Source: Euglena gracilis (lineage: Eukaryota). Taken from it: DNA of 64,000 nt. The notes beneath the pieces were generated by a model that searched no databases, was not told the origin of the DNA, and saw nothing but the letters and a program-made list of their open reading frames with translations. The DNA is taken from NCBI GenBank assembly GCA_039621445.1, contig CP154954.1:49083847-49147846 (forward strand), given 5' to 3'. This document shows, piece by piece, positions 1 through 64,000 of the stretch. Made by a program: the position numbers and the translations under genes. Every line of letters begins with the position of its first letter. Position 1 is the stretch's first letter.

Positions 1-1172
1 ATAATGCAATTCAATCAAGATATTTATTTCAACCAGCTGCTCGTCAATGCCAAGCTTCTCTTGATCTCAAAATCAATCAAATGAATTCTCTGTGGAAAAA
101 GCAGGAAAACTTGACAACTTTTTGGTTGTTGTTTATTTACTGATGGCATTCCATTGCTGTACAAAAAGCACAAAAAAAAGCAAGGATCCAGGAAAATCAT
201 TAATTACCAATTAGAAGAGTCCTTTTGGACAATTTTCTCCATCCTTTTGTCCGCAATCTATAAAACTTCAAAACTAAAAACATAAAGTCTTTGTGTGGAC
301 AATTTTCTCCATCCTTTTGTCCGCAATCTATTCTTCCAAGAAATTTTGTTGTGTTGTCATGCGCCACACATTAGCCTTGAAGAGTTGGGAGTTTTTGGAG
401 AATTTGTTTTTTCCTTCATTGTGACAGTTTCTCGAACTTCCATTTTTTGAGTTTATTTTTTTCGTATTTCGATCACAAACCCCAGGAATTTTGCCAGGTG
501 TTTGGAACCCCTCCGGCAACAAATCCCAACAAAGTCCGACAAATCCCAACGAATCCTGGAAGGCGCCCCCCCCATCAGCTTTCCGAAGGATTGAGGGAGT
601 GGAATAGCTCAGAGGGGAATGTAGCTCATGCACATCAGTTTGCCGGTGGATGTTACTCAAAATCCCTGCCACACTTCTTTCCTTCCATTCTGCCAGACAT
701 TCCCTGGACACATACCGATACAAGGAAGCACTGGGTATGTGAGGCCAGTGGAAAGGGACCGACAAGACACTGATGCCCAGAAATGTGTGAACCACATGCC
801 GATTCGTGTCCCGTTCCCTCCACCCCAACACCACATCCGTGCTCTCACCCAGGTGCATGCCACATGTGCACAAAATCCGTGTACAAATCTTGGGAGAGTC
901 TTTTCAGAAATCAAACGGAGAAACAATCCGCCGCCATTGACCTTTTTTCAGGTGAGGTTGGCCCCCAAATTTCCTGGAGAAGAGTTGGTGGATTTTGAGC
1001 GTTGTGTTCAGTATTGTTAGCGGCGACGATACATTTATTATTCCTTGAGTCTACACAGGCAAGCAAATGTATTTTCAAACAAAGAGGAGGGAGGAGCGGG
1101 TTGTGTGAGTAAGACACCACACAGACGGTCTTCAAACAACCGTCGCCATTCCCCAGGCAGAACTCTCAGGGT

Positions 1173-4100
1173 TCAGTAGCTGGGGACGTTCAGGGCCCGC
1201 AGCAGGTCCAGCAGGGGGTGCGGGGCTTCTGCAGGCTTCTTTTTACCAACCCCCACCGGGGGGGAGGAGGGTGCCTTGTGCCAAGGGGTTCCTGCCCACA
1301 ACAGGCGGGTCGGTTTTGGAGCCCAGCAGTGCCTGTGACCAAGCAAATGTTCCCACAAAAAAAAATCCCTTAAAATTGCCATTTTCGGGCCCCGACACCT
1401 GCGTCACCGGGGGGGGGGGGGAGGTGCTTTAGCACTACCCACCCCAAAAACCCGACCCCCCAGGGCGGGTCGAAAATGCCCAACCCCCCTGCCTGTTACA
1501 GCATCCACCTGAGGGGGGCAAAACTCCTTACCTCCCCCCCCCCTTGTCGTTGACACGCCAATGTTCCACGAGAGTGTCGTTGACACGGGGGGTGTGTGTC
1601 AACGACACGCCATGTCAATGTCACTGAGATTCAATAGGTAGTGTTCCAGGAAAGTGTCGTTGACACGGAGGGTGTGTCAACGACACGCCGTGTCAACGAC
1701 AAGGGGGGGGGAGGTAACAAGAGGCCTGGGTCTCTGGTTCGGCGGAGGGGAAGGGGTCTGCGGGGGACGGCAGGGCACAGCCCCGGAGGGCGTCGCGGGC
1801 TTGGCGGCAGCGACCCCCGTGTCCAGGGCGGTCCTTAAGCAAATAAAAAAAAAAACTCCGCTGTCCCAACACACTCAGTGAAAAATATACCGGAAAATAG
1901 GCAAGAAATTTTGGCATTTTTCAGCGAGGACAGGTCGACATCAGGAAAAAAAATGATTCCTGGCACCCTTGGACCATCGTCCATTCACCCAAATCATCAA
2001 AAACTGTGTTTTTCGACTTTTTAATTTTTGCCCTCGTTCAAGTCCCAGTCTGGCCCTTAGCCGGCCCTTTGGCCGAAAGGGGGGGCGGTCCTTAAAGAAA
2101 TAAAAAAAAAACTTTCCTGTCCCTTAAGGACCGCCCTGCCCGTGTCCCGGGGGGGGGGGCACAATGAGGTTATGGGGCGGATTGAGTTTGACCCGGGACC
2201 ACCCTTGGCTTGCCACCTGGCCCAAGGGGCGAAATCCCTCAGGGAAGAAGCCTCCCTCAATACCCCAGGCTGGCACTGAAAAAATGTCTGCTTCAGTTCA
2301 AGAAATTATTCTGATGGCAATACTTTTTCCGATATGTAAAAGCAAATTTCGAGGTTTTCTGCATCGCTCACATATTACTGCTGGTACAAATCAAAATGGA
2401 CGGCCCCTGAAACAAGAGTTTTTTATTTTTTGAATTCTTGACCACCTTTCTGATTGTGAACTCCGATGGAACGGGGAGCTGCTGGGCTGGAGAGGTCCGC
2501 TTCCAGCGCAGCCAACGCCAGCTGGGCTGAAAGGTCGCCGTCCGCCTGCGGTGTGCCCGGTGCGTCGAGCTGGCCAGCGGGTGAAGCGCTGGTTAAGTCC
2601 CTGGGTTCCACCACAGTTGCTGCCTGCAGCAGGGAGAAGGGGAAGACGTGGGCCGGACGTGGCCAGGTAAAGACGGACTGGCAGGCGCAGCTGTATGGAT
2701 GCATATCCATATTTGCATCCATACTTGTCCACGAAGAGATCATGTGCAGATTGGTTTGCAAATTGAATCCTTTTTATTTGACCCTAAACTCCCCCCAAAT
2801 AAGACCCCCTGGTACCACCTGGGCACCCCCTGGAAACCTCCAGGGGGTTATATTTATGGGGGTCTTGTTGGTTCGGGGCAAGGTTCTTTGCACTTCAACA
2901 ACACGGAAACCAGAAATCTGTGAAAATCCATCATTTTTGTGTCGAAAATTGGGTTTTCTGTAATTTTCCATGGAATTTTTTTCCCCATCCCCAGCGCTTC
3001 GTGCCGTCAGGGGGGGACGTATTTTGTTAGGCAAAAAAAAGTAAAAAAAAATACTAAACAGTCACAAGCCCATCAGTTTGGGCGTTCGAGCTTTACGGTA
3101 AGCAGAATTGAGGACGAGTTCTGGTTGTGGGGGGGGGGGGGTCAACGGGGGGGTGGGAAGGGCACAGCCGTCGTCAATGCCTGGGTGCCGTGCTGATGAA
3201 AACGCGGGGTCGGCCGGGGTGGCCAAGGGTGACTGCACCAACACGGGGGTGCCTGGGCCGTCGGAGGTTGGGACGGTGGCAGAGCCGCAGGGACCCCACG
3301 CAACGGAAAACTTGTGCGGCGAAAAAAACAACACTGGCATGATGGGGGTAGGGAGGTGCCCCTCCCCGATGACCAGGTGGGGAGGGGAGGCGGGTTGTTG
3401 CCGTCCACCCATTCGAGTTCCGCTGGCCCTGCTCAGGCAGCCGCTCCGGGGTTGCCTCTGCGGGGGCCGGGCTCGGACACGCCCCACTGCCGGCCACGGC
3501 CCCGCCCCAGTGTACCAAACGGTCCGCGGGGGACGCTGTGCCGGAAACCTTGCGAAGACCGCCCGAGGGCCGGCCGAAAGGCGGCAGCGGAGCGCTTGGC
3601 GCGGGCTGGGCGGGTCGCGAGACGACGTACCGGGCAGGGGCCGTCCGAAGGGGCCGGTCAGCGTGGGGCGGGAGTTCGACAGCGGTGTGCAATGTGTGGC
3701 GGTCGGGGCCGTGGAATGTAACGGGGGGGAAAATAGCAATGGTTTTGATGCAATTGAAAGGAAGAATGAGAAAAAAAACAGTGGGGCAAGGAAATGCCCC
3801 AGGATGATGTCCAAGGTATCCGTTGCGTTTGGGCAGGAGTGCCAGAACCTCCGGGGGAAGGGGGAACATCGACAGGAAAAGCAAAATCCCAAAACTAAAA
3901 TACGGTGTTTTTGCAATACAACTGTGGCCTCGTTTTCTCATTCTTCCCCAAACTTGGCCGATTTGTGCAACAAAGCCAAAAAAAAGTAGAAAAAAAAAAA
4001 AAAAAAAAACAACAAAAAAAAAACAACCCAACAAGAAAAAATTCCGGGGGGGAAAAATAGAAATCCTTGATAAGAATCATCACAGCGTGGCAATTGTAAG

Positions 4101-7100
4101 GCCCTGTAAGCAAATATATTTGTTTATGTTTGGTGTGGAATGCAGGCCCGTGGAGGTGGGGCTATATTTTGGGGGAGTGGACTCCATAATGTGAGTCACA
4201 CTTCTGACTCATATAGGGAGGCCCCTGGCCGGGGTGCAGCTTGCTGCACTTCCCGCCGAACTTGCACTGCCCCGTCATGGCCCAGACCTCACACACATAG
4301 ATTCACTTAGTGACCCCCCACGGGGGACGTTTCCTGGGCCCAAACCACCCACCCACTTTTTTCGAAAGCCCACCCTCCCACCCCCCCCCCCCGGGTCAAA
4401 CACCTGCCCAATCACCCAAAATCCAGCAAAAATTGGCCGAAAACGCTGGAAAAAATTTTCCAGCCCAGCCTTCGGCCTGACAAAAACCCCTGGGGGTGGC
4501 AGAGGCCACAACCACCCACCCCCCCCCGGGGGGGGGGGAGGGGTCGGTAAGTGAATCTATGCTCACACACTTGCCGGCCGGCCTGGGCCTGCACCGCCCC
4601 GGACAGCTGCCGGTAGTCCGAGAGGTCCGGGTGGGCGAACCGGCACCGGGGGGACTGCCCCCGCCTCCCTCACAGCGAGGCCCTGTCCCAGGGTGCTCCT
4701 GCTACGGGCAGGCATTCCACAATACAACGGTCGTCAAAAGAAACCTGGTGCAATGCCCTCTTGTTTGATTGTTCGTGCCAACTTTGGATTTGAACTCTGC
4801 TGGTTTGATCCATCGAGCTGACTCAGGCAATTCTCTCATGAAAATGGTTATTTTGGGGTTCCCGGTGCTGGTGCACAACACGGAACACCGCAAAACCCAA
4901 CACCCAAGAAGCGGGGTGGGGGGGGATGCCTCCTCCTCCACATGGGCTATTGCTTGCCCCCCCAGGAAAATGTCCTCCCGGGAAACTGTCATCTAAGCCC
5001 ACGGTTCAAACAGGGTGGGTAGATAAGGAGCGTTGGGAGCACCATTGGAAGAGATGCCCTGGGATGGCAGGTGTTTGATGGCAGCGCGGCCATCAAATAA
5101 ATATGTATTCTGCACTCAAAAAAACGTATTTTTTATGCTTTTGGATGGATCTAGTGGATATGGTCAATCCATACTGGGAACAATTTCCCCCGGCTGTCAA
5201 TTTGTTTTCACCGAGAAATATCGAATGAGCTCCGTTTCCCAGTGCACTTTGGTTGAATGTGCCGTGGGAGCCTTTAATGTTCGACCACCAAATCATGGCC
5301 CCGGTCTGGCAGTCGGTTTTGAGGATGTTCCTCAAACTCCAAAAAACTATTTGCAGGTGGCAGTCCCCCAAACTGCCAACTGGGAGACTGCCACCAGACA
5401 GGTCAGCAAAGCCAGCAAGTACAGAGGTGAGAGACACGCCCGCTGAGCAACTGTACATGAAGGAGCAGACACGCATACAATTTTAACCCACCCTGGAGGG
5501 TAACTTCCGAAAAGCAGTCAGTCACTCTAAAAAAGACCCCTCCCCGAGCGAGGTCCAAATCAAAGGGAAAAAAGTGTCTAGGTTTTCAACACTCACCACA
5601 CGCCGAAATCCGGAAAAGCAACTCGCCCTCAAACTTTTGATCAGAAACTTGAAAGTGTTGATCCAATTGGAGAATGCCCTTTTCTGAGTAAAGTGAAGGC
5701 GGAAAAAAAAGGAAAAACCATCAGAGATCTGCTGGTAAAAGGGCAGGAGGTAGGTCCCTAATTATCGACGAGGGTAGAGGACAATTTCCAGGGCACAATA
5801 GCGAAGAATCCCAAAAAAAGGCGACACCCGTCAGCGGGGGGGGGGGGCACAAGGCAGGGGCAGGCTGCCGCCGCACACAACGGCCCATCAGGTAGTCGAG
5901 GCACACCCGTGGCTTTTCCGCCTTGTCCTCCCGGGATTGCGGAGGTTGTTTTGTACCGGTCGCCCCAAAGCACCTCCAGGACAATGAGCCTTCGATGTGA
6001 TCGGGAATTGTCGGGCACTGTGGAATTTGTCGAGAATGGTGGGAATTTAAACACTTTTTGGACCAACAACACACACACACACACACAAACGAGGACAAAA
6101 CAATGCAGGGTTTCAAATTACCACAATTTTCACGAGTTTAACAAACAACACGCAAATTTCAAATTCAAGATTTGAAACAACCTCCTGTTGAGAAAAATAA
6201 GATGAACGTTTCCAAAGTATCGCCAGAAATGTTCGGAAACCCCATCCGGGACCCTCCCCCAACTAGAAAAACCTTTCCTCTACCCTGCGCGCCGAGGTGG
6301 AAATGAGGTTATAAATGCATTTTTTCAGCTGGTTTTGTTCAAAAAAAGAATCACAAAAAGAATCACAAAAATGGCCAAAAATGGGGCATTTTTGGCCAGT
6401 TTTGGGGTCCAGAATTTTTTCGGCGCTTCGTCCCGGGCACTGTAAAAAAAAATTCCCTTGGGGGTCCACTCGAATTTTCGCTGGCCAAATTTAGACTGGC
6501 TGCAGTCCAGCCCGCCCCCCCCCCCCCCGGGGGGGGATACTGCGAACCCTTGAGCAATAGACTGCACCTGACAGGTTGGCAGTGCAGGGACTTTGACAAC
6601 TTCATATGACAGGATGACCAGTACCAAAAAGTTGCTGGCTGGCTGGCTGGACCCCCCTGGGATAGGGTCCCCTGCCTGCTTGAGGAAACCCCTGGTTATC
6701 TCCTTGTCAGGCAGCTTGGCGAATACAAGCTCAGAGGCAACCGCTCGGGAGTTGTCCAGACTCCCCTCCAAAAAAATTGTAATTTTGCTTGTTCCCACCC
6801 CCACCAAAACACCCGTCGAAAATTCGTAAATTCCAAACAACTTTTTTTTAAAAAAGCGGGAAAAAGCTCTCCCCAATTCATGAGCCAATTTTCGGAAAGG
6901 CCAAGGCGAGTACAGAAGGGAGGCCAACTATTGATAGGCAGCCGGGAGCTAATTTCTGGGGGGGGGGCTTATAGTTGTCGGAAGTGGCGAAACCTCCCCT
7001 GAGCAGGGCCTAAAATGTTCGCGAGAACTGTAGCCGGGCATGCTTGGTCGGCCTGGCCGGCTGGAAAGACCCGCCCAGCGGCCCGTCACTGGCCATTGGG

Positions 7101-7135
7101 CCCATCGAGGGGTGGGGGAAGGCCGGGATGCGCAT
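1173..7135 (-). CDS. Tandem CCCH zinc-finger protein, paralog D (multi-exon)
   Basis: ATG at 7135 (MRIPAFPHPSMGP). Exons: ~5968-5867 (REDKAEKPRVCLDYLMGRCVRR), 4647-4565 (CRFAHPDLSDYRQLSGAVQAQAGRQVC), 4290-~4212 (EVWAMTGQCKFGGKCSKLHPGQG), ~3700-3170 (PLPGTSS...RHPGIDDG, may contain a further intron), ~2680-2480 (AHVFPFSL...ALAALEADLSSPA), ~2230-2142, 1818-1732 (GRCRQARDALRGCALP), 1226-1173 (PHPLLDLLRALNVPSY*). Fingers are C-x7-C-x4-C-x3-H (muscleblind-like) and C-x8-C-x5-C-x3-H. Frames were chosen from synonymous differences among paralogs. Confidence 0.8.
1232..1728. mobile_element. Aged CAGGC-TIR element forming the last intron of paralog D (inferred intron 1227-1731)
   Basis: Ends CAGGCTTCTT / AAGAGGCCTG (9/10). 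Flanks GGCTTCTG / GGTCTCTG (6/8). The 3+5 excision gives in-frame AEPE|APHP. Confidence 0.65.
1531..1714. mobile_element. TA-flanked palindromic MITE (CCTCCC...TTGTCGTTGACACG family), nested in an intron
   Basis: Long TIR CCTC(n)TTGTCGTTGACACG with TA on both sides. Relatives at 21498-25148 and 45195-45302, and a fragment near 51880-51980. Confidence 0.75.
1824..2138. mobile_element. hAT-like MITE / introner in paralog D (inferred intron 1819-2141)
   Basis: 16-bp perfect TIR CAGGGCGGTCCTTAAG. Perfect TSD CCCGTGTC at 1816-1823 and 2139-2146. Confidence 0.9.
4296..4561. mobile_element. hAT-like MITE / introner inside zinc finger 2 of paralog D (inferred intron 4291-4564)
   Basis: 14-bp perfect TIR CATAGATTCACTTA. 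TSD CTCACACA at 4288-4295 and 4562-4569. The site is empty in paralogs B and C. Confidence 0.92.
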
Positions 7136-7970
7136 CGCTCTGTGACACGGGGCATGGGACAAATCCCTTTTAGAACCTGTCCACCTCTTCTAGGGGAGGG
7201 AACCCTGGCAACCCGGTTGTTTGCCTGCTTTATGATTGGAAACAAATAATCCCCATCCGAGGCTATATGGGAAGACTGGGGGGGGGGGGGGATTGATGCA
7301 TCTCCCCGAAAAATCGTGGGAATCACCATGCATGCGCCACATGGCACAGTTCAAAGAAGATCTCTGACGATCTGACGAGGGGTCCACCCAGCCAGCACCA
7401 TTTTCCCAGCCAGCAGCTCCCAGCCGAATTCCAGCCCCGGTCCAGCTAACTGTTTTGCGAGATTCCTATTCTTGAAGTGAACCCCTGCACCCCCATGGGT
7501 CAATGGGCAGGTGGGTAGATTTCCTCTGTCAAGAGTACATCGCATTTTGCACTACCTACTCCCAAACAAGCCAGAGAAAAGACGTTCATTCCCAAGAAGG
7601 TAATGGAAAGCTGTCCGGCTGCAGTTCCAGCCAAAGGGTTCCCAATCCTTGTGGATTGCCAGCCCATTCAAAAAGATCCAGCCAACATGTGTCCAGCAAA
7701 TTTTTTTGAATTTGTGAATATTCTGCCTTTGGATTGTTAAAAAAGGAATGATGCTTTCCCAAAACTTCCCCAAAAAGAACACACAAATCACATTCAGGCT
7801 TCCAATTGAAAAAAATGACAAATGAGAAGTCAAAACCATTTCAAATCAAAAGCAAAGCAAAAGCCTGAAGGCCAAACTGCCAAAGGTTAATGTGAGTGTG
7901 TATGAGGTTGTGTGGTCTAGGACAGGTCTGTAGGGCTACCGGCATGAACACTGGACCGTGACGATGGCAC

Positions 7971-8088
7971 CACAGATTCACTTAGTGACCAGGGGGCATT
8001 TTCGCTGGGCTCAAAACCATGCACCCAAAAACACAGTTTAAAACACATCAACTCCACACCATCAGGTGAGATTTCCAGTGAATCCATG
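7971..8088. mobile_element. CAYAGATTC-family MITE upstream of the paralog D ATG
   Basis: Ends CACAGATTCACT / AGTGAATCCATG. Flanks GATGGCAC / GGTGGGAC (6/8). Same site as 27048-27174 in paralog C. Confidence 0.65.
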
Positions 8089-9611
8089 GGTGGGACGTGA
8101 CGTGGGTCACCCGCTGAGGTTGGACTCCCAGGGGGGAACGAGACCGCTACATCCCTGCCGGGACATAGAGCAGGCGGGGGCCAGGCAGAAGGGGGCCTGG
8201 ACACACCGCAAAGAGGGCTCCGCGCCTCTCAGCAACGCCAAGGGCGGGGGGGGGGGGATCGCTCCGGGACGCCCGAGAGCAATGAGGGCGGGCAGGGCAG
8301 CAAAAGCAGGCAGATAGACGCTGTGCCGGTGGGGGGGGGGGGATGGTCCACCACAAATAGGCAACAATTGACTGATGATTGATTGAATGAGCAATTGACA
8401 GATTGATGATCTTTTCGAGACCCTCCTGCAGGAAAGGTATTTTTCAGAAAATCCAAAAAAAAATAAGATCCACCTTTGGGGTTTCCACCCACGGACCAAA
8501 AAAAATACACCTGGTTCCATTTGGGGGCGGGGTAGAAACACAGATTTGTACCAGTCACACACGACTGGGATGGGTCATTGGGATATGGGTGTCAGGACCA
8601 GTGGGTAAAATGATAATGGTGGGATGACAGAGAAGGGTCCTGCCTGATGCTGTTGGATAGCCAGCGACCTATTTCCACAAGCTAACAACGGGCCATCTTG
8701 CTGTTGCGGTTTGCCGCCCTGACAAGAAGAGCGACGTTCTGACACGGAGCACCGCGGTACAGAACGGGAAAATGCTGCAACTTCTGCACCAATGTGGGGA
8801 CAATCGCAGACTCCATTACCTGAGGAGTGGATGTGTATCAATGAATGGTGAAGAAAACCCCACCTGCGACACACCCACCTATGCACCGGGGGGGGGGGGA
8901 ATGCGCTGGACGGCCCTCGGAAAAAAATGCGCAAAAATGCGCAAAAAAATGCGCAAAAAAATGCGCTGAGTTTGTGACATTCCACATCAAGGGAAAAAGG
9001 ACTTAGAAAAATTTCCAACAGTAAACCCAAAATTAACCCAAAATCACCAAAAAGAGCTGAAATGAAGGCATTTTGGCCAAAAAAATGCATGGCCAAGGCG
9101 TCACTCTCCGTTCACCATAACCAACAATGTCAGCCATGGTTGCCCCTTACTTGTGACCAGGGGAGTGGGATTCCCGCCTTGGTTACGTGTCAATGTGGGG
9201 TCTCTGAAACCCCTAGTGTCCTCATCGTCATTGGATGAGTACCCACCTCATCACCCAAGGGTTTTCTCTTGAGGCGGGTCCCTTGGGTGGAAAAAAAGTG
9301 CGAAAATGGGTTCGTTGGTTACAGAAATGGGTCAGTTGAACGTGGGCAAAATTCGGTGAGCATGTGATTTGGGTGGAAAATGTGCAAAAATGGCAAAATG
9401 TGCAAAATTGGGCAAAAAAATGCGCAAAAAAATGGAAAATGTGCAAAAACGGGGGGAAAATGTGCAAAAAAATGCGCAAAAAAATGCGCAAAAATATGCA
9501 TTTTTGAAAAATTGACAAAAATGCGGAAAAATGCGCAACGCATTCCCCACCCCCTGTATGCCTCACCCATATGACCACGCAAAATTGCAGCCACATCCCT
9601 TCATTCAGCCA

Positions 9612-9724
<113 letters not shown>

Positions 9725-11858
9725 AACCCACCCACCCACCCACCCACCCACACACCCACACATACACACACAACCATCCAGAAAACAACGTCTGATATAC
9801 ACTAGGTGCAAAAATGTTGCTAAATCGCGATGGTTGTCCAGCAGGCAACCCTACCCCTTCTGCCATCGAACCATCGAACGATACACCCCAAGCGCTGGTG
9901 ACACCGACACATGCAGCGGAGCCTGCCAAGGATCGGGACAGCGATGGAGACGCCGGCTTAGGCTACAGCGGAACCAAACGCGGGCAGCCGGCCCCACAGG
10001 CCGGCAGGTCCCTCTCCCTCTCCCAATTGAGCAAACCAGGAGCAGGGACCTCTTTTGGCAGACCACAGAGGGGGAAGGGTTTGCCCCCCCCCCCCAGCTG
10101 GCGTCAGCCACAGCTGGAAATTGTTGAAACTGAACAGAGATGGGCTCACCCCATGGTTGCTGAGAGTGGGCTGTTCATCCTCATCCCGCTGTAATGCTCC
10201 CCATAAATAACGCCCCCCACCAAATATAAAGCCTCCCAGGGACATGTTTGCAGACGTTCAATGCAGTAACATACCTACCGCTCCCCGGGAAATTGTCACC
10301 GGACTGGTTGGGACCCTGACAACTTCCTATCATGACAGGTTGGCCAGTACCAGGCCATGACAGTTTCCGGGGCGGGATCATGACAGTTTCCCGGAGGGGG
10401 GTATTTTATGTATTACGTTTTTATAATTATATGTATATAATATCATGCCATTACGTTGCATTATGTTGCTTTATTATTTATATTATATTATTCATTTATA
10501 TTACATTCCTTTCAATTATTTTTCATTTTAATATTTGTTATGTTAATGTGTAATGTGTGTCATAGTCACAATTCTTCACCAGAAAGGAGCCATTTTGGGC
10601 TAAAGCATTTCGAGGCAAAGAAATGCGGCATAAAAGTGGACATATGACAACCCCCCCCATGAAGAGGTTGGTGTATCTAAGAGGCCCCAGGGTGAAAACC
10701 CTATTTAAAAAACCCCATTAAACCCTATTAAAAAAGTGAATTAAAATTTATATTATAATTCCTACTGTAAGACATTTTCAGGCAAAAGGACAAATGAACA
10801 AACAGGCAGGCAAGCAGGCAGACAGACAGCACCCAGGGGGTGTTTCGGCTTGGGAGGGCGGGAAAGCATGTCCAAGAGATCCCATGGGCCAGACCTGGGG
10901 TTAGGTAATGAGATGCAAGAGACAGAGAATCACCACAGCACACATGCGGGTCTCGAGCAAAAGGCCGACGATGTGGTGCTTCATGAGCACGCTTCCGCAC
11001 ACCCCGGTCAAAGTTCACCCACCTCCACCCCTTTTGTCCAGAACCGGGAAAGATGGGTTAGAACGAAGGTTTCTTGGTCAAAATATGAGCAAGAACCATG
11101 TGCTGAGATGGTGGAGGGGGATAAGAACCAGGCTGCTTCTATGTTGCTTGTTGAGATCCAGGTGCTCAGAGAAGGGGGGGGGGGCAACGTGACTAAAGGA
11201 AGAATCTGGCAATTTCGTCAAAGAAAGAAAAAATCCTTCAGCGCTGTTCGACTTGAAGGCAACAAGATATTAAAAGCACCCTCCCTTGTTTGAGCACCGG
11301 AAAAGAAAGGAAAAGACAAATGGCAGAGATTATTTCGCCAAAATATGGGTCAGAACCAAGAAGGTGCTGCTTAGAGCTGACTGCGAAAAAATTCAGGCTT
11401 TTTTGCAGTCAACGCTTTTTCGTTGGGGGGGTCCACCAAGGTTGTATGGGAACCTTGGAGGGGGGTGGGGGACCCCCTTCCAAAATTAGGGGGGGGGGGG
11501 GACTCCCCTCCCCTCCTACCTCCAGTTTTCGGTCGCCGAAAATTTCGGCCGTTTTTTTGGGGCAAAAAAAAATCAATTTTTCTGAAACTTCTCAAAAATG
11601 GTGGGGAATCAGAGTAAATGTCAGGAGAACAAATCAAAGCCCTTAAAGTGTCCTATCTAACAGTATTTTCCGCGCAACTCTGTCCCGAGTTACGGCCATT
11701 TTTTGGCCGATTCTCCAGAATTTCATGTTGAGCCTCAAGAGGGCCCAAAAAGTCGTCTGGGACAAAAGGAAAACACTCTCTGCCGTCAGTCCCTTGGGCA
11801 GGGCGTTCATCCGCAACGCCAACTCCAGTTCTGAGTCAATTTTAGGGCTCGCTGAGGA

Positions 11859-14800
11859 TCAGCAGGCAGCGACGTTGAGGCTGCGCAGCAAATCCAGCAG
11901 AGGGTGGGGGGCGAACAGTTGGGCGGAGGCGGCGGGGGCGGGGGGAGTCGGCAGCAAGCACCTCTGGTCAGCCATGCCCTTGGGCCCAGCATCGCCCAGC
12001 ATCGCCCAGCATCGCTCAGCATCGCCCAGCATCGCCCAGCATCGCCCAGCATCGCCTTTGGAGCCCTTGAAGGTGTACCTATAATGCCTGCTGCTTTTGC
12101 CGCTCTCGCCCACTTTTGGTTGCTTTTGGTCATCTTTGGTTGCTTTTTGACCACTTTGACCACTTTTGACTGCTTTTTGACCACTGTTGCCCACATTTGC
12201 TGCCTTTTGACCAATTTTGACTGCTTCTTGACCACTTTTGCTGCTTTTTGCCCACCTTTGCCCACCTTTGCCCATGTCCAACCACCTTTGCGGCTTTTTG
12301 ATCACTTTGCTGCTTTTTGACCACCTTTGGCCCCTTTTGCCTGCTTTTTGACCACTTTTGACAACTTTTGTTGCTTTTCGACCACCTTTGCCCACATTTG
12401 CTACTTTTTGCCCACGTTTGCTACTTTTTGCCCACTTTTGGCCATTGTTGCTGCTTTTTGATCACTTTCACTTTTTTTGCCCACTTTTGCTGCTTTTGAC
12501 CACTTTTGCCACGTTTGCCCACTTTTTTACCACTTTCGCTGCTTTCTGACCACTTTTACCCCACTTTTGCCTGCTTTTTGACCACTTTTTGACCACTTTT
12601 GCTGCTTTTTGCCGGAGGATGTGGTGCAGGCCTTTGAGATGGCAACATCGTGTGCAAATTGCAAGCCTCTTGCCGGTCAGACAAACAAAGTCCAAAACAG
12701 TTGTTGTGCTGGAGGGTGGAGGGTGGCACCCCATCTTGTCCATCTGCATCTTGTCCAGTATCTGCATCTTGTCCAGTATCTGCATCTTGTCTAGCATCTG
12801 CATCTTGTCCAACATCTGCTTCTTGTCCAGTATCTGCTTCTTGTCCACCATCTACTTCTTGTCCAGAAACTGCATCTTGTCCACCATCTGCATGTTGTCC
12901 AGTGTGTGCATCCAATTCATCTTGTCCAGCATCGGCATCTTGTCCAGTATCTGCATCTTGTCTAGCATCTGCATCTTGTCCAGCATCGGCACCTTGTCCA
13001 ACAACTGCATCTGCATCTTGTCCAGTGTCTGCATCCAGTTCATCTTGTCCAGCATCGGCATCTTGTCCAGTGTCTGCATCTTGTCTAGCATCTGCATCTT
13101 GTCCAGCATTGGAATCTTGTCCAGCAACTGCATCCAGTTCATCTTGTCCAGCATCGGCATCTTGTCCAGTATCTGCATCTTGTCCAGCATCTGCATCTTG
13201 TCCAGCATCGGCATCTTGTAGCATCTGCATCTTGTCCATCATCTGTCCAGTATTCATCCGTTGGCTCCTGATCAAGCCAAAATAACCACAAAAGCCCAAA
13301 AAATGGCCACAAAAAGCCCAAAATTGCCCACAAAAAGCCCCAAAAAGCAACCAAAATAACCAAAAATTGCCCAAAAACACCAACAATGTCTACAAAAGAT
13401 TGTGAAAAATGACCCAAAATCACCAAAAAGGCGCAAAATGGCCAAAAATGCCATACAATCTGCTCAAAAAGGCCCCAATTAGCCCAATATTTGCCAAATC
13501 AGTGATAAATAGCCCCCAAATTAGCAAAAATTGACCCATTATGGCCAAAATGGGTGTAAAACTGGAGATTTGTGGGAAAATTATCCCAAAAATAGTTCAA
13601 TTCTCCAAAATATACAAAAAAAATGCCAGCATCGCCCAGCATCGCCCAGCATCGCCCTGCATCGCCCAGCATCGCCCAGCATCGGAACCCCACCTCTGGT
13701 CTCCAAAAATCCAGCATCGCCCAGCATCGCCCTGCATCGCCCAGCATCGCCCAGCATCATCAGAGGTGCTTGGTCGGCAGGGCGCAGCCCCGGAGGGCAG
13801 TGCGGGCTTGGCGGCAGCGACCCCGACGGCGTCGTTGGGGATGGGGGGGCAGGGATGTGTGGGGACCCCTGAGTGGGGGGGACCCCTCACACGGGTGGGG
13901 ACTACCTCGAACCTGTTAGGGGCTTTCTATGGCCGTTCAGAGTCATGGATACTGGGCCGAAATTGTTGGGATTAGATGTATAAAGGCATGCGTATGCATT
14001 CAAACCTAACTAACCATTGAACCTAAAATTTTATTTGAAAATAAAACACACACCCAAACTGCTCTGTTTATGACTTCCTTGAATGTTTTTCATGTGGAAA
14101 AAAATCAAAAAAAATGTTCAATCCGCTGAAAAGCGAGGGGGAAAATCATTGTTGGTGCTTCCTGCAGATTCTTTTTCACTGCTTTTGGAAGGGTGTGGGG
14201 GTCAGACGACCACTCCCAACATCGGGGGGGGGGGGTCAGGACCTCCTTGCCCCCAAGCACCTTCGGTCACATACCCGCATCCCCGCGTCAGTGGCCGCAC
14301 CCACATTCCCTCATTCGCTCAAGTAAGGGCATAAAGGCATTTCCCCACCCCACTCCAACAGTCGCCTTACCTGCATCCCTGCATCCGCTCCAGTACGGGA
14401 TGGCCTGGTGGGGGTCAACCCCCCCCCTCCGGGAGGTACGGGGGGTTGACCCCCCCCACACACAGCATTCGGTGCCGAAGGAAAATTTTGAACTAAATAA
14501 GTGGTTCCTTGTGTACAGGGAGGCTTGGTGGGGGGGTCCACCCCTCCACGTACCACCCATGGGGTTGCGGGGATCCCCGTACAGCCCTGGCCCCAATAAC
14601 TGCACACCCATCCCATATCCAGACATCTGCTCCACACACACAAAGTGGTGCAAAATGGTCAAATATCGTCAAAATGGACGATATTTGAATATGAATTTAA
14701 ATGGACCCAAAAAAAATGCCAATAGTGGTTTGAAATAGCCAAAAAAAATGACCACAAATGGGTCACAGGAGAAAATGGCCCAAGACCAGAAGAAAATGAG

Positions 14801-17800
14801 CAGCCAAAAATGGCCAAAAATAGGTCAAAAGGGGCCAAAAGGGGCCAAAAGCTACATAAATTGGCCAAAAGTGGCAAAAAGTGGCAAACAACCTCCAAAA
14901 GCGGCCAAAGTGGCTGGAAACAAGTCGAACAACAGCCAAAAAATCTCCGCATCGCCCTGCATCACCGTGCATTGCCCTGCATCACCCGACATCGTCAAAC
15001 TTGCCCACCACCTACCTCAATACCAAAAGTCCCTGGGGGGGGGGGGGGTTGCGGTCTGTGCTGTGGTGCCAGTGCTCACACTTTTTTCAAACAAAAACAG
15101 CCCCAAAGCATGATTTTGTAATTTTGGGAACACGCTAATTTTAGAAATATAGATTTTGTTGGTCAGATAAAAATCCGAAAATGACAAAAAAAAGACGAAA
15201 AGTTTGGCCTAAGGCAAAAAAAAATATGGTCCAAGATGCAGAAATCCTCGAAGTCAAAATCATTTCCAAGCAGAAAATGGAGGGGAAAAAGCATACAAAA
15301 AAGCCAGAAGTTGCCAAAATTTGCCTAAATTTGTCAAATTTGGCTAACTTTGGCAACAAATAAAAAAAAAACACCTGGGTTCCCTTGTGAAACGTCCAAA
15401 AATGACCGGAACTCACTTCACCTCCCATTTTTGGTCCATGCGAAAAAATTGCTGAGAAAGGGGAAAAAAATGCGGAGAAAAATGCGGGAAAAATGCAGAG
15501 GATTGCGGAAAATGCGGAAATATTGCGGTAACCAATTCTCCCCGGGACTGGTCTCAATTTTGCAGGGTGCAAAACAGCAGAGAGGCTGGGGGCGGTGCCG
15601 TGCCAGTGTGCACACAATTGGCTGGCAGCGACTTCGGGGCATGGGGCTGGGTATGACCCACACAAGTTGAGGTGTAGGCAATTTATGCTCCACACAGCAC
15701 ATTGCAGGCAATTCCTGTGGCTCGCTGGGCTGGAGAGGTCCGCTTCCAGCGCTGCCAACGCCGGAGGGGCCGGGGTGGCACTCTCCGGGGGCGGCGTGGC
15801 CGGCCGGTCCTGGTCCTCGGTGGGGTCCCGGGGACGGGCTGGGGGGGTCCGCAGGCTGAACGGGAAGACGTGGGCTGGTGGGCGCGGCCAGGGCTTGATT
15901 GACTCGGCACAGCGTCTTTGCCATGGTCAATGCAGAGTCAGCAAAATAACTGGGCACCTGTTCTGGGCCGGCAATGGGTGTCTCATTTGCAATCCCAACT
16001 CCTTATTGCTTCCCAATCTCAAAATTGAATGCCAACCCAGAAATCACATGAACACACACAAGCAAACCACACACAACACACGCATTCAGACAACACACAT
16101 TGAAAGCTGCACGGTGTGCATGGTGTGCACGGAGTTCCGCATACCATACCTCGGTATCTCCACAGACAAAACTGCCGACCACTCCACCACAGCACCACAC
16201 CACACCATCACTGACTGGTAAAAAAGTCACACACAGCCACAACATTCAGGAATAGCAGGCGTTCCTTCCGTCAACGCCTGGGCAGCGACCCGACTTGACT
16301 ACTGGGTCCGCTGGCCAGGGCCAGGCATTGTTTTTTAAGGCACCATTGAAAGCCTTAAAAAAAAAACCTTAAAATGCCTAAAAAGTTGCACAAAAAGCCG
16401 TAAAAAAACCCTAATGCACCCTGTAAAACCATTTGAAAAAAACCCTTTAAAACCCTCAATAAAACTCCGGCAAACATTTCAAATTTTGAGCAAAATGAAG
16501 TTGCACAACAAATTTTTCTGCAATCGCTGGGAACTCTTCCATTTACTTGAACTCGCAAAAAACGTTTTCGAGTTTTCTGAAGTTGGACCCCTTCGGTATC
16601 GGGTTGGCCCTTTGGGTCGTAATTGGGAAGTAAAAATATCAAAAAATAGGGGGGAAAAATGCCATAAAAATTTGAAATTTATTCGCCTGAAAAATAATGC
16701 CTGGCCAGGGCTCCCGGGGAGCGGCGGCCAACGGGGACCGGGCCAATGCTGGGCTGCCAAGGGCCTCCAGGGTAGGGGGGGACCCCGGCCGCTTGCTGGA
16801 GTCCCCCGAGGAGACAGGGTTCGGGGGCGCCCCCCTGCCGTTGGCTGGCACCCAACCCTTGCGGCTGCCCAGTGAAAGGATTGGTACCTTTTCTTTCGCT
16901 GAGAAACACCCGGGGAAGCCTTCTGTGTCCTGCAGTTTGTTTGGAATGCTGGAGCCATTGCAGCTGGACCGTCAGAGCAGCAGCGCAACAGCAGTGCCAA
17001 CTCATTGAATCAACGCAAAGGAGAGTTCGTTAGGACGGCAAATGCGCCGAAGCCCCGTGTACCCAGGTTGCCCTGCGGCACCACGCCGGGTTGGACAGAG
17101 TCTCATCGGCCAATCGGACGTTGAAAGCGCGTGCAGGCCAAAGCGGACCCCCCCAGCGGCGCCAGAACCGCGACACGCCAATGCCTCATGACAGACAAGC
17201 ACCTCTGGTCATCCATGCCCTTGGGCCCCAGCATCGCCCAGCATCGCCCTGCATCGCCCAGCATCGCCCAGCATCGCCCAACATCGCCCAGCATCGCCTT
17301 TGGAGCCCTTGAAGGTGTGCCTATAATGCCTGCTGCTTTTGCCGCTCTCGCCCACTTTTGGCTACTTTTGGCTACCTTTGGTTGCTTTTTGACCACTTTG
17401 ACTGCTTTTTGAACACTTTTGCCCACATTTGCTGCCTTTTGACCAATTTTGACTGCTCCTTGACCACTTTTACTGTTTTTCCCCCACTTTTGCCCTTTTC
17501 CAACCACCTTTGCGGCTTTTTGATCACTTTTGCTGCTTTTTGACCACTTTTGGCCCCTTTTGCCGCTTTTCGCCCACCTTTGTGGCTACTTTTTGATCAC
17601 TTTTGCCCACTCTTGCCTGTGTTTTGACCACTTTTGCCCACATTTGCTACTTTTTGTCCACTTTTGGCCATTGTTGCTGCTTCCTGATCACTTTTGCTGC
17701 TTTTTGACCACTTTTGCTGCTTTCTGACCACTTTTGCCCCACTTTTGCTTTTTTTTTCACCACTTTTTGACCACGTTTGCTGCTTTTTGCCGGCACAGGG

Positions 17801-20800
17801 TGTGGTGTGCAGGCCTGTGAGATGGCAACATCGAGTGCAAGTTGCAAGCCTCTTGCCGGTCAGACAAACAGAGACAAAAACAGTTGTTGTGCTAGATGGT
17901 GGAGGGTGGCACCCCTGCAACTGCAACGGGGTGTCGACCAAACACCCCGCCTAGACCAGGCTGGATCTGCGGCGAGTGTTCAGAGGTCATACCAGCAACG
18001 GCCAAGGACGGACACAGCAAAGTGGCGTTGTCCAGCATCTGCACCTTGTCCACCACCTGCATCTTGTCCAGCATCTGCATCTTGTCCAGCATCTGCACAA
18101 CAGCATCGGCATGTTGTCCACCATCTGCATCTTGTCCACCATCTGCACCTTGTCCAGCATCGGCATCTTATCAATATCTGCAACGTTGTCCAGTGTCTGC
18201 ATCCACTTCATCTTGTCCAGCATCTGCTTCTTGTCCCAGCATCTGCATGTTGTCCAGTATCTGCATCTACTTCATCTTGTCCAACATCGGCATCTTGTCC
18301 AGTATCAACATCTTGTCCAACGCCTGCATCTTGTCCAGCATCTGCATCTTGTCCAGTGTCAACCATTGGCACCCAACCTAACCAAATTAACCACAAAAGC
18401 CCAAAAATGCCCACAAAAAAACCCAAAATTGACCACAAAAAGCCCCCAAAAAGCAACCAAAATGACCCAAAATTCCTTCAAATAACCAAAAAAAGCCCAA
18501 AATGCCAAAAGATTGTGAAAAATGACCCAAAATCACCACAAAAGCGCAAAATGGCCAAAAATGCCATAAAATGTGCTCGAACAGCCCCAATTAGCCCAAT
18601 ATTTGCCAAATCAGTGACAAATAGCCCCCAAATTAGCAAAAATTGCAAAAAGCAAAATTAGCAAATTAGCAAAAAAAAATTGACCCATAATGGCCAAAAT
18701 GGGTGTAAGACTTGAGAATTGTGGGGAAATTATCCTAAAAAAGCGTTTAATTCTTCAAAATGTACAAAAAATTGCCAGCATCGCCTAGCATCGCCCAGCA
18801 TCGCCCTGCATCGCCCAGCATCGCCCAGCATCGGAACCCCACCTCTGGTCTCCAAAATTCCAGCATCGCCCAGCATCGCCCAGCATCGCCCAGCATCGCC
18901 CAGCATCGCCCAGCATCATCAGAGGTGCTTGATGACAGAGACCGCAGGGGGGCGGAGAGGGGACGCGGGGCAGCCGGCGCCGGCGGAGTGGCTTCGGAGA
19001 TGACGTAGCGAGCAGGGCTCTCTGATCGGGAGGGGACTGTTCCATGGGGGAAAATGAACTCTATGCCAACGCCTCCAACACACATTTATGCTGGTCTCGG
19101 ATCGGGGGGTCGCTAGAGCGGGGGGGGGGGCAAGTTGGCAAGTTGGGGATGCATGGATGTATGGTCATTTTGGCTATTTTCCTTTAGGCCCTTTTTGGCC
19201 AATTATAGGCCGATTTTGTCATTTCTGGCCACTTTGGGTGAAATGCATTAAGTTTTTTTCCTCTCGCAGTTTTCTTCTTTTTGCTGTTTCAGTCATTTTA
19301 CTGTGACTTTACCATTTTTGGACATTTTTGTTACTTTCCTGTCAACTTGCAAGATCAGAGGGCCATTGCCGTTGCACGTTCCACCGCCGTTTTGGCGTTG
19401 CAATAAAAAAAAACACAGCAAAAAAAGACAATCAAAAGCAAACACTGCATTTTGAATTGACCAGTGTGGAAACACAAAAGACAAAGCTCATTGGGCACAT
19501 TGGATGGGAAATTGTGTGGCAATGCCATGTTCACGTGTGAAACACTCTTTGGAGAACTAATGCTGAAGGAAAATGCAAAAATTTATTCGCACAACTCTGC
19601 CCAAGCATAGTATCCAGAAAGGTCTGACCAGGGGAAGGTCATTGGACAAGCCTTGTTGCTGAACGGGGGGAACGGGGGGGGGGGGGCAGCTGAACCGAAA
19701 AAAAGCAAAAGTCGAGGCGTTCACATAAGCTGGGAGAAGGGGTGACTGCATTCCCTCTCAAAGCACGACAGTGTGGCGACTGCCGAGGTAACGACAGGGA
19801 GGCCCCTGGCCGGGGTGCAGTTTGCTGCACTTCCCGCCGAACTTGCACTGCCCCGTCATGGCCCACACCTCACACACCTGCCGGCCGGCCTGGGCCTGCA
19901 CCGCCCCGGACAGCTGCCGGTAGTCCGAGAGGTCCGGGTGGGGGAATCGGCACCGGGGGGACTGCCCCCGCCTTGCCTCTGCTCCCGGCAATGGTGTCCA
20001 TATGGAGGTATTTGAATCCCAACGTACCCCCCCCTCCCTTTGTCCAAACGACCATTTACCTGCAACCTATGACCAGAGGGGGTGGTCGTACGCCCCCATC
20101 ACCTGCAACCTGTGACCGGGGGGTGGTCATTATAAAGGGGGCAAAGACTCACGCACAGCGAAAAGCGGGAAAAATTCATAAAGGAGGTAAGCCCAAACAC
20201 AGCGGCTGCTCCTGAGGGGGTGTCATGAACGATAGCTGTTGTGGTATTCTGGCTGCTGTGCAAATGCTACACCGAAGGGGTGCGGGGCAGGCACTATTCC
20301 GCGGGCCCCCTGCCCCCGGCTTCTTCAGAAAACCCCTCCTTGCATTGCTGTTTGTGTTGTCTCCACACTGGGCAGTGCTACGTTGGGATTCAAATAAAAG
20401 CCGGTGAACACAAATGCTGCCAAGACCAGCCGAGTTGGAATTCTGCAGCCAACACTTGGAGGCGAAATCCCCAGAAACCCTTCAAAAATACGACTTTGTG
20501 GTTGCGTTGGATTTTTCCAAATGCCTTTTGGCGCTTTGCACCAGGATTTTGCGTGCTCAGCCCATCTGTGCCAGTGTGCCAGGCTGGCCCAAAATTTATT
20601 CCGGCACACCCCCTCCCCAAGGAGGGGGGGGTCAGCAGCCTGGCTGGAAGCTGCTGGCTGGGGAAACTGTGCGGGACCCTCTCCCCCCCCCGGGGTGGGG
20701 TCACCTGTGGAAAAACTCCCGCTGAGGAAATCCCTGGAGCACGAGAATGGTGTGGGAATGAGACGTTATTGAGCGAAGCACGTGTGACCACAGGAGCGGG

Positions 20801-23800
20801 GAGTGGGGGAGGCAAGGTAGGCGGGGTCAGGCTGCCGCCGCACACAGCGGCCCTTCAGGTAGTCGAGGCCAGGCTTCAGGGCTTCGAAAAAATGGCAGAA
20901 ACTTGTAGGGAAATTGATATCAGGAGGGCAAACATTTTTGCTGACGGCGACTGAGATAATTTCACAAATTTTTGCCATTTTGCAATGTAGGCGCAAATTT
21001 TGGGCCGTTGTTGACACACTTTTTCAAACAAAAAGGTCCAAAAGCACAATTTTTGTAATTTTGGGAACATGGTGATCTGGAAATGTGGAATTTCTGTGGT
21101 GAAAAAAATACGAAAACGGCAAAAACTGCCGAAAAAATTGGTCTCAGGAAAAAATCTGGTCCAATGCAAAATTTTTCTAAATCGAAATTATTTTCCAGCA
21201 GAAAATGGGGAAAACCCTAAAAAAGGCCCTAAGAAAATTTGTCAATTTTTCTAAATTCGACAAATTTTGGCAAATTTGAAACAAAATAACAAAAAAAGCA
21301 CCTGGGTTCCCTTGTAACACGTTTGAGAAGTGGCCAAAACTCATCTCGCCTTCTGTCTCAGGTTTATGTGAAAAAATTGAGGAAAGCGAAAAGATTGCGG
21401 AAATTGCGGGAAAAATTGTGGAAATCAATTCCCCCCCTTTGAGGCTGTTGCTTTAGGTTTCACAGCACCCCGGGTCATTTGGAAAGTGGAAATCCTACCT
21501 CCCCCCCCCCCTTGTCGTTGACACGCCAATGTTCCAGGAGAGCGCCGTTGACACGGGGGGCGTGTCAACGACACGTCATGTCAACGTCACTGTGATTCAA
21601 TAGGTACCCCCCCCCCAGTCGTATGACCGGGTTCCTGCAACCTGTGACCGGGGGGGGGGGGGTCATAACACCCCCATAACCTGCAACCGGTGACCGGGGG
21701 GTGGTCGTAAATGAGGTGGCGGTCATAGGTAAGGTGGTGTTAAATTTTTCGCAACCTGCAACCTGTGACCGGGGGGGGGGGGGGTGGTCATAACACCCCC
21801 ATGACCTGCAACCTGTGACCGGGGGGTGGTCGTAAATGAGGGGTGGTCGTACGACTAGGGGGGGGGGGCAGTGTTCCAGAAAAGTGTCGTTGACACTGGG
21901 TGTGTGCCAACCAGGCATTATTATTTTTTAAGGCGCCTTAAAAAACCTTAAAAAACCTTAAAAACCTTAAAAAATTTTTTTGCCAAAATGCCTTAAAAAA
22001 CCTTAAAAAACCTTAAAAAACCTTAAAAAAATCACCCCGGGGAAGTTTTTCTTCCCCGTGATGACCTTAAAAACCCTTAAAAATTTTCCCTGGGAATTTT
22101 TTTTCTTGCACCAAACAAATAATGGCATGTCTGAAACCCCGCATAAAGCCAGTCAATGCAGAAGCGGTTGTGAACAAACAATATGAAAACCGGATTGTTT
22201 GCCAAGGTTTCTGGCATAATTCGGTTGGCCTCGGTTCACCAAAAGCTGTGACACACGGCAGAATAAGCAAAACTTGCAACCACATCTTTCTTGATTTGAA
22301 TTACTTGAGACATTCTTAGAGGAGTCAACCCAAATTGCTCAAAAGTGCAATTGCAGCAAAAGTTGCATGAACAACAAAAAAATCCCGATTTGGGACAATT
22401 TACTACGCTGGAGCAGTTTCCAGGGTTTACCACCGGTTCGTGCTAGGAAACTTGAAATCCGGTTCGTGATTGTTCGTGATTGTTCGTGATTGTTCGTGAT
22501 TGTTCGTGATTGTTCGTGCTTCCAAAAAACCGCCCGGTTTTCCTTTGTCCTTGGCGAAAAAAGTGATTCCTCTTGAACTTTGGCTTCTTGTGCCTCTTTT
22601 AATCTAAACATTCAGGCCAATGGGGAAAGCAAAAGAGGCTCAGCAATTATCTGCCTCTTTGGGGGAGGTTGTTCATTGGGAACCTGACACCAAAGGACAA
22701 AAAATATACCTTTTGAAAAACACGAAATACCTTTTCCCACAACCTTCGGTTTGCAAAGGAGGTTGTCCTTGTGAGTTGTTTCGCTTTGCATGTGTCTCCT
22801 CAGTCCAATGCATTGAAACATGGCAAACACTGCACCACATTTCCGAACCTCTCACTTGCATCACTCCACCAAACTGAAAAAGGTGACCAAAAGGGGGGGA
22901 AAGCAAAACAAGATAAATATGGCACTCTCTTGAGGAGTCATTTTGCCGCCTCTGTTCCATGCCCTTTTCTCTTTGGTTGATTGAACAACACAGAAGAAGA
23001 CATTTCTGCAAGAGTGACGAAAAAATCCGGTTCGTGATTGTTCGTGATTGTTCGTGATTGTTCGTGATTTTGCCAAAGTCCCAAGTTCGTGCTGGTTCGT
23101 GATTGTTCGTGATTGTTCGTGGCACGAACCGGTGAAAAACCCTGCAGTTTCCCACACTTGCCACAGCATTTCAAGCAGCGAAACAGTGCGTTCTCCAATT
23201 GAGCGGTGATTCCGCGAATTTTTCCCACTTTTTTTTGCCCAAGCACGCGAAAGTTTTGGTCCCCGCACTTATGTGCAGCAGTTGGAAGAAAGACTTTCTC
23301 GTTTGGATCAGAAACCTTGCCATTGTGGAGAAATTCCTGCTGAATTTGCATGCTTTCACACCCAAAATCTCGAATATCGCAAAGTAGGATTGAGAATTTG
23401 CAACAACAGTGGCAAAATGACACAGTGGATATCCGAAACGCAATCGCGGATTTGCAGACCCGCAATGCGGCAACCCGTGCCAGGGCGGTCCTTAGGCAAA
23501 AAAAAATCCTGTCCCCATACACTTCAACCAAAAATTAAGGAAAAGGGGATTTTGGCAGGGGAAATTTTTTTGAAAATTACGTTGAAAAATGAACCCAAAA
23601 TGCATGGTTGGTTTTTTGATGGAAAATTACATTTTCCCAAAAAAAAATCACCAAAATTTTAGGGATGAAAATTGTTAGTTTTCAGGAGGGAGGTCAAAAA
23701 ATGCAGGTCAAAAAAATGGGACCAAATTTTGGAACAGTCAACTTTTACTGACCTTTTTTCCCTTGTAAATTTTTTGGATTTTCAGTGGCATTTTTTTGCT

Positions 23801-25581
23801 TCCAAAATCTCTCAAAATTAAAATTTTGAGAAATGTTGATTTTGACAAAAAAAACTCAAAGATTTCAGGGTTAAATTTGGTAGTTTTAGGAGGGGGGGGG
23901 GGTGGAAAATAACGAAGGTCAAAAAAGGTGGACCAAATTTTGGAACAGTCAAATTTTACTGACACTTTTCCTCTGTCAAATTTGTTGGATTTTCAATGGC
24001 ATTTTTCTTGCTTCAAAAACCTCTCAAATTCAAAATTTTGAGAAAATGTTGATTTTTTGGAAGATGTGAAAAATGGGGGTTTGAGGGAGTTTAATGGGAG
24101 GAAAAAGTTCTAAAGTAATTTTTTGTCACCAAAAAGTGACGTTTTTAAGTTTTTCCAGACTTTTTTTTGTTGCGTTTTTTTTTTAAAAAAGCATATTTTT
24201 AAAAAAAATTGTTTTATTTTTAAAAAAAAAAATATTTATAAAAAAGTTGTTTTTTTTAAAAAAAGTGTTTTTTTTAAAAAGACATGCTTTTTAAAAAAAA
24301 AATTTGTTTCAAAAAAAACAAGCAGTCAACCTTGGCAAGCACCTATGGTCAAGCCCCAAAATTTCCCCATTTGAGGCCATTTTAGGCCATTTAAGGCCAA
24401 CAGGCAAGCAAATGTCCTGAATAGGGTCAGAAATTTAAAGTAACTGCAGTGAAAAAAAATGGATGGTTTCGAGTTTCGAGTTTCGAGGTGACCCACTCTG
24501 TATCCCATGCAACAAGGTTTTGAGCAACGTGTACGGCGGCACACTGCATGGGCACGCGTTTGGTATTGCTCACATGAAAAAGTTGGATTATTTTGTCAGT
24601 GTTCATGAGGCTATCCGGTGTGGGTGCACGGGTCAGGGCGGTCCATCAGGGACGGAATTTTTTTTTTTTAGTTAACTGCCCCTTAAGGACTGCCCTTCCA
24701 GGGCAGTTTTGGACTCGAAATAATTTTTCTGGCGTCTTCGGCGCCGGGTGTTTTTTTGACCCATTTTGGGACCCATATGCAGGAACCCATAGCTAAAATG
24801 GCCTAAAATTCCTAAAATGCCTAGAATGGCCTAAAATTCCTAAAATGCCTAAAATGGCAATAACTGTCCCTCATGGACCGCCCTGATCCCATGCTTCGCC
24901 CGAGGCTTCTTCCTTGGGCGTTCCGAAGCCACAGGAGTCTGAAGCCATCGGGCCATCGGGTCTGAGATTTTACCTGAGGAAAAAAATGCCTTAAAAAACC
25001 TTAAAATTTTTTAAAATTCCTCAAAAAACCGTAAAAAACCTTAAAAACCTTAAAAAACGCTGTAAAATTTTTTGAGAAATCTCGCCTTAAAAAAAAATAA
25101 TGCCTGGTGCCAACGGCACGCTGTGTCAACGACAAGGGGGGGGGGAGGTGGTGACCCCTGGGGGGGGGGGGTCTACCAGCAGGGCTAGCCAGGAAAAATT
25201 TCTCCAGATGTGGAATGCCAGAACTTCTTTTGGACCCCAAGCCTGGCCAAAAAAAACCCATTTTTGACCATTTTTTTTTGGAATTTTTGGAACATGGCCC
25301 CAAAAACACTAAAAAAAATTGTTTCCCATCGGGGACCCCGGACCCACCCCCAGGAGGTGGGGGGTCTGGTTAGAGGCTGTTTCCAGTGTGTAGCAAAATG
25401 GCCAGCCAGTGGACCCCCCTAAACTCTGGCCGAGGCACACACGGCGGTTCTCCGCCTTGTCCTCCCGGGCTGGCGGGGGTTGCTTCGCGCCCGTTGCCCC
25501 GGTCAGCGGCAAGGAACCGCACAGCGTCCCATCGCTGGGCATGGGGCCCAGCGAGGGGTGGGAGAAGGCCGGGATGCGCAT
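11859..25581 (-). CDS. Tandem CCCH zinc-finger protein, paralog C (multi-exon, richest in transposon-derived introns)
   Basis: ATG at 25581 (MRIPAFSHPSLGP). Exons: 25581-25432, 20864-20834 (31 nt, DYLKGRCVRR), 19954-~19780, ~19030-18935, 17190-~17010, ~16875-16707, 16316-~16262, ~15915-15721, 13844-13776, 11949-11859 (TPPAPAASAQLFAPHPLLDLLRSLNVAAC*). Junctions around 17.0 and 19.0-19.8 kb are not resolved. Confidence 0.78.
11955..13772. mobile_element. 1.8-kb minisatellite-filled hAT-like element / introner in paralog C (inferred intron 11950-13775)
   Basis: 12-bp TIR CAAGCACCTCTG. Perfect TSD GTCGGCAG at 11947-11954 and 13773-13780. Paralog B has a single GTCGGCAG near 32692. Interior has 10-mer CAGCATCGCC and 18-mer CATCTGCATCTTGTCCAG arrays. 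Confidence 0.93.
16322..16703. mobile_element. CAGGCATT-family MITE / introner in paralog C (inferred intron 16317-16706)
   Basis: TIR CAGGCATT(G/A)TTTTT. Perfect TSD GCCAGGGC at 16314-16321 and 16704-16711. Paralog B is uninterrupted at 36500-36530. Confidence 0.92.
17196..18931. mobile_element. Second copy of the CAAGCACCTCTG element / introner in paralog C
   Basis: Same TIR, orientation and internal arrays as 11955-13772, with a different perfect TSD, ATGACAGA, at 17188-17195 and 18932-18939. Excision gives in-frame CGLCHEALACR. Confidence 0.92.
21607..21868. mobile_element. TA-target MITE with ACCTGCAACCTGTGACCGGG internal repeats
   Basis: C(n)..GTCGTA(C/T)GACC TIRs. Inserted at the TA of AATAGGTAGTG of the 21498 element (compare the empty site at 1634-1645). 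Relatives at 47108-47365 and ~20025-20130. Confidence 0.75.
21912..25106. mobile_element. CAGGCATT-family hAT-like element (nested)
   Basis: TIR CAGGCATTATT. Perfect TSD GTGCCAAC at 21904-21911 and 25107-25114. Subterminal CCTTAAAAAA repeats as in 16322-16703. Confidence 0.88.
22421..23144 (-). mobile_element. Internally deleted hAT element retaining a BED/CGGBP-like zinc-finger fragment
   Basis: TIR CAGGGTTT..CACCGGTTCGTGC (21/23). 7-bp direct flank CAGTTTC. (TTCGTGATTG)n subterminal arrays. Minus-strand peptide FGGVMQVRGSEMWCSVCHVSMHWTEETHAKR at ~22775-22876. Confidence 0.7.
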
Positions 25582-27047
25582 CGCTCTGTGACAGGGGTAG
25601 GGGGGGGTGCTGGGGGCTAAGGCTCCCGGGGGGGGGGCACAGGCCAGTTGGAAAAAGGTGCTGGCGGCACCCTCTCGGGGGTACAGGGTGGAGGTACATG
25701 GGGTCCGGCCGGCTGGGAGCTGGACCCAGTAAGAACCCAAAAAGCTGGGTTGGCATTTTTCAGTGAAGACCCAAAAAGTACCCAAAAATGCCACCTTGGC
25801 CAGTTTTGACTCCTTTTTCACAAATGTTCGGCGCTTTGTGCCATTTTTTTTTGGAAATTCTAGGTGAAAAGATTTCAGCAAGGGGGGCTTAGACTTGCCC
25901 CGGATAGGATTGGGAGATATTCCGAATGAAAAAAGTCTGAACTCATTTTTCGACAAACTCTGATGAGAATTTACACCAAAATTGTGACATCTGAGGTACC
26001 TTCACTCCCCCAGGGGGGGCAGGATTGAAGGAAAGGCCTGGGGGTCAACCTTGGGAGCCAAATTAGCATGTCAAGAATTTCGGTGGCCATGTGCAACAGG
26101 CCAAAGGCCAACTTTTGGGGGGGGGCAAGTTTTCATGTCAGGGGGTCCAAGTGCACGGGGGGGGGGGGGGGGGGGGGGGGTATTCACTTCATAAAGTGAA
26201 GTGAGATGACAATAAGAGCAGGAACACCATCTTGGACGTCCTTATGAGCCCTGGCCAAAAGGCCCCGGGCAACTGTCGCGTGACAAATTGGGCAGCACGG
26301 AGGGGGGTGACAATTTCCCGGGGCGACTATTTGGCCGGCACACAGGGGGAGTGACAATTGCCCGGGGGCGTCAATTGCCCGGGGGCGTCAATTGCCCACC
26401 CATGTAAGCCACATTTAAACCAAATGACCAAGAACACCATCTGAAACACAAATGAATGCAGGAAAAATGCAGCTATGGTCATGAAATTGTGCAGAGCGTT
26501 TTGGTATGCAAAATTTCTCAGCACGTTGTAGCGAAATAGACGATCAATCGAGTCGTGTCGGCAAAAGAAAATCAACAGTGCAATACTGCAAACGGGGGGT
26601 GACAAATTGGGCAGCACGGAAGGGGGTGACAATTTTCCGGGGTGACAAATTGACCAGCACAGCCAGGGGTGACAATTGCCCAAGGGCGTCAATTACCCGG
26701 GGGCGTCAATTGCCCGGGGGGGGGGGGGTTGGCAGAACAGTGACCTGAGACAATACTTGATGCCAAAGAGGCCAAAATACTTCTTGTTGCAGGTTTCTTT
26801 GTGTCAACCCCGGGGGGTTGGGCTCAGGGTTAGGGTTATGGTTAGGGCATCCAAAAAATATCCCAAAAAGTCCAGGCACAAATTTGATTCAGGCTTCTAT
26901 TGGAGCAAAGCAGAGGAAGCACAGGTCCCTGCCACACAAATCAAGGCTGCGGGCCAAAGATTTGTGGGTGTACGAGTGTCTGGGGCGGTGTGATCTGGGC
27001 AGGTCCGCAGGGGCTCGGGTTTGGACACCGGACTGTGAGGGTGGGAC

Positions 27048-27174
27048 CACAGATTCTCTTCGTGACTGGGGGGGGGTTCTCCCTGGGCCTGACAGGGCCC
27101 AAGCTCACCCAGCCAATTTTTTATTAAAAACCCATCAACCCCACCGGTGAGGCTAAACGTTGGGTGAATCTGTG
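27048..27174. mobile_element. CACAGATTC-family MITE upstream of the paralog C ATG
   Basis: TIR CACAGATTC / GAATCTGTG. Perfect TSD GGTGGGAC at 27040-27047 and 27175-27182. Confidence 0.85.
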
Positions 27175-27212
27175 GGTGGGACGCGACGTGGGTCACCTGC
27201 TGGGGTGGGGAC

Positions 27213-27513
27213 CATGCTTGTGCTTACCGACTGGGGGGTGAGGGGGGTGGGTGGGTGCTATAAGGTGCCTGCTCCTACCAGGCACACCCCCAGGGGGGTC
27301 TGGGGGGGACCCAGAAAATTTTCAATGAAAATGGCCCTTTTCCGGGGCCCCGGCGCCAAAGGCGCCGGGGTCGGAGGGGGGTGCCTGCCTTATGGGCAGG
27401 CACCCCCCCAAAACCCTACCCCCCCCGGGGGGGGGTTGGATCGGGTGCTATGGGGTGCCTGCCCCAAGCACCCCCCCCCCCGTGGGGTAGGCACCCGACT
27501 AAGCACAAGCCTG
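27213..27513. mobile_element. hAT-like MITE upstream of the paralog C ATG
   Basis: TIR CA(T/G)GCTTGTGCTTA (13/14). Perfect TSD GTGGGGAC at 27205-27212 and 27514-27521. The homologous site in paralog D (~8118-8128) is empty. Confidence 0.88.
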
Positions 27514-29668
27514 GTGGGGACCCCAGGGGGGACGAGACCGTAACGTCCCTTGCCGGGACGTTGAGCAGACGGGAGGAGGACCAGCGGGGGCCAACCACAC
27601 CGCTGAGAGGGCTCCGCGCCTCTCAGCAATGCCAAGGGCGGGAGGGAGGGGGTCGCTCTGGGACGCGCAAGAGCAACGAGGGCAGGGCAGGGCAGGGCAG
27701 GGCAGGCAAACAGACGCTGTGCCCGTCGGCACAGCGCGCCACGTCGATAATTTACCAAAAAATGAGGTTTCAAATGCGAGATTCAAGACGCATGTGAGAC
27801 GCACTTTTATTGAAGAAAGGTTTGTCCAGTGGAAAGGTTGCCCGCATCCTGGGACTGAGCCACACCTTCCATTTTTGCGGTTGGTTCCTTCGACAGATAA
27901 AAAATCGGTTTTGCCACATTTGTCATCAGGAAAAGGCCATAATCCACTCCCTTTGGTGTGTTGTTCAAAGCAGGGGGGGGACTGCCTGACCTGAAGCAGT
28001 GACCCTGAAACTCTGGAAGGGGTTGACCAGTTTGGGAAAATGGGCTTGAAATGTGAAAAAAATATCAAAAAAATCCAGTCACCTAAAGCACTTAAGGCAC
28101 AAAGCAATGTTTCCGAACACACCCTGCAGGTGTTCTGGCCAAAAAAAAAAAACAACCAGTCATTTACTCTGGAAAAACAACGTCACCCAGGGCAATAAAT
28201 TGGGGGGGGGGAACCCTTGACTTAAGTCCCCAAGAGTGTGCTGCTGGTGATACTGTGGGGGGGTGGGGGTGGAGGTTGAGGTTGATGGACAACAGTGTGC
28301 CAACCCAAAACGGCTTTTTTCTTTGGTTGGGAGCGCAATGGAGCAAGGGGTGTGGACAATGACACATGGACACATGACATAGAGGATCCAATTGTCGGCC
28401 GCCCTGACAAAGAAGCAACATTCGGATCACGTGGGGCAACAAGACCGAAAGGGGGAGTTGCAACAGCTGCACCAGGGTGGGGGGCAGTTGCAGCCTCCAC
28501 TGCAGCAGAGGTGGACATGGACAAATGAATAGCAACAACGCCCGTACAAAACACGCTCACCTTTGCTTCACACACGTGCACCAAACAATTTTTTGCCGAC
28601 ACAGGGGGATGTCACTTTTTCCTTTCATTTTCCACAATCTGTCTCACAGTGGGAGGAAGTGGGGGGTCCGGACCCCCGTTTCTTTCTCCGGGGGGTCCCG
28701 CCCGAGAAATGGCCATCTGAACTGCCTGGGAATCAAAAGAAATGACTGGGGACCTAAAATAAAGCCCTGGAGACCCTCTAGCACCCCAGATGGGCCCCCA
28801 GTTCCAGCTGTGCACCTGGCCCTGGGTAGGGCCCATTTTGTACTGTTTTGGCCAGTTTCAACTTGGCCGATTTCGACCCCCCTCCTACCTCCACTTTTCG
28901 GTCCCTGAACTCCTCGCTGTTGAGTGCAAGATTTCATATTGAGCCTCAACAGGGTCCTAAAGTACACACCCGGCGCGAAGCACCGAAAGATTTACTTTTG
29001 CCCCCGCAGAGGAGGGGGAGTGGGGGGGAACCCCCTTCCGAAATTAGGGGGGTGGGGGATCAGGTTTTGAATGGTGCTGAGCTCTTGATAAGTGCGCACC
29101 CACCCCTTCATTGATAAGAGTGCACCCACCCCTTCGTTGATAAGCGCGCACCCACCCCTTCATTGACCCCCCCCATATACACCGGCCCACTCCATGGAGC
29201 TCTTTTGACTGAAATGCAAGGGTTTTGTGCCCGAAACGGGGGGCCGGCGGGTCGAAAAACGTTCATTTTCGGCCCAAAAACAGTTTTTCTGGGTCCGGGA
29301 GGCCAAAAAACATTGTTTCGGGCAGAAAAAATTTTCGATTGTTTTCGACTTTTTTGACCCGGTTTTGACCCAAAGTCAATGGGTTGGCGGCCCAAAACGG
29401 GGCGCTGGCAGGTCGAAAAACGCTCATTTTCGGCTCAAAAACAGTTTTTCCGGGTCCGGGAGGCCAAAAACCATCGTTTTGGGCAAATTTTTTTTTCGAT
29501 TTTTTCGACTTTTTTGGCCGAAAACGGCTAAGTCGGACAGTGGAAAAAGTGTACGAAATGGTTTCGCCGGGGGTAAGCTTCGCTCTTACCCTAAAGGGAT
29601 AAGAGCTCAGCGACCCCCACCTATCACCTCACCCCCCAAGGGAGGGGGGTACAACTCTGGGGGGGGGG

Positions 29669-30114
29669 CAGGCTTTTGCTTAAGGACCCCCGGGGGGGGG
29701 GGGTACTGGCTAGCCAATCGGCTAGACACTGGAAAAAGTGGACTAGCTAGACCCCCCCCTCCCCCCCGGGGGGGGGGGTGGGTCCGGGGGCCCCCCGGAC
29801 TGGAAAAAAATTTTTCCTCCGGCGCTGCGCGCCGGAGGAAAAATGAGGTTTTTAATAGGTTTTTGGCTGATTTTGTTCCAAAAATTTCCAAAAATGGCCA
29901 AAAACGGGCATTTTTGGCCATTTTTGGGGGTCCCAAAAAAAATTTTCGGCGCTTCGCGCCGGTCACTGGAAAAATTTTTCCCACTAGCTAGCCCTGCTAG
30001 CAGACCCCCCCCCCCGCGGGCGGGGGGGGAACCCACTTCCAAATTGGACTAGCTGCAGTCCAGCCCCCCCCCCCCCCCCGGGGGGGGTACTGCAATCCCT
30101 TAAGCAAATGCCTG
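29669..30114. mobile_element. Intergenic CAGGC-TIR MITE
   Basis: TIR CAGGC(T/A)TTTGCTTAAGG with G-runs on both sides, consistent with a G8 TSD. Confidence 0.75.
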
Positions 30115-30591
30115 GGGGGGGGGGGGTCGGCCACTCTGGAACCCAAGGGAAAGTTGACCACAAATGCGAAAAAAAAGCTAAAATTTTTCAGGGCCTTTGG
30201 CACTGAGCCAAAATTTTTCAGGGCCTTCGGCACTGGGTGGCACTGCAGTGGTTTTTGACCCCCCCTGCCCACAGGGAAACGCCGTTGCCCATACCCAATG
30301 AGTACGACGCTGATCCACGCGGCAGAGCCTGGCAGGGATCGGGACAGCGATGGAACCGCCGGCTTAGGCTACGGCGGAATCCAACGCGGGCAGCCGGCCC
30401 CACAGGCCGACAGGCACCTCTCCCGTCCCCCAAAGAGGGCAAACCACTGGCAGGGACCTCTTTGGCAGACCACGGAGGGGAAGAGTTAACACTTTTGGGA
30501 AATGCCAGCCAGGTCCCAGGGATGGCTGGAGGTTGTTGACCAGGGTCAGGGGTGGGGGGGGTTACGGTGAGGGACTGCAGGGCGCCAAAAA

Positions 30592-30738
30592 TCCTACTGA
30601 GGAATTTGGGTGGTAAACCCTACTAAGGAATTTGGGTGGTAAACCTTACTCAGGAATTTGGGTGGTAAATCCTACTAAAGAATTTGGGTGGTAAATCCTG
30701 CTAAGGAATTTGGGTGGTAAATCCTACTAAGGAATTTG
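30592..30738. repeat. 26-bp minisatellite, about 5.5 copies
   Basis: Unit GGAATTTGGGTGGTAAA(C/T)CCTACTAA, head to tail with no spacers. Confidence 0.9.
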
Positions 30739-32603
30739 ACCCAATCAGAAAACAGCACATGGGTATCCAGCAGTTCTTCTCGCATTTGGAAGTGTCCCCC
30801 CCCCCGAAACCCCCCTGCAACCCGACCAGAGGCCAGGTTCGGGGATTTGGGAATTCAACTTTTTCACGGGAGGCAGACGGAAGGCTGTTAAAAAAGCGGC
30901 CATCCAATTGCTTCCAACAAAAATAAAAAAAATGCAAAAAAATGTGAATTGTTGGCGGGGTTTAGGGGTCAAAGAAATATCCAGTGCTTCTCGTCAGTCA
31001 CTGGAGAAAAAAACTCCACCAGCTGAAGGGGTTTTCTTCACTTAGGCGGCGCATCTCGCACTTAAGCCTTTTTTCTTTGTCGATGTGCGCAAATGCGCAC
31101 ATCGACATTTTTCATGAAAATGACAAGATATGACCCCAAGAACCCAAGAATGTCAGCAGGATGTGATGTGGTGCCTCAGGACACAGAGATGAAAGCAGGG
31201 ACTTTGACAAATAGGGTGCCTAAGAGCAGGTATCAGCACATGATGTATACAACACCCAGCAGGTGAAACCCTACAATGGCTGTCTTATTAACTTAGGATA
31301 TTGACTGAACGATTTGGTGAGGTATGCCCAAGCCTGAAGTGATACCCTGAAACTTGGCTGTGTGAGAAATTGCTGGATGTTTTCCTCTTGCTAAAACCTG
31401 GCAGGGGGTCTTCCTTTTGAGGATGGGGTTCGATTTTTTGAGGAGGGGGTTGGACAATAGACTGACACGACAGATTGGTGCAAACAGCATTCACCAGGGT
31501 TCCAGCCTCAGATTCAAGAGATCCCATGGGCGAAACCTGGGGTTAGACAATGAGGGGCAAAACCTTAGACACGCACTTCATAGCTCAGTATGAGTGAGTG
31601 TCATGAATGGGACCGAAGGTCTGATGTCACATGAACATCTGGATGCTAGTGTAATTGCACCTGTAAATCCCTACAAACAGAAGGAAACTATTTTGTGTTC
31701 TCACAACTCCTTGCCAGATAATTAGTGGGCAAGGAGGTGCATGCCGGTCTCCAGGTGGGCGGGGGGGGGGGGGGCAGCAAAAAAAGGACGTCTCTGATGG
31801 GTGGGGGGGGGGAAATGGAGCATGGCTTTTTTTTATCAGTGATCAAGCGGAATGGGAGCACTGCTTTCGCTTTTACCGAAGAAAAAAAATGGAGAACTGA
31901 AAATTGTTAGAGACACCTGCAGTTGCAGTGCAGAGAGCAAACTGAACGATCCTTATGATGACAGGTTGGCGGCTACCAACAGAACGGCGGGTTCATACTT
32001 GGCGGATTTATCGGGGCAGATGCCTTGCACCCCTGCCCCCCCCCCCCTATTGGTTGTGGTCCCAGGGGTTAGACACGTCCGAGACCAATGGGTAGCATGG
32101 AAGACCGTTAGGGTTTGGTTGGACTAGGGTTAGGATAAAGACGAAGGCTATTGGGCTGAAATTGGCTTTGCTTGAAGTCAAATATCGGCCTAAGTTTTTC
32201 TTCGCAGCATGACCCCAATCCGAATCCTTTTCAAACGAGAATGGTAACCCAAACCCCAACCCCTGGCGTAACAGAATTTACCAAAAAAAAAATGCTGACA
32301 AAACCACCATCAGGGTGCGGTTTTTTTTTTGAAAAAAGTGGGCTCCCCCATGGGGGGAGGGCCAATAGTTTTATGGCTTCCGTTCTGGTTTTGTCCTGCG
32401 GCATTCCAAATTCTGGTATTTGGATTTTCAATGGGGTTGGCATTGTGGAATCAGGCTGGTGGTTGGCAAAACGCAATCAGCATTTTGGCATTAGGCAAAC
32501 TGCGCCTCCGTCCCAACACTCCTCCATCGTCGGTCCCGTTGTCAAGGCGTTCCTCCGCAACCTTGCATCAGAAGCAATTCTGGGTCTGGGGTTCGCCTGA
32601 GGA

Positions 32604-35600
32604 TCAGCAGGCAGCGACGTTCAGGCTGCGCAGCAAATCCAGCAGGGGGTGGGGGGCGAACAGCTGGGCGGAGGGGGTGGGGGCGGGGGGAGTCGGCAGG
32701 GAACAGCCCTGGAGGGCAGTGCGGGCTTGGGGGCAGCGACCCTGACGGCGTCATTGGAGATGGCCTGGATTGGGGGGGGGGTCAGGGTCTGTGGCAGTGC
32801 GCGTCTGTTTTGCGTGGCACCGTGTTGTTTTTGTCTGTGCGCGAGCATGCGTGCGTGTGTGTGTGGGTGGGTGGGTGGGTGGGTGTGGGTGGGTGGGTGT
32901 GTGCACGCGTGCGTGCGTGCGTGTATGCGTGCGTGCATGCGTGCGCGCATGTTCTGCTGTGTTTGTGTGTGCACGGTGTTCGTGCGTGTGGCGGCATGAA
33001 CCAAACTCGGGCAGAGGCACTTAGGCGGCCGAATTCGCACTTAAGGGTTTTTCCTTTAGGATGCGCGCAATTGCGCAAATGCACCATTTTTTTGTAACCC
33101 CTGGGCCTGTACCCTGACACCCGGAACACGATTTAAGAACCGTTACACCCCTGTACTGGAGGGGATTGACTCCCAGTGGTCTGGTGTGCATGCTGCTTAC
33201 CAGATGACGTGAATAGGGCTGATGGTGAGACTTGTGCTGTTGTACATCAAACGGGAGAGAGGCACACACCCCTTGTTACGACACTTGGAAATGGTGCTGA
33301 CGTGTTGGCTGAACTGGCTTGGATACTACCCACTCCTAAGAACACACTGAGTCTCATTTAATCACAACACCACAGACACACAGACTACGTGAGGCAGCCA
33401 TCGCGCAACTGATGTGTGTTTGTGGGCGCATTTGCGCAAATAAAAACAATTGTGTTTGTGGGCGCATTTGCGCAAATAAAACGTACACCGATGATGTTAA
33501 AATGACGTGTTGGTGGGCGCAAATGCGCGCACCAACACATTTGGTGATGCGCGCATTTGCGCAAATGCGCGCACCAACACAATTATGTTTGTGCGCGCAA
33601 ATGCGCCCACCAACATGTACTTTTACTTTCCATGTTAAAAGACACCAATGAGGACCATGACCCTACGAGGTTTAAAAACGTGATGGGCGTGTTGGTGCGC
33701 GCAGTTGCGCAAATAAACACAATTACGTTTGTGCGCGCATTTGCGCAAATGCGCGCACAAACGTTTAATACACCGCTTCAAAATGATGTGTTTGTAGGAG
33801 CCTTAGAGCACACAAACAAAGTTGTGTTTACTTGCGCAAATGCGCGCATCAAAACACATGAGTTGTGCGACACCATCTCCTCCTCCGTGACAGCTGGCGA
33901 ATGCAACTCCTCACGCCAACCAATGGTTTGCACTACGATTACATGGCGATGAAATTTGTGGCGAGAGGTAGTGTGGAGTGTTCACTGGAACACAACATTT
34001 GACTGGCCAAAATTTGCCTGCCTTACGTGTGTACATGTGTACTGCTGTTCCCTGGCCCACACGACCTGTTGTTTTGGCGTCATGCGTTTGGCAGTTAAAA
34101 ATAATGAATTAATTACATGCAAACCACCTGTGACTGTTACACACCTTTTCTGCAACAGGACTGCGTTACAAGAAAACAAAATTTGGCACCTGAAATGCCC
34201 GAGACGTGTCCGGCCGTAGTCCGTTTTCAGGTTTTCTTTGCCATTTTTCCCTTGAAAAACGTAAAAAACACCGGTTTTTGCGCATAATTTGGGGGGAGTG
34301 GGTCCCACCGCTTTGATGCACCCAATCCAGGGGTAAAGCTTCAACCCTTCCTTGCATCCAAAGTAACAGGTGTTTGAGGGCTATCTCTCTCCGGCTGCCG
34401 ATTGCCATGCACTGGCACCACGTCGTCCCCCCAGTCTTACACCCCGGTTGCGGGGTATAACGCGGTCGCTGTGGTGGGTGTCGTTGCACTGGGGAGGTTG
34501 ATGCCGGTCTGGTGGGTGCTGAAGCATTAGCAGCTGATGGGGCTGCAGCAGCGGAGCCGAGGCCGCAGGTCAGCGACAGGGCCCTTGGGGCCCAAAAATT
34601 GGTGCCGGTGGAGGTGCACCGTTACTGGGTAGCTGCGCACTCACCTTCAGGAGATCCTATGTCTCCATCCTTTGTGGGACCTGTCAATGGTCCAAAAACG
34701 GCACAATAACACCATGTACCGGAGGAGACGGTGTGGCCATTTGCTATCAACCCATTCAGAAGCCACTAAGGGTAGTTGCAGGAGGGCCAAATGAAATCGC
34801 TTTTTACTCCTCCATTGGTGGTTTATTTGCGCATTTGCGCGCATCACGTTGTTTTTGGGCGCAAATGCGCAAATAAAACATAGTAAATTGTACAGTTTCT
34901 TCATGCAGTTTATTTGCACATTTGTGCCCACAAACAATGTGATGCGCGCAAATGCGCAAATAAACCACATCTGCGGCTGGTGTTTGACGGTTGTGTTTCC
35001 GTCACACCGTTCTTCTTTGTGTTTATGGACGCAAATGCGCGCACCAACACAATTATGTTTGTTTGCGCATTTGCGCAAATGCGCGCATAAAACATAATTT
35101 TTGTTTGTGCGCGCATTTGCGCCCATAAGCTTGCGCCGTCGACAAATAATTTGACAAGCGCACCAATTGGACGGCCCGTTGGTCTGCACACCCACGGCTC
35201 CTTTGTCACGCCGTTTGGGTACCAAAGCCAAACCCTTGAAGGACATGTTTGTGTTTATGCGCACAAATGCGCGCACCAACATAATTATGTTGGTGCGCGC
35301 ATTTGCGCGCATAAACACAATCCTGTCCTTCCAGTGTTTGGCTTCTTCTGCAGGGTTCTTTGCCACACAGCTGGTTGTGCGCATCCCGGGTATAAGCCGG
35401 GTGGGAGACACCCGTCCCCTTTATTCCCTTCGTTCCCTGCGGACCCCGTTTCTTCCCCCTGCGCTTCCCTTGCCAAACACCCCCCACTCACCTTCCTCTC
35501 ACTGCGGCCCTCCTTCCGGCTTGGTCACACCACACCCACACCCCCCGGCGCCTCCTCCCTGCGCTTTAACAAACAGCCCAAAAACACCACACCAAGGCGC

Positions 35601-38600
35601 CGCAAGCAACGCAGTCCGGCAAACACCCAGGACTCACACCGCCGGCAGCTCGGACACACCCGGGGACACAGCCGAAAGAAGCAACAGGGGCAGTAAAGGT
35701 CCCGTTCCTATGGTGCTTTTTTGCGTTTTTTTTCCCTTTTGGCCGGCAAGGTCCCGGGGGTTTCGACGTACAAAGTCCATTTTGGTACCCCCCAAAAACA
35801 CCATTTTTGGCCAAAGTCCCGGGGGTCTCCCAGCCAAAAACAGAATTTCGCTCGTTTTTTGCACTCTCTCGTCAACGTGTTTTCAAACCCCCCTGACCTT
35901 CACAGCCGAAACAAAGCAGAATCAAAAAAATCGTAAATTTGCGCAAGTGCGCAAATAAAAAGAAAAAAGCTTAAGTGCGAATTCGGCCGCCTAAGAGGCA
36001 TTAGATGCTGGGCAAGCCCTAGTCACAGAGTGGAGCAGTGTGAACCCCACCATAGGTTCGCTGGGCTTGAAAGGTCCGCCTCCAGCGCCGCCAACGCCGG
36101 AGGGGCCGGGGCGGCACTCTCCGGGGGCGGTGCGGCAGGCAGGTCCTCAGTGGGGTCCCGGGGACGGGCTGGGGTGGTCCGCAGGCTGAACGGGAAGACG
36201 TGAGCTGGCGGGCACAGCCAGGGCTTGACTGACAGGGGAGATCACTGCCAGGAAATAGGAGCGGGGCGGGGGGGGCAACCTGCAACCCTTGCGAATTGGG
36301 CTCCCCTATCTTTTGGCAATGGTTCCTTCCAATGAGGGGTGCATCTGCACAACATTTTTCACATGTGTGAACATTCACGCCGAAGTTGTCACCACACAAG
36401 GCCTCCACTGATCAACAAAGGAGTCACACACTTCCACAACATTCAAGAATATTAGCCGTCCCTTCCGTCAACGCCTGGGCACCGCCCCGACCTGACCACC
36501 GGGTCCGCTGGCCAGGGCTCCCGGGGAGCGGCGGCCAACGGGGACCGGGCCAACGCCGGGCTGCCGGGGGACCCCGGCCGCTTGCTGGAGCCCCCCGAGG
36601 AGACAGGGTTCGGGGGCGCCCCCCTGCCATTGACGGGCACTCAGCCCCCTGCGGCCGCCCAGTGAGCCAAGGGTCAGGATTGAAAGGCGGTGGCCAACGC
36701 CTTTCGGAACAGGCATCGACAACGCGGTGAATGTTAACGTGATCCTGGGCTGACCTTGGACCGACGCATCGTCGCCTCATTGGGGACACCGAAAGGGAGG
36801 GGTGGGATGCAGGAGGGCGGAGAGGGGACCGGGGGCGGGCTCCGTGGGCTGGGTGACGACGTAGCGGGCAGGGGTGGTCCAGCAGTGCAAATGACCTTTC
36901 GGCCAGCAGACGGAAGTGGAACTGCAAAAGGGACCGCCCCATAGCCAAGAATCTTCAGACTCTGGGTATTTTGATGCTGTTGTCGGGATTTGTTCGGATT
37001 TGTCTGGATTGGTCGGGATTTGTCGGGGCTTGTCACCGGAGGTGCTTGCCCGTCGCCAAAAAAGAATAATAATTCCATTCTTTTAACCTTCCCATCCTCA
37101 AACAGGCCATATGATCATGGAAACTGGCTGTGGGAAAGCTGGGCCAGGTGCAGGAAAAGACAGGAGGCTGGTGAACGATGCCATCCTAATGATGGGGCCC
37201 CCCTGGCCGGGGTGCAGCTTGCTGCACTTCTCGCCGAACTTGCACTGCCCCGTCATGGCCCACACGTCACACACCTGCCGGCCGGCCTGGGCCTGCACCG
37301 CCCCGGACAGCTGCCGGTAGTCCGAGAGGTCCGGGTGGGGGAACCGGCACCGGGGAAACTGCCCCCGCCGACCCAAAACAAAAAATACAGCTTTCCCAAA
37401 ATAATAAAGAAATAAATATAATATAATAAAAGATAAATGTATTTTTTTGACAGATCTTGGACATTTTGAGCAATTTTTTCGCCTTCTTGGCCAAGTTTTG
37501 CCACAACGACCATTATTCAGCATCCTTCAACCTGTTTGACCTTTTTCGGGTCTACCGCAAAAGCGGAATCCCAACTTTTAGGTTGCCTCCGCGGAGGCTC
37601 CAGGTAACCAGCCTCCATAGAGGCTCAAGGTAACCAGCCTCCTCGGAGCCATCATCAACTCCAGCATCCTCAGAATAATTACATCAAGGAAAACATGACA
37701 TTGAAACAAAAAAATGTGAGCATTGTGGGAGACTGGAAATCCTTTGATGACCTAAACTGATCCGAAAACTTGGTCAAAAAGACAACAAAAATCCGAAATG
37801 AAAAAGCAACAAAAACAGACCAAAATAATTTGTGTGACCCACACTATTCCAAAAGGATGACCAAGAATGATGAAAATAGCTCCAAAGAAATCGCTCACAT
37901 TGGAGCAAAATAGCCCGAGTTGGCTTGGGGGGCATGGTCAAGGTGGCAGGGTGGGCGTGGGGTGGGATACTTGTGCGGGGGGAGGGTCGGACCATAGGGG
38001 GAGAGGGTCGGACCATACAATTGTTTACAACCCCCCCCCGGGGGGGGGGGGGGGGAGGGGGGTCACTCCACTTTTTTTAAAAACCAGTCAGTCACTCATT
38101 TTCAAAAAACAAGCCAGTCACTACCCCCCCCGGGGGGGGGGGGGTCGGCCACTCAGAAAAACGGCCACTTTCCAGTCACTTTAGGCCATTTTAGGCCAAA
38201 AAAATTTTCCGGCGCCTTCGGCGCCGGGGTCACTCAAGCCACTTTTGCCCACTCCTGGCCGACCCCCCCCGGGGGGGGGAGGGGTCCGGGCCAAAAACAA
38301 GTCAGTCACTCTGAAAAAACCAGTCACCCACCCCCCCGGGGGGGGGGGGGGGGGGGTCGGTCAGTGCTTAAGCAATTGCCTGGGTCGGACCCCCTCCGTC
38401 TGCAAAAAAAAAATACGGAGCAAAGTGCAAAGTGGCGGGAATTTTTTGCCCCCCCCCCTCGGGGTCCAATGGATGGGAGGACTGGGACCCCCCATCCCAC
38501 CCCATCCCGTTCGGGAACCCCCAAAGTTTTTTCCGGCCCTTTGTACCAGGGAAGGTCAACAATTTTGGTACATGATTTGACCGATTTTTCGAAAAAGAAA

Positions 38601-39263
38601 GTGGGCAAAAAAGAAATTTGCAGAAGAAATCCCCTGCAGCCGAAATAGCTTCAGCTACAAAATAGGTGAGGCCGTTGGCCCCAGACCAGTCAGTGTTTGA
38701 GCGGCATCAAGGGGATGTCCTTAGTTACGAAACATCCCTGAAGTACTCCCCCGACCCCAGGGGGGAGGGGGGTCACTCCACTTTTCAAAAAATCAGCACT
38801 TTTTTTGGGAAACCAGTCAGCCACCACCACCCCTGGGGGGGGGGGGGCGGCCATTCTGGAATCCAAAGGAAATTTGACCAAAAACATGACAAAAAGGGCC
38901 CAAAAAATTGTTCGGGCGCCGGGTCACTTTAGTGGTTTTTTGCCGACCCCCCCCCCCGGGGAGGGGGTCCAGGCCAATCAGCCACTCCGAAAACCAGTCA
39001 GTCACTCTGAAAAAACCTGGGGGGGGGGGTCGACTCAGCGATTGTCTGGCCTGGGGAACCGCACCACACCAGGTGGGGGCAGGCCGGCGTCGCACGCAGC
39101 GGCCCTTCAGGTAATCGAGGCACACACGGCGGTTCTCCGCCTTGTCCTCCACCTCCTGCCGCGGCTTCGCGTCCCTCAGCCCGGACGGCTGGCGGCCGGC
39201 ATCGGACGGCCCATTGCCATCCAGGTGGATGAGGGAAGTCGCGGGGTAGGCTGGGATGCGCAT
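32604..39263 (-). pseudogene. Tandem CCCH zinc-finger protein, paralog B (fingers intact, C-terminal half apparently disrupted)
   Basis: ATG at 39263 (MRIPAYP). Exons: 39263-39086, 37351-~37150, ~36950-36750, ~36670-36455, ~36240-36058, ~32762-32604 (LLDLLRSLNVAAC*). In-frame TGA at 32751-32753 where paralog C has CGA. TGA at 36641-36643 plus one extra G where C has TGG. Confidence 0.55.
33020..35995. mobile_element. 3-kb TIR element inside the last intron of paralog B
   Basis: 26-bp perfect TIR CTTAGGCGGCCGAATTCGCACTTAAG. Direct flank AGGCA (or AGAGGCAYT if the ends are 2 nt shorter). Many GCGCATTTGCGCAAATGCGC palindromes inside. A solo end lies near 31040. Confidence 0.85.
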
Positions 39264-39817
39264 GACTGCGGAGGACCTGTGAGGTGGGGTGGGGGCACCG
39301 TACAGCAAGTCCCAAGACATGCATATACTGCATACATACATGCACACATACATACAAGTAGTATAAGACATGGAAGACAAACACGACACACAAAGCACAC
39401 AGCCCAAGACGGCGGCCCCAGAACAACGCTGAGCTCCGATCTGGGTTCAATCCCCCGGATCAACCCCAGAACCTCAGGTTTGTGTTTTCCTCTGGCGAAG
39501 ATCTGCGCCTCTTGAAGACATCACAGCGTGGGTACTTGCAACACCCTGGAGTGTCCAACCCCCCCCCCCCGGTCAAAACCTCACCCACGTCACCCGCCAG
39601 ACGTGACTTCCCCATCCTCAGGGGGAAGGGGGGTATCAAGAGTGAAGGAATTTGGGCGCCTCTCGTCGGGTGAAATTTCTGCAAAAACGGTGCCACATTT
39701 GCCAGCAAATGCAAATCGCCCATGAAAACCTTTGCCTCCGGGTGTCCACAGGGTCAGGGGGGGGGGCGACCCCTTCCCTTTGGTCAAGGGGATCCCCCCA
39801 ACTACTCGCTTAGTGAC

Positions 39818-39849
<32 letters not shown>

Positions 39850-40120
39850 CTCCACGGGAACCACGCCAACCACGTGCATGTTTCACAGCGCCAGAATTGA
39901 GCCAGAGTTGCTCACCCGGCCAGAGCACTGGTGTAAGGGGTCCCTGGCCATTCACCACACAAACTGGGACCGGCCATAAACAGGCGAGAAATCTGAGTGC
40001 AACTGAGGGGGGGGGTCCAGCTCAGAGGCTGGAAAATTGGGGCTGGCGGGAAAAGGCTGTTGGCTGACCCTCCAGGGCTGTACGCCTGGCGGGGGGAGTC
40101 GACCCTCCTCACCCCGGACG

Positions 40121-40669
40121 TGTCCAGTATCTGCATCCACTTTATTTTGTCCAGTATCTGCATCTTGTCCAGTATCTCCATCTTGTCCGCATCTGCATCT
40201 TGTCCAATATCTGCACTTCCAACCTGGCAAAAATCACCACCAAAGCCCAAAAATGACCACACAAAGCCCCAAAAAGCAACCAAAATAACTTGTGATGACT
40301 TGAAATAACCAAAACAGCCCAAAAATGTCCAACAATGCCCACAAAAGATTGTGAAAAATGACCCAAAATCACCGAAATTGCACAAAATGGCCAAAAATGA
40401 CATAAACATGCTCATGTTGACCCAAATTGGCCCAATATGTGCTCAAAGCATCACAAAATGCCCCCCAAACCAGCGAAAAATTACTCCAAAATGGCAAAGA
40501 TGGGTGCAATATTAGAAATTTGTGGAAATGATTGCTTATTTATCTGAAAATGGGTTTGATTCTTCAATACATACGAAAAATGCCAGCATCGCCCAGCATT
40601 GGAACCCCAGATCTGGTCTCCAAAAATCCAGCATCACCCAGCATCGCCCAGCATCAGCAGACGTACTTG
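40121..40669. mobile_element. Diverged, truncated right part of the CAAGCACCTCTG element family
   Basis: 18-mer array, then CCAAAA-rich tract, then CAGCATCGCC repeats, ending CAGACGTACTTG (compare CAGAGGTGCTTG). Confidence 0.75.
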
Positions 40670-43600
40670 CCCGGGGAGTAGCCCAGCCCGGCTGGATCGA
40701 CCCCACCCACCCACCCACCACAGCACCCGCGCAAGGACGAGCACCCTCGGCGCCGATTTGTTTCCTTGCAGACAACCATCGTTATTCCTTTTGGCCACCT
40801 CCTAACAAAGACGAACAATTTTTCAGAGTCACCTCAGTGGACTCCACTGTAGTCCACCCCCTGTGGTTGGTGGGAGAGGGGTGTTTCTAAGACCCCAGGG
40901 TTCAGGAGGGTGCGCAGGGAAGGATGGGAAGCCTTGAGAGGGGGGGGTCGGACCCCCCTCCCAACACGGAGGGGGGGGGGTCGGACCCCCCCCTCATACC
41001 TCGAAACTGAGGGGGGGAGGGCCGAAAATTTTTCGATTTCATGCAAAGGGCCGGAAATCGGGTCGAAACCGGTCAAAAATCCCTGATTTTTCTTTGAAAA
41101 TGTATCCAAAATGCTCATTTTTTGAATTTTTTGAACATTTTTTGGGGGGAAAACACCAACACATCAAAAAATGGGCAATATGGCCAAAAGTCAGCAAAAG
41201 GGGTGTTTTTGTTCATTTTCCGGCGCACAGCGCCGGAAGAAAATTTTCTGCTATTTTTGGCACCTGTCAAGGAGGGGGGGTGGGGGGTCCAGACCCCAGT
41301 CCCAACATCTAGGGGGGGGGGGGTGGTCGGGACCCTCCCCCCCTTACCACCTACCTCAATACCGAAGGGCTTCCCATCCATCCCTGAGGGTGAGTGCGTC
41401 TTCAATCCCCTGTCATTCAGACCCACAAAATTGGAGGGAGGACAGAAATGGGCAAAGGGGCAAAAATTCCAAACGTTGCCTGCCACTGGACAACCTATCA
41501 CCACGGGAGCGGTGGTCTTTGATTCATCAATTTGAATTGTGAGGGAGAGGTAGGCACGCAAGGCAAATACAAACTGTGGGATGGGATTCAGTGCTGCGCG
41601 GATATAGGCACAGGCAGCGTCCACAATCTGCTGTCTGCTGGGGAAGCAGCGAGGGAAGGCCTGAACAGGGGTCGGAAAGGGTTGGTTTTGAATTTTGACC
41701 GATTTCAATAAAATGAGAATGGTTGCACCAAATACATGCAAATACCGAATTACTACGGTGTCTTTTGTTGGCATAGTCATTATGATAGTCACCGCCTTCG
41801 ACCGGCTATCCACCTTCCACCCCTCGGGGTTCGTGCACAGTGTTCTATTTTTTGTTACTATTTTTCTAAAGAAAATTCAATTCAGCACAGCAGAGCCTCA
41901 GCAGGCAAAGAGCGGAGGGGATAAACCCAGCAAAAAAAAAACATTTTTTTTGCATATTATCCATTTTGGGTCTTGGGGCAACAAATAAAAACAAGAACAT
42001 CACATTTGCGCTTTTGAAGAAATTCTGAGTTGAAAAACATTTTCTAAAATACCATATTTTCTGCTGACCAATTTCGAAATTGAGGTGGGGTACCACCAAC
42101 CCCTCACCCCACATCGTCAAGGCAGTTGATGTTCAGGACTTGCTCTGGGGTGAGGCGAAACCGTTACATCCCTGGTGGGATGTGAAGTGGGCAGGGCCGT
42201 GGGAGCGGGCCCTGATCTCCGCGGGGGGGGGGGGGCAGCGCCTGTCGGCAATGCCGAGGCCCAAAGAAGCGTGCAGCCGGGGGCCGCGCAATGGGAATGG
42301 AATCACTGCGGCAGAGAGAGGGCTTGGGGAGGCACGGGAGGGGTCCACCGCCCAGGAAGGCCAGGGATTTGGGAAGCTGAGGGGTGGATTTGAATCAATT
42401 TTTGCAAAAAAAAAATTGCAAAAAAATGAGCTGGGCAGCCGACGTTCTCCGCGTTTAGTGCCAGCCAGACCTAAAATCCCCGACCACAAACGAAACCCAC
42501 CGTTGAGGCTGGAAGAAAGCTGCTGGCTGGCCGGAGTTCCCTCTGGCTTCAATGCCGCCACGGAGGCACACTGGTACCGAAGAGGAAGAATGCTTTGGCG
42601 TTTCCTGAAACTGTGTTGATGGGCGATGCATATGACGACTTTGAACACTTACACCCACACGTCTGATAGTGCCTCCCTCTCTGGTGGGGTCAACAACCCT
42701 CCACGGGGTTCAGAGCACAACCGAATGCCTCTCTAGGGTTCTTTGTTAGCTGTAGGTGCTGCTCTGAACCCATCGGATTGAGGATTAGTGGGCGAAGCAT
42801 CGCACGGAGCAGAGGTGGGTTCGACCAGCCACCGCAGCAGCGGAAAAAGGATGGTTGCAAACCTCCACTCTCAACAACTCGAGGGCAACAGGACAGGATT
42901 GGCTCACTGGCCAGAAAGCAAAACTTTACAGAAGCGGGAAAAAAGACGTTATTCAAATTTATAAATTCATAAATTTATGGAATAATTGATAAGGTAGTTT
43001 CGTGTTGCCAAACTTCCTCCCAAATCATTGAGGGGTTTAAATCAATGGAAAATGGAAAAAAAATATGAAATCGGGTATCCCCCCCAGAAATTGTCACCTT
43101 TTGTGCACGACAAATCAGCCAATACAAGAAGAAAATCAGCAACTTGCTGGATGTGTGACAACCATGGGGGGGGGGGGGGTGGCATATTTTCAGTGGTTTC
43201 AATTTCGTTTGATATTGTTTGTGTAGCAGATAAGTGGAGGCCACCACAAGCAAGTCAGATGACGGGTCAATCTGGGACCGCACAAACAGTCGCAGAGGGA
43301 GGGTTTGCTGGCAGTCCAGCCCAAAGGGCTGACTGCCGCAAATGAAACCGAAAGTTAGGCAGGGACCCTGACTTAGCCTGGTGGTGTGTGGACCTGCGGG
43401 TCCGGCTGGCAAAAAAGTGCCTGACCTGATCATAGAATCCATCTTGAGAAATTCCGGAAAAGGCACTGGATTCAAAACGGTGTTATGAAAAAAATCACCC
43501 ACGTTGGGATTCTTGATTGTTTTCCTGTTGGATTGGATGTTGGAAATTACGTGGTAACACAGAAGAAAATACAGGAGCTATGCGGCCTGCATAATATCTT

Positions 43601-44062
43601 GTCCATTTTGCCTGCAGTATCATAAGACACAGACGCCTGATACTTTGGATCCCTGCATATATCCATCCATTCATTCCCCCATCAATAATGCTTTGCCTGC
43701 CGGTGGGGCTGCCCATCTTTGTGCAGGTTGATGCACAAATGAAAGGTGTACACTTGCATCGCGTGCCGTCCTGTCATCAATGTGGGCAGCACCATCTTTG
43801 GGACTCATCAGTGCGCAGATTGTACAGTAGAGTACCGCCCATGCTGTCAAATTTGGCAACGCAAGGAAAGGTGCAGCCACTATAACGCATAGAATGGCTC
43901 CGGAAAGGAGCATCACCAGAGTTGGGGGGGGGGCACCAATACCACGCTGTCCGCCCCCGCCGCTACCCGGTGAGATGCTCCATCCCGTGCAGTGCCAGGG
44001 GTCATTTACAAGCCAGGGACCCCGGGTCACCCACCTGAACGAGCGCCTGGTGTGCGGTCGGC

Positions 44063-47000
44063 TCAACAGACAGGGACGTTAAGAGCTCGCAGCATGTCCA
44101 GCAGAGGTTCAGACCAGGGCTTCGCTTTTACACCCACCTCCTCGGGAGTCTGATTGAGAGGCTCGCTCCTAAAGTCAGGCAATCAGAAATTTGGGTGGCT
44201 GGAAAAGGCATCTGGAAGCCCCATTTGGATCCCAGAGGTGGGACTTGGTTAAGAGCTCGCGTTGGACCAAACGCAGAAAAAAAATTTTGAATGCAAAAAA
44301 TGCAAAAAAAGGAGACCTCAGTGAGCAGCAAACTGTAAACGTCGCCCAAAAAAATGTCAGACCCAAAAGCTGAGATATACCTTTGAACAGGCATTTTTTA
44401 AGGCGCCTTAGAACCCTTAAATTTCTGGAAAAAAATTCGCCAAAATGACTTACCTTAAAACATTAAAAAACCTTACAAAAATCTTAAAATATCGTTCTAG
44501 AAAATTTCAGAATTTTGAACAAAAAAGAAATCGCAAAATCTCGGCAAAAACAGGCCAACTCTGGGTGAAAAATGACATCTGGCAATACCCCCTGGTCAAG
44601 CTTCGGCTTCAGGGAAGCCCTGGCTGCAGGCTGTCCGGCAGTGCAGGAGGAGCAGGGACAGGCTCCAGCAGGGCGAAATTCCCGAAGGCGTTGCGGGCTT
44701 GGCAGCAGCGACCCTCCCCCTCACCCAGGCCCGGGCCAGGGTGGCTCCACCGCTCCACCACGCCCCCCAACTTCGGCCGGCCGGCCACTCGTCCTTTCGC
44801 GCCGCCCGACGCCGGCCCTGGTTCAAATTGATGGCCCATGAAAAAGCCACGGAAAGAAGCCACCACCAAAGGTCCAGTTGGAAATGACTGGCAGGGAGGT
44901 TCAGGGGCCCATGTGGGGTACTGCGCCATAGCAAACTTCGCCAAAAACGCTTTTAAAAAAACCAGAAATATATCAGAAATCCTCCAGCATCGGGACAAAG
45001 CGTTGTATTAAAGAAAGGGGGGGTTTGCAGACGAAAGTTTGTGGAAAAGGTTGTGGATTCCCATCAGGGACATGCTCAACAATGCACACTGGGGACATGC
45101 AGGGCTGTAGTGAAAATGGTGAAGGCCAAACCCCACTGGAAGGCACCGAAAGCAAACATTGACCTAACACTAAGGATAAGGTTGGGAGAGGGTACCTCCC
45201 CCCCCTTGTCGTTGACACACCAATGTTCCAGGAAAGTGCCGTTGACACGGGGGGGGGGGGTGTCAGCGACACGCAGTGTCAACGACAAGGGGGGGGGGGG
45301 GGTAACGTCGCGTATTTTCTTTTTGCACCCAGGGTTCACCACACCCACCCAGCCTGGCACAGCACTTCCACCCTTCCAAAGCCATTCAGTCGTTTTTTTC
45401 AGAAGACCGGGGGGGGGGGGGGGTGGCGACTCTGGGCTCCATGGATAAATCACCACAAATGCGATGAAAAAGAGCAAAAAATGAAGGCGTGGATCACTTT
45501 GGTTTCTCCCCACCCCACCTCCCGTGGGGTTCGGGCCCAAAACCAACCAGGTACTCTGAAAACAGCCCAGTCAATCAGCCACAATGGGGCGGACGACTGG
45601 TGTCCAAATGACTGTATGGTCTCAATTTTCAAAAAAAAAAAGTCTTGCATTTCACGTTGAAACCAGTCAATTTTTTAAGCACTGCCCCCCCCCCCCCCCG
45701 GGGTGACTGACTGCTTTTTTTCAGAGTGACTGACTGGGTTTGGGCCCGGCCGCCCCCTGGGGGGGGGGGGGGGTCGGCCAGGGGTGGGCAAAAGTGGCCT
45801 AAAATGGCCTAAAGTGACTGGAAAGTGGCTGGTTTTCCTGGGTGGCCGACCCAGGGGGGGGGGAGGTAGTGACTGTACCCGGGGGGGGGGGGTAGTGACT
45901 GACTGGCTTCCCAAAAAAAGTGACTGACTGGTTTTTCAAAAAGTGGAGTAACCCCCCCCCGGGGGTCGGTAAAAAATTGTATGGTTGAAACCACAGGGCA
46001 TTAAAGACCACGGTCCCAATGGTTTGGGTTGCCCTCACCTGCAGCCAAAGAGCTAACCCTCTAACTTTTTCCCCAAAAACTCCGAAACCAGGCATTTTGG
46101 CAGGTTTTGGGTGTCCCCCCCCCCACTTTGGGAAATTAGGGGGCTGCTGGACTGGCCAGGTCCGCGTCCAGGTCTGCCAACGCCGGCTGTACTGGAACCC
46201 CCGTCTCAGGGGGTGGCGAGGTGGAAAGACACACACAGCTGCTGAGATTCACGGTGGAGGGCGAGGGGGAGAAGAAAAGAGGCATTCGCCAATTTTCATT
46301 TTTTTTTTGAGAAACCTGCCAGTTATTTTCTGACTGAGGGGATGACTGCAAGGGATGACTGCAGGGAGGTCGTGGGGGGAAAAAGTGGATCACAGAGTCC
46401 AAACAAGAACTTACTATTTGAAGGAAGTGACGGGCTTCTGGTCAGGAGAAACCAGTCGACACCTCCGCAAACCAGGCTGGCGTTGAAGACAGGGCGTTTT
46501 GCTCAGAGACCCCAGGGGTCCAGCTCAAAAAGCTGGATAAATTGGGCTGGCTGGAAAAAGGCAACTAACTGGCTGACCCATGAGGTCCCAGGTTTGAACC
46601 GAGTAAAAAAAAAATCGAAACTGCAAAAATGTTCAAAAACTTGATTGTCGGGGGGGGGGGTTGATATCGAAGGCCTTGGGGAAAATTGCAGGAAAATTGT
46701 GAAAAATTTGCAGAAATTGCAGCAAGATTGTGGAAAAAAAGGTGACGGGAATGGAACACATTTCTGCTGGAGGGACTTTTAAATTTTCACAAATTTGGTC
46801 ATTTGCAATGTAGGTAAGTTTTGAGACATTTTCAAAATGTTTAAAGTTGACTTGGCAGACTTGCAACAAAATAACACCTGGGCTCCCTGATGAAACGTTC
46901 AAGGAATGGCCGGAACTCATTTCGCCTTCCATCTCAGGTTCATGCGGAAAAATTACGGAAAGGGTAAAAAATGCGGCAAAAATGCGGAAATTGCAAAACG

Positions 47001-50000
47001 TGTTCTAACCCGCACCCTGCTTTATTCAGCTCACTCATTATGAATCCGGGAACAGACTGCCCAACCACATGGCATCGAAACTGCGGAAAAATTGCGGGTA
47101 TTAACTACCTGCCCCCCCCCCTTGTCGTACGACCGGGTTCCTGCAACCTGTGACCGGGGGGGGGGGTCATAACACCCCTATAACCTGAAACCTGTGACCG
47201 GGGGGTGGTCGTAAATGGGGGGGCAGTCTTTGGTAAGGTGGTGTTAAAATTTTTGCAACCTCAACCTGTGACCAGGGGGGGTGGTCATAACACCCCCATG
47301 ACCTGCAACCTGTGACCGGGGGGTGGTCGTAAATGAGGGGTGGTCGTACGACAGGGGGGGGGGGGTAAGTTGACCTTTTGACCAAAATTTGCCCTGGTCA
47401 GCCAGCCCAATGAAATCAAATAATTCAAACTCGTCCATGGGGGAGAATCGGGTCGGGGGTTGGAAAAACTGCTGGCTGGCTGGCTGGGTGGACCCCCCGG
47501 GGGGGTCAAATTTCTTTTAAGCAGCACCCTGGTTGCAGAAACCAACCTGAAGAATGACAATGATGATCCAAGGCAACAGTGTGGGTGGGATTGGGTCACA
47601 AGGGGCTGGCGCCGTGGATGCTGGGCGCAGGCTGAAGGGGTGGACATGGGCCGGGCAGGGTCAGGCGCTGACGGGCTGCACGAGTTGGGCGAAGCTGGAA
47701 GGGGGGAGGCCCACAGATTGATTCAAAAACCCAGCGAGAGGAGGTTCTTCAAAAAAAAACCTGCTCGCCAACCTTCTTTAGGGAAAACAAAACTGACCAT
47801 CCAGGACAACACCCACAAATTGGCCCCAAATCGTCAAAATGGTTGTCAGGGGAATGGTTCATTTCCCTGACCACACAGCTTTGCATTTCGCGCAAAAGAA
47901 GCCGCACGCCCAACCCCCCCCCCCGGCACACCGGCGGCCTTCGTCAGCGCCCGGGCGCCGCACCGCCATCGGGATCGGCGGCGGCTCCGACGGCGGGGCG
48001 AGCGATGGCCGGGCCACCGAGCCGGCGGCCCCCGGGGGGTTGGAGGTGGGGAGAAGGGGCCACTGGGGCGGGGCGGCCGGCGAACGGGCGGGGTGCGGAG
48101 GCACCCTGCGGCGACTCGGGTTGCGACGGGTGGCCCGCCCGGCGTTGGGACAGAGGGGCTGACCACGGCAGCTGACAGCTGCCAAGGTGTGGCACTTGCG
48201 GAAATGCCTGGCGGGGTGCCAGGTTATTGGAAGCAACTTTTGGCCCCGCCCCCCCCCCCCGCCAGGCTATTTGGGCCACTTTTTCAGCGCCGTAAAGGAA
48301 TTTTGCGGACCTCGCCGAGTTGCTGGAACCATCTTTTTTGCCCCTCCCCCCGCCAAGTCATTCGGCCCCCACCAGGAGCAAGGACCCCGCCAGGTTATTT
48401 GGGGGGGTTTACGTCCAGATGTGAATGGCATGTGAATTTCCATGCAGACGTGGATACATGTTTAACTCCTGATACACGTCAGCCAACCTAACCTGATTGC
48501 TTGCGATGGCTAAACCCTGACCCTCCCCCACAAACAGAAGCACGGTTTCACTTCGACTTGGACCCAAACTGTGCAATTTTTGCGGATTTCTTTGCAAATT
48601 CCAACCAGATGAGTGTGCTATAGAAGCAGGAGAGTGCTTTTATTTGGAACCTACGCTTGTGGCGACCCCGCGGCTACATGGGGGGGTTACACCTGGTTAG
48701 AAAAAATAGAAACAAACAGACAGACAGACAAGTTTCTTTTCTGGGGCTGACTTGCCATCCCAGGTGCAAGGTTCATCAGTGGCACGAAATGTGGGGCGAA
48801 ACGTCGCCCTGGATTCACACACCATACCACCACCCCCTCCAGTTTTGAATAATCCCCAATTTTGGGGGGTTCATTTAGGTGGTTGGGGTTTGGTTAGGTG
48901 GTAAGGGGTATTTTTCCCCCTCCCCAAAATGATGAAAACATCGTAAAGATCATTTTTGACTCTCTAACTCCAATCTCACACAATGTGTTTTCAATCGGAG
49001 AAGGACAGAAGAAGCAGGGTGGACAGAGGACCACAGAAGACCTCCACTGGCGGCGGGGGCTGGGGTTGGGAGATGACGTACCCAGCAGGGGCTCACAACC
49101 GCAACAAGACTGTGCCACCGCATGACAAAAATGTTCTTGACACACGTTGCCGCCCAAGGTAGAGAGGCAGGTGGACGCAGAGGGCCCCTGGCCGGGGTGC
49201 AGCTTGCTGCACTTCGGGCCGAACTTGCACTGCCCCGTCATGGCCCACACCTCACACACATAGATTCGCTTGGCTTGGTGACCCCCCCCACCGGGGACTT
49301 TTCTTGCCCCAAACCCATCCACCAACCTTTTTTCGAAAGCCCTCCCCCCCACGACCCCCCCCCCCCGGGGTCAACCACCCAGCCACCAGCCAAAATTGGC
49401 CGAAAACGCTGAAAAAATTGCCTTGCAAAAACCTGTGAAAATTGGCCGTGCCAAAACCCGACCCATATTCCCCCCCGGGGGAGGGGTCCAGAGGCCACAA
49501 CTCACCCATCCGACCTCCCCGTTAAGTGACTCTATGCTCACACACCTGCCGGCCAGCCTGGGCCTGCACCGCCCCGGACAGCTGCCGGTAGTCCGAGAGG
49601 TCCGGGTGGGCGAACCGGCACCGGCGCCGCTGCCTCCGCCTCCCCCCCCATCCGCCAGGTACACAAAAAGATATGTGAAAAGCACAAAAACACACAAAAG
49701 TTATCACAATGGCGGTCCCAGTGGACAAAATCAAATCTTTCCCCAAAAAAACCAAAATGCGAAAAAAGGGGGAACACTTTAATGTGAGACCATTTGTTTC
49801 AGTTTGTAAAATATTGAGATCAAAAATGAACGCAAAAAAAAAAAAATAGGCCAAGATGGGCCTCCCTCCAGAAAAACTAATGGTCATGCCGCTCCTCTAT
49901 TTGTCCATTTTTTTTGAAAATGGTTCCCACAGGGGATGTGGAAAAAATGGATGGGAATGAAGAATCGCAAAAAAAAACAACCAGGCCCGGCACCACTTCA

Positions 50001-50391
50001 AAAAACTTTGAATGGCAATCAATTTCGTTTAATAAGCATGCCAAGGGGCTCTTTTGGGACAGCCCATCACAGACAAATGACACCTTGACACAGGCAGGAC
50101 AGCACCCAGCCAGTGTCACCTCCTAACCCCTCCCCAAGCGGTTAAAATGGTGTTTGTTCCCAAACCCTAACCCTGACCCCAAAGGGGAGCACCGGGTCGC
50201 GAGGCGGGGGCAGGCCGCCGCCGCACGCAGCGGCCCTTCAGGTAGTCGAGGCACACCCGCGGCTGGTCCCCCTTGTCCTCCCGGGCCGGCGGCTTCGACG
50301 CCTTCGCCCCGGGCAGCTGGAGAGCAGTGGCCGGCGGCCCGTCGCCGTCGAGGCGGATAATGGAAGGGAGGGCGGAGGGCGGGAGGTGCAT
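44063..50391 (-). CDS. Tandem CCCH zinc-finger protein, paralog A (multi-exon, most diverged)
   Basis: ATG at 50391 (MHLPPSALP). Exons: 50391-50217 (REDKGDQPRVCLDYLKGRCVRR), 49622-49540, 49253-~49053 (EVWAMTGQCKFGPKCSKLHPGQG...PLLGTSSP, continuous ORF), ~48200-47935 (RRPGADEG), ~47700-47605 (AHVHPFSL), ~46240-46142 (ALADLDADLASPA), ~44815-44626, 44109-44063 (PLLDMLRALNVPVC*). Confidence 0.8.
44115..44622. mobile_element. Aged CAGGGCTTC-TIR element forming the last intron of paralog A (inferred intron 44110-44625)
   Basis: 9-bp TIR CAGGGCTTC / GAAGCCCTG. TSD no longer recognisable. The 3+5 excision gives in-frame SLQPLLDMLRALNVPVC*. Confidence 0.7.
49259..49536. mobile_element. CATAGATTC-family MITE / introner inside zinc finger 2 of paralog A (inferred intron 49254-49539)
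   Basis: Ends CATAGATTCGCTT / AAGTGACTCTATG. Perfect TSD CTCACACA at 49251-49258 and 49537-49544. Interior is similar to 4296-4561. Confidence 0.9.
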
Positions 50392-53273
50392 CGGGCTGGG
50401 GGACCGGGGTGGAGGGGGCGGTGGTGATTGGGCTGTGGCGGTGGGCGGAGGGTGCCCCCCCAAGGTTTTTAGACAGGATGGGGGGCAGGGGTTTTTTAAG
50501 ACCGGGGGGGAGGGCGGAAGGGGTCGGCACCCACCCACCCACCCACCCCCTGGGGTGGGCCCCCCAGGGGAGGGGGGGTTCCGGGGGACCACCCACTTTT
50601 GCCCGAAAATGCTAAAAATAGCACCTTTTTCAAAATTTTCGGCGCCTTCGGCGCCAAAAAAGATATACCCACCAGCCCCTACCCCCACCGCCTGGGGGGA
50701 GGGGGTCCGAGGGACCCACCCACCCACCCTTGGACCCCCCCGGGGAGGGGGTCCAAGACTAAAAAAACCTTGGGAATTGGGCAGGGGAAATGCCGCGGGA
50801 AAATTTGGAACGGGCTTTCTTTGGGAGCGGTTTTGCCTGAAAAAAAACATAAGAAGGCACACAGGGGAAAGTGTTGACAAAAAGTGAGATTTTCCCAACT
50901 CAAAACTCTAAAAGCTCCAAACTGGAAAACGGTCAACTCTCATTGCTCAAAAGGGACAGCAATAAATGCCAGCAATTGTTGAGAGATAATCTTAAGCAAT
51001 TCATAATGATTATTATCTGGGAACAGGATTTCCTAAAATGAAAAAAAAATGCAACCAAAGAATGGTTCGAGTGTTCATCATCCGCCAGAGGAAATTGGCT
51101 TGGTGTGGTCTGACAAGAGCCCCCTGTCCAGAACTCTCCCCACCCCATTTCAAATCTGTCTGGGTCTGTCCTCCAGTTTTTTTGACTGATCTTGGGGGTA
51201 CAAAGACATAGGAATAGAGATAACTGTGAACGGGGGTGATAGAAAATAAATTCAACAAATGGGCGTTTTCTTGAAAGGCTGGGAACCAACCTTGGAGGCC
51301 AAAAGAATTTCGGCGACCGAAGGCCAACTTTACGGGGCCCAATTTGCATGTGAGGAAAATGCCACAGGGGGGAGGCCAAGCGCCAGAGGATAACCCATTT
51401 TTTTGCATTTTTTGTGCCACCATGTCTTTGGGAATAACAAAATAACAACACCCACCAAAATGCACAAAGAAGCAATTTGGTCCCCTCAGCAGCATCAAGG
51501 AGACCAAACACTCCAGGATTTTCCCCAAGATAAAAAAAAACTGCACATGCACAGCAGAGACACGATGGTGGCCGGTGCACAACGGAGAGGACCAGAGAAC
51601 AAGGGAAGGACCACCAAAGAACCACCCAACGAACACGCACACGGTGGAGAGAGGAGAGGGATCGCTAGCACCAGACTTGCCCCTGCTGCGCAAGACAAGG
51701 ATGGTTAACCCCCCCACCTCCACCCACAGGGTTTGCGGTCCTTCCCTCCAGCCCGGGCCCGGGGGGCAGGGGGCAGCCTGCCTGCGGTGAGCTGGGGGCC
51801 AAGGGCCGGCGCGGAGAGTCAGCCTCCGGCCCGGCCCCGCCCCCACTGCCGGGAGGGAGGAGGGGCCAGAGACGTGTCGGAGCTACCTCCCCCCCCCCCT
51901 GCTTCCCCATTTCCTCGACAGGCCAATGGTCGGGGAACGAACGTGCGGTTGACACGGGGGGGGGGGGGTCAACGACACAATGTGACAACGCCACTGGACT
52001 TCAAAGACAAAACCTTTGGTGGTGTTCCAAAAAAGTTCTGCTGGAATGGGGGGTGTCAATCAGGGGTCTTTTTAAGACTCGGGGGGGGTCCCGGGGACCA
52101 ACTCACTTTCCCCGAAAATGGCGGCAAATCCCTTGTGTTTCCAAATTGTTTCGGGGGGCAAATCCCTTGTGTTTCCAGCTTGTTTTGGGCAAAAATCGCG
52201 AAAAATGCCAAAAATAGCAAAATTTTCAGCGCCTTCGGCTTCAAAAAGTATATCCCGCCCCCCTCCGGGGGGACCCTCCACGGGTGGGGGGTGGGGTGCT
52301 TGGCCGGACCCACCTACCCTACCCTACCCCCCCCGGGGACTCCAAGAAAAAAAAACCATGGTGTCAATGTGAGTTGGACAAGGGGGGGTCGGTGGGGGTG
52401 CAGGCACCCTGCCACAACGCAGGGCAACCCTCACAATTTTTTTGCACACATCACAGAGCACAAAAGGAAACAAACCCCACAAGATGACGCTCTTCATGGG
52501 CTTCATCCCTCCCCCATCCCCGAAGCAAACGCACTGTTCCAAGTCCCCCTTTGTCCCATTCAAAAAAAAAATCTCTGGAATGAGAACCGGCAGAGAGAGG
52601 AGAGGGAGGGCCTGGGGCCAGGCTTTCTTGGTACAGCAAAATGGACGATGTTCCTGGCGAACATTGACAGTTCCATAGGCAAGACACTTTCTCGGGGGGG
52701 GGGGGGCGGTCTCCCTGGGGTTGGGGCAGGGGGCTGTCTTGGAACCTACCGGATGGGGGGAAAAGTCTGCCAGCCTCAGTTCACCCCGACGCCCTGAGCA
52801 AACAAACAAAAAAGCCTGCACGAGACACAAAGGGCAACCGCTGTTGTCTGCCACGAGATGAGTACAAAGGGGACAGCACAAGAGGGTGTGCTGAAGGGGA
52901 CGGACGAGTGGCGCTGCAGCCCCCCACATTGCTGGTTTCCTGGGTTTTCTTTTGAGGGGTAAATGGGGACTCCATGGGGGCTTGGGGGGGGGGTGTCATG
53001 GGGCCTTGGGGGGGGGGGGGGGGCATGGGGTAGAAGGGATCCAAAAAATGCAAATGTTGGGCAAATATCCCAGAAAACACTGAAAAGGCCCAAGAGCTGG
53101 TGACGTTCATTTGAGGTCCATTTTTGGGTTTTAAAATTTTGCTAGAACGATAAGCCACCCAAAAAAAAATCAGCCCCAATTTCTGTTGAGCAACTAATAA
53201 ACCGGTGGGGTTTTATTATTGGGGGGAGAGTTGCAACAGGTGCAAATCAGGTGGTTGTACGGCTTCGCCACAG

Positions 53274-54141
53274 CAGGGAACCTCACACGTCTGTGCTGGC
53301 CGAGGCCAAAATGTATCCGTGATTTTCCGTGAATTTCCTGTTTCCGGATAAGGTCAAAAGCCACATTCAATTCTGCACCGGAGCCATTATTGGGCAGTTG
53401 TGGCAGCAGATTTGTTTCTCCATATTTTTGTCATGGAGATCCTCCAGGGCCTCGACAACAGCTGAAGCCAATTCCGAGTGCTCAACGCCCTTTGCAATCC
53501 AACTGAACGCATGCTACAATGTAGATCTTCCCTTGCATACCTAACAAAATGTTTATGGTCGCATACCCAAAACTGTCAGTCCATTCATCAATTCCTATCC
53601 ACACCTGAATGTGAAAATAAAAACGTACAGGAGGGAAAAAAAACAACCTTTTGTCCTTGAATTTTTTTCTTGATTGACCGTAAATGGGTTGCCAAAACCC
53701 TGTCAGCGGACCGATGTAGCGATTGACCCTTCTGGATGCAGCCTGGGCGAAAGGTGGAAGGTCATTCTGAAGAGCAAAAACCCACACGTCCTCAATTTGT
53801 GTGTATTTCTGGAGAACACCTCTGTTGCTTTTGTTGTCCAATTTTGTGACCGGGAGACCAGAATGGAGGAAAGCGGCCACAAAATCATCTATGATTGTCT
53901 GAATGAGGGTTTGCTTGATGGTCTGTTTGGAAAGGCAGAGAATGTGCAAAACATCCCATCAAAATGCATCTGCACAAACAAAGCACATTCAAAAAAAGAC
54001 CCAAAAAAATTCCGAACCCTCCGCCTCATCCGTGAATTTCCGTGATTTTCCGTGATTTCCGTGAAAATGGCCTTCTGTCCATTTCCGTGATCCTCCGTGA
54101 ATTTCCGTGAATTTCCTATTCAGGACGTGTGAGGATCCCTG
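53274..54141 (-). mobile_element. Deleted hAT element with a decayed transposase fragment (CGGBP-related type)
   Basis: TIR CAGGGA(A/T)CCTCACACGTC (17/18). 7-bp direct flank GCCACAG. ORF 53482-53949 contains DDFVAAFLHSGLPVTKLDN...LQKY and WIGIDEWTDSFGYATINILLG, resembling the hAT DNA-binding region and the first catalytic Asp motif. (TTTCCGTGA)n subterminal repeats. Confidence 0.72.
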
Positions 54142-56460
54142 GCCACAGTCACGTCGTTTCCGGGACACGTGGTATGACTGGCTTCACAACCACGAAACAA
54201 ACCCCCCCCCTAAAGGGGGGGGGATGTCAAATGTCCGGAATTCATATAAATAAATAAATTCATATCTGACCAATTTGGCAAAAAAGACAATCCAATCCAG
54301 CAACGACACAAAGCATCTGATCGAGCAAAAGAGCCCCGAAAGTGATGAAATCAATGACCTCAAATCAATCAAAAAAAATGATCTAAATAATTTTTGGGTA
54401 AAAAAAACCTGAAACATTTTTGGCGCTGGGTGGCCCACTTTTGGTCGATGTTGGCCAACCCAACCCCCCGGAGGGGGGTCCAGAGCCATCACCACTCAAC
54501 CACTCTGAAAAAAAACCACTCAGTCCTCGGGGGGGGGGGGGGGCATGCCTGAAACAATGGTCTGTTGCTGACCCAATGTGGTAGTACTCACAATTCCACA
54601 CAGGTTTTGCAAGTTACCAGCAAAACCTCCATGTACAACTTCTTTTCCTTGTGTCAGGTGCAGGGTGAAAAACAATAAACCGGTTGGTCCCGTCGACTTA
54701 GGCTGCACCCCCCCACTCAGAGAGGGCAACAGAAGGAAAGGGAGGACGCGACGAATGGGTTGCAGCAATTGTTTTTGGGACATCACCAGCGCTTTTGAAG
54801 AGGGCTAAAGAGTTGAGGAAAGCTTTCTTTTGAAAAGACATTGCCGGTGACTTACATCTGATAACAATGGCGGGGTGGGGCTGGGAAAAGCTGCGCCACT
54901 GCCGCCGGGGTGGGCTCGTGAGCAGAGAATGCAGCGGGAGTGGGGGTTGGCAGTCCTGGCAAGGCGTTGGGTGAGGCGCCGGAGCCTCTGGAGGGCAGCC
55001 TTCTCAGGGACCGGAAGGTTCCAGCCCACGGCCCGACCTTTCGCCGAGCCACAGGAGGGCAGAGGGGTGGTGGCCTACAAACCCGGTGCGACATTGGCCG
55101 TACGCCATACTGGCCCACAGAGCAATCCCGGCTCGGGCAGGCACCTTGGGGCTCTGGGGAATAAGCGCTGGAGTGTCTGCCAAATTAGGTGCAAAATTAG
55201 TTTCAGTGGCAAATCAACGGACAATGAGCAGCAGGACAAGAGAGCCGGATCAAGAACCTGGGAAGGTTGTGAACACAATGGGAAGGGAGATATTTGGGTT
55301 TGCAAAAATTTTGTTCAGAGTTTTATTCCAGAAGATGTGATTTTATATTTCATCTGCAGGAGACTTTCAAAATTTTCAACTCCTTAGGGATCTGATTTTC
55401 ATTTTCAAAATTCTTGGATGTTTTGGTTGATATTTACATTATTCCCCAACAAAAAAAAATTCAAAAAATGCATCAGTTTTGTAATTTGAAGGAACTTTTG
55501 GCGTCATGAAAAAATCAGGTTCCAAACCGAAACCTTTCTAAGTTAAAATTGTTTCCAGCAGAACTCAAAGAAAAATCCCCCCAAAAAACTGCTAAAATGG
55601 CCCAAATTGCCAAAACTTTGCCGAAATTGGGAGAAAAGATAAAAATATCCAGTGTTCCATAAAAATTTGCAGCTTGACCTTGGATTCCATTTCTTCTTTG
55701 AAATTTTCATAAGATCGAAAGAAATTGAATTCCGGTATTTCTGGTTTATCCGGTTTACTCCGTTTTTCTATCCGGATTTATTATTTATCATTTATTATTA
55801 ATCAATTGTATTCATTTATTATTAATCAATTATAGTTTTTATTTACTCCGGTTTTTCTGGAATGTCTCCCCCTCCCTCTGCGGTTTGATGTGGCAGATCT
55901 CACCCAAAACGCATCACTGCTTGTCCATGATATGAACTGCAATAGAACCATGTTGTTTGCCAAAATTCCAACCTTGGACAAATGGGTGACTTAGACAGCG
56001 TGACCTTGATCACAAATTGGCCGTTTTTTTTACCAACCCTAGGGGGGAGAGGGGGTCCGGAGTGCCTATGAGTGCCTGCCCAGGCAGGCACTACCCCCCC
56101 TCCCCCCCGGGGGGGTCGGATTTCGGCCTGTGCCCGGCACATTCCTTTGAAAATAGGCCATTTTTGGTCCCCCGGCGCCTTCGGCACCGGATCTGCCTTC
56201 TGGCCGTGTGCCCTACCCCCCCCCCCCCGGGAGGGGGGGTCAGATTTTTGTGCCTTGGAGTGCCTGCCCAGGCAGGCACACCGGGTGGGGTCGGCACCAC
56301 CTTAAAAAACAGCCTGATCACCAACCCCACGTGGTATAGGTGTGGCTCACACTGGTTCAAAGTTGCATCATGTGTTTATGTGTCATGCAAGAAAATGCTT
56401 CCCATCATGGAGCTTTTTGCACTGTTCTTCAGACCATCAGGCCTCTGGGGGGGGGGGGGG

Positions 56461-56859
56461 CAGGGTTCGATATAAGGACAGGTGGGGGGGGGGGTCCGGA
56501 CCCCCCCCCTGCGGGCCAGGGGGGGGGGGGGGGGGGGGGGACCCCCCCACCTAAACAGGTGCGCGGTCAGGGTGACCGAAAATTTTTGACCCCCCAAAAT
56601 GACCAAAAGTGCCATTTTGGGCACTTTTGGGGCAAAAATGTGCCAAAAATGCAAAAAATTTTCGGCGCAAAGCGCCGGAGGAAAAAATTGACCCTTTTGG
56701 GGGGGGTCCCGGGAACCCCCCCCCCCCGAGGGTCGGTCCGGACCCCCCTGGCAGGTGGGGGGGGGGGGGGCCGGACACCCCTGCGGGCCAGGAGGGGGGG
56801 GGGGGGGGGGGGGGCACCCCCCACCTAAACCATGTACGCCCTCCTTATATCAAACCCTG
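56461..56859. mobile_element. CAGGGTT-TIR MITE
   Basis: TIR CAGGGTT(C/T)GATATAAGGA with G-runs on both sides. Interior nearly identical to 61373-61562. Confidence 0.78.
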
Positions 56860-59800
56860 GGGGGGGGTGTCAGCTTGAAAATCCACCCAGCCCCCCCCCC
56901 CCCCCGGCCCCAACCGTTTAAAAAAAACAGGGGGGGGGACAGGTTGAGGTGCCGGTCCTTGGCAGGTCTGCAGCAGGGACGTCACTGAAAGCCGTCGTCG
57001 AAGGGACAGAGGCAGACACAGGCCTCGGGGGAGAGGGGAGGCAAGGACCGGGACGTGGGGCATACAGACCGCGATGCCACCGCCGGCAGCCCCTCCCCTG
57101 CCGGCCAGGGCCGTGGGCATCGGGGGGGGGGGATTCGCTCCACAATGGGGGGGGGATGATGCGCTGTACCAGACCACAAAAAAATGCGCGAAAATAAAAG
57201 CTAAATATGCACTAAATATGCGCCAAATGGGAGCGGAAAATATGCAATTTTTCCAACACCGAGCCGCATTCAGGTGACCCACCTGGCAAATCATTTCAGG
57301 CCATTTTGGGTAGTTTTGGAGGCCATTTCAGCCTGTGATCGACCAGAATCAGCCGGTTTCGGACCAGACATTATTTTCTGGCTGCCGTGAACAACCTTCA
57401 AAAACCTTGCAATGTCTCAAAGGAAAATTTTTCTTCAAAATGCCTTAGAATGTTTTAAAAAAGACGAAGACTCGCAGATTTTTCCAATCGAGCAAAAAAT
57501 GAAGTTGCAAAACCTCCAAAAAAGCAATCCAACTCCGAGAAAAAGAAACGTTGATTTTTTTTGGCATCCTTGGAACATTTTCTGTTTGCACAAAGCTTTA
57601 AAAAAACATTGCATTGTTTTTTTGTTGGCCCAGAATCAAAAAACATTAGTTAAATGCCCAGATCGTCCTTGGGCCAGCCTTGGGGAGAAAAGTTTAAGAA
57701 GCCTGAAAAGGCCTTTAGCAGTCTCAAAAAAGGCTTGAGTTTTTCAAATTAAATTTGGTTTTGAAAACTGTTTCAGATCATCTTCAATCATTTCAGCAAT
57801 CGGGGACCATTTTAGACCAGTTTTGGCTGCTTTTCAACCATTTTTTGAAAATTGTACTAATTAGAATTATTTTGCGATGGAAAATAGCCCCGATGAACAG
57901 CAAAAAAAGCCAAAAGTGGGTTCAAAATGGCTGTCTGCGCTGCCTGGTGTGCGTCTGCATCAAAAATGGTCCATAGTGACGAAGAATGGCCCAAGCCCAA
58001 AATGCCGAAAAAATGCCCCAAAAATGAAAAATGAAATGCCCCAAAAATAAAAAAATAAAAAAGGCAAAAAAATGCCCCAAAAATGAAGACAAATGGCTGA
58101 AAAATGTTTGGAGGAAATACAAAATGCCCCCACCCCCAGTGTCGATAACATATGTGCAGAAAATATGCGGGAACGGGCGGCGAGAAAATCCTGAAAACCT
58201 CGAAATACCTCTAAATATGCGCAAAATACGCAAAATATGCAATCCTTGGTCAAAATAGTGAAACATGCGCTAGAAATATGAGAAATATGTGAAAAACATG
58301 CTCTCCTCGTGATCATCGTGGCAGGGGGCATCTTCATTCCTCGGAAGTGCTCTCCCAAAGGCTGGGAAGGAAGAAGGAAAGGAACGGCCTGCCCGCCAAC
58401 GGTCATGCCAGGACGAAGGTGACCCGCTTCGCCTCCACTGTCGGAGGTCGCGGGCCAGCGAGGGCGGACTTGGGGCTCTCCGCCAGAGGGCAGGGGGAGA
58501 GGGGCAGACCAGGACGGGTTGGAGGTCGGGGTGGGGTTTGAGGGTGGTTTGGGGGGGAGGTGGGCAGTACACACATTTGGGCATGGGTCAAAGCCCAAAG
58601 GGCGGAAGAAAGGCAGATACACACACCTGGCTCAAACCAGGCCACGATCCGCCAGTTTTTTTCATCTTCCACAACAGATTTCAACCCTCTTGAGGTGAAA
58701 GGGTAACATTCCTTGAGATGCACACATCAGGGTCATCTGGATGGACAAAATAAACTCCTTTATCACCAGTGTGCACAATGCAAAAATTCAGTTGCATTGC
58801 ACCAATCAACAAAATTTCTGGTGCCACGGTGGAACTTTGAGACAATTGCTTATGTTGAAAAATCCTTCTTTTGGGGGACCTATTTTTGGACCCTCCGGAG
58901 GGAAGGATTTTTGGGCCGAAACGTTCAACAAAAAAAAGTCCAAAAAGTGCCCAAAAAGTAGACCTTCTTATTTGGGGGCACCAACGGGAGGGGGAAACCC
59001 ATCTCTGCCCTCTGGGCAGGGCCAGAGGGGACCAGGCACGGGACACATCGCCACCCTTGCGGTCATTACCGGGCACCGCGGCACAGTCGCCGGCCAACAG
59101 AGGGATGGCTGGGGTTGGGGACTGGGGGGTGCCGACCAAGGATAGGTATTGATAGTGATATTGGTTCTAGAAAGCCCCGAAAACTTTGGATGGATTGACA
59201 CCCCGATATCCTCAATAAAACTTGATAAAACCAATATGTCATTTTGATATCCCAATTTTGCGATTTGGAGAATCCCAAAAATCGCCCAAAAAGGAACAAA
59301 AAGTACATCACCCCCCCCCAATAAAGCCAACATTTCATGATATTTTTTTCGGGACTGGGTGGAAAAAAAAGGTGCTGGCTGGCTGGACGCCCCCGGGGGT
59401 AGGGTGGGGTCCGGCTTAAGAAATTCCCTGTTGAAGGGGGCCTGATACTTGGGGGGGGGGGCTTTAGATTTGGGGGGTTTAGAAATGAAACAAGGCCTGC
59501 GGACGGGAGCCAGAGCCAAAGGCCTCTCAAACACAAACTTCCTGTACTCACATCGCAACGCCATGCCACTGCTTTGGACGCAACACTGGCCGGGAAGGAC
59601 CGGCCCCCCGCAGCGCGACGGGCAGGGCCGGCCCGCCTTGGGCGGCCGCACGGACACGAAGCCCCGCACCGGCGGGCCGGCGGGCGGGGCGGGGTCGGGG
59701 CCCCGCTGGGCGGCGCGGCGCGGCCGGGCGCCACCCCCGCCATAGGTGGACGCGCGCACACACACACGCGCACAGAGAGAGAGGGGGGGGGGTGGGGGCA

Positions 59801-59999
59801 CGGGGCAAGGGCCTGGGTAGGCCACGGGCTTCCTGGGGGACGGCGTTGTTGGTGAAGAGGGAGAGGCCGGAGGGTTCACTGGAGGCAACCCCCTACAACA
59901 GGGTCGGAGACCCACTGCGATGGAAAGGAGAGCACTTTGGGACAGACAGCCAGGCGGCACGTGTACATGCGTGTGCGAGAGGAGAACGTTTTTTTAGAT

Positions 60000-60138
60000 T
60001 GTGTGTGTGTGTGTGTTGTGTGTTGTGTGTGTGTGTGTGTGTGCGCGCGCGCGCGTGCGTGTGTGTGTGTATGTGTGCGTGTGCGTGTGTGTGCGTGCGT
60101 GTAGGTGTGTGCGTGTGCGTGTGTGCGCGCGCACGTGC

Positions 60139-60172
<34 letters not shown>

Positions 60173-60180
60173 TGTGTGTA
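60000..60180. repeat. Compound (GT)n/(GC)n microsatellite
   Basis: Alternating purine-pyrimidine tract. A similar tract lies at 32840-32975. Confidence 0.95.
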
Positions 60181-60220
60181 TCTGTGAATCTGTTGACGGA
60201 CAGGAGAGGATTGTTCGTAC

Positions 60221-63118
60221 CCCGGGGGAGCCGCTCCGAGGCCTGGTACCCGCTGGCCACCAAGGCATACGCCCCGGCCACCCCCAGCACACACGCCGCG
60301 TCCGCCACTCGACTTCGGGGGGCAGCCCGGGGTTTGTCCGCTGGCCGGCCGGCTTTCCCCAGCCGCGTGGCTGATATCTGTGGCGGGCGAGACCCCAAGT
60401 CTGGGAAGATCTGGCGCAGGGGGTTTGGTGAAACGTTGCCGGCCGATGGTAAAGGGCTTTTTTTGCGAGAAGAACGTCAAGAAAGGACCAGTGGGGACTT
60501 AGAATAGGTGCACGTGACGGGACCATGTTAAGAACGTTACGGGACCCCGTCAAACAGGACACAAGACCACGTCACGCACAACAGTACCTAACCCTAACCC
60601 AACCTAACCCTAACCCTAACCTGACAATTGCACAGGGGAACTTTTATTGTCCAAAACAAAAACTGAGACATTTTTAAGGGGTAAACAGTAACATTCCAAC
60701 CCTCCCCAGATTGAGCTCCATCCGCTCACTCTGAAAACTAAATTGAGCCATCCGGGAGTCACCAACTGTGGCAAGGACTTCATGGCAAAGACAATTGCCA
60801 GGATATAACATGACTCACCTCGAATCGGACTGGGGATGCTGCTTGAATGATGGGCAGGCCGTCAGACAACGACAACAGAGGAGCGGAACAGATACGCCAG
60901 GAACAGATACGCCTGACCACATTGGCAATCAAACTGTCGTTAGGAGGAGAATAGGTGCATGCCAGTGAAAACACACCCGAGTGCGGGTCGGTACCTTCCG
61001 GGGGCTGCGGCCATGCAAATACCCCTGCAAAGATGGGGGTTAGGCTGGATTCCCGCTCACACAATACCCACAGGCCAGGGGTAGCTTTGCTCCCCCTTAG
61101 TGGATTGGGGTCAATCCAATCCAATCCAATCCCTTGGTGGGAATGGGGTTGTACCATGACAAGAGCAGAGGGGGATTGGGCAAGCCGGTGGGGGCGGGGT
61201 GTACCTGCATGGCCGACCACTCCTTGTCCTCGAGCGTCACAAGCCGGGTCCGGCGCTTCACCTCCAGCACCAGCAGCGTCGCCTCCATCTCCTGCAGCAT
61301 CAGGTCGAAGTTGCGGCGGAACTGCAGCTTGCCCAGCGCCATGCGCTGCGCGGAGGCGGCGGGGGGGGGGGGCCACCTAACAGGTGCGCGGTCAGGGTGG
61401 CCGAATTTTCGGCCCGGCGCGAAGCGCCGGGCCGAAAATTTTTGACCCCCCAAAACGACCAAAAGTGCCATTTTGGGCACTTTTTGGGCAAAAATGTGCC
61501 AAAAATGCAAAAAATTTTCGGCGCGAAGCGCCGGAGGAAAAAATTGACCCTTTTTGGGGGGGGTCAATTTTGGTTGGGGACGGACGGTCACGGTGGCGAT
61601 TGGGCGGCAAATGACTGGCATTGGATGGTCACTCTCCCAGGGAGGAGAGCCCTGCCCTTACCCCCTACCGACAATAACACCCATCCCTTCCTGGGGCAGA
61701 AATTGCCTAGTTTGGCACTCAACCTGGAAAACCTGCCAAACCGGTTTAAACGTTGGGTGGGGCCCCTGGTTCACTCCCGCAACATATAAACCCACAGTTT
61801 AGGCCACCACTCGTCCGACAAAAAATCGACCTACAACCCACATAAGAGAGAAAAACGACGAAGAAAATAAGGGCGAAATGTGCCAGGAAATCGCCAGTGC
61901 CGTAAAGCAGGTGTAACGTGGTCGTGGTGTGGTGTAAATGTGTACCCTCCCCGGAAAGCTTGGCCCAGGCCAAGCTTTCTGGGACTGAAGGGAAGGCCTG
62001 AGCGCAAACCTCAGCGGGGAAAGTTTGCACGTTAAGATTTTGGCGGGTCATGCACAAAAGAGGCCAAAAGTCCAAAGGGAGGCCAAGGTCACAAGTTTAG
62101 GCCGAGGCCAACTTTGTGGTGGCCAAGTTTGCACTTGGGGTGGCGCAAATATTAAGGCACTGCGCAAAATTAGGGAACTGCGCACTTATTGGGGGGGGGG
62201 GGGTTAATTGAACCGAGCTTGGGGGTTCAAGCCAGGAGGGTAAAAAAAAGCCGAGCTTGGGGCGCATTTTGGAAGCTCTATTTCGAGGCGTAAATTAGGA
62301 ATCACCACCAAATCTGAACCGGCAAATGGCGGGAATCGGAACGCTTGCATATTTTCTTTCTCCAAAAATTTATGAACACTTCAGCTTTTCCAAGGAATCC
62401 CTCCCCTGTACCTCATTGGTCTGCAGCTGCACAAACTCCTCCTCCGCCTCGGCCATGATGCTGCCTCGCTCCGTGCCAGGCGACCCTCAAGCAAAGGCAA
62501 TTGCGGCTGAATTGAGGTGGATCAGAGCCCAATTTGGCCGAGAGGACAAATTGGATGACCAACAGGACAGGATGACAGAAAATGGACGGAATATTGGACC
62601 GACCGGGGCGCAAATTTTCGGGAGAATTTAAAGGCAGTTTTTATTCCAAATGTCTTGTTTCACTTTAGCAAAGGAAAAAAAGAAAAAAGGTCCGCACCAA
62701 GACATTCAAAACGCATTGAAAAGAAGCAAGGAATGCGGTCCAACATTGAGATTTGCGCTGTGTCTATTCTATTGAAGGCAGGGCTTGTCAGGGCCGAAGA
62801 GTGCCTGAGTGCGGGTCTGCACGGCACGAAGCACATCCATCATATCCTGCCGGCAGGCGCCCGCATTGCGGCACTTGCGACGCAGTGACCCACACAACAG
62901 GTGCGGCCAACTTTGGGGGGGGGGGGGGCTAAGTTTTTTGTGTGTAAGGCGGAGGGGGGACCAAGCGCCGGTGGGGGGGGGGGGGCATGAGAGCGGGAGA
63001 AAAAGAAGCGAGCGTGGGGTGATGCCAGGCAGTTGGGGAGAGGGGCCACACGGCGAGGGCCTGCCCGCCACATACCCTCGTATTGCAGCGTCCGACGGAT
63101 TTGGTTCGCGCTGAGGTC
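60221..63118 (-). CDS. Partial multi-exon gene of unknown function (helical segment followed by a low-complexity region)
   Basis: Exons: 63118-~63065 (cag|[15 protein letters not shown]), ~62890-62790 ([32 protein letters not shown]), ~62485-62412 ([20 protein letters not shown]|gt), 61345-61205 (ag|[47 protein letters not shown]|gt, 141 nt, phase 0/0), and probably 60410-60221. Start and end not identified. GC-rich blocks at 59.55-59.95, 58.4-58.5, 57.0-57.1 and 54.9-55.15 kb may be further exons. Confidence 0.6.
60587..60622. repeat. Short interstitial (CCCTAA)n telomere-type repeat
   Basis: About 5-6 imperfect CCCTAA units. Shorter tracts at ~26826-26848 and ~50163-50178. Confidence 0.65.
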
Positions 63119-64000
63119 CTGCAATGACAGGGTATGGAGGTGGTCAGTCAATGGAATTTGGGTGTCAAGATCTGGGTCTTGGGGCTCTCTTGCAAAAGAG
63201 CTATACCCTGAGATGCTCCTCTCACCTTTGCCGGACCATCGGCAAACTTCGGGAAACCCTGCAATACTTGGGGAATAACTTCCCCGGCACACATATTGTT
63301 CCACCACCAAAAAAAATATATACATCATGTTTCAACCCGAAAAAAAACATTTGGCGGAGATCTGCCACATCTACTTGTGAATTTAAAAAAAATGAACATC
63401 AGAAATAGTAAACTCACCCCTGCAGAAAGCACACAGTTACAAGGTTTTGCAGATAGTCCCAGGAACTTTTCATCAATGCGACCTTGTCTTTTGATGTGTT
63501 CCAGGTAGGGTCATTTGAAAGTCCACCCAAACATTTTTTTGGAACTCCCACCCACAACCAGGCTTCCGGGGGGGGGGGGGGGGGATGCTATGGCTATGGG
63601 TTCCTGCTATGGGCCAGCCCATAGCAGGAACACCCCCCGGGGGAGGAGGGGTTCAGTTTGGACCTGGGTGCCTGTCGACTGAGCCAATTTCACTTGAAAA
63701 TGGTCATTTTTGGGCCCCAGCACCTTTGGTGCACAGGGTGTGCTAGAGCAAGAGCACGACCCCCCCCCCCAATTCTTGACCCCCACCCCACCCCAGATCA
63801 AAAGTTCCCAACCTGCCTGCCTGCCCATAGCACCCCCCTGGCCTGCGCACAACTCTCCGGGGGGAGGGGGGGGGGTGTCCAAAAGAACACAGACGCAAAC
63901 ACCCACCCACCCACCCACCCACCCAGGGGTGGGGAGGGGTGCAGGAGGTCCAAACCCACCCACCTTCGTGGAAACCCTCCCCCCCCACCCTTGGGGTGGA

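Follow-up and report, generated by a model that had tools for sequence, protein, structure and literature searches.

hAT-like elements in a Euglena gracilis zinc-finger gene cluster are probably removed as nonconventional introns with spacers that sum to the target-site duplication

Can a DNA transposon that lands in a coding exon of Euglena gracilis be taken out of the transcript as a nonconventional intron, so that the message reads as it did before the insertion? The question is raised by a 64-kb stretch of nuclear DNA (the window) with four tandem paralogues of a small two-CCCH-zinc-finger gene, all on the minus strand (copy A, near 1.2-6 kb; copy B, 11.8-25.6 kb; copy C, 32.6-39.3 kb; copy D, 44-50.4 kb), in which an initial annotation had singled out seven complete elements with CA..TG ends and 8-bp target-site duplications (TSDs). 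We consider it quite probable that hAT-like elements at this locus are removed as nonconventional introns by way of a 3+5-nt spacing that equals the length of the TSD. Exon 3 (in copy B, 19812..19956, minus strand, encoding finger 2) has 17 matches, every one of them a transcript protein of a euglenid in EukProt (EG_transcript_* or GGOE01*), with a top identity of 100%, and amino acids 1-50 and 61-108 of one E. gracilis transcript protein, P0001, match copy B at 100% in exons 1 and 3. P0001 corresponds to copy B and a second protein, P0002, to copy D, with the match confined in each case to the N-terminal halves. Exon 1 of copy B spans 25431..25586 on the minus strand with its ATG at 25581, and 23 reads end loosely at 25586 in a tail that appears to resemble a spliced leader. 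The read data comprise raw RNA (X21), two sets of RNA-like contigs (X1 and X2) and a DNA-like run (X20); the RNA runs are possibly from a strain other than that of the window, as letters differ at 16300, 25521 and 25552.

All seven named elements do have CA..TG inverted ends, and the TSD is exact in six of them, the element at 20870 matching at 7/8 positions. CA forms the first two bases of all 20 listed elements, which mostly begin CAGG: the terminal inverted repeats (TIRs), 10-20 bp long, start with CAGGG at 1824, 56461, 40915, 22421 and 52061, with CAGGC in several others, and with CATAG, CAAGC, CACAG or CACTT in the remainder. The proposal of at least five unrelated families stands for the internal sequences, which form five groups, and less well for the ends, many of which have a common CAGGnnTTnnnTTAAG-like pattern. 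Families show very high read depth, and the same family is found at differing sites flanked by differing 8-mers. In minimum-energy folds, 9 of 12 short elements have their termini paired from the very first base (the exceptions are 1824, 49259 and 52061); by the TIR list and these folds, the elements possess the terminal stem joining both ends that is a feature of nonconventional introns. Neither GT..AG nor GC..AG borders occur in any of nine registers in each of nine elements, as had been claimed for GT-AG, and a spliceosomal introner is ruled out by the lack of such sites in the element and TSD registers.

Chance does not account for the flanking repeats. Among 11131 CA..TG pairs with a TIR of at least 9/12 in the whole 64 kb, exact 8-bp repeats flank 16, where 0.17 are expected under uniform composition; the counts for repeat lengths 4 to 12 are 64, 19, 12, 6, 16, 3, 2, 0 and 0. 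Setting aside two G8 runs and one CG simple repeat among the 16 leaves 13 clean exact cases. The 14 independent TSDs agree with the pattern GTnnnnAC in 34 of the 56 positions, where random 8-mers of the window average 14.0, and none of 20000 resamplings reaches 34; in terms of the hAT target nTnnnnAn, T stands at position 2 in 8/14 and A at position 7 in 7/14. The locus is rich in non-autonomous cut-and-paste DNA transposons whose ends and 8-bp, GTnnnnAC-like TSDs are the hAT signature, TSDs of this length being a feature of that superfamily.

That all seven elements interrupt coding exons proved true of five, which represent four insertion events, while the other two lie in older introns. In copy A, the 315-bp MITE at 1824..2138 (TIR CAGGGCGGTCCTTAAG; exact TSD CCCGTGTC) lies in an older nonconventional intron, about 10 nt in from its 3' end, as judged from a transcript-derived protein; in copy B, the 1736-bp element at 17196..18931 (exact TSD ATGACAGA) is nested in intron 4. 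The first site has no paralogue that aligns across it, and no empty site was found in the paralogues for the second. In finger-2 codons of copy A (..RQVCE|VWAMTGQC..) lies a 266-bp MITE, 4296..4561 (TIR CATAGATTCACTTA; exact TSD CTCACACA), a 278-bp copy of which, 49259..49536, occupies the same codon of copy D with the TSD CTCACACA; the two are one insertion event that predates the A/D duplication. Copy B carries an 1818-bp high-copy element, 11955..13772, in its last coding exon (..ALRGCA|LPTPP..; TIR CAAGCACCTCTG; exact TSD GTCGGCAG), 83-93% alike to its family member at 17196 with a different TSD; a 382-bp element in coding sequence, 16322..16703 (..REPWP|ADPVV..; TIR CAGGCATT; exact TSD GCCAGGGC); and, in finger 1 (..RRVCL|DYLKGRC..), a 4559-bp composite at 20870..25428 (TIR CAGGCTTCAGGG/CAGAGTTTAGGG, 9/12; TSD GTCGAGGC/GCCGAGGC, 7/8). 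The left end of this composite has no nearby partner and its right end is 25428; insertions at 21912-25106 (TSD GTGCCAAC) and 22421-23143 (TSD GCAGTTTC) are nested within it, giving three levels, each insertion with its own 8-bp repeat.

Empty sister sites, which had been reported for most elements, are confirmed by ungapped alignments with a single TSD copy for every one of these exonic insertions: at 19847-19898 (in exon 3 of copy B) and 37244-37295 for 4296/49259, and in copy C at 32670-32721 for 11955, at 36489-36540 for 16322 and at the position corresponding to 20870. Copy A has an extra minus-strand element in its last coding exon, 1232..1728 (TIR CAGGCTTCTTTTTACC/CAGGCCTCTTGTTACC; TSD GGCTTCTG/GGTCTCTG, 6/8), between two tblastn matches of P0001 (...SAEPE at 1803-1732 and EAPHPLLDLLRALNV at 1229-1185), and copies B and C align without a gap at its site. 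The downstream exon begins with a purine in 5/5 exonic insertion events. A 2940-bp element, 33038..35977 (TIR CACTTAAG; exact TSD CGAATTCG), lies, in copy C, in the intron just ahead of the final exon and lacks a transposase domain.

The decisive evidence comes from the composite in finger 1. The joint 20863->25431, at which 6 nt fit both sides, skips 4567 nt, that is, 4559+8, and is supported by 102 raw reads in X21 and depths of 357 in X1 and 499 in X2, with 0 in the DNA-like X20; copy C, which is expressed and empty at this site, differs from the B joint by 2/60 nt, so that some of these reads may be cross-mapped. The element and 8 nt are taken out of the RNA, exactly. The expectation that RNA would lack precisely element+8 was borne out at this one site. 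At 11955, a joint 11946->13773 skips 1826 nt with 8 nt fitting both sides (X1, X2 and 2 reads of X21), but the same empty site is present in X20 as a 566-nt contig at depth 28, the depth of unique copies. Presence or absence of this element is therefore polymorphic in DNA, and the joint is no proof of splicing there. In an adjoining minus-strand transcript, a 301-bp element at 27213..27513 with an exact TSD, GTGGGGAC, is lost from RNA with an intron of 310 nt, 27207-27516, or element+9 (joint 27206->27517, 19 raw reads, X20 0). RNA depth falls over the 16322 element in bin means, with no joint for it among the 15 listed. Removal from RNA is predicted for the 4296/49259, 16322, 1232 and 11955 insertions.

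Two further minus-strand introns verified by RNA help to place these cases. Intron 4 of copy B (16823..18957, 2135 nt), which holds the 17196 element, is nonconventional, with a stem CGCCCCCCTGC/GCAGGGGGGCG running from +4 to -6 and with ends CGC/GCG; its joint 16822->18958 is found in 18 raw reads and at 522 in X1, 200 in X2 and 0 in X20. The nonconventional intron 28486..30334 (51 raw reads, X20 0) has CAG at +4..+6 and CTG at -8..-6, the exon opens with a purine, and no TSD remains (2/8). All RNA-supported introns of the locus are non-GT-AG, and none of five RNA-only joints has GT-AG in gene orientation. From 16.8 to 31.5 kb, RNA supports seven introns, of which four have 3+5 spacers, one has 4+4, one totals 9 and one is atypical. 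The idea that the 3-nt and 5-nt offsets are two parts of one TSD agrees with published spacers that sum to 8 and with five of these seven introns; the element+9 case departs from it.

The published code for nonconventional introns, as given by Nomura et al. (2025; PMC12501133), is N3-CDG/CH'G-N5-6|R, and single-base mutants of CAG or CTG failed to splice. Here N3-CDG...CH'G-N5-6|R fits 20870, 16322, 1232, 28486-30334 and 19008-19811 (the exon after the last begins with T), all of which have CAG at +4..+6 and CTG at -8..-6. It does not fit 4296/49259 (CAT/ATG), 11955 (CAA/TTG), 16823-18957 (CGC/GCG) or 19957-20838. According to that paper, 38.8% of E. agilis nonconventional introns lie off the motif, and a 6-nt acceptor spacer, published as tolerated, would fit the element+9 case.

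These observations suggest a simple route. A transcript of an exonic insertion would form a hairpin from both inverted ends, flanked by two 8-nt copies of the target. The nonconventional-intron pathway would then cut 3 nt upstream of the 5' arm and, at the other end, 5 (sometimes 6) nt downstream of the 3' arm, favoring a purine as the first base of the exon. The element and one target copy would be removed, and because 3+5 equals the TSD length, excision would restore the message that preceded the insertion. The spacing itself may be due to the 8-bp duplication. Work by Guminska et al. (2021), cited in PMC11282704, has nonconventional introns released as full-length circular RNAs.

Which superfamily supplied the elements is a separate matter. 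The TIR consensus of hAT elements is YARNG, and their transposase combines a BED finger, a DDE core and a hAT dimerisation domain. Like Ac/Ds, hobo and Hermes and their MITEs, the elements here have 8-bp TSDs, nTnnnnAn/GTnnnnAC targets and short TIRs that mostly start with CAG, and like hAT MITEs they appear as non-autonomous derivatives with many internal sequences; unlike hAT elements, they often have C rather than G as the fifth TIR base, and removal at the RNA level by a dedicated, non-spliceosomal-looking pathway is no hAT property. No transposase was seen in the window, with 0/10 ORFs of the largest elements matching a Pfam transposase family, and every copy within the window looks non-autonomous. 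The hAT label is therefore a probable one, drawn from ends and targets. A different superfamily with 8-bp TSDs (Merlin, P, Zisupton or an undescribed one) would leave the remaining model unchanged and is unlikely, even though no hAT transposase was found in the window, our literature search found no report on hAT in Euglena, and E. gracilis is described as having two Merlin families that make 8-bp TSDs (PMC8101967). Merlin TIRs, by that account, have a conserved terminal GG and come with a DDE_Tnp_IS1595 transposase, neither of which is seen here, and we rejected Merlin membership since all 20 listed elements begin with CA, mostly CAGG. The TSDs also fit GTnnnnAC, as do many Hermes targets (NTNNNNAN; PMC2803484).

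An explanation that we hold to be somewhat less likely again is that some of the filled copies are dead. The insertions at 4296/49259 and 11955 would then stay unspliced, truncated protein or none at all would be made from copies A and D and from the filled B allele, and spliced-looking transcripts would come from empty alleles or from paralogues elsewhere in the genome. CAT..ATG and CAA..TTG ends do fall outside CDG/CH'G, whose CAG or CTG point mutants lost splicing; the empty 11955 allele is present in DNA; P0002 matches the C-terminal half of copy D at only 84%; and the C-terminus of copy A has diverged. Against this, the finger codons are intact in A and D, whose exon flanks differ by 5/144 nt and one amino acid, compared with an identity of about 79% for the element, and we count this conservation beside some 21% element divergence as evidence of selection. 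Further, P0002 agrees with copy D at 100% to either side of 49259 and runs contiguously over the site with the D-specific N-terminus and KFGPKC, and the 38.8% of E. agilis nonconventional introns noted above likewise lie off the motif. A third alternative, in which repair of double-strand breaks at intron gain left the 8-nt repeats as scars, as suggested for one recently gained intron in E. agilis gapC with 8-nt direct repeats (Milanowski et al. 2016; PMC4770533), is scarcely credible given one family at differing sites with differing 8-mers, very high read depth across families, nested insertions each with its own 8-bp repeat, a palindromic target consensus, and a sharp excess at exactly 8 nt (16 cases, compared with 6 for 7-nt and 3 for 9-nt repeats).

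The euglenid introns already described (Milanowski 2014, 2016; Nomura et al. 2025) are likewise non-GT-AG with a terminal stem joining the ends. Their origin has been called "MITE-like" or left unsettled, and one study set repeat-flanked ("slidable") introns aside, whereas here there are recognisable transposon copies with intact 8-bp TSDs, multi-copy relatives, empty sites and a presence/absence allele, and some ends that depart from the published motif (CAT..ATG, CAA..TTG, CGC..GCG). A MITE origin has already been published, as the initial annotation recognised, and so have "TSD-like" repeats; the 8-bp/hAT reading and the 3+5 arithmetic were not found in the literature on them. Introners of Micromonas and Aureococcus (Huff, Zilberman and Roy 2016; PMC11282704) are similarly DNA transposons that become introns on insertion, with the TSD giving part of the splice junction so that excision restores the message. 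Theirs are GT/GC-AG introns with a 3-nt TSD, removed by the spliceosome, in contrast to the TIR hairpin, fixed spacers and 8-nt TSD split 5|3 seen here. The exact removal from RNA of at least one element backs a transposon origin of the odd introns of Euglena.

An exact-match scan of the window identified exact 8-bp direct repeats together with CA..TG inverted ends at 1824, 4296, 11955, 16322, 17196, and 49259 (elements are labeled here by start position). The left end at 20870 has no partner nearby; however, copies A and D, two of four minus-strand tandem paralogues at this locus (A–D), continue ...AGTCGAGGC|ACACCCG..., and in copy B this sequence resumes at 25437. The element therefore spans 20870-25428 (4559 bp), with a target-site duplication (TSD) of GTCGAGGC/GCCGAGGC and terminal inverted repeats (TIRs) matching at 9/12 positions. 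It is a composite that contains 21912-25106 (TSD GTGCCAAC), within which 22421-23143 (TSD GCAGTTTC) is nested. Further clean elements with exact 8-bp duplications lie at 27048-27174, 27213-27513, 33038-35977, 38014-38382, 45664-45983, and 52061-52360. The interior of 33038-35977 (33500-35300) is rich in TGCGCGCA and TTGCGCAA palindromes, arranged both as inverted and as direct arrays, and the ORFs of this element gave no protein family match. Another foldback repeat (1525-1717, 21500-21900, and 47112-47364) has long C/G-run ends followed by CTTGTCGTTGACAC, shows neither CA..TG ends nor a clear 8-bp duplication, and is found within elements 1232-1728 and 20870-25428. Long simple repeats of (CA)n and CA/CG type are present at 9613-9723 and 59750-60170.

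A simple scan by duplication length was discarded, as it was dominated by G-runs and by the TGCGCGCA palindromes at 33.5-35.3 kb, and a scan filtered for CA..TG ends and TIRs was used instead. For the 11131 CA..TG pairs in the window with TIRs of at least 9/12, exact flanking repeats of lengths 4 to 12 number 64, 19, 12, 6, 16, 3, 2, 0, and 0, respectively. The 16 repeats of length 8, which include two G8 runs and one CG simple repeat, compare with 0.17 under a uniform expectation, so that the association of CA..TG ends with duplications proposed in the initial annotation clearly exceeds chance. Its statement that GT-AG ends are lacking also stands, with no GT..AG or GC..AG in any of the nine registers of nine elements. 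The proposal that the elements belong to unrelated families fits their interiors, which differ, but many of their TIRs have a CAGGnnTTnnnTTAAG-like pattern in common.

Self-comparison and tblastn define the four paralogues as genes of ~170-260 codons with two CCCH fingers, and a six-frame motif scan detected four minus-strand occurrences of one C-x8-C-x5-C-x3-H finger (4234-4293, 19815-19874, 37212-37271, and 49197-49256). A search with exon 3 returned 17 matches, every one from EukProt euglenid transcriptomes (EG_transcript_* or GGOE01*; top identity 100%), and searching proteins with copy B exon 5 yielded 168 candidates, none at E<=0.01. Copy B, read on the minus strand, consists of exon 1 (25586-25431, with ATG at 25581); intron 1, which is the 20870 element plus 8 nt and lies inside finger 1; exon 2 (20863-20839); intron 2 (19957-20838); exon 3 (19956-19812), which encodes finger 2; intron 3 (19008/9-19811/12), placed by matching loose read ends; exon 4 (19007-18958); intron 4 (16823-18957), which hosts the nested 17196 element; and exon 5 (16822-16704), followed by the 16322 element at ..REPWP|ADPVV... 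At 25586, where a genomic AG adjoins, 23 RNA reads stop and continue into a tail; its reverse complement, ATTTTTTTTC, is similar to the terminal part of the Euglena spliced leader. This position, 5 nt ahead of the ATG, is the apparent trans-splice acceptor of copy B.

The last exons of all copies were identified because the C-terminal exons of the E. gracilis transcript protein P0001 (EG_transcript_11334), which read ..ALAALEADLS|KARHALRGCALP..LNVAAC*, match there; a "GVAAAKPA" frame for the last exon was dropped in favor of the P0001 frame, ..KAR.ALRGCALP..LNVAAC*. It follows from this frame that 11955 splits the last coding exon of copy B (..ALRGCA|LPTPP..), that an additional element at 1232-1728 (TSD 6/8) splits the same exon in copy A, and that 1824 is intronic, ~10 nt inside the 3' end of an older intron before the last exon of copy A. 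All seven named elements had been described as interruptions of coding exons; this holds for five sites, representing four independent events, and 1824 and 17196 are intronic. Empty sister sites, where a paralogue aligns without gaps across one target copy, were found for 4296/49259 (in B and C), for 11955 (in C, and in A with one mismatch), for 16322 (in C), and for 20870 (in A, C, and D), but the paralogues gave no such alignment for 1824 or 17196. Apart from the two misassigned sites, the observation holds up and exceeds chance, and the earlier interpretation is largely right.

The elements at 4296 (copy A) and 49259 (copy D) are ~79% identical over 160 alignable nt, and the finger exons flanking them show 5 nucleotide differences and one amino-acid difference between A and D over 144 nt. 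A second transcript protein, P0002 (EG_transcript_32696), matches copy D at 100% identity to either side of the 49259 site and carries the D-specific KFGPKC. The conserved flanks, set against the diverged element, and the contiguity of P0002 across the site argue, short of proof, for RNA-level removal of the CAT..ATG element.

Joints were evaluated in two probable RNA contig sets (X1 and X2), raw RNA reads (X21), and a run (X20) that behaves as DNA, having ~20-40x depth on unique stretches and no RNA-only joints. Reads were mapped over 10500-30499, a range outside which 1232, 1824, and 4296 lie, and the statements below concern the joints listed for that range. Joint 20863->25431 skips 4567 nt, equal to the 4559-bp element plus 8 (X21 102, X1 357, X2 499, X20 0; 6 nt fit both sides); here and below, X21 values are raw reads and those of the other sets are depths. 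Also confined to the RNA-like data are 19956->20839 (882 nt; X21 67, X1 674, X2 0, X20 0), 16822->18958 (2135 nt; X21 18, X1 522, X2 200, X20 0), 27206->27517 (310 nt; X21 19, X1 174, X2 104, X20 0), and 28485->30335 (1849 nt; X21 51, X1 819, X2 201, X20 0). Two more introns emerge from loose read ends: those at 19008 and 19812 match each other (19008/9-19811/12), and the one at 30446 exactly matches 31533-31562 (30447-31532). No listed joint removes 16322-16703; read depths by bin are consistent with most reads lacking it. A 731-nt skip at 22412-23144, the 723-bp nested element plus 8, occurs in DNA-like and RNA-like runs alike; its presence in the DNA-like run indicates other genomic copies of the host element without the nested 22421-23143 insertion.

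Some 20863->25431 reads may derive from copy C, which is empty at this site, is expressed (85 reads with loose ends at 25465 agree with 39151-39180), and differs from the joined B form at only 2 of 60 nt. Against cross-mapping as the source of all of them, C-type reads show as loose ends at 25431 (21 reads), B-specific exon 1 beyond 25465 has read cover, and P0001 is 100% identical to B in exon 1 (aa 1-50, 25581-25432) and exon 3 (aa 61-108). P0001 has one arginine more in finger 1 than the X21 joint encodes, and its C-terminal half is not copy B, reflecting either another allele or an assembly chimera. The C-terminal half of P0002 is only 84% like copy D, so that P0001 and P0002 match B and D, respectively, in their first halves only; either the family includes alleles or copies beyond those in the window, or the transcripts are chimeric. 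In copy C (39091-39263), finger 1 has one arginine codon more than the B joint in raw reads.

The initial annotation expected RNA to lose exactly the element plus 8 nt. This is what was found at 20870, but 27207-27516 departs from it, and 11955 is ambiguous. Joint 11946->13773 skips 1826 nt (1818+8; X21 2, X1 136, X2 133; 8 nt fit both sides), but a 566-nt contig of X20, at depth 28.4, contains it as well. The DNA therefore includes an allele free of the 11955 element, which shows recent mobility and means that the joint is no proof of splicing.

Knock-ins reported by Nomura et al. (2025; PMC12501133) define the splicing code as N3-CDG ... CH'G-N5-6 | purine, with a strict donor spacer and an acceptor spacer that tolerates +1. 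Three introns, 19008-19811, 28486-30334, and 16823-18957 (stem CGC/GCG), have spacers of 3 nt ahead of the stem and 5 nt behind it; 20864-25430 would accommodate 3+5, a mismatch within its duplication capping the split at 6; and the spacers of 30447-31532 are 4+4. The total from stem to cuts is thus 8 nt in five of the seven RNA-supported introns, and the other two depart from this total. The first, 27207-27516, cuts out 310 nt, or element+9, the 301-bp element and its exact 8-bp duplication amounting to 309; target position 6 is a pyrimidine here, and the cut falls one base further, at a purine. This intron lies in an apparent untranslated part of a neighboring minus-strand transcript. The second, 19957-20838 (intron 2 of copy B), is atypical and common to the paralogues: CAG/CTG are absent at the usual offsets, and the stem CTGACCCCGCC/GGCGGGGGCAG begins 8 nt away from the donor cut. 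At its joint, three extra letters are present in one RNA-like contig. In gene orientation, target position 6 is G in 5/5 independent exonic events, a number too small for a test.

Assignment to hAT elements draws on the target sequences. Among 14 independent duplications (leaving out 49259, the G8 cases, and the simple-repeat case), GTnnnnAC is matched at 34 of 56 positions, whereas random 8-mers average 14.0 and none of 20000 resamplings came up to 34. Targets of the hAT element Hermes are NTNNNNAN, many of them GTnnnnAC (PMC2803484, including Table 8). Merlin elements of E. gracilis likewise make 8-bp duplications, but their TIRs end in GG (PMC8101967). A Pfam search of 10 ORFs from large elements in the window found no transposase domain, only sub-threshold chance matches. 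The superfamily is thus a candidate hAT type, named from its target consensus.

A MITE origin of nonconventional introns was already proposed (Milanowski 2014). A single young E. agilis intron with 8-nt repeats was interpreted as break repair (Milanowski 2016; PMC4770533), a review describes TIRs as CAG/CTG with "TSD-like" repeats (Mob DNA 2024; PMC11282704), and 84.4% of introns have been classed as "slidable" (PNAS 2025; PMC12501133). The latter paper, which defined the code, terms the origin of these introns and the reason for the 3-nt and 5-nt spacers unclear. We found in the literature no statement of an 8-bp hAT-type duplication or origin, or of 3+5 as that duplication, although Fig. S3 and Datasets S7-S8 of PNAS 2025 and Table S3 of Milanowski 2016 may show the repeat-length distribution. 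What is presented here is a published hypothesis sharpened, not a new kind of system. Within 64 kb, the locus combines young transposon copies whose duplications are still intact, paralogues lacking the insertion, a polymorphic insertion, nesting, and older introns of the same build with decayed duplications.

We lean toward the reading that the 3-nt and 5-nt spacers are the halves of a hAT-type 8-bp duplication, and that the pathway is adapted to delete insertions of a single transposon superfamily from RNA. If so, the origin question would reduce to simple genome-wide counts on existing E. agilis and E. gracilis data: in the -5..+3 register, border repeats would be no longer than 8 nt and would fade with TIR age, and autonomous hAT elements with CAGGnnTT..TTAAG ends would be expected. 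Scarless removal is predicted for insertions in which target position 6 is a purine, which the published knock-in assay could test. This reading would account for the fact that ~70% of euglenid introns are nonconventional and that most are "slidable", and exonic insertions would be nearly neutral whenever target position 6 is a purine.
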